Assembly (NCBI GenBank): GCA_965178125.1
Contig: OZ237738.1
Span: forward strand, 1,550,001 to 1,614,000
Reading direction: 5' to 3'
Length of the DNA stretch: 64,000 nucleotides
Source of the DNA: Bilabrum cf. latius
Taxonomy: Eukaryota
Shown here: positions 1-64,000 of the stretch, piece by piece
Layout: the number at the start of each line of letters is the position of its first letter
How positions within the stretch are numbered: position 1 is the first letter of the stretch
Translations under genes and position numbers: made by a program
Notes under the pieces: generated by a model
Database searches by the model: none
Seen by the model: only the letters and a program-made list of their open reading frames with translations
What the model was told of the DNA's origin: nothing

Positions 1-25
1 TGAAATAAACTACAGGCTAATGTTG

Positions 26-1231
26 TCACGCAGTCTCGTTCCAAGCCCAGGGCCTCGTCGGGTCCGGCCTCCCCGCCGCGTGCTGCTGCAGCACTGCCAG
101 TAGCTCCAGGGCCGCCTCCTTGGGCTGGTAGTCCACGTCAAAGGGGAGCGGGTACTGGTCCGTCCCCAGCCATGTGCGCCTGTCCGTGAATCCCCACGCG
201 ATGAACGCGTTGCAGCCGGGCCCCTTGCCCGGCTCGCTGGCCTTGGCCGCCAGGCACGCCGTGAGCGCGTCCCCGTATACCTTGGCTTGCTTCTCCCTCT
301 CTTTCTGGTTCTCGGCCCCGGGCCCGCACTTGGGGCAGCGCACGTCCATCTCTGTGATCTGCGAGGCCAGGCCCATGGCGGCGAGCTGCTTTAGGTTCGC
401 GAGCACCTCCTGCGGGTTGCGCGGCTGGTCCACCGTGACGTGCATCTGCAGCCCCACGCCGTCGATGGGGATGCCCTTGGCCTGCATGTCCTTCACGTAC
501 TCCACCTGCCGCTGGGACTTGTACGAGTCGGCCTGCTCCGCGCCGTAGTCGTTCACGAACAGAGCCAGGGCCGGCCAGCCGTCGGGGGTCTGCCGGCCCA
601 GCCCCGCGGCATCGCGCGCGGCCCCCGCCGCCTGGAATGCCACGTGGACGTAATCGGGGAGCTTGGGGTACCAGGTGTTGTTCTTCAGGTCTGCGTGCGC
701 CGGCCAGCACTGCTCGGTGCTCTGGCAGAACGGCTCGTTGACCACGTCCGTCACGAAGGGGATCTGGCCGACCGAATGGATCATCTCCGTCACGTGCTGT
801 GTGAGGGCCTGCTTCAGCTCCGCGCCGTCGAGGTTCTTGAGCCAGTCAGGGTTGTAGCTACCCCAGCAGAGATTGTGCAATCGGACATTCCCTTGCATGA
901 TGTCGTGCGACCACTTCTAGCTGTATGAACACTCAGTGGTGTTTAGGGCCGCCGGGGGCGGCAGCGGCTGCGTCTCTTGCCACTTGCAGCCGTTGCCCAG
1001 CACCGTCGTGTCGAACTACGTTTTCAATGTGTACTCATACATGGGATCGGACTAGTTCACCATGAACTTGTAGTTGTGCTCGGCGCCAATATAGATCCCA
1101 GCAGCGAGCGCCGCTTCGCGCAGCGTTTGGTTCATTTTCTGCAGACCGACATGCTTGTACAGCAGCTCTGCAGTACTGGTTCCAAGTGTGCTAAGAACGA
1201 ATGCCGCAGCAGCAGCTGTTGAGACCTTCAT
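26..1231 (-). CDS. Secreted glycoside hydrolase family 10 (endo-xylanase-like), ~401 aa, 3 in-frame TAG
   Basis: ORFs 1052..1318 and 26..898 share one frame broken only by TAG. Signal-peptide-like start MKVSTAAAAAFVLS. GH10 motifs *FDTTVLGNGCKW, RLHNLCW, DVVNEP (acid/base Glu), LFVNDY, PIDGVGLQMH, QITEMDV (nucleophile Glu). Ends at TGA. Confidence 0.85.
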
Positions 1232-1349
1232 TGAACCAATTTTTGCCGCAGTTGCACCTTGGTGCATCCCAAGCAGCCTGCTGAGCGTGACGATGACGCG
1301 CCTTGGATCCACACACACACACTACACTGTCGCCCACGAAGCACTCGCA

Positions 1350-1481
1350 ATGATGCGACCCATGATGCACAATACTCGCTGGTCTGGACATCATCTGCCT
1401 CGATAGGTTCGCAGCTATTCCGCATGTACGTGTGCTACAAACGTGCCTACCGTACACCAAATCAATCATCGTCGTTCGTGA
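1350..1481 (+). pseudogene. Truncated, diverged 5' remnant of the coiled-coil gene found at 2365 and 4182
   Basis: MMRPMMHNTRWSGHHLPR*VR aligns with MMRAAKHTRWFGHHLSR*VR of the downstream copies, including the same TAG position, then runs into the duplicated NIPBL 3' fragment. Confidence 0.5.
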
Positions 1482-2079
1482 GATCGAGAGGCACCGACTG
1501 GGTCCCTTCAATGCCCTCCACGGCCTCCCTCACCCTGGCCTGCGCGCGAGCAGCGGCCCCGCGCTGAGGCCGGGAGGCCCTTGCGGCGGCAGCCACGCTG
1601 GCGCTGACACCTCCATCATGTTCGCCCTCGGAGCCGTTGCCATCATTATCATCGTGGTCCTCGTCTTCATCGTCTTCATCGCTGTCCACCCACTGCGCCT
1701 GCCTCTTGCGCCCCTTGCCCCTGCCCCTGCCCGTCGACCTGCCGCCCCTGCCACTGCCCCTGCCCCTGCTCCTGCCCCTGCCCCTGCCCCTGCCCCTGCC
1801 CCTGGAGCTGCGGAGCTTGCTGGCAGCCTTGCGGCGGCTGGCGGGCTTGCGAGAGGCGCCGCGCCCTCCCGCTCCCTTCCTTGCGGAACCGGGCGCCCCG
1901 GCCCCACCCATCGCACCAAGCGACACGGGCAACTCGGCGGCCCCATCGGCCCGGGCCAGCCGCAGGCAGGCACGAGCCAGACGAGCGGCCTCTGCGACTG
2001 GAGAGAACTGGCACCAGGGTGCTTCGCCACTCGTCACGCCGCAATCGGAGACGCTGCACCCCGCCTCGTCCACACAGGC
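1462..2079 (-). pseudogene. Duplicated 3' fragment of NIPBL (copy 1)
   Basis: Encodes ACVDEAGCSV...LDLTNDDD*, matching the last ~200 codons of the gene ending at 5201; upstream NIPBL sequence is absent. Confidence 0.75.
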
Positions 2080-2364
2080 CAGACGAGGAACATATGGCCG
2101 GTCCCACATGCTACCAGCTGGCAAAGCTTGTTCCGGAATATCGAACCTTCCATGAGGCGTCTGGCGCGCCTCCCGCCGTGCTTGCCGCTCGGACGAAAAG
2201 TTTAGACTGTCGAAGCATGGCATGCCAATTCCCACAGCCCAGGACCGGTAGAAGCCCGGAGCCAGGGCTCGAGGTTTCGAGGTTCCGGCGGTGCAAGCGC
2301 GGCGCCAGCAAGTCGGCGTCTTGCGACTCGGTGCGCAGGAAGTGTTTTTCGCGAAACACTTGCC

Positions 2365-3081
2365 ATGATGCGAGCCGCGAAGCATACTCGCTGGTTTGGA
2401 CATCATCTGTCTCGCTAGGTTCGCATCGTTCCTGCACTGAGTGCCACATGCGTTGAAAACATTGTTACCGACCCTCATGCAGCGGTGCACACTTCCAGTG
2501 CAGCTTTAGGGGTTCAAGCAGACCTAGAGGCAATTGCAGCTAAGTCTTCTGCTTTCTGGACAGGCCTGGCTCTACTGGGTGCTGGGGGTGGTGCAGTGCT
2601 CATCGCGGTTGGAATTCGCGATTACGCGGTGGACCAGAAGCAGACTGAGATACAAAAACTGGAAACGAAGCTGGAGAGCAAAATGAACGAGAATACAGCC
2701 CGTATCGAGAATCGCATGGACAAGATGGAGTGGAAGCTTGACCACAAGCTGGACAAGATGGAGTGGAAGCTTGACCACAAGCTGGACAAGATGGAGTGGA
2801 AGCTTGACCACAAGCTGGACAAGATGGAGTGGTAGCTTGACCACAAGCTGGACAAGATGGAGTGGAAGCTGGACAAGATGGAGTGGAAGCTTGACCACAA
2901 GATGGACATGGTGCTGAGCATTCTTGCGATGCAGGCATCATCAGCTGGAAGGCTCGGCACTCCTCCTGCCGCCGGGACGGATGGTGTATCCACGGATAGT
3001 CCAAATCCTGGCAGTGGGGGTGGAAGTGCGGGCGGAGCTGACGTTAATCCCGAAGAGGATGGGCGCGATGGCAGGGTATGA
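2365..3081 (+). CDS. Single-TM coiled-coil protein with 11-residue repeats (DKMEWKLDHKL), possible mitochondrial presequence; copy 1
   Basis: Open from ATG 2365 to TGA 3081 with 2 TAG. Arg-rich N-terminus lacking acidic residues, hydrophobic FWTGLALLGAGGGAVLIAVGI, 33-nt tandem repeats. Copy 2 is 21 nt longer, preserving frame. Confidence 0.65.
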
Positions 3082-3329
3082 CAGTAGGGAGTCGTGAACA
3101 GGTGAACGTGGTTCACGAGTCGAGCCGGGTTGTTGTGTGTTGTTGAGTTGTTGAACAGATTACTAATGGATTTGCACGTACTGTTAGGCGTCACGAAGCC
3201 GCTGTTGATTTTCCTCCATCCATGCCACCCCACCGCAAGTTGAAAAGTTGACGGTGATGGCCGAGGCTACGCAATGGATGGCTCAGGCTGCGCCGAGAAT
3301 CGGAATTCTGTTGACTGGCGTATACCAAA

Positions 3330-3896
3330 TCAATCATCGTCGTTCGTGAGATCAAGGGGCACCGACTGGGTCCCTTCAATGCCCTCCACGGCCTCCCTCA
3401 CCCTGGCCTGCGCGCGAGCAGCGGCCCCGCGCTGAGGCCGGGAGGCCCTTGCGGCGGCAGCCACGCTGGCGCTGACACCTCCATCATGATCGCCCTCGGA
3501 GCCGTTGCCATCATTATCATCGTGGTCCTCGTCTTCATCGTCTTCATCGCTGTCCGCCCACTGCGCCTGCCTCTTGCGCCCCTTGCCCCTGCCCCTGCCC
3601 CTGCCCCTGCCCCTGCCCCTGGAGCTGCGGGGCTTGCTGGCAGCCTTGCGGCGGCTGGCGGGCTTGCGAGAGGCGCCGCGCCCTCCCGCTCCCTTCCTTG
3701 CGGAACCGGGCGCCCCGGCCCCACCCATCGCACCAAGCGACACGGGCAACTCGGCGGCCCCATCGGCCCGGGCCAGCCGCAGGCAGGCACGAGCCAGACG
3801 AGCGGCCTCTGCGACTGGAGAGAACTGGCCCCGGGGTGCTTCGCCACTCGTCACGCCGCAATCGGAGACGCTGCATCCCGCCTCGTCCACACAGGC
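3330..3896 (-). pseudogene. Duplicated 3' fragment of NIPBL (copy 2)
   Basis: Same as copy 1 but with a shorter (GGGGCA)n Arg-Gly tract. Confidence 0.75.
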
Positions 3897-4181
3897 CAGA
3901 CGAGGAACATATGGCCGGTCCCACATGCCACCAGCTGGCAAAGCTTGTTCCGGAATATTGAACCTTCCATGAGGCGTCTGGCGCGCCTCCCGCCGTGCTT
4001 GCCGCTCGGACGAAAAGTTTAGACTGTCGAAGCATGGCATGCCAATTCCCACAGCCCAGGACCGGTAGAAGCCCGGAGCCAGGGCTCGAGGTTTCGAGGT
4101 TCCGGCGGTGCAAGCGCGGCGCCAGCAAGTCGGCGTCTTTCGACTCGGTGCGCAGGAAGTGTTTTTCGCGAAACACTTGCC

Positions 4182-4919
4182 ATGATGCGAGCCGCGAAGC
4201 ATACTCGCTGGTTTGGACATCATCTGTCTCGCTAGGCTCGCATCGTTCCTGCATATACGTGGTTAACAAGGCACCTGAGTGCCACATGCGTAGTAAACAG
4301 TGTTTCCGACCCTCATGCAGCGGTGCACACTTCCAGTGCAGCTTTAGGGGTTCAAGCAGACCTAGAGGCAATTGCAGCTAAGTCTTCTGCTTTCTGGACA
4401 GGCCTGGCTCTACTGGGTGCTGGGGGCGGTGCAGTGCTCATCGCGGTTGGAATTCGCGATTACGCGGTGGACCACAAGCAGACTGAGATACAAAAACTGG
4501 AAACGAAGCTGGAGAGCAAAATGAACAAGAATACAGCCCGTATCGAGAATCGCATGGACAAGATGGAGTAGAAGCTTGACCACAAGCTGGATAAGATGGA
4601 GTGGAAGCTTGACCACAAGCTGGACAAGATGGAGTGGAAGCTTGACCACAAGCTGGACAAGATGGAGTGGAAGCTTGACCACAAGCTGGACAAGATGGAG
4701 TGGAAGCTGGACAAGATGGAGTAGAAGCTTGACCACAAGATGGACATGGTGCTGAGCATTCTTGCGATGCAGGCATCATCAGCTGGAAGGGTCGGCACTC
4801 CTCCTGCCGCCGGGACGGATGGTGTATCCACGGATAGTCCAAATCCTGGCAGTGGGGGTGGAAGTGCGGGCGGAGCTGACGTTAATCCCGAAGAGGATGG
4901 GCGCGATGGCAGGGTATGA
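4182..4919 (+). CDS. Single-TM hendecad coiled-coil protein, copy 2
   Basis: Paralog of 2365..3081; ATG 4182 to TGA 4919 with 3 in-frame TAG. Confidence 0.65.
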
Positions 4920-4974
4920 CAGTAGGGAGTCGTGCACAGGTGAACGTCACGGTGGCTCACGAGTCGAGTCGAGC

Positions 4975-5026
4975 CGAGTTGTTGAGTTGTTGAGTTGTTG
5001 AGTTGTTGAGTTGTTGAGTTGTTGAA
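4975..5026 (+). repeat. (GTTGTTGA)n 8-mer microsatellite
   Basis: About 6 tandem copies; the equivalent site in the first unit (~3128-3156) is shorter and degenerate. Confidence 0.85.
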
Positions 5027-5200
5027 CAGATTACTAATGGATTTGCGCGTACTGTTTGGCGTCACGAAGCCGCTGGTGATTTTCCTCCATCCATGCCACC
5101 CCACCGCAAGTTGAAAAGTTGACGGTGATGGCCGAGGCTACGCAATGGATGGCTCAGGCTGCGCCGAGAATCGGAATTCTGTTGACTGGCGTACACCAAA

Positions 5201-8200
5201 TCAATCATCGTCGTTCGTGAGATCAAGGGGCACCGACTGGGTCCCTTCGGTGCCCTCCACGGCCTCCCTCACCCTGGCCTGCGCGCGAGCAGCGGCCCCG
5301 CGCTGAGGCCGGGAGGCCCTTGCGGCGGCAGCCACGCTGGCGCTGACACCTCCATCATGTTCGCCTTCGGAGCCGTTGCCATCATTATCATCATGGTCCT
5401 CGTCTTCATCGTCTTCATCGCTGTCCGCCCGCTGCGCCTGCCTCTTGCGCCCCTTGCCCCTGCCCCTGCCCGTCGACCTGCCGCCCCTGCCCCTGCCCCT
5501 GCCCCTGCCCCTGCCCCTGCCCCTGCCCCTCGAGCTGCGGGGCTTGCTGGCAGCCTTGCGGCGGCTGGCGGGCTTGCGAGAGGCGCCGCGCCCTCCCGCT
5601 CCCTTCCTTGCGGAACCGGGCGCCCCGGCCCCACCCATCGCACCAAGCGACACGGGCAACTCGGCGGCCCCATCGGCCCGGGCCAGCCGCAGGCAGGCAC
5701 GAGCCAGACGAGCGGCCTCTGCGACTGGAGGGAACTGGCCTCGGGGTGCTTCGCCACTCGTCACGCCGCAATCGGAGACGCTGCACCCCGCCTCGTCCAC
5801 ACAGGCGGGCAGCTCCTCCGCCGCCAGCGCCAGCGCGACTTGGAAGGAGGGCAGGGGCCCGCCCCCTCTGATCCTAGGGGTCTCGTTGGCCGACGTGGCC
5901 GGACCCCTGGCCCCCCTGCCCCCTCTCGGGGGCACGAATGCCTCGATCTTCTTCTGGCTCAGGTCGTAGGCTCTGCGCAGGGCATCCCTGGCCCTCGCCA
6001 GGACGCACAGCTCGGAGCATTCCAGCACAAGTGCCCAGGCGCGGCGCCGGGCTGCAGCGCTCCCTGCCGCGACATGTGCCTTGCCTCTCGCGCGAGCCGC
6101 ACCCGGCGCGCCGCTGCCCCCCTGCAGCGAGTCCATGTCCAGCGGTGGCGAGCCCATGGTGTCCGTGAGCATGAGCTCCTCTCTCACCAGCGAGGAGACA
6201 CCCCCTTCATCCCCACCGTCCTCGTCCTCCTCCTCATCGCCCCCTTCACCCTCCATAGCAACCTGCTCCTGGGCACCTGCCCCGGCAGCCGCTGGCGGCT
6301 CCTCTTCGTCGTCGGCGTCATCGCCCGGTCCGCGCGGGGGCAGCTCATGCCCAGCCCTCCCAGCCTCGGCCTTGGCCAGCCGCAGCAGTGCGCGAGGGGC
6401 CAGCTCGCCGCGCCTCGCCAGCCGCTCGGACGCCGCCCGCACGGCCAGCAGGACGGCCTCCTCAGTGTCCAGGGGCAGGGAGGCCAGTGCCTCGCCCACG
6501 AAGCGGAGGAAGCTGCGGCGGTGCCTCTGCACCCGGGCGCTCGCAAGAGCCGCGGCCTGCTGCGGGGGCAGTGCCAGCTACCTGGCGATCCTCTGTATGG
6601 CCGCCTCTGCGGGGCAGGGCACGGCCCTCGAGTCAAGCAAGGACATGACACCACGGACAGTGGCATCTCTCAGACGAGGAGCCCCCTGCCGCAGGCACTC
6701 GGCCCAGAGGGTGGTGGTGAGTGCTGGCCGAGGCAGGCGGGCAGAGGCCTCCCCCGCCCGACTGGCGGTCGCCACGGCGCGGGCCCTCCTCGCTGCGAGC
6801 TCGTCTTGCTGCTGCTGCTGCTGCTGCTGCTTGTGGTTGGACCCGTTGCCACCGTCCTGGGCTTCTCCTGATCCAGCCGCAGATGCTGTGCCTGCAGCGG
6901 AGACGGCACCGGCGGTCCGATCAGCCTCTCCGGCCAGCGTCTGCGAGGCAAAAAAGGCCTCCAGCTCAAGGGGTGCCGGGCTCGGGGGTAGGCCGGGAGT
7001 CCCCGCGGGGCCCGTCGCCGCCAGCTGCATCGTGGGCTCCACCGCGGTCGAAGCGCCCATGTGCAGCATCTGCAGGGCGAAGCCGTCCACCATCCCGCGG
7101 GTGAGTCCATTCCAGACTGCGTGCGGGTGCTTCTGCGTGATGCGGGCGCACACCTTGGAGGCCTGGGCACGGGCGCGCTTCTGCCGCCGCAGTGCCACTT
7201 GCCACTCCTGCGCCCTGCGCGCCTCGTGCTGCTGCCGCTGTACCAGAGCCTGCTGCTGCTGATGCTGCTGCTGCTGGGTGCTTCCATCGCTGGGTGCCGG
7301 AGGAGAAGGCACGGCCGCGGGTGGGGGCGGCAGCACGAACTGCAGGGCGCACAGGGGCGCCGCGGCTTCCTCTGGCCCCGCCACACCCTGCGACAGGGCC
7401 TCATCCACCAGGTTGAGAGCTGCCTGACGGATGGCATGCCTCGAGTCGAAGAGCATCCCCCGTAGCAAGGGAAGGTGCTTCTGCACGCAGCCCAGCAGCA
7501 CAGAAACGTCTCTGTCTCCCAGCGCCATCACGGCGGCGTGGGTGGGACCCGTGCCACTCGAGGACGAGGACGCGGACGAGGACGAGGACGAGGGTGCTGC
7601 TGCTGGAGCCCCTGCCCCCCCTGCCCCCTGCCTGGCAGCGAGCCCCTGCTTGGCCCTCTCGTCGTGCGCCCGCAGCAGCTCCAGGAAGCCCACGAGCACA
7701 GTCCGCCGGAGGGTAGGGTCCCTGTGCCCCGCCGCGTGCTCCACGAGACGCTCGGCCGCGGGGGCCAGCACAGCCCGGGGGCACTGTGCCCCGAGGAACA
7801 AGAGGCCGCGGAGGCACCGGGCCTGCAGGGTGGGGTCGGGCACGGCCGTCCACGACAGCAGCATGGCTCCCACCGCCTCGTGGGCGGAGGAGGGGCGCAG
7901 CGCAAGGTCCACGGGCGCATTGGCCAGTCCCGCGAGAGGGGGGCCATCCAGCGGGTCGCCATACCCCGCCCCACCAAAGGCCCTGGAGCGGGGCGAGCCC
8001 TGTCCGTCGGCAGGGGCGCTGCCCTAGCGCGAATTCGCCCCGGCAATGCGCCCCGGCCTGCCCTCCGCACCCCCGTGCATGGGGGGCTGCCCCCCTGGCG
8101 GCGTGCCCCGCGAGCCCTCGCCGCCACTTCCCTCGTCGTCCTCGTACTGCTCCTCGTCCCCGATCGGGTCCTCGTCTCGCCCCGCATCCCCCCCATCTCC

Positions 8201-11200
8201 AAGGCCCAGCCTGCTTGCCAGCTTGATGCCTGCTCCAGCAGAAGAAGGGATCACACCATCCCCACCCCTGCCCGCCGCAGACTTGACCGGGGTGCCCACC
8301 CCGTGCCCCTCCTCGCTCGGCCCCTGCCCACCCCCGGTGCCTACCCCCGGGCCATCGTCGGGCAGGTCAAACCGCACGAAGCGGCACAGCAGGCCCACCC
8401 CGTACAGAGCCACCTGCACCCCCCTGTGCATCTCCACCCGCTGCCGCAGCCCCTTGGTCCAGATGCGGCGCACCTCGGCGAGGATCTGCCTGCGCCTCTG
8501 AGGGCTGCCGGCCGCCTTCTGCAGCGCGGCCTGGTTCCGCTTCCGCAGCAGCTCTTCGGCTGCCCTTGCCTCCTGCAGGGCCCGCCACCACTGCGTCAGC
8601 ATGCCCCGGGCCCAGCCGCGGAGGGAGCGCGCCGTGTTCCCTGCCGCGGGTCCGGCCGATACCGGGCTGGCCCCAGGCATGGGCGATCCGGGGGCCGCGT
8701 CACTGGCCACGTCACCGCCGGCGGCCTTGCCTCCTCCCGCCTGTTCCCCCGCGCCATCTCCTCCCATTTCCACCCCGTCCTCCTCCTTGGGCTCGGGTTC
8801 CTCGATGCCCAGCAGCTCCCGGGCCGCTCGCGCAGAGGTGGGGTACTCCGCTGGGAACGCGTCCGAGGCGAGCACGGCTGCACCCAGCAGAGCCGCGGAT
8901 GCCTCCATGAGGGCGGGCTGCATGGAGCCGTGCAGCAGGGCGTGCACCTCCAGCACGCAGCCAGCTAGCACCTCCCGGGCGGGCGGGTGCCACTGCTGGA
9001 GCAGCGTGGCGAGCGTCAGGCAGGCGCGGTGCTGCAGTCGCCAGGTGAGCGAGCGCCACCCGTCCGGTGGGCTGGCAGCGCCGCTGGCCGTGGGACCCTC
9101 CTCGGTTGTTGTCTGTGGAGTCCTCAGCAAAGCCAAGATGGCTCTCACGTGGGGCATGACCAGCCGCGCGTCAGCCTCCGCAAGGATCTGCAGGGCCGCA
9201 GCTGCACCCCCGGCCTGCTCCCAGCGCCAGAGGGACAGGCCCTCCTGCGTGCTCTCCTCCTCGCTGCGGGGGTCCTCTGCCGATGCGGCCGTGGCGGCAG
9301 CTGCAGAGGCTCCCTTGGCCATGGCCGCGCTGCGCCGCTGCACCCTTCTCAGCTGAGACACCTCGATGACCGCCGATGTCAGCTCTCCCCCGTCGGCCGG
9401 CTTGGCGCGGGAGACACCGAGTCGTAGGGCGTGCAGCCAGCGCACCAGGGAGCTCGCGAGTGCCGATGCCTGCGCCCATGCAGAGTCCAGGCCTGTCCCG
9501 TCCGGCCCTGCATCCATGGCTGCCTCCGCAGTGGCTGCCTGGTCGTCAGCGTCTTGCGGGGGGGAGGAGGGTCCTCCCGACTCGTCTTCCTTGGGGTCCT
9601 GCATGGGTGGCTGGTGCTGCTGGTGCTGCTGGTGCTGCTTGGACTGCCGGGCCTGCAAGCTGCGCCCCCGGCTGCCCGACCCCGCCCCCGCCCTGCGCCT
9701 GCCTGATCCAGGGCCTCTCGATGACGAGGAGGGGGACGGGGATGGGGCGGGCAAGGTGGAGGACGAGGAGGAGAGCTTCCCATTGCCCGTGCCTGGGGGC
9801 CCCTCTGCTGCCGCCCTCTCCACCAGCCGGACCAGGGAGGACCTGAGCCACCCAAGGTCTGCCCCTTCCCCTATGGACCGGGAGCCGCAGGACCGCAGGC
9901 AGCGGGCAGCCACCGCGGCGATCTCCGCGGCGCGGGCGTCCACCTCCCTGACGGCCGCCAGCGCCTCTGAGGTGGGGCCGGTGGACGAGGCCGGCTACCG
10001 GCGCGATCCCTTGCCCCTCGCACGGACGCTCCCTGCGGCCGCCCTGGCGGCGTTGCTGGGCGGGGCTCCCCAGATGGCGTCAAAGGTGGCGGCCACGTCG
10101 GCGTGCACAGAGTCCTCCTCCTCCTCGTCCGAGGCCAGGCGCATGAGGGCCTGCAGGGCTTGCAGCCGGTGCGAGCGGCTCTCCGCCGCCTGTTTCTGGG
10201 ACTTGACTCCGCCCTTGGCCTGCAGTCGGGACAGCGCGCCCGCCGACAGGGCGCCAGCAGAGAGCGCCCCCCTCAGGATGGCGATGGCCGCCCTCCGCAC
10301 ACTCACCCCATCGTCCTGCAGGCGGGACAGGATCGGGCCCAGGTAGGCCTTGAGCGTGCCCTGACCATGGGCCTGGGCCTAGGCCCCTTGCTCCTGTGCC
10401 CCATGCTCACTCTCATCGCCGCCCTCCTGTTCCCCAGCACGCCTGGCCTCTTCCGCCACGCAGTCGCCCACCACTGCGAGCGCCTCCGCGCGCACGGACC
10501 GGCCGGCATCCGAGAAGCACGAGCTGACCGCAGCTCTAACCCGCTCATCAGATAGCACGGATGCGTCACCCTGGGCTACGCTCCGCAGTGCCCTGAGGGC
10601 GTGCTGCTTGACCTTGGCCCCTCCCGCCTGGAAGCTTGCCAGCAGCTGGTGCAGCATGGAGGCTGCGGCGGTTGCCATGGGACCGCACGAGGCGTCCTGC
10701 GATAGGTGGGAACAAAATGAATCGTACGAGGCGACACTGTCAGAGTACCATGCATCAGCAACCCTCCGCGGATTGAAGGCAAGGCACCAGAATGCAATGC
10801 TTGCAAACAAAAAAAGCTGCGCTACCGACTGCGAGGATTGAACTCGCGACCCCCAGTTTACAAGACTGGTGCTCTACCACTGAGCTAAACCGGCGTCATC
10901 CATCGTCGCGAATACAAAAAATACAATAAAAGGAAAATCAGCCGCAATACTCACATGCCACGAGAACGCGAAGACGGCTCGCTCGCATGCAACCTGGCAT
11001 CCGCGGCGCTGCATCGGGGCAACCTTTGCAATCGTCCATTCAGCCTCCCATAGGCTCCTGTGAAATCAGAGTAGTCATGAAGCAGGACTCGGGTCCTCGG
11101 TGAAGACGGCAATGAGAGCGGAGGAGTCGACCTTGAACAATCTCACAACTCAGTGTCAGAATCGGCTGCCATGGCATCATGCATCCACTGAGCTAGCCAG

Positions 11201-14200
11201 TACCTGCGCGATGCAAGGAAGCATCATAGAACAGTTCGAAATCGATATTCCAAGCGTGTCATGCGCAATCAGTCTTCCGCAGCAATCTCACCTTCTGGCA
11301 GCGAGCGCCACTCCGCCGTGGCCGTAGGCAGACAGAGCGGACCGTGCCATTGCGGCGAGCCCCTCTGCCATAGAAACCTAGCAAACTGCGGTGAGGGGAA
11401 ACAAAAACCGACAGAATCAGCGCAGGATGGTCGTATGCTGCTCTTAAGCGCCGTAGTAGAAGCCGCTAAGCAGATGCCCTACACTCACCGAGGTCCTGCG
11501 AGATTGCGGCTGCTGCAGTGCTAGGCGCGGCGCCCGAGTTCTCCTGCGGGGAAGATGAGTCTGTCGGTTCCGCGTCTACCATGGCTGCCTGCTCCCCGGC
11601 CATCTTTGAGCCCGACTCGCCTGTTACCGCCGTGGATTCATCAGGCACTGGCTGCCCCAGCGCGATGCTGGCTGCAGCCTCGGCCGCCCGCAACAGAGCC
11701 CCCTGCAGCGCGCCCAGCTCGACCGACCCGCTGGACGAGGACGAGGACACCTGCGCGGCACCTGGTGCCCCGCGAGTCGCCTCTGCCCGTGCCCTCCGAA
11801 GCACGTGCTCGGGCACATCCCGCGTCCCTGCTCCTCCCCCCTCCCGGCCCGCCCACGCGCGGAGGCCCATCACCTGGCGCAGAATCACCCCTAGGACGTC
11901 GAGGGCCCACGGGGAGGCGGCGGCGGCGGCGGCTGCTTCGGCTGCCTGGGGGGTCTGCTGCGCCGCGCCCCGGCCCCGCCTCCCGCTGGCCCCCACCCCG
12001 GTGCCTCCGTGCGCCGCCGCCGCCGCGACGGCCGCTCGCGCCCGCCCCGGCAGCTGGCCCCGAAGCACCCCAACCAGGACGCTGGAGATGGCCAGCAGCA
12101 GCTGCTCGGCCCCCGGGGCCAGCGGGCTCCCCCACAGCAGCAGCAGCTCCTGCACGGTCCTGCCCACCAGCCCCCTCCAGTCCACGTCCCCGCTGGACGA
12201 GGACGAGGCCATGAAAGAGGCGGGCCCCGCCACCGCCGTGGACCCGCCCGTGGCCCCGCTCAACAGGTGGCCCGCGATGGTGCGAGCCACCCTCCGGGCC
12301 TGCTGCAGCCCCTGGGCCCCCGAGGCCGCCAGTGCCCGAGCTACCCCCGCCTGCCCCGCCGCTGCAGTCGCGGCAGTGCCGGAGCTGGCCCCTGATGCTG
12401 CCTCGATCCGGTCTCCCATGGGGACAGGGGATGCATCGGGGTCAGTCTATGCCTCGGCCCCTGCCCGCCTGCCTCTGCCCCTGCCACCTCCGGCTGGCCT
12501 CTTGCGCTTCCTGCCCCTGCCCCTGCCTGCTGGGGGCACAACCTCCTGCACCTCATCCTCCTCCTCGTCCTCCTCGTCCTCATCCGCCCCTCTCCCGCCG
12601 TCCTCCTGCCCCAGAGCCCAGGCCGCATCCATCTGCCCCCGCTCGGGATCCCCAGCGGCGGCCCCTTGCACGAGCACCACGGCCAGAGCGGTGGATGCGC
12701 TCACCCCCTTGCAGCCACTTGCTTCGCCCAGCGACCCGAGCACAGCGCTGGCGCCCCCGCTGGGGTCCAGCCCAAGCCTCCCCGCCACTGCCAGGGGGCG
12801 GGCGTGCAGCCTACGTTCTGCTAGCCCGCCCTCGGCAGCGCGCTGCAGTGCAGCGGCAGCGTCCCTCGTAATGGACAGCCGCTGGCCCGCAGAGTGGGCC
12901 CGCTTCACGAGGGCCTGCAGCAGCTCAAGGCACTGCAGCTGCACCCCCTGGCACAGGGCCGCGGCGTCGTTCGCGCTGCCTGTGCCTCCTGCCACTCGCT
13001 TGGGCCGCCGCCCACCCCTCCCCCGGTGCTGGGGGGAGCCCCTGGATCCAGCCGCCGAGGAGCCGGGGACCACAGCCAGCGCCCCCTCGGCGCACAGCGA
13101 GGCCAGCTGCAGGCCGGGTCCTTCTCCGAGCGAGATCCTCTGCGCCGCCTCCTTGCATGCTTCCATGCACTGCACGCATGACTCGGCGAGCGGCGCCGCA
13201 CGTGCTCTAGCCAGGGCGACTGTTCCCTCGAAGCTGTACTCGCCCTGGATCACGGGCCTTGAGAGTTCCGCAGTGCCTTCCTTGTTCCCTGGGCTGGACG
13301 CCGAGGGAGGGCCGGCCGCCTGCCCCCTAAGCGACGGGTCCCAAGCTGGCAGCACGACCGTCCGGAGGGCAGCTCGCAGCGAGGCCACGAGAGCGGCGGG
13401 GGCGCCCTGGCTCCTAGCAGAGGAGGGGAGGGCCCTCCAGGCTAGCAGGCGGGCGAGGCAGGCGCCTGCCTCCACGGCTGTGAGGCACGTCTGCCGGTCG
13501 GACTCGCTGGCAGCTGCCACAGTCCACTCGACAGCTGCCTAGCTGCGACCCGCACTGCCCTCTGCCCCCTCAGAAGCAGCCGACCCGCCCTTGCCCTTAC
13601 CCTTACCACTGGCGGCCGCCTTCGACGAGGCGGTCCCTCTCCAGTACTCCACCGCGAGTATGGGACCCGCCTCGCCGGCTCCAGGGGCCATCACCACCCT
13701 GCTGCCATCTGGGGCCTCTGCCAGGCCTCCAGTGGAGGGAGCGCAGCTGCTGCTGCTGCTGCCTGCTTCCTGGCCAGCGGTGCCCTCGCCATCGCCCCCC
13801 TTGTCCCCGTTGGTGAGGTCGATGATCGCGTCATCCTCGCTGCCAAAGGAAAGCGAGTCTGGAGCGGCAGCACGCTCCTCTTCCTCCTTCTCACCATCGC
13901 CCTCACCGGCATCCATCGCGCTCTGTCCTTGCGCCCCTCTCGCCGCCCTGCCTCCAGCTCCACGGGACCTCTAAGCGATCCGCTACAGCGCGGCATCCTC
14001 GTCCCCATCTCCGACATCGTCCGACTCCTATGCCTTCCGGGGCGCCTTGCTGCTCGCCCTGCCCCTCTTGCCTCCTCCCTTGCCCCCGATCGCACCTGCC
14101 CCATCCACAGCAGCCAGTGCCCAATGCGCGTGCTCCGACAGCACCGCAGTGGCCTGCAGGCAGGCGCACAGAGCAGCGATCAACCCCTCCCCTCCCGCCT

Positions 14201-15482
14201 GCGCCAGCGCGTCTGCGTCCTCTGCATCCCTCGTCGTCCTGGCTTGGGCCCCGCCCTGCGCCCCATCCCATCCGCTGTCCGGCTCCGGCTCCAGTGCCAG
14301 AGCCCCCGAGCGAGCTGCCTCTGTGAGTGCCACAAGCAGGGGCTCCACTTCCTCGGGCAGCAAGCACAGCTCCCACGGGTGGCTGGCCCGCGGGAGGAGC
14401 TCGGCGGGGCCCGAGGACGACGAAGACGAAGACGCGTCAGTACCGGATGAGCTGCCGGAGCCGGACGAGGAGGACGAGGAGGACGTGACACGCGCCCGCT
14501 TGCGGGAGGGCCTGCCGGGCCCTTGCTCCTTCCCCCCATCTGCATCATGTGCACCAGATTCTCTGGCAATCGCCTGCTTCAGATCCAGCGCACCCTCCAC
14601 GCCCAGTCTCAGGCGCACACCAGCCACAGCGCGAGTGGCTGCCAGCATGAGGCGTCGTAGCCCGCCCCGCTCGCCGCCCGCCCTCGATCCGATGGTGGAG
14701 TCATCCGCCACATCCACCGCCACTTGCACGGCAGCTCGCACAGCCCTCTCAGCCGCCTCTTGCAGGGCCCTCATCTCGGCGAGCAAGTCCTCGTCGAGCA
14801 CTTGCCCGTGCTCGCCCGCCGAGGGGGGGCCTGCACCACTCCCAGATTCAGCAGCAACAGTAGCAGCAGCAGCAGGTGCAAGACGACCGGAGGCTGAGCT
14901 GGACGGCGGGGACTCGAAGACTCGGCCGCTGTCTTGGGAGACGGACGGAGCACCTGCTTCCGGGCGAGCACCGGCGCCTCCTCCCTGACGCTCTGGGCTC
15001 GTCAGCGAAAGCAAAGAGTTGCTGGGTGAAGCCAAACTCCCCGCATCTGCTTGTCCTGAGCTTTGATTCCTGTCCTAGCCGGCTGCTGCTGTTCTGGACG
15101 CCGAAGAAGATGACGCAGCTGTGGGCTGGCCCAGGGCCGCCGCTGTTTCAGATGCGCCGGGCGCAGAACCTACGACTGTTGCTACCGCGCTGCCCGGCGT
15201 GCTCGTCCTAGATTGAGCTGCCAATACACCTGATTGCGTGGATGCAACAGGCTGCTCACGCAAATCCTAGCCCATCTTCCGCCTCCGCTTGAGTTTTCTA
15301 GCGACGGCAGGGTGCTCTCGAACAAGCTGCTGGACAGCGGCCTGAAAGTCCCAACTGTTTGCTTCGAGAGCAACTGTACATGATTCCAAAGGAAACCCGT
15401 ACACAGCCAATGCTTTGGTCTGCGCACGCTGCTTCTTTGTCGTCGTCCGATCTGTGGCAGCCTGCTCACTGGTTGCAGACAT
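5201..15482 (-). CDS. NIPBL: Cohesin loader NIPBL/Scc2, ~3247 aa, 4 introns (11386-11488, 11204-11291, 11058-11146, 10697-10954), ~12 in-frame TAG
   Basis: Successive ORFs join in frame across TAG only, and the spliced length is divisible by 3. Scc2-type motifs PLAPGAEQLLLAI, ARRYWLAQWMHD, VKQHALRALRSV..DASVL, FSDAGRSVRAEAL, LQDDGVSVRRAAIAIL, RLASDEEE, LSQGVAGPEEA, LASLPLDTEEAVL. Ends at TGA. Confidence 0.88.
10809..10815 (-). terminator. Pol III oligo-T terminator of the tRNA
   Basis: T7 run on the minus strand 7 nt downstream of the tRNA 3' end. Confidence 0.7.
10823..10894 (-). tRNA. tRNA-Thr(TGT), intronic
   Basis: Reverse complement folds as a cloverleaf: GCCGGTT TA GCTC AGTGGTA GAGC A CCAGT CT TGT AA ACTGG GGGTC GCGAG TTCAATC CTCGC AGTCGGT A. 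Confidence 0.93.
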
Positions 15483-15939
15483 TTTGCACAGCTATCGTAG
15501 GCACAATGCTAGTGAACTGCGGTCAACATGAATGTATATAAAACATAAATACTATAAAGCGAGTATTTGGACATGAAAAGGCGAAAAGTAGGAAGAAATT
15601 CCGCATAAGAATAGCGTGGGGTGCCAGGAGCAAATGCTCAGGGGGCAGTGCAGGTATCTGGCCCCTCGTTCACTTACCTCAAGCTTCTGTACGCGGCTTA
15701 TCTGTATAATTTAAGGTATTAACGCTAGTATATCGCACGTATCTCACTTAGAACGTGATCTTGAGAGTGAAAGGCTCGGTCGACGAACCTAGGTAGGGTG
15801 TACTTCACAAGAATTCAGATTTGGCGTTCAAGTTTTGCTGGCGCTGGCAAGGGCACTGCTGTCGCATTGCAGATAGTTGGCGACGAAATGCCGCTGGCCC
15901 AACGCATAATATCTCTCTTGAAGACCCTGCCTTACGAGC

Positions 15940-17853
15940 TCACGCTGGAGGCCTGTTCGTCGCGTTGGAGCAGACGCAGGAGTCCCAGACGGCGAGGCCG
16001 GGCTTGCCCTCGGCCCAGAACTGGTCTGCCTCTGTCTGGTTGTACGGCTTCCCGCAGCACGGAGCCACGCTCCAGTCAAGCGCTTCTAGCTGGCTGGGCA
16101 CCCTCACGATCGTGCTGTTGCGCTGGTCCCTTGCCTCAGTCATGCGGCGGGCCACCTGGGCGTAGGCCGGCTCCGTGGTGTTGAGCGGGTACTTCTCCCC
16201 GTAGTCCCACTGCATGTTGAACAACAGCGGGGGGTCGCGGGGCGTGGGCGGCTCGGTCCCAAACCCAGGCCTCGTCAGGAAGTGCGCCTTGTAGTCCACG
16301 CCCTCCACGCGGCCCCGCACCGCGTAGATGTCAGGGCCCCTCCAGTAGAAGAGGAAGTCGTGGAGCGGATCCGAGGGGGGGCTCCAGCGGTCCGCGGACT
16401 CTGCGGGGGAAGGTTCGCCGTCCTCCAGCAGCTGGGTCGCACTGGTAGAGGAGGACGAAGAGTTGCCAGCGGGTCGCAGCCAGGGCCAGAAGTCCCGCCC
16501 GTCGAGCCCCGCGGGTGCCTGCACGCCGGATCGCTTGAGGAAAGTCGGCATCACGTCCATCATGCTGGCGGGCTCCTGCACCTGCTGCCCGGGGGACACC
16601 CGTCCGGGAGCCCAAAGAGCGAACGGGACTTGCACGCCGCCCTGCTTACGACAGGTAGAAAGGACGCAAGGATTGAAACGAAACGTAGCTAGAGCGCGGA
16701 ATGCGGAGGGCAGGCGAGCACCGAGGCATAGATCATCCCTGGCTTCAAGCATCCAAGCGGCCAGCGCCCGCGAGGCAATTCACCCCTGTTCCTTCACACA
16801 AACATCACCCTTCTTTCTCACCTGATACGTGCTCCCCTTCTCCCCGCGGAGCTCCCCGTTCCTGCCCCCGAACTCGGGGTGCGTGGCAGCATCGAAGAAG
16901 CCGCTCGAGGGCGCCACCCAGGCCCCGTTGTCGCTCGTGAAGATCACCGTCGTGCTCTCCGCGATGCCCTGGGCCTCGATCTCCCGGAGCACCTGGCCCA
17001 CGGCCTCGTCCATCTGCAGGGTCATGTCCCCGAAGGGGCCCCTGCGGCTGGTGTTGCGGAACTGCTCGTTCACGTAGAGGGGCACGTGGGAGGACTCGAA
17101 GGCGAGCACCATGAAGAAGGACTGACCGGGGCGGGGACCCGGCTGGACCAGTCGCTGGGCCGGTGGCGGGACGTGCTTGGTGTCGTTTCCAGCCAGGCGG
17201 ATGACCTCGAGGGAGCGCTGCAGGTACCTGTCCGGCATGGCCAGCAGGTCCGCGGGCTGCTCCACCAGCTTGAGGTTCTCGTGGACGGAAACTGGGGGCA
17301 GCAGCACATTCTCCGGCGGCGGACCAGGGAAGCCTTCCTCGTGCGAGACTTGCAGGCCGTAGTAGTAGTCGAATCCTTTCTGCACGAGCGTGCAGTTGTT
17401 GCCTTCGTACGAGCCCGTGTGAGCCTTGCCGATGTAAGTGACGAACTGGTCACGTTCCTTCAACAGAGGTGGGAGTACGGTCGCGTTAGGATGAATGCAG
17501 CCCGTACTGACCGGCAAGAAAACCCTATAGATTAGGTCGAGCGGGTATCGCGTAGAAGTATACACCCCGTTTCTTGGCGACTCCACAGAGGTCAACAGCG
17601 CCGCCCTCCCTGGAGAGCACAGCGGAGCAGACATAAACTGAGTGAACGTGGCGCCCTCGTGGAAAATCCTGTCGATGTTCGGGGTGAACAACGTCTGCGA
17701 GCCTAGGGCAGAGATGTCGCCAATCCCCACGTCGTCTGCCATAATGATGAGAACGTTTTCCTGGCTAGTTTGCGAGGCACAGGCTGCAACCATTAATAAA
17801 GTTGCAGCCACTCCTGCTAAAGTTCTCATTTGTCTTAAGATGCCGCAATGCAT
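15940..17853 (-). CDS. Formylglycine-type (S1) sulfatase, arylsulfatase/GALNS-like; intron 16642-16821
   Basis: NVLIIMADDVG, TPNID, CSPGRAALLT (CxPxR), IGKAH, VIFTSDNG, LRGEKGSTYQ|GGVQVP, SMMDVMPT, PLLFN. Signal-peptide-like N-terminus; start may be 17829. Confidence 0.9.
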
Positions 17854-18753
17854 GATGTAAACTGCTGGGTGGCTCTGATATTTAACTCCGAGTTTTAGCC
17901 AGCAGACTTCGACAGTACGATTTGCTGCTCCCAGCGAGCACCATGCATACTTTTTGCTGGAAAAAACATGCTACTGATAGTCAATAGATAGTAGCCATGC
18001 CGATCAAGCGAAAAGTGAGGCTTAAACGGGTAGCAGGGAGCATTGTCAGGCAGGCCCGAGGCCTACCTTCGTGCGACCACCTGGCGACCACAGATTAGTC
18101 TAGGCGGGTCCCACGTGTGCGGCTCCAGACTAGGCTGCAGTGCGCTGCTTGTCCGTCTTATCACTGCTATGCGCTCCGGCATGCAGGCCACCAAACTCCA
18201 CTTAACTCCTCGATGCCCACTGCTCCACTAGCAGCTTGGGAGGTTTTCGAGGTTGCTGGAACCCTGCTCACCTTGTTGGTGTGCGCCCAAAGATGCACAA
18301 TGGCGCTAACCCAAAGGCTTCCGATGCTTCAAAGGCATCACGAGTTCATTAAAACTCGCCTATCCAGTCGTACGGTACTCATGGCCTATCCGGGCCGGGC
18401 GCGACGCGCACGACGGGCAGCACCGTGACAGTCGGCATCCTTGCGACCAAGTGCGACCACACGCCGGGGCCGAATCCTGGTGACGATGCCATAGTTGAGC
18501 AAGGGCGAACAGAACTGTATCACGACGGCGGCAACAGTAATTTAACGATACAAAGATTGCATTGCTGCGTCGATGCAACTTGGTGATCCACCGCAAGGTT
18601 GCCATACTTGTTGTCATCCATGTGAGTTGTGCATGCTCTGGAGGCTGGCCACGCTTTTTTTCGCATCAGGGACTGCACACTGCCAAGAATGACATGATAA
18701 GTGTACTACGACATCGCAGGAAGCCAAAGGTTATTCTAAATGGCTTCAGTGTA

Positions 18754-21700
18754 ATGTCAGCCCTGGCGTTTCTTCTATTTGGGGCGGCTATTCGGGCCCA
18801 AGGGTCTCGTATTGCAGTCCACGGGACAGGGTCACCGGCACCTAGTTCAGCAATCAATGATATGGTGTCGCTATATCGCTTGCAGGACGAAAATGTCGTG
18901 AGTTCGGTTCGCGTTCGTGTTCCTGTTCATTCCAGCTGCAGTGACGTTGCAACGCTAGGAGGCCTCAAGGAACTATTTGTGCATTATCTCGAACCAGGCT
19001 GATGATATACGATTTGAAATACCCTTAACCCCCGCTATCATGAGCTGGACTTTACTCGCTGCCGCAGAGCATCTTGTACGCCCCGTATACTTCCGATGCT
19101 GGATTCGAGGCGATTACCAGAGTGGAAACGGATTTTGCAGGTAGCTCAATTCCCCCTCCGTCTTCGATTTATGAAACCTAGACTGATATTCAAGCTGTGC
19201 CCGCCCTAGCGTCGGCAATACTACCCGTGTACAACATACAGTTGCTACCAGCCAATGGGTCGGACAACCCGTTGCGCCCTCCGGCGAACATGGAGATAGC
19301 ACCCGGAGTTGTTGTCGGGGAAAGGTTGATTGTTTCCAGTGAAATCCTTGCCGACATATTTGAGGGCAGGCTGTCTCGATGGAACGATCCACGGCTGCAG
19401 GCGCTGAATCCACACATCAGCTCTAGGCTACCGAGCACTGGTATCATCAGGGCTGTCCGAACAACGAGCAGCGGCAAGACTGAAGCATTTGCTGGATTTC
19501 TCGCGCAGTCGTCGGCTTCCTTCATCGTATCCGCCATCGATGTCTCGGAGGATGCCACCCTGTCGCTTCCTGCGTGGCCGGAAGGAAACACAACATTCGC
19601 TCTGCCCGGGGCCGCCAATGGGAGCGCAGTGGGGGCAGGCCCTCTGCCGCCAGGGGAATACGCAACCACACGGCTGGTGCGGGCACGGGGCACGTCTGGC
19701 GTGGCTGACGTGGTGGTGGGGACGCCTGGGGCCATCGGGTATATCGCTGCAGATGAGGCTGTGGAGCGGGGCATGACCAGCGCGCTGCTGCTGAATCGAG
19801 GAGGCCGCGTGGTGGACAGCACCGCGGAGGCAGTCACGGTCACGCTCATGGAGCGGGGCGCCCGCTTCGACGAGCGGCTGACTGCCTCTTTGCTGGGAGC
19901 CGAGTCTGTGTTTGCGTGGCCTTTGGTAGGGTACACGTACGTGGTATGGGCCATGGAGAGGAGCCGCAGCCTGAGGCAGGAGGCCGTGAGGCTGGGGCAC
20001 GAGGACTCGCTGGCTGGTGAGCTGGCTTTGTCGAGGGAGCTGCAGGGGCAGGGGAGGGAGGGGGCGGCGCGGCTGCGGGAGCTGTGCAGGCCCAAGCTGG
20101 AGGCAGCCAAGTTCTGGCTGTGGTCTTACGGGAGTGAGGCGGTGGCTGGGATGATGCGCAGCCGTGGGTTTGTGCCTGTGACCACGTTCGTCCGGGATAC
20201 GGTGAGGAACAGGCTGCGGCGCGGGCTATTTTGCGGAGGCCTGCCCCTGTTCGAGCGCACGGGGGTGCAGGGCATTGTGGGAACCGGATCGGAGGACCTG
20301 ACGACGTACGTGAATCTGGTGCGGTTCGGGAGGGCCGTTGTGAATCCTGGAGACACGCCTCTGGCCACCATCAACGAGGCGCTGTTCCTGCAGAACGACG
20401 AGCTGGTGGAGTCCTTCCAACCCCTCAACTCAACGGACAGGAGGCTCGAAGCCGCCGCAGGCTCGAGCCGCGACTCGAAAGAGATCCTTGCCAATAGTGA
20501 TGGCATTGCCTCGTCCTCATTGGAGCCATCCACGATAGAGCGAGGCACGGCACCAACGCTGGCTCGCATCGCAGGATCGGGCCCCTGGTCTCGGCTGTCG
20601 CCAGACCAACCATCCCTTTCGTGGCCGGACGATCTGATCGGGTCGAGCGAAGATAGCCTTATCGGCGCGCTTCGGCGCTCGCTGGCCGATGGAACCGAGG
20701 CGGGGCGGGTGAAAGAGCTGCGGCGCATGCTGCAGACAGCTGCAGGGCAGTCTGCTGCCTCCAGCCAGCCATCCACGCCAGAGTACGGAGGGCTAGACCC
20801 TGGATTTGCGGTGGCACTCTGGGCGGGCTGCGCCGACTTGGCAGCTCAGATGGTGATCCCGGGGGGGAACGTGCCTCTGAGCGATGTGGCGACCCGCGCC
20901 GGCCTGCCTCCTGGTGTGGCGCTGGCCAGCGCGCAGCTCCTCGGTGCCACCCTGACCCCGCTGCTGCCCGAGCAAGAGAACCTGCAGGCTCCGGTGAGCA
21001 CGTGTGGAGGCGTGGGCCCAGGGGCCGTTGGGCTCGAGGCGATTTTAACCCTGCTGGGCATGCACTCGATATTTCGACAGAACGCCAACTTGCTGCAGGG
21101 GCTCACTGGACCCTACGGAGAGCGTCAGATTCAGGACGCGCTGGACCCAGCCAGCGCCGAGCTGCCGCGCCCCGGAAGCCCCATCCCCCCAGCCATCTCT
21201 GCGAGCCGAGAGGGCAATCCCTACCTGGATGGCTCTGTGTATCTGCCGGACATGCCCTGGCAGAGCTACCCGCAGATGCTGCGCCCGGAGCTGTTCTTCG
21301 AGTTCATCCCGTACCCCGTGGCTGTCGCGGGCCAAGGGTTCGTGTACACGCTGGCATCACTCGATGCAGCCAGGGACTGGGGCCCAGACCCGGGCGATCC
21401 GACCTCGGCGGCCTCGCAAGCCCCCGCCCTTGCATTCTGCTGGAAGACAATCGCTGGCATTCTGTCGGGGAATGTGACTCATTGGGACGACTCGCTGGTG
21501 CAGGCGGACAACCCGTGGGCTGCAGGGCTGCTCCCGCATGTGCCCATCACCGTGATCTTGCCGCCGTTCCCATCATCAGCTATGTATACATTGGTCGAGC
21601 GTGCCTCGGCAGCTTTCCCGCCTTTTGCTGACTGGATACAGTCACGCCTGACGCCAGCTGCTCAGGTGGTAACGCCCATCTCCACAGCAGTGCCGACGTT

Positions 21701-24700
21701 CCAACAGGATCTGTACCCGGCTCACTTCATGCGGATGTAGTCCGTCTCAGGAGCAAAGAGCATCCTGTCGGCCACCGAGGGCGGCTTGCTGGTGGACACC
21801 ATCTCGCTCCCCAGCCCGGGCAGGGTGGGCCAGTTCCTGGCACATGTCAACGAATCCGCGGGCGCATCGCGAGTAGCAGACAGATGCAGCTCGCCAGATC
21901 CCCGTGCAACAGCTCCCCCAGGCATGGCCCGCATGCCGCTGTGCAGCGCGTCCATCGAGGCGTGCTTCGATGCCTCCCCGCTGGCCTTCAACGAGAGCTC
22001 GCTGCAGGTGAACCTGGGTGCGGCCTCTCTCGAGCAGCAGGTGGCCGTGGGCTGCTGGCCCATCACCTCGACGTACGTGGCGGTGCTGCCCAGGAGGTAT
22101 GCCAGCGCCGATGTGGCTGACACGTCGTCCTCGGCCGTGATCTCGGAAGGACTCAGGGACTACCGCACGGACCCGGATAGCTATGAGGCGCGGACTGGAG
22201 CTGGCAACCTGCTGCCGCTGCTGCCTCCGTGTGACCGCGGCCAGCGTGCCGCTGACCAGGTCAAATTTGGGCTGACTCAGGAGGCGCAGGACTACCTTGT
22301 GCGTTTCCCAGGACTCGGCGCCCTGCCTGAGCGAGCCCGCGCTGCGATCGAGCGGTCGCTGGATTTGGACCTGCTGTGCGGGGACCAGCCAATGGCTCGG
22401 CCGGTGGTGCAGTGCCAGGCAGGCGAAGAGCGGATCAGCTCCAGCCTTTGTCGAAGGTGCGTGGCAGGCACATTCATCCTGCCGGGCCAGGCATCGTGCG
22501 ATGAGTGTCCCCGGGGCGCGGTGTGTCCCGGAGGCGACCAGGTGCTGGCACGGCCGACGTACTGGCAGGATCCTGGCAGACTGACCACGCTGTACCCGTG
22601 CAGAGAGGGCGCGTGCTGCGAGAATCCGACGGGGTAGGGGGTATTCCGCGGGTGTTCCCTAGAAGACGAGGGCCGATGTGCTGACGATCGCTAGAGTGAT
22701 TCGCTCCTGTGCGCCAAGTGCCTCGATGGCCTACGGACGCTGGGAGGCAGGTGCTACGGCTCGTGCGACGCTCCTGCAGTTGTAGCTCGGCAGTATGGTA
22801 TTGGTGCTGCGATTGTGCTCGTCGCGCTGCTGCTCAACCTGCTCATGATGTACCTGGGGCCGGCAGGGCACTCTGGCCTCTTCAAGGTCATGGTCGATCA
22901 CGTGCAGGTGGCCTTCCTATTCCTGCAGGGAGTCAGCGGATCCATCGCTAACGTGCCGGCTGTGTTCGGTGTATCCGACGAGATCCCAGCCACGATGCAT
23001 GCGATGGCATGCTTGCTGGGCCCCAACAGCGAGTACCTGGCCCCAATCTCCCAGGGACTCGTGGCTCTCTTTGCTCTTGGCATGCTGCCCGTGATGTTCT
23101 CGATTGAGCTGGTCGGGAGGAAAGCACTCAAACTCGTTGTGTACTACTGCGCCCCGGATGAGGACGTGCAAGACTTTTCCCGACTGGCCCAATTGCGCAG
23201 GGTGACGGCCCTCGAGATGCACTCGAGGGCATGGTGCGGCTCTGCTGGATGCTGTCGAGGGACTCCGAGGCCTCGCTTGCAGCGCATCACGACAAGCGGT
23301 CATAGCTACGAGGTAGCAAGCAGTAGCTAGGTGGATACTGCCAGCTCTGCAGGAGTCCATGAGACACCGCGAGGGCCATTGGACCCCGAGGGGCGCCTTA
23401 CCGTGCCGGACTCGGCTCGACGGAACGCTCCCGATTCGGCCAGAGCATATAAGAAGTTGAATTGGTTCCGGACTGGCACCGATGTGGACATGAGATTCCG
23501 GGGCAGGTACTTCTGGGCTTCGTGGCGTATGCTGTTGATCAGCTACATGGCGGTTTTGCTGTCCGCGTTGTCGGTGCTTGATTGCAAGGACGTGGCAGGG
23601 CAGCGGCTGATGAGGACTGCGCCAGGTCTGCGGTGCGATTCGGGCCAGCACCGCACACCGTAGGCACTGGCAGTGATTGTGACTATCGTGGTAGCAGCTG
23701 CCTTACCCCTTTTTGTTGTTCTAGTCATGTATGACCAGCTGGGTGGCGAGACGGCTATACGGGTGGGTCGTTTCCAGGGTGCGAGTTTCTGGATGGCCAG
23801 GACCATCATGAAGGCCAAGGTGGCGCTGTCCAGGATACGGGGCGTGGGTCCGTGCTGCTGCGGTGGCATGGTCAGACAAAGGTGGTACAGAGAGTACGAG
23901 AATAGTGGCAAGGGCCTGCCTGGCGATGATCTAGTGCGGACGAACGGAGATCCGTTCCGGCTCATCGCCTTGAAGGACCGACAGAAGCAGATTAAGAGGC
24001 AAGCAATGCGATAGAAACCTAAGGATGAGCCCCCTAAAAGGAGCCACGGCGATTCTGTGGCCAGAGTGGTGCCGGCAGATGCATCTGACCTCACCCCCGG
24101 GGGTACACTTCGTCAAAGTGGCGTGCCTCAGCAGACAAAACGACGAGGAGCAAATCTGGCAAAGCTCAACGTGGAGGCAGAGCGGACCAGCTCAAGTGGT
24201 CGGGTCAAGCCGCTATCCACGCAGAGCAGGAGCAACTCGGGATCCGAGCACCCCTCCGGCAGTGAGGCAGAGGTGGCGGTAGCGCCAAGTACCCAAGAGG
24301 AGCCTCAGCTAGTGGAGGGCCGCAGCACAGAGAAACCCGAGGGCAAACAGAGCGAGAGCATGCATGCAGACATAGGCAGGGAAGTAGTCAAGCGCAGTGA
24401 TGACACGCGGCAGTTTGGCGCGCGGCGGGCCCGACCCATTCCTCAGATAGACATGGCAAACCTGTCCGCTAGCAAGTCGGCTGGGAGCGCGCACGGCAAC
24501 TCAGCGAGCGGACGCAACCCGTGCGCGAATGCTCCATCGATGGAATCAAGTATCCCCGGGGTTCGCTCCATCGGGTTAGATGTGGCATCCTCTGGGTATT
24601 CCCACGCAGCAGGTGGCTCCCAGGAGGTGGGACTGGTCACGCCCGAGCTGGCTCCAGGGGGACTGTCCCAGAGTCACTCAGATTGCCCCGACGCACCGTC

Positions 24701-26489
24701 TAGCGCACACGCCGGAGGCCGCTAGCGTGCTATGGCTGTTGGGCAGCGAGTTCAGCCAGCGGACCTTGCCGCTTCCCCACCCCGCATCCGTATACCTGGG
24801 AGCTCGATGCGGTCCCAGGGAGGAGGCAGGCCAGCGCGATCCAACACGGAGCTGCCACCGCAGCGCGCTCAGTCGGTGCAGCTGACCGTAGAGCCCACAC
24901 TAGTGGATGGACGGCCCACCAACGACTGGCGAGCCCACCACGGATCACATGATGGTCAGCTGGCGAGCAACCCAGCCACGAAGGCTCTCAAGAAGACCTA
25001 CAGTGGAAAGAAGCGCAAGAAGCGGGCGGCCATGGTCGTGACCCTGGCCGAGATGCAGACGGTCGGTCTGGAGCTGGCAGCATGGGTCAGGGAGCCATAC
25101 CGCCTATGGTTCGAGGGGTTCTATCTATTCCTCAAAGCGCTCATAGCTGTGCTGGCCACCATAATCCCATCCAGGGTGGGTGGCGTGCTTGTGGCATCTC
25201 TGGTGTTGCTCACGACAAGGCTAGTCATTACGCATTGGCGACCCTTCTACTAGCGGAGGTCCATGCTGGCGTTTGTGGTGAGCTCAATCGGGCTGGTAGC
25301 TGTGTCTGTGCTTGTGTTAGCCACAGAGGCCGTCAAGCAGGTGCTGGATCTGCAAGAGCTGGATAGTGGAAGCGATGCTGAGCGGGAGGCCTTCGCCGTG
25401 ATGAACGCCCAGTGGCTTCGAGACACGGCGTATGGGCTGGCCGCCGCCCCTGCCCCGATCCTGCTGTACCTCGCTGGGAAGCAGATCCTGGAGGCCTTCG
25501 GCTGCATCCATGTGGACGAGGCAGAGATCGAGAGGGAGGAGAGGGAGGGGAAGAGACTGACTCTGCAGGCTGCCAAGCTGAGGCAGCAGGCCGTGCGGCA
25601 TGCTGTGGAGCAAGAGGCGCAGCTGCATGGCGATGTCACAGGCGGTGGTTCGCCTCATGCTGGTGGCCAGACCAGAGAGGGAGTCGAGGGTGGAGTGCCG
25701 GGCACAAGGCCAGCGCGGCCTGCCATTGGGCTGCTGCTCCCGCCCGTGACACCCGCCAGCCGGACCGCCAGCGAGGGCTCCAGCCAGTACAGCGCAAGCC
25801 ACAGCAGACGCGCCAGCACTGATTTCAACGAGTGGGACGGCGGGTCTCTCAGCGACGACGGGCGGGGCAGCGTGTCGGACAGCATGTCCCTGTCTGCCTC
25901 CACCCCGAACCCGAGGAACAGGATGATCCTGTCTAGGCGGGTGCGCCGCATGTCCACCCTCAGCGACACTAGGCGATCGGCTCGCATGTCCGAGTACGAC
26001 GCCTCCCAGCGCACCGTTGTGGATGGGGAACACGACCAGGAGGAGCACGAGCAGGTGCTCCAGCATGGTGGTGCAGGCAGTGGCGGCGGCAGCTCGTCCA
26101 TGGAGAAGAGCGGGGGGGGCGGGAGGGAGGGGGCATCTCCAGTGCAGGAGGTGGTGCTGGCCAGCAGCGACATGGAAAGAGAGGGGGTTCTCTTGCCTCA
26201 GGGTGCCACCCCGCCCCCCTTGACCCCTGCCGGCATGGATGCCCCTTCCCCCTCTCGAGTGGGCCTCCTGAGAGTGGAAATGCAGGGGGAACTGGACCCA
26301 CCGCCGGCCCCTGTCTCCAACCTGGTTCTGGTTGGAGGTCAGCCGGAGTCAAGGCGCTCCTCGAGCGGGAGCGTGTCGCGAGGCGGCGCGGGGGAAAGGC
26401 ACCTGAGGCGGAATGGGTCTAGTGAGGGCGGCAGCGTGCTGCCGACTGTCCGGTCTGCCAAAGCGTTGCAGTACTTTAGGGGAACATGA
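18754..26489 (+). CDS. Receptor-like protein A, ~2520 aa: two PstS/PBP2-like domains, Cys-rich repeats, multi-TM domain; intron 18898-19067; 9 in-frame TAG
   Basis: Eight ORF fragments lie in one frame separated only by TAG. PstS-like DFAGS, ADIFEGRLSRWND..LQALNP, VRTTSSGKT, TPGAIGYI, AWPLVGYTY; a second copy IAGILSGNVTHWDD..CWPITST; CRRCVAGTF..CDECPRGAVCPGG; several hydrophobic segments. Ends at TGA. Start could be 18694. Confidence 0.8.
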
Positions 26490-26669
26490 ATTGAATTGAT
26501 AGGCCACTACCCTAGTTTCTGCGTATTTGCTTGAAGCCAATCCGACGCTGCGACCACTCTGTCGCTGCTAGCCTGGTGCAGGTGTGGTCGCGACCAAAAT
26601 ACTCGTCACACCTTCAAGAAGCACAACCGACACAAGCAGAGAGATTTCAGTGCCCGCATACACAGCACC

Positions 26670-28862
26670 ATGGATAGCCTGAGTCCCGGCAACAGGGACC
26701 ATTTATTGACATAGATGGCCCTTTTGGACAAAGAATCGAAGGCTCGCCCACCTCCTCCGCCGCGAGACAGCCATGGTCGAACTCCTCGCCAACAGAAACA
26801 AGGTGAGCACCTGCTTCGATGGCTTCTCCATGTGCCGTCTACGTGCCTCGTGTTGGCACGTCCTAAGCTATTCAAATTAATATTTTAGCAAAGACCGTTC
26901 CCGTGCGGCGCAGCAACTACGGGATACCATTCGAGTCCGTACCGCGATTCTAGCCGCAAATAGATTATGCCGCTGTCACCCTGGGATGATGAGGCAGATC
27001 CCATACCGTAGGAGTATTAGCCAAATTTGTTAACCACAAGCAGTGCAAGTGGGGCTCCGACTCCACCTTCGAAACAGAAATTGCCGCAGTCGTTGCGAGA
27101 GTGCCACGCACTGCTGATTGAGCAACGTCGCCAGATTCAAGAACAAAATACCATATCTCGCGAACTTAGGGACCGTTTGCAGGCAGCTGAGCAAGAGGTC
27201 AGCGCGCTGAGGCTGCAAGGCAAGGTCGCAGAATCGCAGCAAAGCGAAGGAATGGCTGCTCTTCAGGAGGACAACCGCAGGCTCGAACTCGAGGTCCAAG
27301 CCCTCAGGACCGAGAAAAAAGAACTGCTGCAGCGTGCTCTACAGAGCTCTCGTCGCGCGCGGCAAGCCACTGCTCAGATGGCCAAGGCGGCATCGAGCTC
27401 CTTCGCCCAAACCATCGAAGCAGCTGCTTCCGCCCGAGCGGACGCCCGGGAGCGAGACCGCGCCTTCGGGTTCCTGCCAGAGGACGAGGAAGCACTAGCG
27501 CAGGATAGTCCCGCCAGCTGGGGCGAGAGGGGCGGCACCACGAGCGGCCTGCCCCGCGGCTCGCAGGGCCGGGCAGGTCAGGGCGGGGTGGGTGGTGCAC
27601 CGGTGGCTGGGTCTGGGTCTGCCAGTGGGGAGGACGTCGTGGCAGAGCAGGTGCGGCGGAGGGCCAGAGAGGCGGCCGATGCTCTGTTGGCATCGTCCAC
27701 CACGCTGCGGCAACGCCGGGCGGGCAGGCTAGGGGCAGATATTGCTGCGGGGCAGCGGCTGGCTCGGGAGCAGGAGGGCATGCAGCAGCTCCCCGGGGCC
27801 ATCTCAGTGGCCGGGACCGTGCCAGCGTCTGCCCAGGATAGGATCGCGGCCAGGAGCCGGAGCCAGGCAGGGGAAGGCGCATCGCAGGAGGGCGGCAGGA
27901 CGTCAGGCCCCTCGATGGTGCCACCGCTGGCTGACCACCTCAAGAGCCCAGCGGGGCTGAGGCCCTCTGCCTCGGCGAGGACAGCGGCCATGGCCAGAAG
28001 AAGCAGGTATGACGGCGCATTCCCGCCGACTCCATCCCCTGCCGTGCTGCAGCCAGGGTATGGAGGGTTCTAGTCTCCGCGAGGAGGTCCCGGGGGTGCG
28101 GGGGGCGGCTATGGAGGAGGGTATGGAGGCAGCGGCAGTGGGTACGGAGGCATGCAAGGGAGCAGGGGTCTATCCAGGCATCCGCTGCGTGACTATCCCT
28201 CCGGCACCTTTCGCGCGAGCAGGGGCAGCGGCAGGCCCATGGGAGGTACGAGGCCGGGGACAGGGAGGGCAGGGACTGGGGCCCCGCCCGGGCTGGGGGA
28301 TGCGGGACGAGGCCGCTCTAGGGGAGGCAGCGTGCAGAGCCCCCCGGGGCCACAGGGCATTGCGCTGGACCAGCTGGTGCCCGTGACGTTCGATGGGGTG
28401 CCCGTGTCTGCGCCCTACCACGAGCAGCCCTTTATGTGGTGTGCCATGCAGGGGATCAAGGCTATCAAGCACTGCGGGTGGCCGGGCAAGCCGCACGAGA
28501 AAATCTTCTTTTTGGATTTTTCCGACCTGCAGAACCCCTGCCTGAGGTGGAGCTCTCCGCCCACGGCCTCTATCGAGGGCAGCAAGGAAGTGAGTCTGTT
28601 CTCCATCGACGAGGTGTCCAAGGGCTTCGTCTCGCCCAAGCTGGAGAGGTATGGCAACGAGGGGCTGGAGGGGCTATACTTGGTCTTCCGATGCGACCAG
28701 GGGCAGCGCACACTTGACCTGGAGTTGGAGCAGGAGGCGGACAGGGACTGGTTCTACAAGGGGTTCAACGCGATGCTGGCGGCGTACGCGGGGCTGCTGC
28801 AAAGAGGACAGCTGGATGGGCAAGTAGTAGACAGGATACGGGCCGAGGTGGACGGGAAGTGA
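26670..28862 (+). CDS. Coiled-coil, low-complexity protein with C-terminal PH domain (PLC-PH/Mcp5-PH-like); probable intron 26803-26913
   Basis: 27027..28073 and 28152..28862 join across a TAG. C-terminal GIKAIKH..KPHEKIFFL..LRWSS..SIDEVSKG..RTLDLE..DRDWFYKGF resembles a PH fold. The 5' exon is inferred from GTGAGC...CGCAG in matching phase. Confidence 0.7.
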
Positions 28863-29086
28863 CGGCCGAAGTTGCTGCCCGTTTGCATCGAAATTGACCT
28901 AGGCGTTTTGTATGTTGGATTCCAGCCATCAAAGCCAGCATTGCCTACGATAGTAAACCGCGCGCTGCCCCCTCCGCAGGGGGCTGCAACAGCATGGATG
29001 TGCAATCTTGCATTTGTCAAGTCAAGAATCATCAGGAGAGACTGAGCTGAACAGTCAAACTATCTTTTCCTTGCCATGTTTTCGTT

Positions 29087-32000
29087 TCATTGTCCCTAAT
29101 TGTCACCCACAGCCGGCAAATCATTGGAGTTTGCCCATGCAAGCGATGGCCTTCTGACCCGATGCTGGCCCCCAGCTTCATCTTTACTGCGACCATGTTC
29201 AAAAGATGGAACTGAAGTAGGAGGAGGCATCTCATGAAACTCGATGGGCCCGTCCGTGGCGTTACTAGAGTCTGAATAGTGAGGCGATCGGTCGGGCTTC
29301 GACCCGCTCCGCATGCTAAATCCGCTGGCGACCGAGGCCCCGTCATCCAGCTGCGACATGCGGCGCACCCCAGCCCGTGTCAAACCACTTGCGTACGACC
29401 TGTTATCATCTGAGCCATTCCGCGACCCCAACCCTCCTGTGTTGATGCCTTTGCTGCTGCCCTGCGAAGACCTCCCCCACTTGGACTAGCCCTCGGACAC
29501 GCGGCTCCCCATTGTGTCTACGCTGTGGATGCTCTGCATGCTGCTCGATGACAGGCGACGCGCAAACGCCAAGCCAACGTGCTTGCTTCGAAGTCGGCGA
29601 ATCTAGCCGATTGGGGGCGCATGCCCATGCCCGGTGCTGTGCTGTTGCTAGTCCTGCGACTCTATGGCCCGCGCCTTCTGCCTGAGCTTCTCGGCCTTCT
29701 CGGCAACCTTGGCTTCCCGCCTGGCTGCCCTCTCCTCGGATGCCTCGTCCACATGGATGCAGCCGAGCACTTCTAAGACCTGCTTCCCAGCGAGATACAG
29801 CAGGATCGGGGCGGGGGCGGCGGCCAGCCCATACGCCGTGTCTCGCAGCCACTGGGCGTTCATCACAGCGACGGCTTCTCGCTCTGCGCTGCTTCCACTG
29901 TCCAACTCCTGCAGGTCGAGCACCTGCTTGACGGCCTCGTTTGCAAGCATCAGCATGGACACAGCTACTAGACTGACGGAACTCACCACGAACGCCAGCA
30001 TTGACCTGGGCTGGTAGAACGGCTGCCAGTGCGTGATGAGTAGCCTTGTTGTGAGCAGCACCATAGATGCAGCCAACACGCCTCCTACTCTTGACGGAAT
30101 GGTGGTTGCCAGCATTGCAATGAGGGCTTTGAGGAATAGATAGAATCCCTCGAACCACAGGCGGTAGGGATCTTTGACCCATGCGCCCAGCGCGTTGCCC
30201 ATCGACTGCATGTCGGCTAGAGACACGATTGTAACAGGCTAGCGCTTCTTCTTACTCTTCTTGCCCGTTTGTGACGGCAATCCCACGCTCATATCTACTA
30301 CGCCATTTGATGCCTGTCCTCCGCGGTGTCGCTAAGAGCTCCAGGCCGGTGACCGCAGGCCGGAAGTGCTGGTGACCGCAACCCTAGATTCAGCAGGCCA
30401 CTGCCTCACCGCTTTCGGTACGCGCCGCCCAGCTACTTCCCCAGATGAGGACCGTGTGCGCGCGTTGGTGCGGCCATTTACTTTTGCAGTGGTCTCAGTC
30501 TCCGCAAACGAGCCCCTACTCGACTGAGACATGGTCCTCGTCAGATTCAGCGACCCACCATCGTCCAGAATACTAGGTTCTACCTGGCCGACCACATCTT
30601 CTTCATCCTGCATCGGGGCGCTATTCTACACGGGGGAGCCAACACCTGCATCGAGGCCCCCGTGCGGGCCTAGCAGTCCTGATGCCACACTCGAGGAGTC
30701 GTGCTCGTACTTCTGGCCCTCCCGTGCCTGTTCTACCTGCGAGGCAGTCGGCAAGTTCAATGCTGGTACCGCCACTGCATTCGCCTCTGCTCTAGAGCCA
30801 GAATACGGTAAGATTGCCCGACTAGCAGCCCGACCCCTAGGTTTCCCCTTTCTCCTTCCTTTTCGTCGCGCCTTCAGCGCGAGCAGCCGGAAAGGATCTC
30901 CGTTCGTTGCCACCAGCTCGTCACCCGGCAAACCCTTACCCCTGCCCGTGTGCAGCCTGTACCATTTCTGCCTGACCATGCCACCGCAGCAGCACGGACC
31001 CACGCCCCGTATCCTGGACAGCGCCACCTTGGTCTTCATGATGGTCCTGGCCATCCAAAAACTCGCACCCTGGAAGCGACCCACCCGTATAGCCGTCTCG
31101 CCGCCCAGCTAGTTGTACATGACAATAATTAGGACGGCAGGTAGAAAAGCACCAAAAATTGCGATGACAAAGGCGGATAGTCCAGCAGCCAGGTGGTGCG
31201 ACTCGCTGTCGCAGTCAATCCCGGGGGACGTCCTCATGAGCCGCTGTCCCGCCACCACCTTGCAGTCCAGCACCGACAGAGCCGAAAGCACAATTGGCAT
31301 GTATGCGATCAGGAACATCCGCCAGGAGCCCCACAGGTATTTCTGCAGGAAGTCCATGTCGATGTCCGTGCCAAGAGTGGCCCAGCCAGTGGCGAGCTCG
31401 CCCACCCCAGTGTTGAGCTCGAGGTCACGTGTGGCAATCACCTCAACAGCAGGGGATGCTGCGGGCCCACCTTCCTCGTCTTGGAGGCTACCAGCTCCTA
31501 CATTTCCTGAAGCATCCTAGTCATGCAGGTCCAGCGACCTGTTGCTGCCGAGGCTGTTGGACGCGCTGTAGGATCCGTGCTCTGCAATGTGCCTAGCAGC
31601 ACGGCAGCAGCCACCGGTCCCGCAAAAAACCCGGGCCATGATCTCTGCACAGCCAGCGCTCACAACGGCTGCATCCACTCTAGCTTTGGCCATGTCGTGG
31701 CTCGGACAGCAGTAGAATATTGCAATCTTGAGCGACTTTCGGCTGCCCATCTCGACGAGCAGCATCACTGGCATCATTCCCAAGGCAAAGGAGCCCAGTA
31801 GTCCCTGGGAGATTGGGGCCAGGTACTCGCTGTTGGGGCCAAGTAGACAGGCCATTGCATGCAGGGTACCCGGCATCTCGTCAGATACACCGAAGAGCGA
31901 GGGGATGCTAGCAATGGAGCCATTCACCCCCTAGAGCAGCAGAAGGGCTACCTAAAAATGACCAACCAATACCTTGAATAAACCGGAATGTCCCACGGGC

Positions 32001-35000
32001 CCCATCTGCAAAAGCAGACAATTGAGAATCGCACACATTACCACTAGCGCAGAAGCCACAAGCCACTGCCGCCGTCGCATGGTGACCGAGTCGCACGTCT
32101 CAAAGCAACGCCCACCAAACGTCCGGTGTCCCGGAGCACACCTGCCGCAGATGGGGGATGCGATATCCCGGGTAGCAGCACATCGAGACGTGCTGTTGAT
32201 CGAACAGCCCCGGAAGTTACCATGAGCATCAGGGCTCTCGCAGCAGGCACCGGCAGGGCACGGATACAGCCCGAGGATATCGTCAGGGTCCTGCCAGTAC
32301 GTCGGCCGTGCCAGCACCTGGTCGCCTCCGGGACACACCGCGCCCCGGGGACACTCATCGCACGATGCCTGGCCCGGCAGGATGAATGTGCCTGCCACGC
32401 ACCTTCGACAAAGGCTGGAGCTGATCCGCTCTTCGCCCGCCTGGCACTGCACCACCGGACGAGCCATTGGCTGGTCCCCGCACAGCAGGTCCAAATCCAG
32501 CGACCGCTCGATCGCAGCGCGAGCTCGCTCAGGCAAGGCGCCGAGGCCGATGGAACGCACAATCCGCTCCGTGGCGGTCACTGTCAGTCCGAACTTGACC
32601 TGGTCAGCGGCACGCTGGCCGCGGTCACACGGAGGCAGCAGCGGCAGCAGGTTGCCAGCTCCAGTCCGCGCCTCATAGCTATCCGGGTCCGTGCGGTAGT
32701 CCCTGAGTCCTTCCGAGATCACGGCCGAGGACGACGTGTCAGCCACATCGGCGCTGGCATATCTCCTGGGCAGCACCGCCACGTAGGTCGAGGTGATGGG
32801 CCAGCAGCCCACGGCCACCTGCTGCTCGAGAGAGGCCGCACCCAGGTTCACCTGCAGCGAGCTCTCGTTGAAGGCCTACGGGGAGGCATCGAAGCACGCC
32901 TCGATGGACGCGCTGCACAGCGGCATGCGGGCCATGCCTGGGGGAGCTGTTGCACGGGGATCTGGCGAGCTGCATCTGTCTGCCACTCGCGAAGCGCCCG
33001 CGGATTCGTTGACACGTGCCAGGAACTGGCCCACCCTGCCCGGGCTGGGGAGCGAGATGGTGTCCACCAGCAAGCCGCCCTCGGTGGCTGACAAGATGCT
33101 CTTCGCGGCCGCAATCGTTGATGCCCTGATGAATCGATCCGGATACACATCCTCGAACAGATCAAGCGGCGCTTCTGGGTCCAGCTGTCGCTCAGCTGCA
33201 AAGCTAGGCACCTCCACAGCCAGTTTGCTAGCCACCGCCTGCAATGTATAAGATGGGAACGGCGGCAAGATCACGGTGATGGGCACATGCGGGAGCAGTC
33301 CTGCAGCCCACGGGTTGTCCGCCTGCACCAGCAAGTCATCCCAATGAGTCACATCGCCCGACAGGATACCGGCGATCGTCGTCCAGCTGAATGCAAGATC
33401 CGGTGCATCCTCCGCATCGCTGTCTGGGTGCACAGTGCTCCAGTCCCTGGCCGCGTCAAGCGTGTCCAGGGTGTACTCCACAGCTTTCCCAGCCACTGCC
33501 AACGGCATGACCATGTACTCGAAGACATGATGCGGGTCAAGCCCCTTGGGGTCCTGCTGCCAGGGCATGTCTGGCAGTGACACGGTGCCCTCCATATACA
33601 CCGTATCTGCAAGAGGGTCTTCCACCGTACTCAGCATGTCATTCGACTCGCTCCAGTCCTGCTGAGTGATCGACCCGTTGGCTCCTGTGGCCGTCTGCAG
33701 CATGAAACCGCCTCCGCCACTTCTCTCCCGAATGCTCTTGAATGCCTCCAGCGCGACACTGCCGATCGCACCCGGCCCGCTGCCACCGCACGTCTTCACG
33801 GCGGCTGTCACCGGATCCACTTGTGGTAGCACAGCCTGTACCGCCGATGCCATGGCCGATGCGTTGGCCAGTCTCACGCCAGGAGGCAGCCCCAGACTGG
33901 AGACCAGCCCTGCATCGGGACTCGCGCTGCCGTCCACCACCAGCTGAGCAGCCAAATCCACGCAGCCCGCCCACGTCGCAATCACGTTGCCGGGATCAAG
34001 CCCCGCACCGTGACCAGACTAGTCCTGGCCTGACGACGACAGCTGCCGAAGCATCCAGCCCGCATATCCGGCCACGCGAGGATGTGGCAGTGCCCGCTCG
34101 AGTCGCAGCAGCCGCCCAGTATCCCCATGCTGCTTCAGCCGCCTGCTCTCAGACGGAGCCAAGCGCACGCCATTCAGCACAGACCCAGACTCCTGCTCCT
34201 GGCCAGGTGCCGCAATCTCAACGGCGGTGGCCAGAGGCGTGTCTCCAGGATTCATCACAGCCCTCCCGAACCGCACCAGATTCACGTACGTCGTCAGGTC
34301 CTCCGATGCAGTGCCCACAATGCCCTGCACCCCCGTGCGCTCGAACAGGGGCAGGCCCCCGCAGAACAGACCCCCCCGCAGACGCTCCTCCACGATGCCG
34401 CGCACGAACGGGGTCACCGGCACAAACCCACGGCTGCGGATGGCTACATTCACGGCCTCGCTGCTGTACATCCACAGCCAGAACTTGGCTGCCTCCAGCT
34501 TGGGCCTGCACAGCTCCCGCAGCCGCGCCGCCCCCTCCTCCCCCTGCCCCTGCAGCTCCCTCGACAAAGCAAGCTCACCAGCCAGCGAGTCCTCGTGCCC
34601 CAGCCTCACGGCTTCCTGCCTCAGGCTGCGGCTCCTCTCCATGGCCCATACGATGTACGTGTACCCTGCCAAAGGCCACGCGAACACAGACTCGGCTCCC
34701 AGCAAAGAGGCCGTCAGCCGCTCGTCGAAGCGGGCGCCCCGCTCCATGAGCGTGAAGGTCACGCCCTCCGCGGTGCTGTCCACCACGCGGCCTCCTCGAT
34801 TCAGCAGCAGCGCGCTGGTCATGCCTCGCTCCACAGCCTCATCTGCAGCGATATACCCGATGGCCCCAGGCGTCCCCACCACCACGTCAGCCACGCCAGA
34901 CGTGCCCCGTGCCCGCACCAGCCGCGTGGTTGCGTACTCCCCTGGCGGCAGAGGCCCTGCCCCCACTGCGCTCCCATTGGCGGCCCCGGGCAGAGCGAAT

Positions 35001-35806
35001 GTTGTGTTTCCTTCCGGCCACGCAGGAAGCGACAGGGTGGCATCCTCCGAGACATCGATGGCGGATGCGATGAAGGAAGCCGACGAATGCGCGAGGAAGG
35101 AGGCGAAAATCTCCGTCGTCCCGCTGCTTCGCTTTCGAACTGCCCTGATGATGGCCAGATCGGGGAGTCGCGAAGCAACGTGCGGGTTCAGCTGCTTGAT
35201 TCTCTCGTCGTTCCATTTGGCGATCCGCCCTTCGAATATGTCAGCGACCAAGGGCCCAGAGAGCACCAAGCGGTCCCCGACGTCGACCCCTGGCGCAACA
35301 TTCGGGACCTCTGGAGCACCAGAACTCAATGAATTAGTAGCAGGAAGGTCCAATGTATACACAAGAACAACTGCAGCGGCGAGGGCTGGAGCCGCTTGCA
35401 GATCGCTCTGGGCTTCGTACTCGGTTTCTCGCACCCGATCGCTCCCTGCGAAATCCACGGAGTTTGCCATGATGGCTCTGACCCCCGAGCTGGATCCAAT
35501 GGCATCGTATGATAGTGACTGCGATGGATAGGGGCTTATCTCTCATTTTTTCAAATTTGGCTGAATACCATGAGGGGCTTGTCGCGACACAGCCACTGAA
35601 TTGACCTTGTTTTAGCACCAACTCACCACTTCTATATTATTTAAGGAGTAGTATCTAATTGCATCATTGTACGCCCTATAAGGTAGGCCTGCACCTGCTC
35701 CCAACACCTTAATGGTTTGTTCTGAACTAACAGCGGTGCTGAGCAGAAGGAATGCTCCTTGCAGTACCGCGAGCGCAATACCAACGCTTGGCAAGATATT
35801 TTTCAT
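29087..35806 (-). CDS. Receptor-like protein B, ~2200 aa, paralog of A; intron 35519-35626
   Basis: Signal peptide, then PstS-like LGAGAGLPY, YDAIGSSSGV, VDFAGSD, LVLSGPLVADIFEGRIAKWND, VRKRSSGTT, GAIGYI. All fragments are in one frame broken only by TAG. Intron is at the same position as in A. Ends at TGA. Confidence 0.82.
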
Positions 35807-36110
35807 GATGAAATCGTTTAGTTACCAGGTAGTCTCCCTCGAACACCCGAGTCAGGAAGAGAAGACACAGTCCACAGATGCTTTAGCGTCTAGGCGTTAA
35901 TTCAAGCCGTGTACAAGTGGTAGCCGATTCTGCGGGATCTGTAAACCCCTACTCTCAAAACATAAATGGATATAGTAAACACCCGCAGTGGCAGGTCCGC
36001 ACGATTGAATTCCAGAAGCGCCAAGGTACTAAAAGTGATCGATCCAGCATTGCGACCACGACCGCACTTCGTGGTCGCAGTATGATTCCGAGCTTTCTTA
36101 GACACAAAAA

Positions 36111-37929
36111 TCACTCTGACGTTCTAGGCGCAGCTTCAGCAGCCTCTCCGTCGCTAGAATCCAGCGTAGTGCCCAGTTCCGTACCGTGCTCGGCCTGCCT
36201 GGCGGTGGTGCCAGCCAGATCACCTGCCTTTGGTAGCCTGTCCAAAACGTTTTCAGCAAGTCCCGTGGAAGATGCTCCATCCTGCGATGGAATCTCCTTA
36301 GCCCCCTTTTCTCCCGCCTTGATACTCCCGCCTCCCTGTCCCCCACTCCTGGGCCTCACCGCCAGGATGAGCGCCCTCTGCATACGGTCCCACCTCTGGA
36401 ACTAGCCGTCATATGACGACTCCTCTGCCCATGCGACACCCACCAGCACAACCATGAGTAACAGTCCTATTCCCAGCACCACTAGGCTCTCCGCCCACCC
36501 GGGCTCGCCCTACTCTGAGTCGGCTCGGAGACCGGCGCTGGCTGCCACCACTGGCCCCAGCAGGCTGGCCGCACTGAAGCAGACGTGCATCAGCGCGGCC
36601 CATGCCACCAGGGGCCACGGTGACGGCTCCTTGTACACCGTGTACCTGTGCCACGGGATCCTTGAAGGGGGCCTCGAGGTGGAGCACCCGCAGCACCCTG
36701 CGCTACTGCAGCCATCACCCCTGCCCCTGCCGGTGTTACCGTGCTCCCCATCCCGGCCAGCAGCACCATCGCCCTCCCATGCATCCTCCTGCAGCAGCTC
36801 ATCCTGCTCCCTCGTCCACACCGGCAGTTCCTCCTCCCCAACTTCCCCCCTGTAGCCCCTCCCCGCGCCCTATTGGCCCCCTACCCCACCGCCATCGCCC
36901 CAGCAGCAGCAGCCCGCCCACACGCAGCTGCACGTGACCCACGAGGCCCACCCCGCGCGTCCATTTGCCTCCAAAGCGGCCTCTTTGTAAGCCCTCTGGT
37001 GCCTCCCCAGCACCACCTTCGCCACCCCATCGAACTGCGTCCTGGCGCGGTACACCACCAGCAGAGCGCTCCTGACGCTGTCCGCTCGCAGCCAGGCCAG
37101 GGCCACCACGGCGGAGCAGGCCATGTGCACGGGGACTCCTACCAAAACCCGAGCGGCTGCTGTCCACGCTGCTGCCTTCCAGCCGCTGGCAGCTGCCTAC
37201 ACCGCGCTGAAGAGCAGCGCCTCGCCGAGCCCGAATCCAAGGGCAGCTGCCATGAGGCCGTGAGGGCGAGCCAAAGGCAAATAGAGCAGCTGCTTCCTAC
37301 CAAGACGCTATAAAGCCCTTCTCTTTGCTTCGCTGGGAAGCAAGGAAGAGGACGACGCAGTCGAAGACGGTTGTAAATCTGCTTTTTCGGCCGCCGGGAG
37401 CAACACCCACCTAGCCACAATGGCAGCAAGCAACTTGACGGGTTCCTCAATCACACCTGCGAGCACATATCGCAAATTATTAAGTTGGGGTGTTGGTATG
37501 CTTTTGAATAGGAAGATTCCGGTGGTGCCAGGATTTGAAGCATGCACACAAATCCTCACCAGCAGCCAAGACAGATACTACAAGTACAGCCACCGCAGAA
37601 CCCATACTACCATCCAGCGTGAAAGCATGTGATACACTATCTGCTCCGAATACGCGCTAAACAGCCCACGCAGTGAACCCTTCAGCCAATGTAGCTATCG
37701 GGAAGGCGAATAGCACGCCGAAGCAGAAAGAGGTTAGGCTCAGCTTTACAATCGCAGACAGGTGCGCTTCCGCACTAGGTATATAAGTAGATTGATGTAG
37801 CCAAATAAATGCCGGAATGATGGGCACTAGCGATAAAGCGGCAGCCGCTCCTCGGCTTGGTTCTATGGCAGCAAGCCACACCAGAACTGCCAGAGACGTG
37901 ACAGAAATTGTTGCCAGACACCCATACAT
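36111..37929 (-). CDS. PrsW-like intramembrane protease family protein; intron 37457-37559
   Basis: With TAG read-through: multiple TM segments and ordered motifs AGVIEEPVK, ALGFGLGEAL, RVLVGVPVHM, AALMHVCF, matching the PrsW EExxK / FxxxE / H / H pattern. Confidence 0.68.
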
Positions 37930-38168
37930 AATATATTCGCCATTCTAAGATAACAATGGCTACTCTAGATTACGCTATCGGGCTTTCATGACTGAACAGA
38001 TGACCGGTCTTTGTCGGGTTTAGCGCTGGCTATCGGTTTTGTTGCGTCTGTTTTAAACGGATTATCCGATATAATATATTCGCGCAAGATAGACTAGTCT
38101 AGGACGCTCTCCCAATATTGGACACTGAAATCATTGCTTTATACGCAAGGTGAAGCCTGATGATAAAG

Positions 38169-41100
38169 TTATTCCCACCGGGCGCCCCGCTTTTTCGCGT
38201 CCTTGATCGCGACTTTCATGGCCTGCTGGATCTTGGACGCAATGAGCGGAACCACTGCGTCCTGGAGGCCGTGTTTGTTGGCGAACACCTTGGCCTCCTG
38301 CCTTGGGTCTGTATCTGCATGCACCCGGAGCGACTCCTAGCCACCGCTCGGGAGTTTGATCTTCACGTTACACACCACTATCCGCTCTCGCGGGGATTGC
38401 GCCTCAGTTGCACCAGCAGCTAGTGCTGCCTCTTGCTGGCCCTCGCTCCCTGCTGCAGCTGTATCGTCCCCATCCTGCCCATCCTTGCCCTCGCTCCCTG
38501 CTGCAGCTGTATCGTCCCTATCCTGCCCATCCTTGTCCTCTGCGGCTGCAGCTACAGCAACACCATCCTATCCATCCTTGCCCTCGCTCCCTGCTGCAGC
38601 TGTATCGTCCCCATCCTGCCCATCCTTGCCCTTTGCGGCTGCAGCTACAGCAACACCATCCTGTCCATCCTTGCCCTCGCTCCCTGCTGCAGCTGCATCG
38701 TCCCCATCCTGCCTATCCTTGCCCTCTGCGGCTGCAGCTACAGCAACACCATCCTGTCCATCCTTGCCCTCGCTCCCTGCTGCAGCTGTATCGTCCCCAT
38801 CCTGCCCATCCTTGCCCTCTGCTGCTGCAGCTATATTGTCCCCATCCTGCCCATCCTTGCCCTCTGCGGCTGCAGCTACAGCAACACCATCCTGTCCATC
38901 CTTGCCCTCGCTCCCTGCTGCAGCTGTATCGTCCCCATCCTGCCCATCCTTGTCCTCTGCGGCTGCAGCTACGGCAACACCATCCTGTCCATCCTTGCCC
39001 TCGCTCCCTGCTGCAGCTGTATCGTCCCCATCCTGCCCATCCTTGTCCTCTGCGGCTGCAGCTACAGCAACACCATCCTGTCCATCCTTGCCCTCGCTCC
39101 CTGCTGCAGCTGCATCGTCCCCATCCTGTCCATCCTTGCCCTCGCTCCCTGCTGCAGCTGCATCGTCCCCATCCTTGCCTTCGACTGCTGAATCGCTCGA
39201 CCTCGTGGAACCACCTCCCAACCGTTCTCCACCAGGCTGTGACACGGGCGAAGACCTCCCCATGCCCTCCTCCACGGGAGACCAAGAGCGGGTAGGGGCC
39301 TCGTCTTCGTCGCCAGGCCCATTTACGCCTTGTCCATCCTTGAATCCAGCGGGCCCCACGTCGCCCTGGGTCCCCTAGCTTTGCAGGCTGGGTATGGACA
39401 TGCGGTGAGGCAGCCCGGCAGCATCCGCGGCGGACTGGGCGAGTGCTCCAGCATTCGTAGCAGGGCTCGCCTCGGGCAGAGAAGAGGCACTCGAGGTACC
39501 CGAGGGTTGTACGCGCCTTGCAACACCCATCGCCGGTCGTGGTCCTGGGGGTGGTGGCCTCGAGGGCGATTTCTGTGGGGACACCGAATGTCCGTTAGTC
39601 AGAGGCGCTACGTGTCCTTCTGCCAAGCTACCATCAATAAGTGGTCGATCCGGCAAGTCTGTGGGTGATCCTGGGGGCTCCTGCGGCCGCACAAGCGGGT
39701 GGTCTGGCCGCTGGAATGCACTGTCCAGTGCTGTACGAGGACTCTGTTCCTTCTTGTGCCGGTCGGTGCTCGCGGGATCCTGCGGACTCTAGGCTGCTCC
39801 TGCCTCTCTGCGTCCCTTGAGCGCGTGCACCAGCTTTTGTCCCTGTGGGCTTGCGAGCAGCTGACGCAGCTTGTCGTGGGGTGTCTGCAAGTCGTCCTGA
39901 TGTAGAGCTGGACGGAAAGTGCTGTCCTCAGGCAATTTGGCTTCCCCTTGTTCTTCTTCCTCATCCCTCTTGCCTTGTCCTCCATTTCCATTCCCAGCAC
40001 CATCTCCCTTCGGGCTATCCTACCATAGGGCCCCCTGCACGAATGCATGCACCTCTGTCTGGCTAACAGGGGGTAGTGGCACTGCTCGCCGCTGCTTGCC
40101 CACTGCGCCGTACGGAGACCCAGCGGCTCCCTACGGCCCACTACCATCCAGTTCAAGCTGCAGCTCCTCTGCAAGCTGCAACAGGTCGTTCTCGGAGGAT
40201 GACCCGGCTCCTGACGCCAACGAGGACGTGCCCAACCGAGATACACCACGATGCTTTGGCTGCTGGTCCAATCGCCTGGGTGCCTTGCGCCGCGGTTTGC
40301 CGCGTGGCTCATGGCCGCTGCCATTGCTGTTCGTTCTGGGCGCTTTCCCATTACCATTCCGATACAACTTACGGGCCGTTGCCTTCGCGTGTGCCTTGCT
40401 GTGGGGCCTCTTCGGCGCAGCTCGACTGGGGCTCGCGGGCGAGCCAGCCGAAGGCGCTTGCCGGCGCGCCGCTGGTGAGCCCCAGGCCGGCCTCTTTTCG
40501 AGCGGACTCGGCTTCTTCTTTCGGGTGAGTCCACGCTATGATGGGCCCTATTTGCGAGCGGTTGAGCTGTCGGCTGCCCTTTTTGTTGATGGAGAGCCCT
40601 TCGCTTTTCCTGCCCCTTTTCCTTTCGACTGCCGCGCACTGGCACCAGCAGGTTGCCCAGAACCCAGGACGGATCGCCACAGGGTGGGCACGCGCTTCAG
40701 CGACCCATCATCAGCTCGGTCTTTGTCTCTGCTCTGTGACCTGCGCGTGTCACGTGGGGCAGATGTGGCCCGGCTCCCTGCCTGATGGCCCGCCACAGTG
40801 CTTGCGAGCATGGCGTCTGCTTCGCGCCGCATCGCTGCTCTGGCTCGCTTCTTCTCGTTCGCCGAATGGGGTGCCCGGTGCCCTGCCAGTTCGCTTCTAG
40901 ATGCAGGCCTGGCTCTTGCTGACGTTGATCGGTGACTATGCCCATGGCTGCGACCTTGCCTGTGCCTTTTACCACTGGCTCGGGCCCTTCGTCCAGACGG
41001 TCGCGACCTGCCAACACCACTGGCAGCCTACGAAGCCGGTTCTGCAGTGGCGTTGCGGGAGGACTTTGAGGCGACAGCCTTATCGGCCTCGCGCTGGCCG

Positions 41101-44100
41101 TCCGTCCCAAGTAGGGCCGAAGCAAAAAACAGATTCCCGTCCCCTTCCATGGCGATGGTCGCGTGGTCGAGGTGTGCGCTACCCAGGGACGCGATCGACG
41201 GCGCAACGTCTTCCGGGCTGCCTCTGCGGCCGGGCTTTTGATCATCTTTTGCATCCTGTCCCGGTGCTGCTTCAAGCCCTGCCTGTCCCGGTGCTGCTGT
41301 TCTCTGATCTCGACTCCCACCAGACGAAGCCAGGTCCTCCAGCCGAGGCCGAGCAGGGGGGCTTCCCATCCTGTCTAGGCCCCACCCCAATCGGGGTGAG
41401 CCCTGGGGAGCCACCGATGACGTGGGTGTCTCGAGTCGCATGGAAGTGGTGCGCAGCCTGGCTCTAGCCTCAGCCATCGTGCGCTCAGCTGCTTCAATCT
41501 CGGCAGATGAAATCGGCTTGCGGGGGCTTTTTGTGTCAGGGCTACTGGGGCTGAGTGGCTCCGTTTGAAGCCTGCCCCTCTGGCTGGAAGGGCTCCCCGT
41601 CGGGCTACCGGTTGCAGCCATGAGGGCCCGCCGGAGAGAGACCTGGGCCTCGTGCAGGCGATACGCCAGCGCTGCGTCCCCGCCTGCAGCCCGCACAAGA
41701 GCGGGGTCCATGTCCGGAAATGCTGAGGCCACGTCAGTCAGCGGAGTCAGCGGGGACCCAGCTGACATGTGGCCGACGCGCAGCGGGGCAGGTGGCTGGG
41801 CGCGGTCTGCCAGAGACTCGTGCGTGTCGTCCTTCTTGGAGCTCTACCTTCCTAGTTCGGAGACATGGTTGTCTTCACCGGATCGGTAAGCTCTCGTTGT
41901 ATCGCGCCGACCTACGGCCTTTCCGGCGTCTGCGTGTACGCCTTCAGCGCCGTCAGTTGCAGGCTACGACGAGCTGCCGTCCTCTGCCGGATCACGATCG
42001 CTGGTATGGCCAGTTGACATGTCGTCTTGTCGAGCGGGGGGTGTCTTCGAGGTGCTTACCTCCTCCTTCTGCTTGCTGTCCCTGTCCTGTCCGCCTCCCC
42101 CTTCGCTCTCCTTCGCACTGTTTGATTCCTTGCGCAGAGCCCCGGCCTCGCGCTCCTCATCGGAGGAATCCACATCGATGTCGAACGATTCCGACTGCTG
42201 CGTGACCCGCTCATGGCCTACTTCTTCACCTAGATCATCGTCTGCAGAAGGCTTGCTCTGCTTCGGCACCGCCTCTTGTGCCCCGCTGGGCCCCAGATCC
42301 ACTCCGCCTCGACGAGCGGTACGTCGAGCGGCCAGAAGGACCTGTGCGGATTCAAGGGTGCTCGCGACGGCATCCAGCGGTGCCGCAGCTGTGCCACCCC
42401 CAGGCCTTTCCCCAGCGGCGACATCTCTCCACTCAACTAGGTGCTGCACCAGCTTAACTCGGCTTGGGGTGTCCAGCGGAGTGTCCTGATCGGACCGGCT
42501 CGCAGGGGCAAGTGCAAGATGGGCCGCCCTGGCAGCAGACACGATTTTATCCCTCTGTCCGTGATCAAGCTGAGACCCAGCGACTGCCCCCAACGCGGGC
42601 TCATCCTCTACTTGGTCCACCCACTTCCTGAGGGCAAGGACCCTCCCAGCCCAGTCATCGGGGAGGGGCGAATTGGGGCGGCGATAAGCCACGTGCTGGA
42701 TGTCCTCTTCTTTAGAAGCCGGCCACGGCCTCTCCTCCAACGATGACTTGTCTGAGTCCCTGCTCTGCACGGACGCCACATCGATGTCCATGTCGCTGTC
42801 GTGGTAACTCGACCTATGCCCGGTACTGCGCTTGTCACCCGCAACACCCTTGTCTTGCTACCTAGCTTGCTTCGTCTCTGTATTCGTTTCTCGGTTCCCG
42901 GACAACCCCTGGATGGGAGACTGCAATTGCTGCAGGGCCCGCAAAGCTTCTTGCATCGAGGAACGCAATCGAGCGCGATCCGGGTCGGGTTCTTCCTGGT
43001 CCCCTTTCAATGCCTGCTCGGACTCAGGAGCAGCTGTGGCAGGACTCGCTGGACTGCGTGCATCTGAGCTCCAGGGCGCAGGTGTTGCTGCAGCAGCTTG
43101 GCCAGCCTCGCCATGGGGCTGGCCACCCGGCAATGCCGCTGTTTGATCTGCGACTCCCTCCAATTCCTGCCTGCGCGCCCGAAGCATCTCCAGCGCTTTC
43201 TCAGCCGCGTCGATGCCCTAGAGCACCTCGGTGGAGGCCTGTCCTGCTGCCTTGGAGTCCAACCCACGCGGCTTGAGGCCAAGCCCATGCACGCCTGTCG
43301 GAGCCTTAGTGCGACCGATGCCGGCCAAAGGCGACATGAAATTGCGAGACGGCATGCGCTTCATGCCGCTTGCGATGCCACCACTAGCGGGCACTTGCTG
43401 CGGGCCCAGTAGTGGAGACCGAGTGGGCGAGAGGGCAGCCGCCACGCGCGCCTACTCGGGTGACTTGCTGGCGATCAGCTGTGCCTTGGCTTGCAGAGCA
43501 GCCAGGGCTGCACTCCCATCGTCCTCGTCGTCATCGCCCCCATCTCCCCCGTCTGAGCCAAGAGAGGCAATGGAGCTGTCCTAGGAGTCAAGCCTGCTCT
43601 TGCGTAACGAGCGGGCCTAGTGCCGACCGTCAGCAGCGGTCCCTCCTCGATGTGAATTCGATTTCGGCCGAGTATCGAGCCGTGCACCCGCTGTCTCCTC
43701 GTCATCTGAGTCTTGCATCAAGCGGTCCAACACGGAAGTGCTGCTGCCTGGCCGTGTTGCCCTTGGGCTGCCCGCCACCGAGATGCCAGCAGCCCCATAC
43801 GAGCGGAGGATGCCTCGCGGAGGGCGCCCTCCAGCTGCTCTGAAGCCCTGGCTCCGGGGGGCCTTCCCCACACTCCACTCGCCTTCCTCGCTGCTGGCAT
43901 CGCCCTGGTCTGCCCCGCCCTCACTGGGCCCCAATCCTGCGAAGGTCACGCTGCTTCGCCCTCTGCCCCTGCGGTTGCCTCTGCCCTCGCTTGTTGTTCC
44001 TTGTGTCCCTTTAGATGAGGGCGACTACCCTCCCACGCCAAGATCGTCCTCTTCTTCTACCTCCCGCAACGATGCATCGTCATCGTCGCTGCTGTCGCCA

Positions 44101-45785
44101 GACCAACCGGCAGACACGGTTCCCCCGCTGCCACCATCCTCGGCATCCCCGCTGGCCTCCCTGCCTGCCTCCTGGAGGGCAGCGCGGAATGCCTCTGGCC
44201 TCCCCACTGGGCCGACCCCGTCCCTCCACGGGTGCTTCTGACCGAGCCAGTGCAGGGGCTTGGCCTCCTCGATGTCTTTGATCGAGGCCCCCGGGGAGAG
44301 CGCCCCCCCGAGGGGAGATCCCGTGCCAGATGGTCCCACCGCGAAGGACTTGGCTCGGCCCAGCACACGTTTGCGAGCGCCCCCGGAGGCCCTATTCTTG
44401 CTTAATGCTTTTCGCTTGCTAGCTTTGGAACTGGATTCTTTGCCTGTTCCTTCATTGGAGCTTCGCCGCTTGCTGCCCTTGCCCTTCGCCTTGACCTTGC
44501 TGGATTTTCTGACATCAGCTCCTCTCTAGCGATTCGGAGGTGGAGGGGGTTTTCGCGAGCTGTCATTCACTCGTGATCCTTTTCCCCTTTTCTTGCTTCC
44601 TCCATGTCCGCTGGGCAGCATCGTCCCTCGTCTGGACTTGCCTCCCTTGCCACCAGCACGACCACTGCTGGACCACTTGCTCCGCCCCGTGACACCGTGA
44701 TCCACCATGGACCCATCGCTATCCTCATTTTTATCGCCACCAGCATCGTTTCCATCGTCACCCCCGTCGCTCTCCGGCCCTGACGCCCCGCTGCCATCCT
44801 CATTCCCATCCTCCTCCACAGCCTGGTCTCTGTCCAAGTCGTCCTCCTCGTCCTGCTACTCGGGCAGACCCAGCGCCCTCCTCCTCTTGGCCTCCCGCAG
44901 CCGCTTGGCGTCCTCCTCCAGGCTGCTTACTGCCTGCTGGGCGGCGGCTTTGACCCGCAGTGCAGTGCCCCTGCGCTTGGACGAGGACCTGAAGGGGCCA
45001 GCCACGCCTCCCAGAGCAGAGGTGCGGCCCAGGCCCAGCTCCCCGATGGGAGCGGCGGTGCTAGGGGGGGTAACTCCAGAGTAGGTGGAGTGGCGCTTGC
45101 TTCCCCGCTGCGCCATGGACCGCTGCAGCTGCTCCTCGCTAAGCTCGCCTTCCTCCCCACTGGCACTGGCACTGGCACTGGCACCCACATGGAACCGCTG
45201 CTCGCCCACCATACCGTGCCGACGGGCGCGGCCGGCGGGGGCTGCGGGTGCCCTGCGCGGCACCCGAGCTCCGCTTGAACCGACAGCACGTCGTAGCCGA
45301 GGTGCAGACTGCGATGCACTGCCGCCAACACGGGCAGACAGGTGAGGAGGGAGCGTCGGTGGCCGTCGACCACCCACCCGAACGCTTGGCGGTCCAGAAC
45401 CAGGCCCCGGGGGCGACGGCGGTTCATCCGGGGCTTCAAGATCGCTAGTTGGCTCACTCAGCTCGTCAGATTCAAGCTCCGGAGAGGATAGCGGCGGTTC
45501 GGAACCGAATTCGTCCGGCTCAGATGCTGGTGCGTCCTCTTCCGGAGGAGGAGGAGGCAGACTACCATCTGAATCGGAATCATCGGAGCTATACTAACTA
45601 GATGCATCCATTGGGTCATTTGGCAATGACTCTGGGATGCTGATGTCGTCTGGAACGCCTTCTCCAGGCTCGCTCCTTAAATGGTCCCCATCTTCGGATG
45701 GAGGCGACGGTGGCATCACATTTGAGTACGTACTAGGTTCCCGCGCATGCGGATCTTCGGGGAGGTCCATCTCCTCACCCTGCAT
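38169..45785 (-). CDS. Hypothetical ~2540 aa low-complexity protein with tandem repeats and a small globular C-terminal domain
   Basis: Thirteen listed ORFs are in one frame; the gaps contain TAG but no TAA/TGA from ATG 45785 to TAA 38169-38171. C-terminus VCNVKIKLPSGG*ESLRVHADTDPRQEAKVFANKHGL. Confidence 0.75.
38430..39185 (-). repeat. Coding minisatellite of alternating ~48 and ~45 nt units
   Basis: Encodes KDGQDGDDTAAAGSEG / KDGQDGVAVAAAAEG repeats. Confidence 0.92.
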
Positions 45786-45951
45786 GCCAGCTAATCCGAT
45801 CACCAAACGGCAAGTGTGGAGTGTGGTCGCTCGTCGACTCGCTTCTGTTCGCACCGAACCCCCAAATGGCGCCGCGCGTGATCAGCGGAACCAATGCGCT
45901 GGTGCGCCAAGGTCCTGCGCATCCTAGCTAGACGTAGCATAGTATCATAGC

Positions 45952-47677
45952 ATGCTGCGATCGGCCCGCCGAGTTCTTGCAACTGGTACCGCTGGCACGT
46001 TGGGTGCGCTAAGCTCGGCTGGATTTGCTCGGGTGGCCCTGATGACCAGATTGCCAGCTGCCGGTGTTGGTCTGTTCGCCAAGCGTGACGTACACTCGTC
46101 TGTTTCATCTGGTGGTGATATCCGAGTGGAAAAAGACACGATGGGGGAGTTGCAGGTCCCCGCTGATAGGCTTTGGGGCGCGCAAACCCAGCGATCTTTG
46201 ATGAACTTCAAGATTGGTGATGCCCCGGACCGCATGCCCGTTGAGGTGATTCGCGGTGAGAGGATTGGGCTCTAAGTATTATGCGTCATCATTTTTATTA
46301 GCTTGTTTGGTCGTGCGACCCCATTCGATCGAGCACTCGCGTGCTATGCGCCGTCGTGGCACAAGCAAAGATTTACCGAAGGACCGCCGAATGGTAGCGT
46401 TCCGCGACCTCGCAGGGTTTGGCGTCTTGAAGAAGTCGGCTGCCATCGTGAATATGAGGTACGGCCGCCTGGAAGGCGAGGTGGGCGAGGCCATCGTGAA
46501 GGCCTGCGACGAGGTAATCGAGGGCAAGCTGGACGACCACTTCCCTCTGGTGACCTTCCAGACCGGGTCGGGCACCCAGTCCAACATGAACTCCAACGAG
46601 GTCATCGCTAACCGTGCGATCCAGATGCTGGGTGGAGAGCTGGGCAGCAAGAGCCCCGTGCATCCGAACGACCACGTCAACATGGGCATGAGCTCCAACG
46701 ACTCGTACCCCACGGCCATGCACATCGCCGCCGCCCTAGAGGTCACGCACAGGACACTCCCCGGCCTCAAGTAGCTGCACGCGAGCCTCAAGGCCAAGGC
46801 CGACGAGTGGAAGGACATCATCAAGATCGGCCGCACGCACACCCAGGACGCGACCCCCCTCACGCTGGGCCAGGAGTTCGGCGGGTACGTGCAGCAGCTC
46901 GAGTACTCGATCGCGAGGATCGAGGCAGCCATGCCCCGCATGCTGCTGCTGGCACAGGGAGGCACGGCCGTGGGCACTGGCCTCAACAGCGTGGAGGGAT
47001 TCGACGTTGACATCGCCTCGCAGATCGCCAAGGAGACGGGCCTGGCCTTCGAGACGGCCCCCAACAAGTTCGAGGCACTGGCCGCTCACGACTCATTCGT
47101 GGAGATGAGCGGCGCCCTCAACACCGTGGCGGCCTCGCTGATGAAGATCGCCAACGACATCCGGTTCCTGGGAAGCGGGCCGCGCTGCGGGCTGGGCGAG
47201 CTGTCTCTGCCTGAGAATGAGCCCGGGTCCAGCATCATGCCGGGCAAGGTGAACCCCACGCAGTGCGAGGCCATGACCATGGTGTGCGCGCAGGTCATGG
47301 GCAACAACGTGGCCATCACGGTAAGCGGTTCCAACGGGCACTTTGAGCTGAACGTGTTCAAGCCCGTCATGGCGTACAACCTGCTGCAGTCCGCCAGGCT
47401 GATCGGAGACTCGTGCGTGTCCTTCGCCGAGCGCTGCGTGGACGGGATCGAGCCCAACAAGGAGCGGATCGACGCGCTCCTCAACGAGAGCCTCATGCTC
47501 GTGACCGCACTCAACCCGTACATCGGGTACGACAAGGCCGCGGCCGCCGCCAAGAAAGCCCACAAGGAGGGCACCACGCTCAAGGAGGCGGCCCTGTCGC
47601 TGGAGTACCTCACGGAGGCAGAGTTTGACGAGTGGGTCAGGCCCGAGAAGATGATCGGGCCCTCCAAGCGGGAGTGA
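45952..47677 (+). CDS. FUM1: Class II fumarate hydratase, mitochondrial; intron 46256-46415; in-frame TAG at 46772
   Basis: Presequence-like N-terminus, [53 protein letters not shown]. Ends at TGA. Confidence 0.97.
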
Positions 47678-47811
47678 ACGAGGAGGTGCCTTCGGGGCGG
47701 ATACGGATGCTCTGGGCGCTGGGTCATTGAACAGGATGTGCCTGCAGATTCATGCATGCTGAAAGGGCATCCACATTCCGATCGGTAGTCTGCTATGCCA
47801 TGCCATTCATA

Positions 47812-48918
47812 TCAGGTGCCTGCTCCCGAGGCTGAGTGTTCCTTGCCTGCGCTTGCGCCTGCCTATGCTGCTGCTGCTGCTGCTTCCTCCGCCGATCCCG
47901 TCGCCTCGCCCGCCCCCTCTGCATTGCTTTCCAGCAGGGACACCACATCCCCTAGGCAATCGCACACGAAGCTAGGCATCTCCCCCCTCGCCCCGTCGCC
48001 CTCTCTCCCGGGTGTACCTGCCTTGGCCCTGAGCCCCTCCACCTCGGCCTGGGTCGAGATGCCAGTCAGCACAAGCAGGGACTGCATCCCCAGGTCCCTC
48101 GCCTGGTTGCCGAACAGAATGTCCGTGTTCAGCCGATCTCCCACCATCAGGGCAGTCGCCGGATCCACCCCCGCGTGTTCCTTGAGCAGCCCCAGCAGCG
48201 CGGGGGAGGGCTTCCCGGCGACTGCCTCGGGGGGGCGCCCTGCACCTGCCGCCACCGCCGCCAGCACCGCACCTGCGCCCGGCAGCAGCGTGTCCTTGGC
48301 CGGGAACGTGGAATCTCCGTTGGTCGCAAAGAACCTGACGCCCGGTTTGCGAGCCAACGCAGAGGCCCTCGCGATCTTGGCGTACGACGCCTGCGTGTCC
48401 AGGCCAACCACCACGGCCTTGACGTCGCCCAGTGCATCCAGAGAGTCCGCCGTGAACTCGTCCATGTTGAACGGCGCAAGGGAATCTGTTTGGCCTATCG
48501 TTTCGAAGCCTTCGGCTTTCAGCTCTTCGTGCAGGCCCTCCTCACCTACCACATACACCAGCGAGCCTGGAGATACGCCTTTCGACTGAAGGAGTTTGGC
48601 CGCCGCGAACGCGCTACCGAATATGGCAGTTTCCGCCACGTCGATACCAAGAACATCCTTCACTTTGTGGACGTACGCAGATCGCGACTTTGTCGAATTG
48701 TTTGTCAGAAGAACTACCTGCTTGCCAGCCCTCTGCAGCTTGAGGATAGCCTCTGCCGATCCCGGAATGGGCGTTTTTCCGCGCCACAGGACGCCATCAC
48801 AGTCGAGAAGTATTGATTTACGTGAATGCAAGCATTTTGATAAAGCCGCTTTACCTTTTGATGTTCCCGTGCGGCTGCCGGCCGGAACTCCTAGCTCGAG
48901 CGAGGCAATAGCGGCCAT
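47812..48918 (-). CDS. PGP: HAD-IIA phosphatase (phosphoglycolate/4-nitrophenyl phosphatase family)
   Basis: LLDCDGVLW, LTNNSTKSR, ATNGD, PGAG, GKPS, MVGDRLNTDILFG, LVLTG. Read-through of TAG 47863 extends the frame to TGA 47812. Confidence 0.9.
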
Positions 48919-49111
48919 TTTTCTACTTAAAAGACAATTTGAAATCCGCAACGTACTCCACGCAATCGAATTGACTCGATTCTACCGAAAGACCGCGTGA
49001 TACATCCAAATCTGGTCGCCCCGAGCTGCCAACAGCGAAAATAGCGAATGATCCGGAGTAGCACTAAACGCTCTTGCCGAAGGCACAGGTAGAAAGTCGC
49101 GGGCGGGAAGC

Positions 49112-49387
49112 ATGATGGATGTAGTCCGTAGCGCTACATTTTTCTTGCCTGATGGCCTTGACGCCGCAATCTACGTGATTGTATTTGCTTTGATGGTGCG
49201 AACCAAGCTTTGTAGCGGGCGATCCATCCCGTGCAATGAGCCCAGCCAACTATGCCCCCCCCGACCTTTTTCCTTTGCCCCATTGCAGGTATTTCATGCA
49301 TTAGCTTTGGTGGTATGGGTCGTTTTGGCGGTACGCGAGGGAATGCAGCCTCCGAAGATCCGCAAGCCTGCTAGGTTCCAGCGATGA
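49112..49387 (+). CDS. Small (~60 aa) membrane protein; probable 93-nt intron 49196-49288
   Basis: GT...polypyrimidine-TGCAG intron joins IYVIVFALM to VFHALALVVWVVLAV; basic C-terminal tail; ends at TGA. Confidence 0.5.
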   Translation: MMDVVRSATFFLPDGLDAAIYVIVFALMVRTKLCSGRSIPCNEPSQLCPPRPFSFAPLQVFHALALVVWVVLAVREGMQPPKIRKPARFQR

Positions 49388-49509
49388 CAGCTCCTAAAAG
49401 TGTTAATGGACAAACTATTCCAGGAGTCTTATTCATGACAGGAGTCTTCTAAATGATACCATGAGAAATTTACACAACAGAACGCCCCCAAGCAGGCCAA
49501 GCGTGCAGC

Positions 49510-51797
49510 TCACCCGATCAGCTGGCGGCTCGAATCCGACACGGTTGTACCGGCGGCACTGTCGATCCGTTCGAGCGCCTCCGGCCGCAATTCCCTCTGG
49601 CTTAGCACGTTACGAGAGGACGTCGCCCTGGACTGATGCCTAAGCTTGCTGATTCGCTCCCATTCCGCCCCTCCCACCGCCGCCTCCACGACCCTCTCCT
49701 CCGTGGGCCCGATCGCGACTGCCTTGGAGGCCGCATGTGCCATGGCATGCGCCACCGACGTGATAGCCACTGGCTTAAACCGGAGACACATGGCCAGGGC
49801 AGCGCTCACCGCTAGTCCTTCCCCCAGCAGGCTGTTGGTCCAGTCCTGCCGCCACGACAGCTGCGTCAGCTGCACGATGAAGAACACGGTGGGCGCCAGC
49901 AAGAAGGCGAGCACGGCGGATCGCAGCCATGCATACCCGTACACGCTCTCCATGTACAGGGCCGCCTCGTCTGCCCACTGGGGATAGTCTCCCAGCACCC
50001 CCCGCAGGGTGGTCACGGAGAAATTGATGGTCACCAGCACGCCCAGCATCGTCAGGCTCTGAACCACGTACACGCCCAGGCTGAGCCCAACGCAGGAAGA
50101 AGCCAGCGGGTCGCAGCTCAGCGTGGCAGCGGCAATAGAGAAGTGCAGTATGGCCGCAATGAGCACGCCCAGCCACGTGCGCCACTATAGGTCAACGGAT
50201 ATGATGCGCCAGCCCAACCCCAGCAGCAGCATGGCCACCATCATGACCGTGTCGCCCAGCCGCCACACCAGCACGGCCACGGTGCGCCTCCATCCCTTGG
50301 CCTCACCCGTCTCGCCCCAGTGCTCGAATTGCCCCGCTCGCAGCCCGGCGCCCACGCCCCGCAGCAGTACTGCCATCAGGATCACCACATGCATTCGTGT
50401 GATGAGTGCACCCACCACGGGCAGCGCCTGAGGCCCCTCCCCCTCCCCTTCCCCATCCGCCTGCTGCTCCTGCTGCCCTCCCTACCCCTAGTCCTAGCCC
50501 TAGCTGCTTCCCCCTTCGCCCGACTCTCCCTACCCTTCAGAACCCTACGTGCCCTCCCCTGCCCCGCTAGCCGGGCCGGACCCACCCGAAGCGAGCCCGT
50601 CCGACTCGGCAAGTATCACCCGCCCCTGCCTGCTCTCGGCCAATGGCCTCCTGTCTATGCTACCGCCGCCACTGCCGCCCTCTCCCTCCCCCTCCCCCTC
50701 TCCCTCGCCACCAGCCTCTTCCCCTCCCCCCTGTAAATACCTCCTGGCTACCTTGGCTCGGATCTCCATGGCCTCCATCTGCAGATGGGCAGCCACACCC
50801 ATGCGCCAGTAGCGGTGCACTATGCGCCCCACGTCCAGCCAGCCGCCGGGCCCCAGCAGCAGCCACACCCCGTAGCACGCGCCCAGCACGAGCAGCACAG
50901 CAGAGGACAGCCCATACACGAGCGGCAAAGGAGTCATCTAGAGAGGAAGCCGCCGATGCCGGTCTCCCCACCACCCCCCAGAGGGCCTCTCTACGAGGAT
51001 GCTGCCCCACACCCTGGCACTCTCCTCGTCCGGCGACGGCCGAGACTAGCGAGACAGGCCCCCGCCAGCGAGCGTACTGCGAGGGTCTGGGAGCGGTGTC
51101 GAGCTGGGAGACGGCTGTTCGGACCCGCCGGGCGAAACATTATTGTCCAAAGTGGTCCGATCTTGCCCGGTTGCGTTCTGGCTGCCTGGTGGCAGATAGG
51201 TCCAGTTGAACGGCGGCAGCACGTCCTGGGAGGTCGAGGCCTCCACGCCGCCACAAATAACCACAGAAATAGAAAGTCTATGCTCCTACGGTACGAGCAC
51301 GCTGAATTCGCGCAAGCTCTCTTGGCCTTGCAAACGCTGTGAGGACCGATGGCGTGGAATTGGCGCAACGTTGGGCAGTGATATGCATGCCAAGGGGGCG
51401 GCCAAAGGGGGCTAGAACGACGCCAGTCGCCTTACCAATAATGTTGGAGCTCTACACAGGTATTCTGTGGAAGCTGTTCTAAGAAAGACCTCCTGTAGCA
51501 GATCGAACCACGCAAGAGCAGGGTGTGCGACCAAGGCCACGTTCGCGTCCGGCGGCTGCGGGGCGGGATTGCATGAGAAGTTTGCAGGTAGAATGTGTGT
51601 GCATGCACACTATGATAAGCACCTGCAGCGCTAATCTTCCTTACATCCACTGATATTCTGCCCGAAATAGTCGTTGTCCGCTCTACCCCAAAACTCGACG
51701 CAATCGTAGCATACCCATATCCGCTTCCCCTGACATCAACGTCAATCTGACTATTACAAAGTTGTATCAATAAAAGGAGGTAAACGCTTCCCCGCAT
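49510..51797 (-). CDS. GOST-family seven-TM protein (GPR107/GPR180/TMEM87-like); 5' introns unresolved
   Basis: Signal peptide MRGSVYLLLLIQL, then PLPLVYGL, ITRMHVVILMAVLLR, LLLGLGWRII and further TM segments joined across TAGs. Confidence 0.6.
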
Positions 51798-51917
51798 TTC
51801 CGTTTTTTCGTGGTTCTGAAAAGTCCATGAAGCTTGCAATATCGAACGTTCGAAATCCGGTTTGAATCCTGAAGTAGCGTTGCATTGGAGGAAACAGTTC
51901 ACAAACTGGGTAATAGG

Positions 51918-54900
51918 ATGAAAGTGTGGGGTGTTGGGAGCCGTCTGAACAAGAAGTCGTTTGAATTAGTATGGTCTGCTGCGCTGTCCGGGAGAAACCC
52001 GCTCAGATTCCCAGCCACTCGAAAATGGCTGTCCTCCACTCCAAGGGCGCATGCTGCAGCTTCAGGATCGTGTATCTCGTCATAGCAAAGGTGCATTAAA
52101 GGTGCCGGATAGAGTACCCATGGAATATCATCACTGCGTCTATTTTGCGTCTGTAAAAGTCCCAAGTATCGGACGATTTCGTCGACTGCGCGCGCCGAAG
52201 TCAAGGGACACCAGTAGCGATAGGGTACCAAACAGAAAGACAATCGCGGTTAGCAGCGTGGGTAGCAAGGCGCAGGATAGGGGTCCGGTCGCGGCATTGG
52301 AGGTGGGAGTGGCACGCGGCCTGGTAGTCAAGGCTAGAGGGCCAGAGGTGGCGGCGGCGCGCGTCGTGACGGTGGCCCTGGAGGAGGGCGAGCCGGGGGT
52401 GGCGAAGGAGGGAAGCGACCGTCACTCTTGGAATCATTGAGACAAGGTACACTCGGAAAGCGGGATAGCAAAGCCGCCACTCGCGGGCAAGGTCTTCTGC
52501 GTGCAGCTCGAGGACAGCAGCAGCAGCAGCAGCAGCAGGCCAGAGGGCCCCAGCAGAAGGGCGGGAGTACTTCCAAGGGGGGCAAAGGGGGCGCTGGTGG
52601 GGAGCCAGCGCAGCAGTCGAAGCCTTCTCTGGATGTGTTTGCCCGCATGCGCGCTGCCTTCGCCACGATGCGAGCCAAGCGGGAAGAGGCCGACATGCAG
52701 CGGCAGAGACAGGAGAGGGAGAGGAGGGTGGCGGCGGCGCGGGCCAGGAGGCAAGGGGGCGCGGGGGGTCCTAGGGGGCACTAGAGAGGGGACCGGGATA
52801 TGAGAAATAAGGAGAGAGACGATCGACGGAACTAGCAGCTGCGCGGCGCCGGTGGCCGGCTCGGTCAGGCCACCTTGAACGACAGGGGCAAGGCACTCAA
52901 GAGGGCGCGAGGGGCGCTGAGGCGGCAGGGACAGGCCGCGCGGTCGCAGGCCACGGCCCGCGCCTCGCCTGCCTCTTCTGCATAGAGCTCTGCGGGCAGC
53001 GTGAAGGAGTCGGGCGATTTCCTGGAGCTCCGTGTGTACGTGGACCAGCGTGCTTCTGACGCGTTCAATGCGCGCGGGAAGAAACGCAAGTCCAGGGCCA
53101 CGATGGCTCTCATCCGCAAGCGGTAGAAGCGCAAGTCTAGGTTCGACTATGTGCCAAAGGCAGAGCGCCCCGTGAAGAAGGGCATGGTGGTGCTGCGAGT
53201 GCCCAAGCAGGTCGAGATCGGGGGCAGCATGACGGTCCGCGAGCTGGCTGACCTGCTGCAGCTGCAGCCCGTGATGGTGGCCACTCGGCTGGAGGCACTG
53301 GGTGAGACGGTCGAGTCGCAGAAGTCGGTTGTGGAGGCAGATGTGGCAGAGTTCCTGGCGCAGGACATCGGGGTGCAGGTGGTGCGCACGGAGTTCAGGG
53401 ACAGAGAGCCCGCCAAGCAGCCGAGCCCTGACTCGGAGGAGTACCAGAAACTGCCGGTGCGGCCGCCCGTGGTGGCCGTGATGGGGCACGTGGATCACGG
53501 TAAGACCACTCTGCTGGACTCCCTCCGGAGCGCACATGTGGCGGACGGCGAGGCCGGGGGCATCACGCAGGGTGTGTCTTGCTTCAGCGTGAGCATGGAG
53601 GCAGACCTTGCCCCGAGGAACAAGGCGGGGGTCAAGGCGGCAGGGGGCAAGGCTGGGGCCAGCAGCAAGGCGAAGAAAGGCAAGAAGGCCGCGAAGACAG
53701 GCAAGGCGAAGGGGAGCGGGGGTGGTGCCAACTCGATCACGTTCATCGACACGCCCGGGCACGCCCTATTCGGGGACATGAGGGCCCGGGGAGCTCGCTT
53801 CACGGACCTGGTGGTGCTTGTAGTGGCAGCTGAGGATGGAGTGATGCCGCAGACGGAAGAGAGCGTGAAGCTATGCCTGGACAAAGGGGTACCCATGGTG
53901 GTGGCCGTCACCAAGATAGACCGCATGGGCGAGGACGAGCGGGAGGCCGCAGCTGAATCCATCTCGCATTCGCTGGCGGGACTGGGCGTGCAGACGGATC
54001 TAATTGGGGGCGATACCCCTCTGGTATCGATCAGCAGCATGACAGGAGAGGGCTTGGAGGATCTCCGTGAGATGATCCAGCTGCAAGGGGAGATCCTGGA
54101 GCTGCGGGCGAGCAGGGATGGGGCTGCGGGAGCGGAGTCCAAGGGCAAGGGCAAAGGGAAGGCCAAGGCAGGGGCGGCGGATCCCACGCAGGGGCCCCCG
54201 GAAGGTTAGATCGAGGGTGCAGATGCAGTTGTGCTCGAGTCAAAGATCGAGAAGGGCACTGGGCTCATCTCGGACGTGATCGGGCAGTGGGGTACCCTCC
54301 AGGTCGGGGACCTGTTCGTGGTAGGAGCTGCCAAGGGCAGGGTCAGGGCCATGCGGGATCCAAGCACGAATCAGCCCATCAAGGAGCTGCTCCCGGGGTA
54401 GCCAGCCCGTTTGCTTGGCCTGCCCGTGCCCCCCCCTCCGCCTGGCACGCCTCTGCAGGCAGTGGGCGATGAGGCCAGGGCCAATGCAGTGTTGGAGCAC
54501 AGGGAGCGCAGGGCTAGCCTCGAGATGCAGGCGCAGGCCGCAGAGGCAGTGGCCCTCCGTTCCAAGGAGGACGAGAAGATCGCCGAGCAGGAGCGCAGGC
54601 GCAAGCAGAGCATCGAGAGGATGAACGCGAGGGCGGGGCAGAGGCACAGGATGGCGCAGGAGGGCAAGACTCTTCCCCCGGAGCTGCAGGAACAGCCCTG
54701 GGAAAAGCGCCTGGCGAACGAGCTGGCCAAGGAGGCAGAGGAGCTGGCGAGAAGTGGGGGCAACAAGCGGACTGCCGCTGCCGCTGCGGCTCCGTCGGGT
54801 CCCAGGCAGGTGCTGGTGATGCTGCGGGCGGACACGGCGGGTGGTCTAGAGGCCCTGCGGACGGCCTTCAGTCGTATGGACGCCAGTGTAGATGGTGCGA

Positions 54901-55457
54901 CCATCCGCGCGGTGAACGAGTCCGTTGGAGACCTGAGCGAGCAGGACCTGGAGCTGGCCGAGGAGACGGGTGCGGCCGTGTTCGGCTTCAACCTCAAGGT
55001 GACGCCGTCTCTGCAGAAAGTGGCGGACAAGCTGGGGGTGCGGCTGGCGGCGGACAAGGTCATCTACCGGTTGGTGGAGTCTGCGGCGGAGCACCTGCAA
55101 GCGGTAGTGCCGGCGAAACGGGTGGAGGTGCCTCTGGGCGTGGCCACCGTGAAGGAGGTGTTCGAGATCAACTCGGGGAGGGAGGCCGTGGCAGGATGCA
55201 GGGTGTCCCAGGGAGAGGTGGTGCGGGGGGAGGACACGATGGCGAGGGTGGTGCGCAAGGATGTAGGAGTGGTGTTCGGGGGGGACCTGGGTGTGCCGCT
55301 GGCCTCGCTGCGGGTGCACAAGGACTCGGCCACGAGGGTGGAAGAGGGCACCGAGTGCGGGGTGCAGCTGGACGGGTTCACGAGGTACAGGCCAGGGGAT
55401 CGCATCGAGGTGTTCCGCGTGCAAGAGGAAAAGCTCAAGGTGGACCTGGGCTTCTGA
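51918..55457 (+). CDS. MTIF2: Mitochondrial translation initiation factor IF-2, ~1180 aa
   Basis: RPPVVAVMGHVDHGKTTLLD, EAGGITQ, TFIDTPGH, LVVAAEDGVMPQT, GTECG. One frame from a presequence-like ATG at 51918 to TGA, broken only by TAG. Confidence 0.92.
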
Positions 55458-55622
55458 TCTTGAGACGTGTGTAGTACCGCCAAGCGCGAGTGGTCTCGAT
55501 CGGAGGCGCAGCCTGCCAGCGTGCAGACCGGAACCGAATCGCACATCCGGATACCGGAGTGTTGTTGAGAAACAGAGAGTTGAACAGCAAAGTGTTCAGG
55601 ATGACCTAGCAATGACATCTTT

Positions 55623-58600
55623 ATGAATTATCCACCGCCTTGCTTTGCTCGAACTCTGGAGTAGTTCCTTGGCAAAGGGACCGCGATAGTATCGCTGGCA
55701 CTTGCAGTTGAGCAGAGCAAGGATTCTGTGCCAGGCAGCGCGGCAGATTCCAGAACAGTAGGCGGCGGCACGCAAGAAACAAAATCGCGAAGACATATTG
55801 GGCGGCGAAAACCTGCTATTTCAGATGAACAGTTTGCGAGCTGGCTTGATTCCACGCAGTGCGTTCAAATGCGTACTGTAGATGCTGAATCCAACAGAGT
55901 AGGAGGCAGTGTAGCGAATTCGGTTAGATACGCTGTGGCTGAATCTATATATAGTGACTACATGAACGTGCTTGCGTTCGGATTTGCGGACCGCTCGAAG
56001 AGGAATGTCAAGAAACCGAAGGCAGCAGAAGACGTCTAGGCAAAGTCGGTCAAAGCACATAGTAGGGCAGAGATTGAGGGCGCAATAGAGTCGACACAGC
56101 GAAATTTAGAAGCATCGGGTCCTACCCATGCAGCATCGTGGATAACCGGGTCTTCTATGTGGCGCGAGCTTGCCCGGCGCACACCGCAGCAAGTGCTTCC
56201 GAAGCTGCTGAGTGGTTGGAGTATATTTGAGCCTGTTCAGATACCTGAAGTGTCACCGAAGGATCAAATCAATGAGGACACTATAGCGTTAGGTTTGCGG
56301 TGCCCTGCAGTACAAGTGTGCGGGCCCCCGCTGGCGTGGATGGCACAACACCGATACTCCAGCCGGCCGCCGATACTGCCGCTGTGCCGCACAGCTTCTC
56401 TCAATACTGGAGGGGTGACTGGCGCTGATACCAGTTGTGCTCATGGTTCGCATGCTTGTACAAGTATAGGCATGGCTGCTGCTGTAGAGTGTGTGGCAGA
56501 CTCTAGTGCAGGTGCAGGTGCAGGTGCAGGTGCAGGTGCAGGTGCAGGTGCAGGTGCAGGTGCAGGTGCAGGTGCAGGTGCAGGTGCAGGTGCAGGTGCA
56601 GGTGCAGGTGCAGGTGCAGGTGCAGGTGCAGGTGCAGGTGCAGGTGCAGGTGCAGGTGCAGGTGCTGGTGCTGGTGCTGGTGCTGGTGCTGGTGCAGGTG
56701 CTGGTGCTGGTGCTGGTGCTGGTGCTGGTGCTGGTGCTGGTGCTGGTGCTGGTGCTGGTGCTGGTGCTGGTGCTGGTGCTGGTGCTGGTGCTTGTTCAGT
56801 TGCTGGTGCTGGTGCTTGTTCAGTTGCTGGTGCTTGTTCAGTTGCTGGTGCTTGTTCAGTTGCTGGTGCTGGCGCAGGTCACGCACAGCTCGGCCAATAG
56901 CTAGTAAGCCGAATTTCCTCAGCAACGAATCGCAAGTCCACGGGCCCTGCGGGTCACCAGCGGCTGATCGAGCCCCGCGCATTCATGCATGCTGCTCGCT
57001 TCCGGGCAGCAGCCGGCCTGGACTCGAGCCATATCCTGGTCCGCATGGCCGTCCTCCGTCGGTAGCACATGGAGATGAGCAAAGCTGGCATTCCACTGAC
57101 CAAGGCTGTCCGCTAGCAGCCCGACGCGGGCTCATCGAGAGCACAACAGCATATCCAGGTGCACGTGGACACGCCGCAGGAGATACTGGCACGCAGCATT
57201 TTCGCAGCTGCCCTTCCAACCAGTGATGGAAACCGCTGTCCATTGCCCCGGAGGCTCCGATCCGCCCTCGGTGTGCTCGAGTAGCTAATCTAGCGCGCCG
57301 AGAACTTCCAGGCTGAGGCACCGGGCATGCTTGCCCGGCTGTGCCCTGCCATGCTTGACTCCACCCCGCCCAACAAACTGCCCACGGGGCTCACCGCAGC
57401 ACCGCTTGGCTCGGAAAACACGAGTGCTTCGCAGTTGGAGGCAGGTGCCGGGGCAAGTCGCTTGGGGTCTCCACAGCCAGGATCCAAACGCCGCCTATCA
57501 CGCCACTTCAGTCGAATCGAGTAGCGCCCCGCCAAACGAGCCCGTGTATCGCTGGGCCAGACCCGTGGCAAGGCTATGCTGCGAGCCGGGCTCGAGTCGG
57601 AGTCGCCTGCCCTCGCACTGCAGCCGAGCCAGGTGCAACAGTTCATCTGCCAAGTCATGGCCAAGGTGGTGCCTTCTGTGGCGTGGGGAGGCGGCAAGTG
57701 CAGGTCGTTGCTGTTGCGCCGAGTGGCTGACTTGGTCAAGCTGAACCACCACGATGCTGTTCCCATCGATGCGCTTCTACAGGGGATTCCCACAGATGGA
57801 ATGGACTGGCTAGAAGGTGGACGCTCTGTTCGAGGCCAGGGCCCAGCAGGTGCACTGCTTCATCAGTCCCTCGCTCGGTGCTGGATGTCGTGGCTGCTGC
57901 GCGGGCTCGCCATTCCACTGATCCGGTCACACTTCTACGCAACGGAAGGTGATGGTCAGCGGGGCAGGCTCCTGTTCTATCGCAAATGCGACTGGGCACG
58001 GGTGCAATCTGAAGGTATAGAATCAACGGTACGCAAGCTGCAGCTGCGGCGTTTGGGGGCTAGCAGCAGCGCGATCACTCCTGCCGGTCCACTCAGACGG
58101 TCTTCAACAGCGCCAGCAGCTGGCACTCGACAGCAGTCCGGGCCTGACCTATTCGCGCTACCTGCCCCACCCCTCGGTCTGGCGGTCATGCGACTCGTCC
58201 CCAAGCAGCGGGGCTGGCGGCCAGTGGCGAACCTGGCCAACAAGAGGGCGATCCCTCAGGCCGCACTCACAAGGGATGCAGCAGCTGCAGCCCGGCGGCT
58301 GGGCGCTGGCCATGCCCTCGACCGGTCTTCAAGCCAGCGCAGCGGTGCTGCTCGCAGCCCCCGCTAGAGCACGATGTCCATCAACTCGCAACTGCGGCAG
58401 GCCTACGAAGTTCTCACATCTTTGAGAAGGGGGCACCCGGGGCTGTTTGGCAGCAGCGTGTTCGGGTACCAGGACGCGACGGAGGCCCTCGGTCGGCTGA
58501 GGCAGGGACTACGGGGGACTGGCCCTCAGACAAGGATTGCGGGAGTTGCTGCCGATGTGCAAGCGTGCTATGATTCTATGAAGCACCCTCTTCTGCTTGA

Positions 58601-60908
58601 TGTGATTGCGTCGAGCCTCAGGTCTTTCTTGCAAGGGCCAGAGGATCCAGCTGTGCTGACTGCTACCCGCAGCGGTTCTCCTACTGAGGTAAAGCCCGCA
58701 TCGTCTTTGGCATCGTCATCGTCCTCATCTGCATCAAGTGGTTCAGGAGCGGCGAAGCCATCGGCAATGGCACAAGGTGCATCGACAGGGGGTCAGAGCG
58801 ACGAATCGCCACCAGCCCACACGTGGCGCAAGCTCCCGCTCAGATGGCGACTGGCCCTCAAGCAAGACCCCCTGTCGCCGCAGCAGAAGGCTGTCTGGGA
58901 CAAGCTGCACTCAAAAACAGTTCCGCTCGAGGCGCAAACGCAGCAGGTGCCCGTATCCGTGCGGGCAGTCTCTGTTATTGAGCCCGACATGCGGGGAGGT
59001 GCGCAGCCAGTATGCAGGGTGCGGCAGCGAACCATCGCTGGCCCGTTGTTCGGGCACCGGGCCCTGTCGCCAGGAGCACTGGCAGTGTGGAGGAGCGGGG
59101 GACTGCGTGACGGGGCCATCTTGAGCGACATGCCGCCGCGATGGCCCATCCCGCTATCAAGGACGGCACGAGACATGGATGCACATGCCAGGTCTCACGT
59201 GGTGTCCCTGGGCGGGGCTCTCTTCCACCAGCGGAATGGCGTGCCGCAGGGCTCCGTGGTGAGCACGCTGCTGTGCAACTTATACTATGGGCGCATTGAG
59301 AGGGGTGCTATCCTGCCTCAGATTGCGGAGTGCATGAGGAGAGAGCAGAGCAAGGTGCAAGCGGCCAAGTAGGGGTGGCGTGTAGTGGCGCTGCTAATGA
59401 GACTGACAGATGACTGGCTACTGCTGACGAACTGCCAACCAGTGGCAAACTGCTTCAAGCAACTAGTTGAAAAAGGATATCCTCTCGCTGGTTGTCAATG
59501 CAAGAAGAGCAAAACAGTGGTGGTCTCCGCCGATTACCCTGCCGCCTCCGCCAGGCGATACGGTGCAGCCAGCCGCATTCCGTGGTGCGGGCTGTCCATT
59601 CAATGCGATGGCGGGCTTGGGGTGCGACAGGACTTGCGGCGCCTGGTCGGCGACGAGGCCGCCGCACGGCTGCATAGCAATAGGAGAGAAGACCAAGCGC
59701 GGGCTGCAGTTGCCGGGAATGCCTCTTTACCGGAGGGAATATCGTCTCGCCCCGCTCCTGCCATCGAGGCTTCAACCACGCTGAGCGAAGCGATACTCGG
59801 TGACCCCGCAAGCATGCTGCGCAAGTACGCAGACGGCTACATCAGGCCCTGGAGACGGCCCCTTTTTCTTGATCCCACTGCTCACGGCATCCGGGAGACG
59901 CTACTAAACGCGGGAGAAATTGCCGCGCTGGCGGTGGCAAAGCTGATCGCCATCGTGCGCCGTTGTCCGCATGCAGTCCGCGCACGGGTTGGCAGCGAGC
60001 ACCTGAGCGATGCCATTGTGCACATGGCCGCTGTGCTAGCATCGGTTAGTGAGAAATGCGTCAAACTGCGCAAGGGCCCGCGGTCTGATCATCGCAACGG
60101 ACGGCGGGCGATACCAACCCAGCAGCCGGCTATGGACGATTCTGAAGGGGCCTCAGTTGCCAGCTCGGTGTCCCTGTCAGACGACGTGGCAGAGTAGCAG
60201 GACGGCCAGGAGTAGAACGGCGAAGTCGACCAGCCACCGCAACCGCTGCTACTGTGCGGTGCGCACTTGGCATGGTGCTTCACGACAGGCGACTTGGTGC
60301 CCGCAGTGAGGCTACCATGTGCCAGCAAAGATTCTTCTTCGGCCGCAACCAGCGAGCAACTTGCAGGGTCAGGATCGGAAGCACAGTATGCTGCCGTTCT
60401 AGGAGCAGCCCTGGGCGTCAAGCCGGGCCGCATGAACCGCGAGCTTGCTGCTGCTGCAGTGCATGGCACTTAGGGTGGACCCACTGACCCATAGTCGTTT
60501 CCAGTAGCTGCTGGTATCGGTCCGTCTACTGTTGCTGGTCTCGTGCACAGCGTTGCTACATTTGCCGGTGCAGCTGTGTGCGCGTCAGCTCCACTCCATG
60601 CAGCCCGCAGCGCGCACGGTTTTCTTCTCGCTGCAGGCAAGCACAAGCTCTCCGTGGTCAAGGAGCGCCTGCTGGCGCCCAGTGTGGCCCTTGCCGCTCG
60701 GGAGGACGTCTGCACGGATTTCGTCTGGGCTGTGCGTGCTGCATGTGGGGATGCATCGGAATGTAGCGCAGTCGTGGCGAGCATGCTCTCGGTGGCGGCA
60801 GCAAAGAAGAGAACGCCATCCCAATCAGAAGAAGCAGCAGCAGCATCATCAGCTGCAGAAACCAGCTGTAGGCCCGAGGGACTAGCCCAGTGTATCCGGT
60901 GGACTTGA
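55623..60908 (+). CDS. TERT: Telomerase reverse transcriptase, ~1760 aa, apparently intronless, 14 in-frame TAG
   Basis: All motifs in order in one frame: TEN (NVLAFGF, WRELARR, QVCGPPL), CP (LPRRL..LARLCP), T (FYATE..LLFYRK.DW), 1/2 (RLVPK..GWRPVANL), A (DVQACYDS), B' (GVPQGSVVSTLLCNLYYG), C (LMRLTDDWL), E (PWCGL). Confidence 0.95.
56508..56872 (+). repeat. (GCAGGT)n/(GCTGGT)n hexamer array plus ACSVAG-coding repeats inside TERT
   Basis: About 47 hexamers encoding poly(Ala-Gly), then four GCTTGTTCAGTT-containing units. Confidence 0.95.
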
Positions 60909-60979
60909 CTACACACTGCCGCTTCCAGTCTACCAACCACTTGCATACGTCTAGTCGCACCACAAATTGAGAGCCGGCA

Positions 60980-62008
60980 TCACATCCCAGCAGCCCCCAT
61001 CCTGTAGGCAGCCGCCGACTTGCTCCTCTTGGCCGCCGCCTGCGCCATGACCCTCCGCTCAAACCCGTTGCTGCGATCAACGCCGTCCCATAGGGCCCCG
61101 GGGAGGATCCCAAATCGATTTGGCGGCGGCATTCCCGTCCATCTCCGCTTCAGCTGCGGCCTGGACTGGCTGGAGGCTGCATCACCAGCGCCTGTCTGCA
61201 TGGCCAGCAAGGGCGCCATGGGGTCTTCGGCTCTGACCACCTCTGCGCGGGCCCGCTCCGATGACGCTGTCTCACCAAGCCGCGCCATTCGGATTCCAGA
61301 TCCACTCTAGCCTCCCCCTGCCCCGCCCGTGCCCAACCGCACCTCAACTATGCCCTCCTCGCGGTTGGAAGCAGCCGCCTTGGCTCGCTCCTCCGCCTCC
61401 CGCAGCTGAGCGGCACCAGTTCTTGCCGCAACTGCGCGTGCCCGCTCTTCGGCATCAGCCCTAGCCTTTTCCAACGCTCTGTTCTTTGTAGCGGACTCTA
61501 GATCGATTTTTTTCCCGCTGGCATCACGAAACACGGTTCGTTGGGCTTGATCAGCTGCACTGCTGGGAGGCTGCGACGATGAAGAGTTTGGTCTTACCTC
61601 CTCCTCATCATCATCGGAATCAAATCGAGAGGCAACATTCCCGACAGCGGCGCCGGCAACGCTGTCCTCGTCGCTGTCGAACCTGCTCGCAGGTGCTTGA
61701 ACGGCAGGCTCCTCCTCATCAGAATCAGAGTCAAATCGTGACTGGAGCAAAGTTGCGCTCTTTGATTGCCCTGCTCCGTTTTCCTCATCGTCAGAATCAA
61801 ATCTGCTTGCGGCCTACGTTCCAGATCCTAGTTTTATTGATTCCAACTGCCCTACTCCAATGGAAGCAACATTACTCTGACTACCACGACGTCGCTTACT
61901 CCTCGAGCTAGACGTCGGCTGGACAGACGCCCTCTTCCTCCCAATCTAAATCTGTTCTTCGCCATCCATTCCCAGGGTTGGATGTGTCTGCACCAGCACA
62001 TCCCTCAT
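60980..62008 (-). CDS. BUD13: BUD13/Cwc26 RES-complex splicing factor
   Basis: TVFRDASGKKID, EDPM, PPNRFGILPGALWDGVDRSNGFE and RFDSD repeats; 3 in-frame TAG; start 62008 or 61969. Confidence 0.88.
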
Positions 62009-62102
62009 GACTTGGGACGGATTCGGAGCACACTCGAATCTTCGGGGACGTGGGTTCCACTGCGCTAAACTACAGATTTTCTATTAAACGGTTGATTGAG
62101 GT

Positions 62103-63755
62103 ATGGTTTCTTTATATGCTGGTGTCGATGCCGTGTTGCTTGACATGGATGGGGTTCTGGTGGAGGTCGCTGATTCCTACCGGGCTGCGATCGTAGGGAC
62201 AGCAAAAGAGTTCGGTGTTACAGTCACAATGAAAGATATCGACGCAGCGAAGGCCAAAGGAGGTGCTAATAATGACTGGGTTCTGTCTCGACGGCTCATT
62301 CTTGGCGACGAAAAGGCTGCCGATGCCACATAGACTCCCACGATTGACGACGTCACAGCTGTATTCGAGAGGTTGTACCAGGGGGAAGGCGGCAAGCCTG
62401 GCTTGAAATCGTTGGAATAGCCTCTAGTACCGCGCGCGCTGCTACAGCAGCTCTTGGATCGCACTAGTGGGCGTGTATGCGTAGTTACCGGTCGTCCCCG
62501 CGCGGACTGCGCGGAAGCGATGGCTCGCTTCGGCTGGGACTCCCTCATCCCATCCGAGAGCTGGGTCTGCATGGAAGACGGCCCACCTAAGCCGGACCCA
62601 TTTCCGATCAACCGAGCCCTAGAAATCCTCAGCAAGCGCGGCCCAGCGGCCTTGCTGCCCTCCCGCGTGGCCATGGTTGGAGACACGGTGGATGACGTGG
62701 TGGCGGCCAGGAAGGCCGGAGTGCGGGCCATTGGGGTGCTCACACCTGCTGCTGCGTATGAGGATTCTGGCAAGGAGGGTGCAGCGGGAGGCAAGCAGTC
62801 GGACACTCGATCCATTCTGGAGGGGGAAGGGGCAGAGGCGGTGCTGCTGCCCGGGCTGGCGGGCTTGCCCGAGCTGCTCGAGAGCCGGCCCTCTAGCGGT
62901 GGCATCTTCGAGGGGCAGGGTGGTGGCGATGCCGATGCGGTGCTCCGTGAGTTGCTGGGAGGAGGAGTAGGAGCAGGTGCGGGTCCTGCAGCCAGCGGGG
63001 CGGGGGCTTCCGGTGCGCCCCCACCCCCGCAGCCCCCGGCAGCCGCACTGGCGGGGGCAGGGCCCACAGGAGATCCCGAGAGGACACTGGCCGCCCTGCG
63101 GGTCAGAGCCAAGGCGATCGCAGCCTGCCCGCCGTCAGCTCCCGAGTGGGTGGCCAGGCACGGGTTCGTCCCTCGAGAGGGTTCGTGCACTCGTCACACC
63201 AAGGAGACCAGCATTTCTGCGTGGGTGCGGCTGGACGGGAGCGGCTGGTCAGCAGTCTCGACAGGCCTCGGTTTCCTGGACCACATGATCGGGGCCATGG
63301 CCAAGCACGGGCGCATGGACGTGCAGCTGCTATGCAAGGGGGATCTCTGGATCGACGACCACCACACCGCGGAGGATTGTTCCCTGGCCCTGGGGGAGGC
63401 CATGGACCGGGCCCTCGGTGCCAGGAAGGACATCACGCGGTGGGGCAGCGCCATGTGCCCCCTGGACGAGTCGCTGGCCCGCGCCGTGGTGGACGTGTCC
63501 TCACGGCCCTATGCGCACGTGGCTCTGGATCTGCAGCGGGACAGCGTGGGAGCCATCAGCTGCGAGATGCTGTCCCACTCGCTCGAGTCCCTCCTCACGG
63601 CTGCTCGTCTGACCGCGCACGTGGATGTGCTGCGGGGGTCCAACGACCACCACAAGGCCGAGGCTAGCTTCAAGGCGGTCGGGGTGGCACTCCGCACTGC
63701 CTTCAAGCGAGACGAAGGCGCGGGTGTTCCCAGCACGAAGGGCGTGCTGGCGTAA
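62103..63755 (+). CDS. HIS3: Fusion of a HAD-superfamily phosphatase and imidazoleglycerol-phosphate dehydratase
   Basis: N-terminal LLDMDGVL, VVTGRP, KPDPFP, MVGDTVDD; C-terminal RHTKET, FLDHM, IDDHHTAED, PLDESL, NDHHKAEASFKA, PSTKGVLA. TAG at 62331 and 62418; ends at TAA. Confidence 0.93.
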
Positions 63756-64000
63756 CGGGGGTATGCCGATGCAGAAAGCGTGTGGATCAATGCTGGCTGC
63801 TTATGGAGCCCGTGCTGAATACGCTTGGTCAACAAATCAGTTTATTTTACTTGTTTGCTCCATGTAAGCATGCTGAGTCAAAGCATTGCTGGCCCCAAGT
63901 CATGAGTCATGATCGATTCCGGAATCCGGATGGCCCGGGCACGTCACTTGCCCGCCCCTGCCCCTGCCCCTGCCACCGCCGCGGCCTTTGCAAGCGCCTC

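Follow-up and report, generated by a model that had tools for sequence, protein, structure and literature searches.

Sequence evidence that UAG is a sense codon, most likely for glutamine, in GC-rich nuclear DNA of a probable stramenopile

The stretch of DNA analysed here, which we refer to as the window, is 64,000 nucleotides long, has a GC content of 62% and contains many genes that are interrupted by TAG codons. We wanted to know whether TAG is a sense codon in this organism and, if so, which amino acid it specifies. A first-pass annotation had proposed that TAG is read as sense while TAA and TGA remain stops. When TAG is treated as sense, the window contains 18 non-overlapping open reading frames (ORFs) of at least 300 aa, which cover 93% of it. 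The coverage by such ORFs is 44% under the standard code, 50% when TAA is treated as sense and 67% when TGA is. The longest ORF is 2,570 aa when TAG is sense versus 852-853 aa under the standard code. The long ORFs obtained with TGA as sense overlie the TAG-sense genes in a different frame or on a different strand. Taking together the analyses described below, we consider it highly probable that the window is GC-rich, intron-poor stramenopile nuclear DNA in which UAG is no longer a stop but specifies an amino acid, most likely Gln, and in which UAA and UGA would be the only stops (NCBI table 15). The features of the window are as follows.

26..1390, minus strand: GH10 xylanase with a signal peptide (Pfam Glyco_hydro_10, 2.7e-57; PDB alignments); stop TGA
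5201..11065, minus strand: NIPBL/Nipped-B-like ORF with weak Pfam matches to Cohesin_HEAT and Nipped-B_C; 5 TAGs; stop TGA
11259..15710, minus strand: ORF of 1,483 aa without a family match; 10 TAGs; stop TGA
15943..18003, minus strand: sulfatase in two exons (Pfam Sulfatase and Sulfatase_C)
16642-16821, minus strand: putative sulfatase intron of 180 nt, predicted from the sequence (GT..AG), which holds a TGA at 16780-16782
19044..26489, plus strand: PBP-A, a giant membrane protein with a PBP_like_2 domain, a Cys-rich part and TM segments; 9 TAGs; stop TGA
26535..28862, plus strand: ORF of 775 aa without a family match; 6 TAGs; stop TGA
29087..35542, minus strand: PBP-B, a paralog of PBP-A; 13 TAGs; stop TGA
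38169..45881, minus strand: ORF of 2,570 aa without a family match; 20 TAGs; stop TAA
45952..47677, plus strand: mitochondrial fumarase in two exons (Pfam Lyase_1, 1.1e-107; PDB match, 2.6e-197); stop TGA
46256-46415, plus strand: fumarase intron, with its splice joint in X5 and X7 contigs
47812..49293, minus strand: HAD phosphatase of the PGP/PDXP type; TAGs at ORF aa 104 and 477; stop TGA
49510..51735, minus strand: membrane protein gene without a family match but with an ortholog in contig L001; 7 TAGs after the first ATG; stop TGA
51337-51435 and 51556-51644, minus strand: introns of the 49510..51735 gene, with GT..AG ends and with joints in X5 and X7 contigs
51873..55457, plus strand: mitochondrial-type IF2; 14 TAGs over the whole ORF, of which 6 follow the ATG at aa 259; stop TGA
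55605..60908, plus strand: TERT (Pfam Telomerase_RBD, 4.5e-25; PDB); 14 TAGs; stop TGA
60980..62083, minus strand: Bud13; 4 TAGs in the ORF (one is its first codon), of which 3 follow the ATG at aa 39; stop TGA
62100..63755, plus strand: HAD-IGPD fusion (HIS3); TAGs at aa 78 and 107; stop TAA at 63753-63755

The earlier observation that in-frame TAGs are located between conserved gene parts, without frameshifts, was borne out for the genes encoding the GH10 xylanase, fumarase, IF2, TERT, the HAD-IGPD fusion, Bud13, the NIPBL-like protein and the PBP paralogs. All three in-frame TAGs of the xylanase gene (ORF aa 113, 125 and 158) fall within a single Pfam match, and fumarase has a single in-frame TAG (46772-46774). 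IF2 has TAGs at aa 779 and aa 843, between its GTPase and IF-2 domains, and TERT has TAGs at aa 921 and aa 1256, flanked by blocks that align with solved TERT structures.

The genome is intron-poor rather than intron-free, and some TAGs of the long ORFs sit in introns or 5' leaders. In the 49510..51735 gene, the TAGs at ORF positions 35, 42 and 108 belong to an intron or the 5' leader and are not coding. Splicing of the fumarase ORF restores the N-terminus of the protein, and the sulfatase profile is split between adjacent ORFs in the same frame, one matching positions 2-256 and the other positions 261-300 plus Sulfatase_C. Because a tRNA-Thr gene (10823-10894) falls within the first part of the NIPBL-like ORF, the true start of this gene is probably near ORF aa 130.

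The use of stop codons was determined for 14 gene models, in which codons were tallied from a plausible ATG onward. These models comprise 16,085 codons and contain 92 in-frame TAGs, 0 TAAs and 0 TGAs, the zeros being partly circular since the ORF definition already required the absence of TAA and TGA; at the off-frame rate, 33.5 TAAs and 248 TGAs would be expected in frame. The only in-frame TGA seen in a gene is that in the putative intron of the sulfatase gene, a gene that the first-pass annotation had not listed. TGA terminates 12 of the 14 models and TAA the other two, the HAD-IGPD and 38169 genes. For fumarase and HAD-IGPD, the conserved C-termini were checked, and TGA and TAA, respectively, follow them directly; the HAD-IGPD protein ends in the conserved ...PSTKGVLA, after which TAA comes at once. 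The CAA:CAG ratio in the 14 models is 115:572. If TAA also encoded Gln, this ratio would predict about 18 TAAs for the 92 TAGs, and 0 were observed. A UAR=Gln code (table 6) was rejected, because the 16,085 codons include no in-frame TAA and because TAA terminates genes. Counted as Gln codons, the TAGs make up about 12% of all codons for this residue.

The amino acid most likely specified by TAG is Gln, as judged from sequence comparisons. For a codon-pair test, we used 14 TAG sites aligned with orthologs or paralogs in which at least 8 of 14 flanking residues are identical. The partner of TAG is Q (CAG) at nine of these sites, and I, E, S, L and H are each found once. The corresponding log-likelihoods are -22.6 for Q, -45.6 for H, -50.9 for E, -58.8 for S, -61.1 for L and -76.5 for T. 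Conversely, TAG is the commonest non-identical partner of CAG (9 cases), followed by CAA (5), GAG and AAG (4 each) and CGG (2). TAG evolves like a synonym of CAG. The C-terminal tandem repeat of the 38169..45881 ORF has CAG in 14 copies and TAG at the same place in one copy. The 95%-identical ortholog P0001 has Q at the position of the fumarase TAG, and the TAG at aa 1197 of PBP-B (31952-31954), masked as X in the alignment, is aligned with Gln in 55 of 71 homologs.

TAG could also be a sense codon for another residue, such as Thr, Glu, His, Leu or Ser, and codes with UAG=Leu and UAG=Ser do occur elsewhere, according to the Discussion of PMC11687900. Two columns point in this direction. Among deep homologs, the TAG at aa 107 of HAD-IGPD is aligned with T in 80 of 120 sequences (Q in 2), and that at aa 843 of IF2 with T in 68 of 120 (Q in 1). 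Counted over three alignments, those of HAD-IGPD and IF2 among them, Thr dominates the column at 2 of 4 TAG sites but at none of the 44 sites with a genuine Gln. Within the 12-sequence clade of the HAD-IGPD gene itself, the aa 107 column holds T five times, I twice, and R, L, Q, S and V once each. These two columns do not fit Gln and remain unexplained. Glu is favoured at aa 125 of the GH10 xylanase, where TAG is opposite E in all four PDB xylanases shown, and at aa 1478 of PBP-B, where the column has five E versus two Q. Against these sites stand the log-likelihood gap of 23 between Q and the next best residue, H, and the conserved Gln column of PBP-B. A reading as Thr is also opposed by the codon pairs, since none of the 14 well-aligned TAG sites has an ACN partner; moreover, TAG is not among the eight commonest partners listed for each of ACC and ACG (180 codons). 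Thus, the codon pairs and one conserved Gln column support the glutamine assignment made in the first-pass annotation, two Thr-dominant columns are contrary to it, and we regard a residue other than Gln as unlikely. The column of the fumarase TAG is variable (H 31, T 29, K 19 and Q 3 of 120), and translating TAG in ten different ways changes the Pfam score of the GH10 domain by no more than 3.7 bits (195.9 for H and 195.4 for Q). The surroundings of TAG are not Gln-rich, since Gln makes up 0.036 of the neighbouring residues versus 0.068 beside Gln. In two near-identical tandem genes, TAG stands in place of TGG twice and of AAG once.

Another possibility is that the code is ambiguous, with TAG read mostly as Gln and, as with context-dependent stops, also serving as a terminator in some contexts. 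Two TAGs near C-termini would be compatible with this, as they are located shortly upstream of TGA: aa 2149 of PBP-B, two codons before it, and aa 477 of the HAD phosphatase. However, every one of the 14 gene models ends in TGA or TAA, none requires TAG as a stop, and the terminators that directly follow the conserved C-termini of fumarase and HAD-IGPD are of the other two kinds. We therefore think it improbable that UAG also terminates translation here.

Independent sequence data bear on whether the TAGs are real. Contigs from four public runs (four coded studies) match the window, and none of the listed differences falls on a TAG. Those designated X5 and X7 carry GT..AG splice joints, and the listed error-free pieces of these spliced contigs include 9 of 32 in-frame TAGs present in the compared stretch, all unchanged. 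A check of TAG in spliced mRNA had been proposed previously, and these data provide it in the form of contigs rather than raw reads, with their RNA nature deduced from the splice joints; the run table labels X5 as 'RNA? (probably DNA)'. At these nine sites, TAG is retained in what would be mature mRNA, being neither edited nor spliced out.

A further source is L001, a 10-kb metagenome contig of a related species that is syntenic with the window. Its fumarase gene is 81% identical to that of the window at the nucleotide level and 95% identical at the protein level, which indicates purifying selection. The L001 ortholog of the 38169 gene is an ORF of 1,762 aa with 22 TAGs when TAG is sense, and the standard code leaves at most 214 aa. 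The TAG-as-sense trait is therefore common to the organism of the window and a related species. Although three TAGs of one long ORF are noncoding (intronic) and the RNA status of X5 and X7 depends on splice joints, the agreement between the four studies, the TAGs retained in spliced contigs, the selection on fumarase and the same TAG pattern in L001 make it scarcely credible that the TAGs reflect assembly errors, pseudogenes, editing or tiny introns under the standard code; the coding TAGs are neither assembly errors, introns nor editing sites. Hence, ORF statistics, C-termini, the four runs with their spliced transcript-like contigs and the related species all uphold TAG as sense, with TAA and TGA as stops.

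The sequences also give an indication of the host. All named hits to the HAD-IGPD fusion are from stramenopiles. The IGPD tree recovers the gene as the sister of Cafeteria plus P0253 (SH-aLRT 91), within a 14-row clade (100), and the fumarase tree groups it with Cafeteria and ochrophytes in a clade of 30 rows (99). The organism is thus placed as a probable stramenopile near Cafeteria, on the basis of two single-gene trees (and no rRNA) together with the domain fusion. The fusion and both trees support the previous suggestion that the DNA is not from a ciliate and that the code change has an independent origin.

The code variant itself is already known. According to the Discussion of PMC11687900, with which the earlier summary of known codes agrees, UAG=Gln with UAA and UGA as stops is used by the fornicate Iotanema spirale, Protocruzia tuzeti and two phyllopharyngean ciliate lineages; UAR=Gln (table 6) by many ciliates, some ulvophyte green algae, Hexamita, Streblomastix and Amoeboaphelidium; UAG=Leu by an uncultured rhizarian and some phyllopharyngeans; and UAG=Ser by Scotinosphaera. 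As far as these lineages are described there, the window resembles those with table 15 in that UAG alone is assigned to Gln, uncoupled from UAA, which terminates together with UGA. It differs from them in that the host would be neither ciliate nor metamonad but a relative of Cafeteria among the stramenopiles; here, the DNA is GC-rich (62%) and the code is common to at least two related species. With the UAR=Gln codes described in that source it shares the change of a stop to Gln, presumably via a tRNA-Gln with an altered anticodon, but it has 0 in-frame TAAs and its TAAs terminate genes. The UAG=Leu and UAG=Ser codes listed there are likewise nuclear reassignments of UAG only, but Leu and Ser fit the codon pairs of the window far worse than Gln.

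By analogy with other UAG=Gln lineages, UAG would be read by a tRNA-Gln whose anticodon is CUA and whose probable ancestor is tRNA-Gln(CUG); eRF1 would have lost efficient recognition of UAG and kept that of UAA and UGA; and new TAGs would then appear freely, chiefly by C-to-T changes in CAG. Neither the window nor L001 contains a tRNA(CUA) gene, the sole tRNA of the window being tRNA-Thr(UGU) and L001 having no tRNAs, and the window contains no eRF1 gene.

Our literature searches turned up no case in a stramenopile. On balance, we lean slightly towards the view that this is the first nuclear code change in stramenopiles, an independent UAG=Gln reassignment uncoupled from UAA, in a GC-rich, bicosoecid-related clade of at least two species, reached by an ambiguous-intermediate route. 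A high GC content should not deplete TAG, so that disappearance of the codon would hardly explain the change; if the view is true, an ambiguous intermediate is indicated, in which a suppressor tRNA-Gln competed with eRF1. On a bolder reading, the two Thr-dominant sites might reflect site- or context-dependent decoding of UAG. Nuclear reassignments of UAG only are few, and every independent origin offers a test of ideas on the uncoupling of UAA from UAG and on the evolution of eRF1 specificity; with a GC-rich stramenopile, a new lineage at the supergroup level would join them. As the DNA is present in several public runs, including transcript-like data, it may be tractable material. Relatives in protein databases are short pieces or start after TAG sites (e.g. 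P0241). Gene calling with the standard code fragments these genes, and table 15 is therefore needed for annotation of the clade and for metagenome binning.

Under the standard genetic code the longest open reading frame (ORF) in the window is 852 aa, and when TAG is read as an amino acid and TAA and TGA are kept as stops, ORFs of 2,570, 2,481, 2,151, 1,954, 1,767, 1,483 and 1,194 aa appear. Expressed as the share of the window covered by ORFs of at least 300 aa, overlaps excluded, coverage is 44% with the standard code, 93% with TAG as a sense codon, 50% with TAA as sense and 67% with TGA as sense; the GC content is 60-69% across the 64 kb. Reading TAA as sense brought no gain in long ORFs. 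TGA as a sense codon was rejected: its long ORFs lie over the TAG-sense genes in another frame or on the other strand, chiefly in the gene of highest GC content, and the sole in-frame TGA within a gene, that of the sulfatase, falls in an inferred intron.

Pfam searches agreed with the gene identities of the first-pass annotation, returning GH10 xylanase, Nipped-B-like, fumarase, a HAD phosphatase, mitochondrial-type IF2, TERT, Bud13, HAD-IGPD (HIS3) and two giant paralogs with a PBP_like_2 domain, here called PBP-A and PBP-B. The features referred to below are the following.

Genes of the window and in-frame TAGs in conserved genes
GH10 xylanase: TAG at aa 113, 125 and 158, inside or between conserved blocks
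Fumarase: TAG at aa 175, inside or between conserved blocks
IF2: TAG at aa 779 and 843, inside or between conserved blocks, aa 779 in an insert
TERT: TAG at aa 921 and 1256, between conserved blocks, in unaligned inserts
62100-63755, plus strand, HAD-IGPD: TAG at aa 78 and 107, inside or between conserved blocks
15943-18003, minus strand, sulfatase: two parts with an inferred intron at 16642-16821; absent from the first-pass annotation
19044-26489, plus strand: PBP-A
29087-35542, minus strand: PBP-B
38169-45881, minus strand: gene of 2,570 aa
49510-51735, minus strand: membrane protein gene without a family match

The 180-nt stretch in the sulfatase gene (GTGAGA...AAGCAG) contains an in-frame TGA and lies between Sulfatase profile positions 256 and 261; this place and its GT..AG ends are the reasons to regard it as an intron. 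The plus-strand ORF at 15922-17796, which is antisense to the sulfatase gene and has no family match, is probably spurious.

In 14 gene models, each starting from a plausible ATG and together comprising 16,085 codons, TAG occurs in frame 92 times and TAA and TGA not once, as had been proposed from the sequence; the numbers expected from off-frame rates are 107, 33.5 and 248, respectively. Hence, TAG is not avoided in frame, and TAA and TGA are absent. Since TAA and TGA delimit the ORFs in the first place, part of this count is circular; the non-circular part is that such ORFs exist over 93% of the window. The models end in TGA (12) or TAA (2), again as proposed, and the stop codons of fumarase and HAD-IGPD stand directly after the conserved C-terminal end and after ...PSTKGVLA, respectively. 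Given a CAA:CAG ratio of 115:572, about 18 in-frame TAAs per 92 TAGs would be expected if TAA also encoded Gln, and none was observed. TAG codons cluster: their frequency is 0.018 beside another TAG and about 0.005 beside other codons (3-4 times lower), an example being S-S-TAG-G-TAG-D-TAG-G-TAG-G-G at 50482-50547 (minus strand) in the 49510-51735 gene.

Another possibility raised by the first-pass annotation was that the TAGs are due to assembly error, editing or micro-introns. We compared 40001-56400, with little or no cover in parts of 40001-46000, with contigs from public sequencing runs; the comparison applies to the genes that precede TERT, Bud13 and HAD-IGPD. DNA of 46000-55900 is present in runs of several studies, and contigs of runs X1 and X6, unbroken over 47260-56400 and 48008-56400, respectively, do not differ from the window. 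Only three variant places were found within 40001-56400 (41057, 46591 and 46852), none of them at a TAG. Contigs of two other runs, X5 and X7, contain splice joints with GT..AG ends: one in fumarase (46254 to 46415, 160 nt) and two in the 49510-51735 gene (51336 to 51436 and 51555 to 51645, on the minus strand). The spliced fumarase ORF regains its N-terminus (...[15 protein letters not shown]...), which the unspliced ORF lacks. Given these joints and the restored N-terminus, the X5 and X7 contigs behave as transcripts, though none of the listed runs with this DNA is recorded as RNA. Of the 32 in-frame TAGs in the compared stretch, the error-free pieces of X5 and X7 retain at least 9, and those of X1 and X6 at least 15 each, which speaks against the proposed artefacts. 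The two introns of the long 49510-51735 ORF contain three of its TAGs; TAG in a long ORF is not always coding. One X5 contig, and no other, has a further joint of 93 nt at 49195-49287, with GT..AG on the plus strand; with minus-strand genes on either side, it would require a plus-strand transcript that is not annotated. The near-identical 46000-55900 DNA carries four organism labels across four studies, at low depth in one, and the organism may accompany others in culture.

A related species has the same need for a sense TAG. Its fumarase (P0001) is 95% identical as protein, and the corresponding contig (L001; 10,262 bp, 56% GC), returned by a metagenome scan, is syntenic with 41.6-50.4 kb of the window, with nucleotide identities of 81% for fumarase, 72% for the HAD phosphatase and 67% for the membrane protein. 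Further relatives have fumarases of 82% identity (P0002-P0004). The L001 ortholog of the 2,570-aa gene is an open frame of 1,762 aa containing 22 TAGs, of which the standard code leaves at most 214 aa. The genes of L001 end in TGA, TGA and TAA.

Some evidence on the encoded amino acid does not fit Gln. The alignment column of HAD-IGPD aa 107 contains T 80, S 18, R 10 and Q 2 (n = 120), and that of IF2 aa 843 contains T 68 and Q 1 (n = 120); both TAGs precede a Pro codon. In three alignments, Thr dominates 54 of 1,459 well-filled columns, in 39 of which the query has Thr; genuine Gln falls in such columns at none of 44 sites and TAG at two of four. When only the gene's own clade is considered, the HAD-IGPD column varies (T 5, I 2, and one each of R, L, Q, S and V), which eases the objection but leaves it standing. 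The remaining deep columns are variable or Glu-like. The GH10 Pfam score was nearly flat over ten readings of TAG, residue composition beside TAG gave no Gln signal, and in a PDB alignment the window Gln matching an L001 TAG pairs with Arg, which is uninformative. The near-identical tandem genes at 1366-3081 and 3315-4919 (plus strand; 509 of 527 aligned residues) both carry an 11-residue repeat, DKMEWKLDHKL, at the C-terminus. Across its copies, TAG stands twice in place of TGG and once in place of AAG; under Gln these would be recent non-synonymous changes.

Close comparisons favor Gln. We paired codons between the window and L001 orthologs, and between the two PBP paralogs, keeping sites at which 8 or more of the 14 flanking residues are identical. 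Nine of the 14 TAG sites kept are paired with CAG, the others with ATC, GAG, AGC, CTG and CAT (one each). A substitution matrix built on the 2,339 site pairs of this comparison gives log-likelihoods for TAG of -22.6 (Gln), -45.6 (His), -50.9 (Glu) and -76.5 (Thr). As a control for mutational nearness, the non-identical partners of CAG are TAG 9, CAA 5, GAG 4, AAG 4 and CGG 2, so TAG acts as a synonym in proportion to its use; among the eight commonest partners of each of ACC and ACG (180 codons), TAG is absent. P0001 has Q at the fumarase TAG, and in the C-terminal tandem repeat of the 38169-45881 gene CAG stands in 14 copies and TAG in one. A full-library search with part of PBP-B gave 242 relatives; among the best 150, and with X put in place of TAG, the column at aa 1197 has Q in 55 of 71 aligned homologs, or 31 of 37 with good flanks only (84 of 93 with TAG typed as Q, a choice that biases the alignment). 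Giving these comparisons, together with the conserved Gln column, much more weight than two Thr columns picked out post hoc, we consider it very probable that the sense codon TAG specifies Gln, as the first-pass annotation had suggested.

TAG is translated through and evolves as a synonym for Gln, and TAA and TGA terminate. A tRNA-Gln(CUA) would read UAG, and eRF1 would no longer recognise it. The only tRNA gene in the window is an intron-less tRNA-Thr(UGU) at 10823-10894 (minus strand), within the early part of the NIPBL-like ORF, which runs on the same strand; that gene must therefore begin further downstream, probably around ORF aa 130.

The proposal that the organism is not a ciliate also held. 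Every named match with the HAD-IGPD fusion comes from a stramenopile, among them oomycetes, brown algae, Nannochloropsis, Cafeteria and Hondaea. The IGPD tree makes the gene and P0241 (96% identical) sister to Cafeteria plus P0253 (SH-aLRT 91) and encloses both groups in a 14-row clade (100), from which the rows of oomycetes, the labyrinthulomycete Hondaea and ochrophytes are separate. The fumarase gene is placed by its own tree in a 30-row clade (99) that includes Cafeteria and ochrophytes. On these two single-gene trees from a quick search, a stramenopile host is well supported and a position near bicosoecids tentatively suggested. The code variant itself is already known: the discussion in PMC11687900 gives UAG=Gln for Iotanema spirale, Protocruzia tuzeti and two lineages of phyllopharyngeans, and also names UAG=Leu for a rhizarian, UAG=Ser for Scotinosphaera and UAR=Gln for several groups. 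Our literature search found no nuclear UAG reassignment in a stramenopile; one may be printed in subscription journals or supplements, which were outside its scope. The lineage carrying the variant appears to be new, which is of real interest for the study of genetic-code evolution.

HIS3 is here a two-part HAD-IGPD fusion, with Bud13 directly upstream on the opposite strand; the form in Cafeteria, P0253 and most others of the same IGPD-tree clade is longer (about 800-930 aa) and in most of them includes an aminotransferase domain as well. Within the TERT frame, a hexanucleotide DNA repeat at 56506-56665 (plus strand) encodes a long run of Ala-Gly dipeptides. PBP-A and PBP-B (2,481 and 2,151 aa; 59% identity over aligned positions) carry a PBP_like_2 domain at the N-terminus, along with a Cys-rich part and membrane segments. 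The closest relatives of PBP-B, among the best 150 of 242, are short, at 89-331 aa, which would be expected if standard-code gene calling cuts the relatives' genes at TAG.

Follow-up and report, generated by a model that had tools for sequence, protein, structure and literature searches.

Evidence that UAG encodes glutamine, with UGA and UAA as stops, in a GC-rich eukaryotic nuclear genome

In the cytoplasmic translation of the eukaryote studied here, UAG is very probably read as glutamine, while UGA, the main stop codon, and UAA terminate translation. A layout in which UAG alone is assigned to glutamine is that of NCBI translation table 15. The DNA analysed (hereafter the window) is a 64,000-nt stretch of eukaryotic, intron-poor nuclear DNA with 62% GC; its genes include those for TERT, a cohesin loader, Bud13, fumarase and an organellar IF-2.

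Read with table 11, the longest ORF of the window reaches 847 aa. When TAG is read through, ORFs of 2561, 2471, 2127, 1937, 1761, 1415 and 1190 aa are obtained, and eukaryotic Pfam domains are found in the read-through ORFs (TERT RBD, Nipped-B, Bud13, fumarase, IF-2, IGPD, GH10 and sulfatase). Annotation under the standard code would therefore shatter most long genes of this genome and of its relatives (longest ORF 847 aa against 2561 aa), and database proteins of the relatives are already fragmentary.

Across 16 gene frames with 17,758 codons, 116 TAG, 0 TGA and 0 TAA occur in frame, as counted on ORF-based gene models in which some N-terminal TAGs may fall in untranslated regions. Off-frame counts in the same genes were 131 and 113 for TAG, 260 and 276 for TGA, and 34 and 49 for TAA. 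Because TAG is as frequent in frame as off frame, no selection against it is detectable, and with 116 TAG, 625 CAG and 135 CAA it makes up about 13% of the Gln codons. Of the modelled genes, 14 terminate with TGA and 2 with TAA. With 14 of 16 gene ends and no in-frame occurrence, UGA is kept as a stop and is the main one; in fumarase, the TGA falls at the C-terminus typical of the family. UAA is also kept as a stop, on the basis of its absence from the reading frames and of the end of a HisB-like gene, the sample being small, with two genes ending in TAA:

Positions 63753 to 63755, plus strand: TAA ending the HAD+IGPD (HisB-like) gene, 20 residues past the complete Pfam IGPD domain.

The extension beyond this TAA looks non-coding when read through. 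If TAA were synonymous with TAG, about 25 in-frame TAA would be expected (the CAA/CAG ratio multiplied by 116 TAG), against 0 observed in the 17,758 codons, and a code with UAR as Gln (table 6 type) was rejected on this ground.

TAG could also be ambiguous, either through near-cognate read-through by tRNA-Gln(CUG) with no dedicated tRNA or through context-dependent use as sense and stop. Context-dependent codes are described for other protists (PMC5304391). In the window, TAG is scarcer in the most conserved genes (fumarase, 1 in 476 codons; sulfatase, 0 in 358; HisB, 2 in 551) than in low-complexity parts (12 in the first 414 codons of IF-2), and one TAG lies 3 codons upstream of the TGA stop of paralog B, described below. 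In addition, a search with ARAGORN over 74 kb, made up of the 64 kb window and 10 kb of the metagenome relative L001, revealed no tRNA bearing a CUA anticodon; tRNA-Thr(TGT) is the only tRNA in the window (Rfam gave the same result), and the 10 kb of L001 yielded none. Against ambiguity stand the equal in-frame and off-frame frequencies of TAG (116 against 131 and 113) and the gene ends, all 16 of which are TGA or TAA. Furthermore, genes carry up to 20 TAG, and read-through of 90% per site would, by simple arithmetic, leave about 12% full-length product. Ambiguous decoding is thus regarded as unlikely.

The identity of the residue encoded by TAG was addressed by comparing related sequences, including two large paralogs within the window:

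Positions 19074 to 26489, plus strand: paralog A, a 2471-codon ORF with 9 in-frame TAG and a TGA end.
Positions 29087 to 35470, minus strand: paralog B, a 2127-codon ORF with 13 in-frame TAG and a TGA end, inverted relative to A.

Paralog A comprises a PstS-like (PBP_like_2) N-terminal region, a Cys-rich region and a multi-pass membrane part. In a MAFFT alignment of A and B, with TAG entered as X, 1255 of 2103 aligned columns are identical, and 22 TAG sites are present (9 from A and 13 from B), among them the following:

Positions 19179 to 19181, plus strand: TAG in A, CAG (Gln) in B; context moderately conserved (9/21).
Positions 25251 to 25253, plus strand: TAG in A (PFY*RRSM), CAG in B with 17/21 residues identical; S and E in two distant homologs.
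Positions 31952 to 31954, minus strand: TAG in B (GHF*VA); the column is Gln in A (CAG) and in 8/8 distant homologs, hence in 9/9 other sequences.
Positions 31931 to 31933, minus strand: TAG in B (LLLL*GV), CAG in A; Gln in homolog P0245, variable in 7 others.
Positions 31109 to 31111, minus strand: TAG in B (MYN*LGGE), CAG in A; among homologs, Gln in the 2 closest, Glu in 4, A or V in 2.
Positions 32876 to 32878, minus strand: TAG in B, CTG (Leu) in A, a two-base difference and the main counter-example.

The five TAG/CAG pairs that the earlier note had drawn from these paralogs (A19179, A25251, B31952, B31931 and B31109) were all recovered in the alignment, and so were the counter-examples it had conceded, namely B32876 opposite CTG and four TAGs of A opposite S, H, D and A. 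Each of the seven coordinates it gave, one of them in the minisatellite below, is a TAG codon on the strand assigned to it. The block around B32876 is nearly invariant, with 20/21 residues identical between A and B and 30 + 30 identical flanking bases. The remaining 16 sites, mostly in divergent stretches, face S (3), A (3), D (2), G (2), R (2), H (1), V (1), T (1) and a gap (1).

Repeated sequences elsewhere in the window also place TAG opposite sense codons:

Positions 38568 to 38570, minus strand: TAG in one KDGQDG minisatellite unit.
Positions 2833 to 2835, plus strand: TAG for AAG in one 'KMEWKLDHKLD' repeat of tandem copy 1.
Positions 4569 and 4722: TAGs, each for TGG, in 'KMEWKLDHKLD' repeats of tandem copy 2.

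The KD[GR]QD[GR] minisatellite consists of 15 units, 14 with CAG and one with TAG (38568), in agreement with the single exception described previously. The 'KMEWKLDHKLD' repeats belong to tandem paralogs at 1366-3081 and 3315-4919 and hold TAG for TGG twice and for AAG once, cases that the earlier note does not mention.

Taken alone, the paralog comparison is confounded, since no other single-base change yields TAG as often as CAG>TAG. As CAG>TAG is the likeliest mutational source, Gln matches between close paralogs or close orthologs are partly expected whatever TAG means. The glutamine conclusion rests on added ortholog and family evidence, and not on the paralog pairs alone. The sites concerned are:

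Positions 917 to 1054, minus strand: three TAGs of a GH10 xylanase (917, 1016 and 1052), all Gln in the 94%-identical ortholog P0003 (3/3).
Positions 46772 to 46774, plus strand: the sole TAG of fumarase (LPGLK*LHASLK), Gln (CAG) in the 95%-identical L001/P0123 ortholog.
Positions 43452 to 43454, minus strand: TAG in the 2561-codon low-complexity gene (KSPE*ARV), CAG in L001, with 15/20 flanking residues identical.
Positions 50185 to 50187, minus strand: TAG in a membrane-protein gene (VDL*WRTW), AGC (Ser) in L001, a non-Gln partner in a conserved context.

The relative L001 is syntenic with the window, and three of its orthologs contain 22, 1 and 6 TAG in frame. Across the compared genes, 34 TAG positions are confined to the window and 28 to L001, and 1 is shared. 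At the family level, the GH10 column at 1016 holds Q in 15, E in 6, T in 1 and gaps in 3 of the 25 closest homologs; over 120 sequences, E (64) exceeds Q (37), and PDB xylanases carry E. The fumarase column contains Gln in 3 of 120 family members, the commonest residues being H (31), T (29) and K (19), with Lys in human fumarase.

The fumarase gene also bears on whether the TAGs are real stops, arising from pseudogenes or from assembly or sequencing errors, or removed by mRNA editing to CAG. It contains an intron:

Positions 46255 to 46414, plus strand: a 160-nt GT..AG intron of fumarase, missing from a contig of run X5.

When the flanking exons are joined, the canonical fumarase N-terminus is restored. 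Run X5, from another study, yielded contigs that match the window letter for letter at 39600-45801 and 46415-49003, and in its spliced transcript contig TAG 46772 is kept, with no T>C at the site. Contigs of X5 and X6, from two other studies, have the same letters as the window, with 0 other letters. Relative to L001, fumarase shows dS ~1.5 and dN 0.048, and dN/dS is ~0.03, also downstream of the TAG. TAG is thus found within genes that are expressed and under selective constraint. The partners CAG, TGG and AAG do lie one base from TAG, as nonsense mutations would, but functional stops are contradicted by the identity of transcript and contigs, by the fumarase dN/dS and by the codon counts, with no TGA or TAA in frame in 17,758 codons against 260-276 TGA in the off frames. 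L001, at dS ~1.5, moreover carries in-frame TAGs of its own at other positions. Real stops are considered exceedingly improbable.

Glutamine as the meaning of TAG was further evaluated in a pooled set of six pairwise comparisons, with 71 TAG sites in all and 20 in well-conserved context. Gln was the partner at 13 of these 20, against a Gln background of 3.4%, and no other residue exceeded 2; the other seven partners were S (2), L, H, I, R and E (1 each). The log10 likelihoods over the 20 sites were -14.2 for Q, -31.1 for K, -31.2 for H, -33.6 for E and -39.8 for L, a lead of 17 units over the next-best residue, and over all 71 sites they were -77.0 for Q against -94.8 for K. A mutation-only null, built from codon counts and the substitution spectrum observed against a relative, gave an expected CAG partner share of 36%. 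The observed 13/20 had P=0.008 under this null and 5e-15 against the 3.4% background. In the window-L001 subset, where dS is saturated, Gln was the partner at 6/10 sites, one of them CAA; by itself this subset was not significant against the mutation-only null (P=0.11). The tabulation proposed in the earlier note thus came out with Gln dominant. Of the four residues whose dominance the note named as refuting, Leu and Glu each faced TAG at one of 20 sites and Tyr and Lys at none, and the note's central claim that TAG stands for Gln is supported by the GH10 ortholog, fumarase, the B31952 column and the pooled sites together.

The same data weigh on whether TAG is sense but specifies another residue (Glu, Leu, Ser or Lys), each of which UAG is known to specify in some other nuclear code. 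Codes with UAG as Leu, Ser and Glu are described in PMC11687900. The GH10 column at 1016 and the B31109 column (E in 4/9) are mixed Q/E and, alone, compatible with Glu; B32876 opposes TAG to CTG inside its nearly identical block, and Ser faces TAG twice in conserved context. However, Gln leads K, H, E, S and L by at least 17 log10 units at the 20 conserved-context sites, whose partners include E once, L once, S twice and K never. In addition, B31952 is uniformly Gln in the other sequences, and Q outnumbers E in the GH10 column when the 25 closest homologs are considered. Of the codons neighbouring TAG, GAG is the most frequent (787 in frame) and has a null partner share of 19.5%, yet Glu was observed once. 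Another amino acid is accordingly very unlikely. UAG as Leu was rejected on 1/20 conserved-context sites and a log10 likelihood of -39.8 against -14.2 for Q, and UAR or UAG as Glu on 1/20 and -33.6 against -14.2.

For UAG as glutamine, the other UAG-only codes covered in PMC5304391 suggest a mechanism. The decoder would be a tRNA-Gln with anticodon CUA, one base from tRNA-Gln(CUG) and unable to pair with UAA, while recognition of UAG by eRF1, which is not encoded in the window, would have been lost or weakened. New TAG codons could then originate freely by silent CAG>TAG transitions, and the finding that the window and L001 share almost none of their TAG positions fits such an origin.

A GC content of 62%, long multi-gene chromosomal DNA, TERT, class II fumarase and organellar IF-2 make the window unlike a ciliate or an anaerobic metamonad. 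In the fumarase tree, its nearest named neighbours are Palpitomonas and Cafeteria. It is conceivable, and proposed here tentatively, that the window represents an independent, so far undescribed origin of UAG-only glutamine decoding, within a clade of aerobic protists with GC-rich, intron-poor DNA outside both the ciliates and the metamonads. If true, this would be the first GC-rich case of its kind, with UGA and not UAA as main stop, and would serve as a natural experiment on whether GC pressure (CAG abundant, TAA rare) alone can drive UAG capture. Public data cover at least three levels of divergence in the clade, from identical strains (three studies) through ~90%-identical relatives (two further studies) to L001 (dS ~1.5). 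Among the runs that hold small shares of this DNA, some carry an algae or protist metagenome label. With its relatives at several distances, an apparently culturable organism that is GC-rich and terminates mainly at UGA would provide a new comparative series for the origin of tRNA-Gln(CUA) and the change in eRF1, and codes that split UAG from UAA bear on how tRNAs and eRF1 distinguish both codons.

Among known systems, UAR is Gln (NCBI table 6 type) in hexamitin diplomonads, some ulvophyte green algae, Streblomastix and the algal parasite Amoeboaphelidium protococcarum. TAG is Gln there as in the window, whereas TAA is sense there and not in the window. Amoeboaphelidium lives with algae (PMC6299283; PMC5304391), which recalls the labels of some window-bearing runs; the fumarase of A. 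occidentale (P0175), the sole aphelid among the matches, is 74% identical and groups with fungi, far from the window. UAG is Leu in the rhizarian exLh and three TARA phyllopharyngean ciliates and Ser in Scotinosphaera, according to PMC5304391 and PMC11687900. In these codes, too, only UAG is reassigned and UAA is a stop, but the residue differs, the window having Leu at 1/20, Ser at 2/20 and Gln at 13/20 sites. In the accounts of PMC5304391 and PMC11687900, reassignments splitting UAG from UAA are rare, comprising Iotanema, a rhizarian, Scotinosphaera and a few ciliates. UAG alone is Gln in the nuclear code of Iotanema spirale (Fornicata), and the same is reported of the ciliates Hartmannula sinica, Trochilia petrani and Protocruzia tuzeti (PMC5304391; PMC11687900). 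As described in these sources, their code is like that of the window, with UAG as Gln and UAA and UGA as stops; their main stop is UAA, whereas that of the window is UGA (14/16 genes).

The 64-kb window has a G+C content of 62%, and its longest open reading frame (ORF) under the bacterial/standard stop set is 847 aa. Reading through TAG yields ORFs of 2561, 2471, 2127, 1937, 1761, 1415 and 1190 aa, distributed over both strands with short spacers between them. Their products match eukaryotic families, and the matches and associated features are as follows:

10823-10894: tRNA-Thr(TGT)
16780-18003, minus strand: sulfatase, family match
19074-26489, plus strand (paralog A), and 29087-35470, minus strand (paralog B): PstS-like domains
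62103-63755, plus strand: imidazoleglycerol-phosphate dehydratase (IGPD) fused to a HAD domain, HisB-like
Class II fumarase, E=7e-107
Telomerase RBD, eukaryotic family match
Nipped-B/cohesin HEAT, eukaryotic family match
Bud13 splicing factor, eukaryotic family match
Organellar IF-2, eukaryotic family match
HAD phosphatase, family match
GH10 xylanase, family match

The window comes from the nuclear genome of a eukaryote with few introns. Recoding of pyrrolysine, bacterial or phage type was ruled out, the genes being eukaryotic and nuclear. At 62103-63755 (+), the HAD-type phosphatase is joined to IGPD through a long Ala/Gly/Pro linker, a HisB-like bifunctional layout present here in a eukaryote. 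The sulfatase ORF (16780-18003, minus strand) matches the profile at positions 2-256 of 301 only and breaks off abruptly, its missing 3' part probably lying behind an intron. In addition, a long in-frame (Ala-Gly)n microsatellite (~56500-56950, plus strand), upstream of the RBD within the telomerase RBD ORF, may be an intron or a genuine low-complexity insert.

Codon usage was counted in 16 gene frames trimmed to their likely coding parts (17,758 codons). In frame, TAG occurs 116 times and TGA and TAA not at all, against 131 and 113 TAG, 260 and 276 TGA, and 34 and 49 TAA in the two off frames; TAG is therefore not depleted, while the other two codons are absent. The 16 gene ends comprise 14 TGA and two TAA. 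The TAA stop of the HisB-like gene lies 20 residues past the complete IGPD domain, and read-through extensions beyond TAA look non-coding. Were TAA a synonym of TAG, the A/G bias seen in CAA/CAG would give some 25 TAA in frame, against none observed, which identifies the code as UAG-only and sets it apart from UAR=Gln.

Sequencing runs of other studies supplied contigs matching the stretch, and none of these runs is recorded as RNA. Contigs of run X5 are identical to the window, with no other letters, over 39600-45801 and 46415-49003; as they contain no joint across either interval, introns hiding the TAGs were rejected. One X5 contig joins 46254 to 46415, leaving out 160 nt with GT..AG ends, and the joined exons form an unbroken frame with a canonical fumarase N-terminus. 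Because the joint skips this GT..AG segment and restores the N-terminus, the contig is a spliced transcript, and the fumarase TAG (46772) stands unedited in it; X5 is labelled 'RNA? (probably DNA)', and the transcript reading depends on this single joint. Furthermore, run X6, from a third study, is identical to the window over 48008-56400, and this independent identity excludes assembly error as the source of TAG. High-depth contigs of 80-90% likeness in X6 and X12 stack on the conserved fumarase core (46600-47400) with many false 'joints'; they represent other organisms in those runs, not this genome.

A search of metagenome contigs with the exon of fumarase turned up a relative syntenic with 40-51 kb of the window. 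This contig, L001 (10,262 nt), encodes a fumarase 95% identical in protein sequence. It has in-frame TAG of its own: the gene orthologous to the 2561-codon one carries 22, the HAD phosphatase one, the membrane protein six and fumarase none. Between window and L001, fumarase has a dS of ~1.5 and a dN of 0.048, with dN/dS ~0.03 downstream of the window's TAG; the gene is therefore translated through TAG under strong purifying selection. Turnover of TAG positions is nearly complete, with 34 found only in the window, 28 only in L001 and one shared. Runs X11 and X12 contain closer relatives, ~90% identical; among the 40 listed of ~1,600 differences, none falls at TAG 39789, the single TAG inside the densely listed stretch, where the listing may have gaps. 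The G+C content of L001 is 56% vs 62% in the window, and for the shared low-complexity gene its TAG per codon is higher (22 in 1762 codons), so TAG use does not simply follow GC content. Within the window, TAG clusters in low-complexity Gly/Ser/Arg-rich stretches: the N-terminal extension of IF-2 carries eight in 85 codons (52083-52335), and the membrane protein six in 22 codons at 50482-50545 ('GSEG*GESGEGGSS*G*D*G*GG', one common to L001).

Paralogs A and B are inverted giant genes of 2471 and 2127 codons on either side of a 2.2 kb gene, each combining PstS-like phosphate-binding domains with a Cys-rich region and a part that passes the membrane several times. At the DNA level their blocks are between 73% and 92% identical and some stretches match completely, a pattern that suggests gene conversion. 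Homologs of 991-1736 aa were found in a representative protein library. In the protein atlas, the N-terminal part of B matched PstS-like clusters only, the first being mostly eukaryotic with Haptophyta commonest, which gives no pointer to the lineage; full-length B had no match among 'shorter' proteins at E<=1e-5, and a pattern scan of metagenome contigs with B returned 30 matches, none a relative.

The seven codons located in the earlier note (A19179, A25251, B31952, B31931, B31109, B32876 and 38568) are all TAG on the strands it gave. In the A/B alignment (2103 columns, 1255 identities, 22 TAG), the first five lie opposite CAG, as had been reported, and the counter-example B32876 does face CTG, in a block whose flanks are identical for 30 bases on either side. 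The remaining 16 TAG, mostly in divergent stretches, are opposite S (3), A (3), D (2), G (2), R (2), H, V and T (1 each) or a gap. The Gln position of the minisatellite is CAG in 14 units and TAG in one (38568). Counter-examples absent from the earlier note occur in the tandem paralogs at 1366-3081 and 3315-4919 (+), where, within 'KMEWKLDHKLD' repeats, TAG stands in place of TGG at two sites and of AAG at one. These near-identical copies consist of a membrane segment followed by the 11-residue repeats and have two TAG positions in common; the coding status of their long N-terminal ORF parts is doubtful.

A neutral null, based on how often each codon occurs in frame and on the spectrum of substitutions vs X11, predicts CAG (36%), GAG (19.5%), AAG (12.5%) and TGG (12%) as sources of new TAG. 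Since it already favours CAG, the paralog matches alone are confounded, and six pairwise alignments were therefore pooled: A/B, four window-L001 gene pairs, and the GH10 xylanase vs its ortholog P0003. Sites were split by context, conserved context being defined as at least 10 of 20 flanking columns identical. The tabulation of residues aligned with TAG, proposed earlier as a check, gave Q13, S2, L1, H1, I1, R1 and E1 at the 20 conserved-context sites; ordinary Gln codons in this stratum have a Gln partner in 76% of cases, and the Gln background is 3.4%. Partners at the 51 divergent-context sites (A9, D6, R5, S4, E4, V3, G3, T3, L3, K3, P3, Q2, N2, H1) look like background. With an empirical substitution table from the pooled alignments themselves, log10 likelihoods at conserved sites were -14.2 for Q, -31.1 for K, -31.2 for H, -33.6 for E, -36.8 for S and -39.8 for L, and over all 71 sites -77.0 for Q vs -94.8 for K. 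Thirteen Gln in 20 gives P=0.008 vs the 36% mutational null. In the L001 subset, where dS is saturated, six of ten partners are Gln (one of them CAA), with P=3e-7 vs background but only 0.11 vs the 36% null.

Single genes were also compared with wider families. P0003 (94% identical) has Gln at all three GH10 TAG positions; the middle column holds E in 64 and Q in 37 of 120 family members, Q15, E6, T1 and three gaps among the 25 closest matches, and E in four of the five PDB xylanases shown. The fumarase TAG column is variable among 120 homologs (H31, T29, K19, ... Q3), with Lys in human fumarase (PDB) and Gln in the L001 ortholog P0123, and a PDB comparison places Arg at the column of the L001 TAG in the HAD phosphatase. 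Taken alone, the PDB comparisons are not decisive, because wider alignments show each of the three columns to be variable or mixed Q/E. For the membrane half of B, a library-wide HMMER search recovered fragments 27-56% identical, and these were added to an alignment of A and B. At the B31952 column, A and eight of eight homologs have Gln, and this invariant-Gln column is independent of mutational proximity. The B31109 column has Q in A and the two closest homologs, E in four and A or V in two; that of B31931 has Q in A and one homolog and varies in seven; A25251 is opposite Q (in B), S and E.

Altogether, the observation of the earlier note is confirmed, and its proposal that TAG encodes glutamine is supported: this organism and its relatives use TAG as a Gln codon and terminate at TGA and TAA. 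The most conserved genes have fewer TAG than low-complexity regions do, perhaps through codon preference or some residual cost, so that a dual role of TAG as sense and stop is a less probable alternative. As regards the mechanism of decoding as glutamine, CUA is described as the sole anticodon reading UAG without UAA in UAG-only codes, tRNA-Gln(CUA) lies one mutation from tRNA-Gln(CUG), and the expected eRF1 changes weaken recognition of a third-base G (PMC5304391). By analogy, UAG would be decoded here by a tRNA-Gln(CUA), alongside an eRF1 with weakened third-base G recognition. Neither the 64-kb window nor L001 contains a CUA-anticodon tRNA or eRF1.

In a FastTree phylogeny of 121 fumarases, the window and L001 group with unnamed sequences and then with Palpitomonas and Cafeteria, and the only aphelid included, A. 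occidentale, is placed with fungi; this single-gene tree leaves the organism's lineage unplaced. The literature searched returned no published account of such an organism. A code of this type is already known, but rare: UAG=Gln with UAA kept is described for Iotanema spirale (PMC5304391) and for Hartmannula sinica, Trochilia petrani and Protocruzia tuzeti (PMC11687900), and UAG=Leu and UAG=Ser variants are on record (PMC5304391, PMC11687900). UAR=Gln is reported in the algal parasite Amoeboaphelidium protococcarum (PMC5304391, PMC6299283, PMC11687900). Compared with the ciliate and metamonad cases, the window has a different GC content and gene content, and its main stop is UGA; what separates it from the UAR=Gln cases is that TAA is retained as a stop.

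Follow-up and report, generated by a model that had tools for sequence, protein, structure and literature searches.

Two neighbouring genes of Bilabrum cf. latius, designated A and B, are predicted to encode type I multi-pass surface proteins that are candidate extracellular sensors of tetrahedral oxyanions, a reading that we regard as about evenly balanced between right and wrong. For B, the most likely ligand would be orthophosphate. The genes are convergent paralogues with one coding intron each and lie in the window, i.e. the stretch of 64,000 nucleotides that was analysed. Behind the signal peptide, each protein is predicted to consist of a PstS-type domain (D1), a degenerate PstS-like domain (D2), a Cys-rich stalk, a transmembrane (TM) module and a cytosolic tail. 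The features are as follows (window positions; res, residues):

18754-26489, + strand: gene A, 2521 aa
18622-18719, + strand: intron in the 5' UTR of A, GT..AG; a single X5 contig joins 18621 to 18720
18754-18897, + strand: exon 1 of A, with start codon, signal peptide (res 1-16) and first PstS strand/GxGS motif
18898-19067, + strand: coding intron of A, 170 nt, GTGAGT..CAG, predicted from the frame
19068-26489, + strand: exon 2 of A, ending at TGA, with nine in-frame TAG codons
18802-20270, + strand: D1 of A (res 17-449, intron inside), ligand motifs partly lost (DFAGSS, RTTSSGKT)
20271-22382, + strand: D2 of A (res 450-1153) with a disordered insert, ILPPFPSS instead of the R..SGTT phosphate loop
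22383-22778, + strand: stalk of A (res 1154-1285), 14 Cys in 127 residues, with CxxC pairs
22779-25520, + strand: TM module of A (res 1286-2199), from hydropathy
25521-26486, + strand: cytosolic tail of A (res 2200-2521), Ser/Arg-rich, disordered, three R[RK]x[ST] sites
35806-29087, - strand: gene B, 2203 aa
35627-35806, - strand: exon 1 of B, with start codon, signal peptide (res 1-28) and GAGAGLP motif
35519-35626, - strand: coding intron of B, 108 nt, GTGAGT..CAG, predicted from the frame and PstS homology
29087-35518, - strand: exon 2 of B, ending at TGA, with 13 in-frame TAG codons
34325-35722, - strand: D1 of B (res 29-458, intron inside), GSSSG, DFAGSD and RKRSSGTT intact
32477-34324, - strand: D2 of B (res 459-1074), one of the sequences in the D2 profile found to match the PstS profile
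32084-32476, - strand: stalk of B (res 1075-1205), aligned with the stalks of P0025, P0027 and P0028
29744-32083, - strand: TM module of B (res 1206-1985), about nine helices
29090-29743, - strand: cytosolic tail of B (res 1986-2203), from the translation

The first-pass annotation had assigned receptor genes to the interval 18754-35806, the ends of which are exactly the two start codons. The interval does hold both genes, but also an unrelated third one between them (26535-28862, + strand). Next to A, in divergent orientation, lies a gene for a secreted hydrolase of the sulfatase family, and this neighbourhood is conserved.

The two genes form open frames only when TAG stands for Gln. With this reading, frames of 2399 aa with eight TAG codons (19290-26489, + strand) and of 2127 aa with 13 TAG codons (29087-35470, - strand) are obtained, the uninterrupted frame length is 2481 codons in A and 2151 codons in B, and both frames stop at TGA; under the standard code, the same DNA falls into pieces of at most 852 aa. 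TAG is a Gln codon in A and B. It occurs in frame in every one of the 15 long window ORFs that were counted, among them those for IF-2, TERT and a Nipped-B-like gene, Gln stands at 11 of the 18 residues aligned opposite TAG in conserved neighbourhoods, and orthologues on two other contigs follow the same reading. The upstream exons hold the signal peptides (in B, with a hydropathy peak of 2.19 over res 3-28) and the first PstS strand. Exon 1 of A is based on the ORF and the splice donor GTGAGT, and contigs of the runs X5 and X6 join 18897 to 19068.

Gene A is transcribed and spliced, as judged from putative cDNA contigs of X5 and X6, two of four runs, which skip the coding intron exactly; the intron is retained in the DNA-like runs X1 and X4. 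X5 and X6 were taken as cDNA by their behaviour at this locus, X5 being classed as 'probably DNA' by the read tool. The putative cDNA contigs are colinear, with zero differing letters, over the TAG codons at 19179, 23328, 23661, 24012, 24723 and 25251, i.e. six of the nine in A. Their colinearity along A speaks against separate genes, which the original annotation had named as a refuting outcome. Moreover, a single polypeptide is indicated by the uninterrupted frames, by the architecture of P0025 (see below) and by a 1418-codon frame on L001, a metagenome contig with a positional orthologue, which spans D1, D2, the stalk and TM1-3. The loose end of one X5 contig runs into B-specific sequence at 35096-35125.

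D1 is matched in both proteins by PBP_like_2 (PF12849; A, E 7.1e-11, 42.8 bits; B, E 1.1e-14, 55.3 bits), thereby passing the Pfam cut-off of 27, and by the PstS model TIGR00975 (A, E 1.2e-30, 106.7 bits; B, E 3.9e-34, 118.1 bits). The latter scores are far under the equivalog cut-off of 205 bits, and by these profiles D1 is a homologue of PstS, not an equivalog. The B domain aligns with solved E. coli PstS structures at E 1.4e-22, and the closest bacterial sequences are 31-33% identical. In a D1 tree of 16 rows, A, B, L001, a Heterosigma protein and the environmental protein P0025 form one group (support 99/99). The phosphate ligands of PstS are Thr10, Phe11, Ser38, Asp56, Arg135, Ser139, Gly140 and Thr141 in E. 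coli numbering. B keeps the equivalents of six of these eight, since GSSSG, DFAGSD and RKRSSGTT align to the E. coli motifs with Ser38, Asp56, Arg135, Ser139, Gly140 and Thr141; the Thr10 and Phe11 positions are occupied by Gly and Leu in the motif alignment. The L001 orthologue keeps the ligand motifs, with GATLP in its first exon and, as in B, Leu at the Phe11 equivalent. In A, the Asp56 equivalent is replaced by Ser and the Thr141 equivalent by Lys, and the first and second motifs are altered. Phosphate binding by B is thus predicted from largely intact ligand motifs and appears plausible, whereas binding by A is doubtful; because its ligand residues are replaced, A may have a different ligand or none. 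D1 of B shares its fold and the majority of its ligand motifs with bacterial PstS of the PstSCAB phosphate importer. However, bacterial PstS is a free periplasmic protein, while here it is the N-terminal part of a membrane protein in a eukaryote, in tandem and with one copy degenerate. A Pfam scan of six neighbouring frames found no PstC, PstA or PstB, nor any other ABC or permease family.

D2 is weakly recognised by HMMs (E 9e-3 with Pfam, 9e-4 with TIGR00975). Its alignment to the D1/PstS profile with hhalign (probability 97.7%, E 2.1e-12, 247 columns) establishes PstS ancestry at the level of profile comparison. The phosphate loop has been lost in all four D2 domains examined (A, B, Heterosigma and P0025), and the translated D2 of the L001 orthologue shows the same loss.

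The stalk of A matches DUF7631 at E 6e-4, which is under the cut-off of this family. Ephrin_rec_like is found in 5 of 20 relatives, the best match (E 0.003) reaching 17.8 bits against a cut-off of 23.1. The homologous stalk of the related protein P0034 was modelled at a pLDDT of about 90, and this model matches OX40 and TNFR1 with Foldseek probabilities of 0.57-0.92 at E 0.028-0.11, OX40 being best (0.92, E 0.028).

Kyte-Doolittle hydropathy and AlphaFold2 models point to 8-9 TM helices. In A, TM1-3 are followed by a cytosolic loop, TM4, a Cys-bearing beta-hairpin, TM5, a Ser/Arg-rich loop of 440 residues and TM6-9. In an 881-residue segment of B, helices were modelled at 86-112, 120-140, 171-211, 329-358, 380-411, 724-747, 751-771, 778-807 and 843-858. 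Ser and Arg make up 21-24% of the loops and tail, which have pLDDT values below 50. At E up to 10, neither Pfam nor NCBIfam has a family that matches the TM region or tail, and hence no ABC or cyclase domain was found there. As far as profile searches go, the module is in no Pfam family and not detectably 7tm_3. The first-pass annotation had listed the signal peptide, both PstS-like domains, the CxxC-rich region, the multi-pass region with its loops and disordered tail, the lack of ABC and cyclase domains and the need to read through TAG, and in all these points it agrees with the present analysis.

The predicted architecture as a whole is conserved in other organisms. In P0025 (1408 aa), a PstS domain and a degenerate second copy are likewise joined to a stalk and to this TM module. 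A profile of the module found seven proteins, all chytrid-named, of which four (P0028, P0032, P0033 and P0035) carry OpuAC at E 5.8e-9 to 1.7e-3. Judged by homology, stalk and TM module are a cassette that is paired with other solute-binding domains, too. In P0028 (Irineochytrium annulatum HK101_009817), for instance, stalk and module are homologous to those of the window proteins, to which the relatives are 20-24% identical; the CPGG..W stalk motif, a WR..L..Y helix and the LDC..V.G......P...C hairpin are common to both. However, the chytrid proteins, which are unannotated and unstudied, have a single glycine-betaine-type binding domain and are compact (553-928 aa) without giant loops. Proteins combining PBP_like_2 and 7tm_3 have been catalogued before: a passage of PMC3251606 lists them for Spizellomyces (SPPG_06488) and places OpuAC and PBP_like_2 on fungal 'Glutamate' GPCRs, and an excerpt of PMC4815078 reports such fusions for Plasmodiophora brassicae. 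Heterosigma akashiwo UniRef100_A0A7S3Y1L5 (P0005) has tandem PstS domains, the second without R..SGTT, followed by 7tm_3 (PF00003). These proteins share with A and B a signal peptide, PstS domains of common origin and direct fusion of the ectodomain to a multi-pass domain; P0005 also shares the degenerate D2 with a replaced phosphate loop (VVPP, compared with ILPP in A). They differ in having a Pfam-recognisable 7tm_3 and no ephrin-receptor-like stalk, whereas the window proteins have the stalk and the unclassified module of about nine helices and are twice as long because of their disordered loops. Literature searches returned no functional study of the 7tm_3 fusions. Receptors with a PstS ectodomain as such have therefore been seen before, in the form of PstS-7tm_3 fusions, but the present stalk and TM architecture was found in no paper.

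The same sensor could also have a GPCR-like output, the first seven helices being a very divergent class-C-type 7TM with two extra helices at the C-terminal end. Signalling would then run through G proteins or partners of the arrestin type, and the tail and the giant third cytosolic loop would be platforms for phosphorylation. We consider this unlikely. It would fit the order of flytrap, Cys-rich stalk and TM region, which is also that of metazoan class C GPCRs (CaSR, mGlu, TAS1R) with their Venus-flytrap, Cys-rich domain and helical membrane domain, and the same ectodomain cassette indeed sits on a real 7tm_3 in Heterosigma. Two conserved Cys sit on a beta-hairpin between TM4 and TM5, and directly ahead of TM3 there is a conserved Cys-x-x-Pro; these Cys presumably recall the disulphide between TM3 and ECL2 of GPCRs. 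Moreover, class C GPCRs (TAS1R, CaSR and others) account for 16 of the first 18 PDB matches listed for the P0034 model of stalk and TM module (pLDDT 78.7, pTM 0.71), the remaining two being an unspecified GPCR and OX40. However, the class C GPCRs at the head of this Foldseek list have E-values of 0.008-0.06, TM-scores of 0.09-0.17 and an rmsd of 16-30 Å; no PDB match reached E <=0.001 for this model or for the window model, the best E of which was 4. Likewise, in the module alignment with its 20 members, 7tm_3 has no match up to E 10, nor does it match the TM region of A, and the module profile aligned to the 7TM of Heterosigma P0005, a single target sequence, with an hhalign probability of 0.13% (E 0.44). 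Weak NCD3G matches in two of 20 members (18-19 bits where the cut-off is 38.9; E 1.4e-3 and 2.2e-3) point towards class C, but no window protein has one, and neither NCD3G nor 7tm_3 reaches threshold in the family. In addition, there are 8-9 helices and not seven, and the flytrap of metazoan receptors is ANF_receptor (type I) and not tandem PstS (type II). Thus, of the parallel with class C GPCRs drawn in the first-pass annotation, the order of modules and the different binding fold stand, but the TM module is not a detectable class C 7TM and looks like nine helices.

In the preferred reading, i.e. a surface sensor with the N terminus outside and the C terminus inside, D1 would act as a Venus-flytrap that closes on the ligand, and D2, derived from PstS but without its phosphate loop, would probably be a structural or dimerisation platform. 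The disulphide-rich TNFR/ephrin-receptor-like stalk would rigidly couple the ectodomain to the roughly nine-helix module, the state of which would be read out in the cytosol. The ligand, this coupling and the role as a sensor rather than a transporter are what the domain arrangement suggests to us. The output that we favour, though more tentatively, would be of the channel type: the module, which would distantly resemble the fungal Pkd2/Flc 'TRP-like' family, would conduct ions (Ca2+), and this flux would be tuned by the tail and the long Ser/Arg-rich loops, which could be phosphorylated. According to a section of 10.1101/316380, S. pombe Pkd2p has a signal peptide, an extracellular domain, a central TM domain and a cytosolic C-terminal domain, an outline shared with A and B; the ectodomain of fungal Pkd2/Flc is, however, ML-like and not a solute-binding protein. 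For the TM module of P0028 and that of P0025, the neighbours in the ESM Atlas fall into eukaryote-only clusters, some with PF06011 TRP on 12-25% of their members, with scores of 0.85-0.92, a range attained by shuffled sequences in 4-10 of 100 cases; some of these clusters carry Ephrin_rec_like on 78-90% of members. Since PF06011 is found by HMM in only 1 of 20 members (E 0.22), and in no window TM region at E up to 10, homology to Pkd2/Flc is a lead rather than a finding. The better model has its top matches, none of them significant, among class C GPCRs and not among channels, which speaks against a channel output.

Quite unlikely is an uptake system, in which the PstS domains would catch phosphate at high affinity and pass it to the TM module as a permease, in analogy to bacterial transporters that have substrate-binding domains fused to them. 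Bacterial PstS delivers its ligand to an importer, and tandem fused binding domains occur on ABC importers such as GlnPQ, which counts in favour of uptake. A conserved sulfatase next to A would suit a nutrient-scavenging locus, and in an excerpt of PMC4815078 the fusions of solute-binding proteins to 7tm_3 are named 'novel putative transporters' by the Plasmodiophora genome authors. However, no transporter family (ABC_tran, BPD_transp, PHO4, MFS or others) was detected in the genes at E up to 10, neither as an ABC transmembrane nor as an ATPase domain, and the module profile found no transporter beyond chance in the PDB (efflux pumps, E 2.1). Disordered cytosolic loops of 130-440 residues would also be unusual for permeases. 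Finally, the same ectodomains recur on genuine class C 7TMs (Heterosigma and, from the passage cited above, fungal GPCRs), a type of domain that does not transport, and this argues that the module acts as a transducer.

It is improbable to the same degree that the PstS fold was recruited for something other than phosphate, at least in A, whether for a ligand such as sulphate, arsenate, phosphonate or organic phosphate or for a role that is only structural or adhesive. The replacement of the specificity-giving Asp and of the Thr in the SGT loop of A would agree with this, as would the loss of the loop from the D2 domains examined and the conserved sulfatase. However, Asp and the SGTT loop are kept in B and in the L001 orthologue, the latter of which adjoins the sulfatase. 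Moreover, gene conversion has occurred between A and B, part of D1 included, which makes entirely unrelated roles of the two proteins unlikely.

To our knowledge, the surface phosphate sensor of microalgae is still to be identified, and A and B are candidates for it. A wider reading, which we rate as rather unlikely, is that they represent an undescribed pan-eukaryotic receptor class, the PstS version of which is a phosphate sensor that triggers Ca2+ signals via a Pkd2/Flc-like module. If true, this class would be defined by a solute-binding ectodomain of bacterial type (PstS in the window and in an environmental protist, OpuAC in chytrid fungi), a TNFR/ephrin-like Cys-rich stalk and a TM module with about nine helices that falls outside 7tm_3 and every other Pfam family, and a PstS receptor in the plasma membrane would gate the ion entry that underlies the phosphate-evoked Ca2+ signals of P-starved microalgae.

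That A and B are artefacts, i.e. frames open by chance or decaying copies with real TAG stops, is extremely improbable: a G+C content of about 62% with many long spurious frames in the window and the 9 and 13 in-frame TAG codons would allow it, but it is contradicted by the TAG usage, the introns of A spliced in the putative cDNA contigs, the orthologues on two other contigs and HMM E-values of 1e-30 or better. With regard to selection, which was counted in favour of the preferred reading, there are more synonymous than non-synonymous differences over TM6-9 in three 50-codon windows (15/11, 18/8 and 11/5), and the tails of A and B have diverged to 18-42% amino-acid identity per 50-codon window.

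The segment 18754-35806 contains two convergent paralogues for giant membrane proteins, A and B, and one unrelated intervening gene, in which no Pfam family was found. The models of A and B were derived from the frames:

18754-18897 (exon 1), 18898-19067 (intron), 19068-26489 (exon 2), + strand, gene A, 2521 aa
26535-28862, + strand, intervening gene unrelated to A and B, coiled-coil-like in its central part and with low-complexity sequence rich in Gly and Tyr
35806-35627 (exon 1), 35626-35519 (intron), 35518-29087 (exon 2), - strand, gene B, 2203 aa

Both proteins begin with a signal peptide, which in B reaches a hydropathy peak of 2.19 (residues 3-28) and in A has a shorter hydrophobic start. 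The PstS-like N-terminal domain (D1) proposed in the first-pass annotation is matched in both genes by PF12849 (E 7e-11 for A and 1e-14 for B, over the gathering score) and by TIGR00975 (E 1e-30 and 4e-34, under the equivalog cut-off). Solved structures of E. coli PstS match D1 of B at E 1.4e-22. The second, degenerate PstS-like domain (D2), also proposed earlier, is scarcely detectable by single HMMs and is supported by a profile-profile match: a D2 profile of four sequences (A, B, Heterosigma and the environmental protein P0025) aligned with the D1/PstS profile in hhalign with a probability of 97.7% (E 2e-12, 247 columns). In D2, ILPPFPSS stands in place of the phosphate loop R..SGTT. A stalk, with 14 Cys in 127 residues, precedes a region of about nine TM helices, hereafter the module. 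This region consists of TM1-3, a cytosolic loop, TM4, a two-Cys beta-hairpin, TM5, a Ser/Arg-rich loop of 300-440 residues and TM6-9, and is followed by a Ser/Arg-rich C-terminal tail. Lys and Arg are abundant in the loops that follow TM3, TM5 and TM9 and in the one that precedes TM6, and are absent from the TM2-TM3 loop; this distribution fits a topology with the N terminus outside and the C terminus inside. No Pfam or NCBIfam family matched the TM region or the tail at E up to 10. Since there is no catalytic domain, a receptor of the kinase or cyclase type was rejected; the absence of a cyclase domain, stated previously, holds among the Pfam and NCBIfam matches. A design like that of ionotropic glutamate receptors was also rejected, since the TM segments do not interrupt the binding domain here.

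The window is nuclear DNA of a eukaryote with a G+C content of about 62%. If TAG is translated, frames of great length open throughout it, among them those for IF-2, telomerase reverse transcriptase, a Nipped-B-like protein and a sulfatase, whereas the standard code breaks the same frames apart; it is indeed only with TAG read through that the genes assemble. Among 15 long frames, 14 end with TGA and one with TAA. Five TAG codons lie opposite CAA or CAG (Gln) when A is compared with B, and when the orthologue of a different organism is added as the third sequence of the alignment, Gln accounts for 11 of the 18 residues facing a TAG in well-conserved neighbourhoods. Furthermore, the Gln-rich runs of IF-2 and telomerase reverse transcriptase contain TAG. 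On this sequence evidence TAG is a Gln codon, and the reassignment may be limited to TAG. Outside ciliates, TAG-only reassignment is a rare code variant. Such variants are the subject of PMC5304391, to judge from the available part of that paper. A tRNA with the anticodon CTA was not found within the window. Further features of the window are:

10823-10894, - strand, tRNA-Thr(TGT), the sole tRNA in the window, directly upstream of the Nipped-B-like gene
15943-17853, - strand, secreted sulfatase-family gene (PF00884, E 6e-35), head-to-head with gene A
36111-37733, - strand, frame for a multi-pass membrane protein upstream of B, with a weak PrsW-protease match (E 3e-4, under the cut-off)
38169-45881, - strand, low-complexity frame of 2570 codons with 20 TAG and tandem GSEGKDGQDGDD(A/T)AAA-like units near the C terminus
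55605-60908, + strand, telomerase reverse transcriptase frame (Telomerase_RBD, E 4.5e-25)

The low-complexity frame is the one terminated by TAA (38169-38171), and the sequence beyond is AT-richer and looks non-coding. A five-codon frame (ATG GCT TCA GTG TAA, 18739-18753) abuts the ATG of A in frame; if TAA were also sense, the A protein would begin five codons earlier. The telomerase frame carries a coding microsatellite near codons 300-400, where the dipeptide Ala-Gly is repeated about 90 times. Near-identical sequence, amounting to 68-84% of the words sampled, also occurs in runs from separate studies that are filed under two organism labels other than that of the best-matching runs; the organism may accompany others or carry several filed names.

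For comparison of the ligand motifs, D1 was aligned with bacterial PstS, using what we take to be the E. coli numbering of the ligand site (Thr10, Phe11, Ser38, Asp56, Arg135, Ser139, Gly140, Thr141). B retains the equivalents of Ser38 (GSSSG), Asp56 (DFAGSD) and Arg135/Ser139/Gly140/Thr141 (RKRSSGTT) and has Gly-Leu at the Thr10-Phe11 position. The same motifs are retained in the positional orthologue on the metagenome contig L001, which has GATLP in exon 1. In A the motifs are DFAGSS, RTTSSGKT, PYTSDAG and GTGSPAP; one loop Thr is gone, and so is the equivalent of the Asp that keeps fully ionised anions out of the PstS pocket. B is thus a credible phosphate binder, and A is doubtful as one. 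The reading of A and B as extracellular oxyanion sensors, for phosphate in the case of B, has in our estimate an even chance of being correct. The means by which microalgae sense phosphate in their surroundings have yet to be settled; in the accessible part of a 2024 review of diatom signalling (PMC11448323), the choice between a plasma-membrane and an internal phosphate sensor is undecided, and a Ca2+ response upon phosphate resupply is described in the available portion of 10.1101/2020.05.13.090282. A protein that joins, at the cell surface, an intact PstS pocket to a membrane transducer is a directly testable candidate for this sensor.

The sensor would follow the logic of class C receptors, in which a flytrap binding domain acts through a rigid disulphide-rich stalk on a membrane bundle. 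The class-C-like layout suggested in the first-pass annotation stands as to the order of flytrap, stalk and TM bundle, but the module is not a detectable 7tm_3 domain: none of 20 module family members matched 7tm_3, and hhalign gave a probability of 0.13% against the Heterosigma 7TM region. An output of GPCR type is therefore unlikely, even if some structural comparisons lean towards it. For P0034, a compact homologue modelled with AlphaFold2 (pLDDT 78.7, pTM 0.71), 16 of the top 18 PDB matches in Foldseek were class C GPCRs, none of them significant (E 0.008-0.06, TM-scores up to 0.17), and the stalk of the model resembled TNFR/OX40 (probability 0.92, E 0.028). The model of the stalk and TM region of B (mean pLDDT 58.8) has confident helices, but 360 of 881 residues lie under pLDDT 50, and Foldseek found no match for it (best E 4). 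When the module profile was compared with PDB sequences, the matches were confined to the OpuAC portion of its chytrid rows (E 2.3e-8 to 0.013), and the TM part had none. The PF06011 HMM had no real match among the 20 members (one at E 0.22). ESM Atlas neighbours of the module, with P0025 and the chytrid protein P0028 (Irineochytrium annulatum HK101_009817) as queries, form eukaryote-only clusters from haptophytes, ciliates, oomycetes and chlorophytes; some are annotated in part as PF06011 'TRP', certain ones also with Ephrin_rec_like, which is a weak lead. Since neither 7tm_3 nor PF06011 matches, the leads are weak and the B model has no matches, the module is unclassified. The preferred output of the sensor would be an ion flux through a Pkd2/Flc-like module, which is weakly supported; the outline of the A and B proteins is also that of S. 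pombe Pkd2p, according to the available part of 10.1101/316380.

None of 7999 candidates from a word-indexed search proved to be a relative of full length (1169-3723 aa), probably because gene callers split TAG-containing genes. Close relatives are present only as fragments in public protein sets, as would be expected if gene callers halt at TAG; in TAG-recoding organisms, gene callers that apply the standard code do not see the family. L001 carries a frame of 1418 codons with 15 TAG that runs from D1 through D2 and the stalk to TM1-3, and its best segment shows 47% identity. P0025 (1408 aa, labelled merely as a phosphate-binding protein) comprises PstS, a degenerate PstS with LVPP, the stalk and the module minus the giant loops. 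The stalk and module also occur in P0028 and six others, all named chytrid hypothetical proteins, and four of these seven carry an OpuAC glycine-betaine-type binding domain. In the Heterosigma akashiwo protein P0005 (UniRef100_A0A7S3Y1L5), the tandem-PstS cassette, including the degenerate D2, is joined to a true class C domain (7tm_3). A small tree of 16 D1 rows, selected for their similarity to the query, places the five D1 domains of eukaryote type in a single group (support 99/99), to which two PstS-like sequences, P0004 and P0006, are closest within this tree. Thus, one tandem-PstS cassette has been joined to two distinct membrane modules, and one membrane module to two different bacterial binding domains, in lineages as distant as chytrid fungi and a TAG=Gln organism, which is a clean example of modular receptor evolution out of bacterial parts. 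The sulfatase/PstS-receptor pair is also found in L001 (sulfatase at 3234-5072, - strand; 70.8% amino-acid identity over 631 residues), and the two genes may be a co-regulated nutrient-scavenging pair.

The same kinds of ectodomain (OpuAC, PBP_like_2) occur on class C GPCR-like proteins, according to the available part of PMC3251606. Tandem-PstS and OpuAC ectodomains are thus carried by the module as well as by real 7TM domains of class C, and this distribution argues that the module would be a transducer rather than a solute path. An uptake system built on these binding domains is improbable on this argument. Equally improbable is another ligand or role, for which A offers the better case.

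PstS-type domains on class C GPCR-like proteins have been catalogued in Spizellomyces (PMC3251606) and Plasmodiophora (PMC4815078), as far as the accessible parts of these papers go, so that a receptor whose ectodomain is a binding protein with a different fold is not new. No paper was found on a solute-binding domain combined with an ephrin-receptor-like stalk and a non-7tm_3 TM region, and none describing the architecture as a characterised family; the supplementary tables of the two papers, which may list related architectures, lay outside the search. As far as searched, four things are new: the PstS ectodomain with an ephrin-receptor-like stalk and an unclassified module of about nine TM helices, the reappearance of this module alongside OpuAC in chytrid proteins, the PstS tandem with one degenerate copy that A/B share with the Heterosigma GPCR, and the presence of such an architecture in a TAG=Gln organism. 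We know of no experimental study of any member.

Contigs of four public sequencing runs (X1, X4, X5, X6) were compared with 17500-27500, a stretch that ends before the intron of B. The intron of A (18898-19067, GT..AG) is absent, to the letter, from X5 and X6 contigs, and so is the intron 26801-26911 of the intervening gene; an X5 contig also lacks the 5'-UTR intron 18622-18719. The intergenic sequence 17834-18501 has no X5 or X6 coverage and is covered by the DNA-like runs X1 and X4. X5 and X6 thus behave like cDNA at this locus; none of the listed runs that contain the sequence is recorded as RNA, the library type of X5 and X6 is unrecorded, X5 was automatically classed as 'probably DNA', and the contigs give no expression level, depth or transcript ends. 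Six of the nine TAG codons of A are spanned colinearly by X5/X6 contigs with zero letter differences. Transcription of B is weakly indicated by one X5 contig, which begins in a block common to both genes and passes into sequence specific to B. The joints 21574/21756, 23059/23724 and 25647/26066 were rejected as introns, as their sides are at most 30 letters and the first two are present in DNA-like runs too; they were treated as assembly-graph effects of the A/B repeats. That the receptor genes themselves are an artefact, such as frames open by chance or decaying copies, is scarcely credible next to the spliced contigs.

A and B are a mosaic in which blocks with 97-99% nucleotide identity, at synonymous sites as well, are separated by stretches of only 40-60%. 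Nucleotide comparison placed the near-identical blocks, with 0-3 synonymous differences per 50 codons, as follows:

19527-20126 (A, + strand) = 35068-34469 (B, - strand)
21768-22517 (A, + strand) = 33091-32342 (B, - strand)
23736-23885 (A, + strand) = about 31111-30962 (B, - strand)

Such a pattern suggests that gene conversion is still going on between the two inverted genes. In each of the four runs, contigs break at the block borders. In TM6-9, synonymous changes between A and B exceed non-synonymous ones, and this excess indicates purifying selection on these helices.
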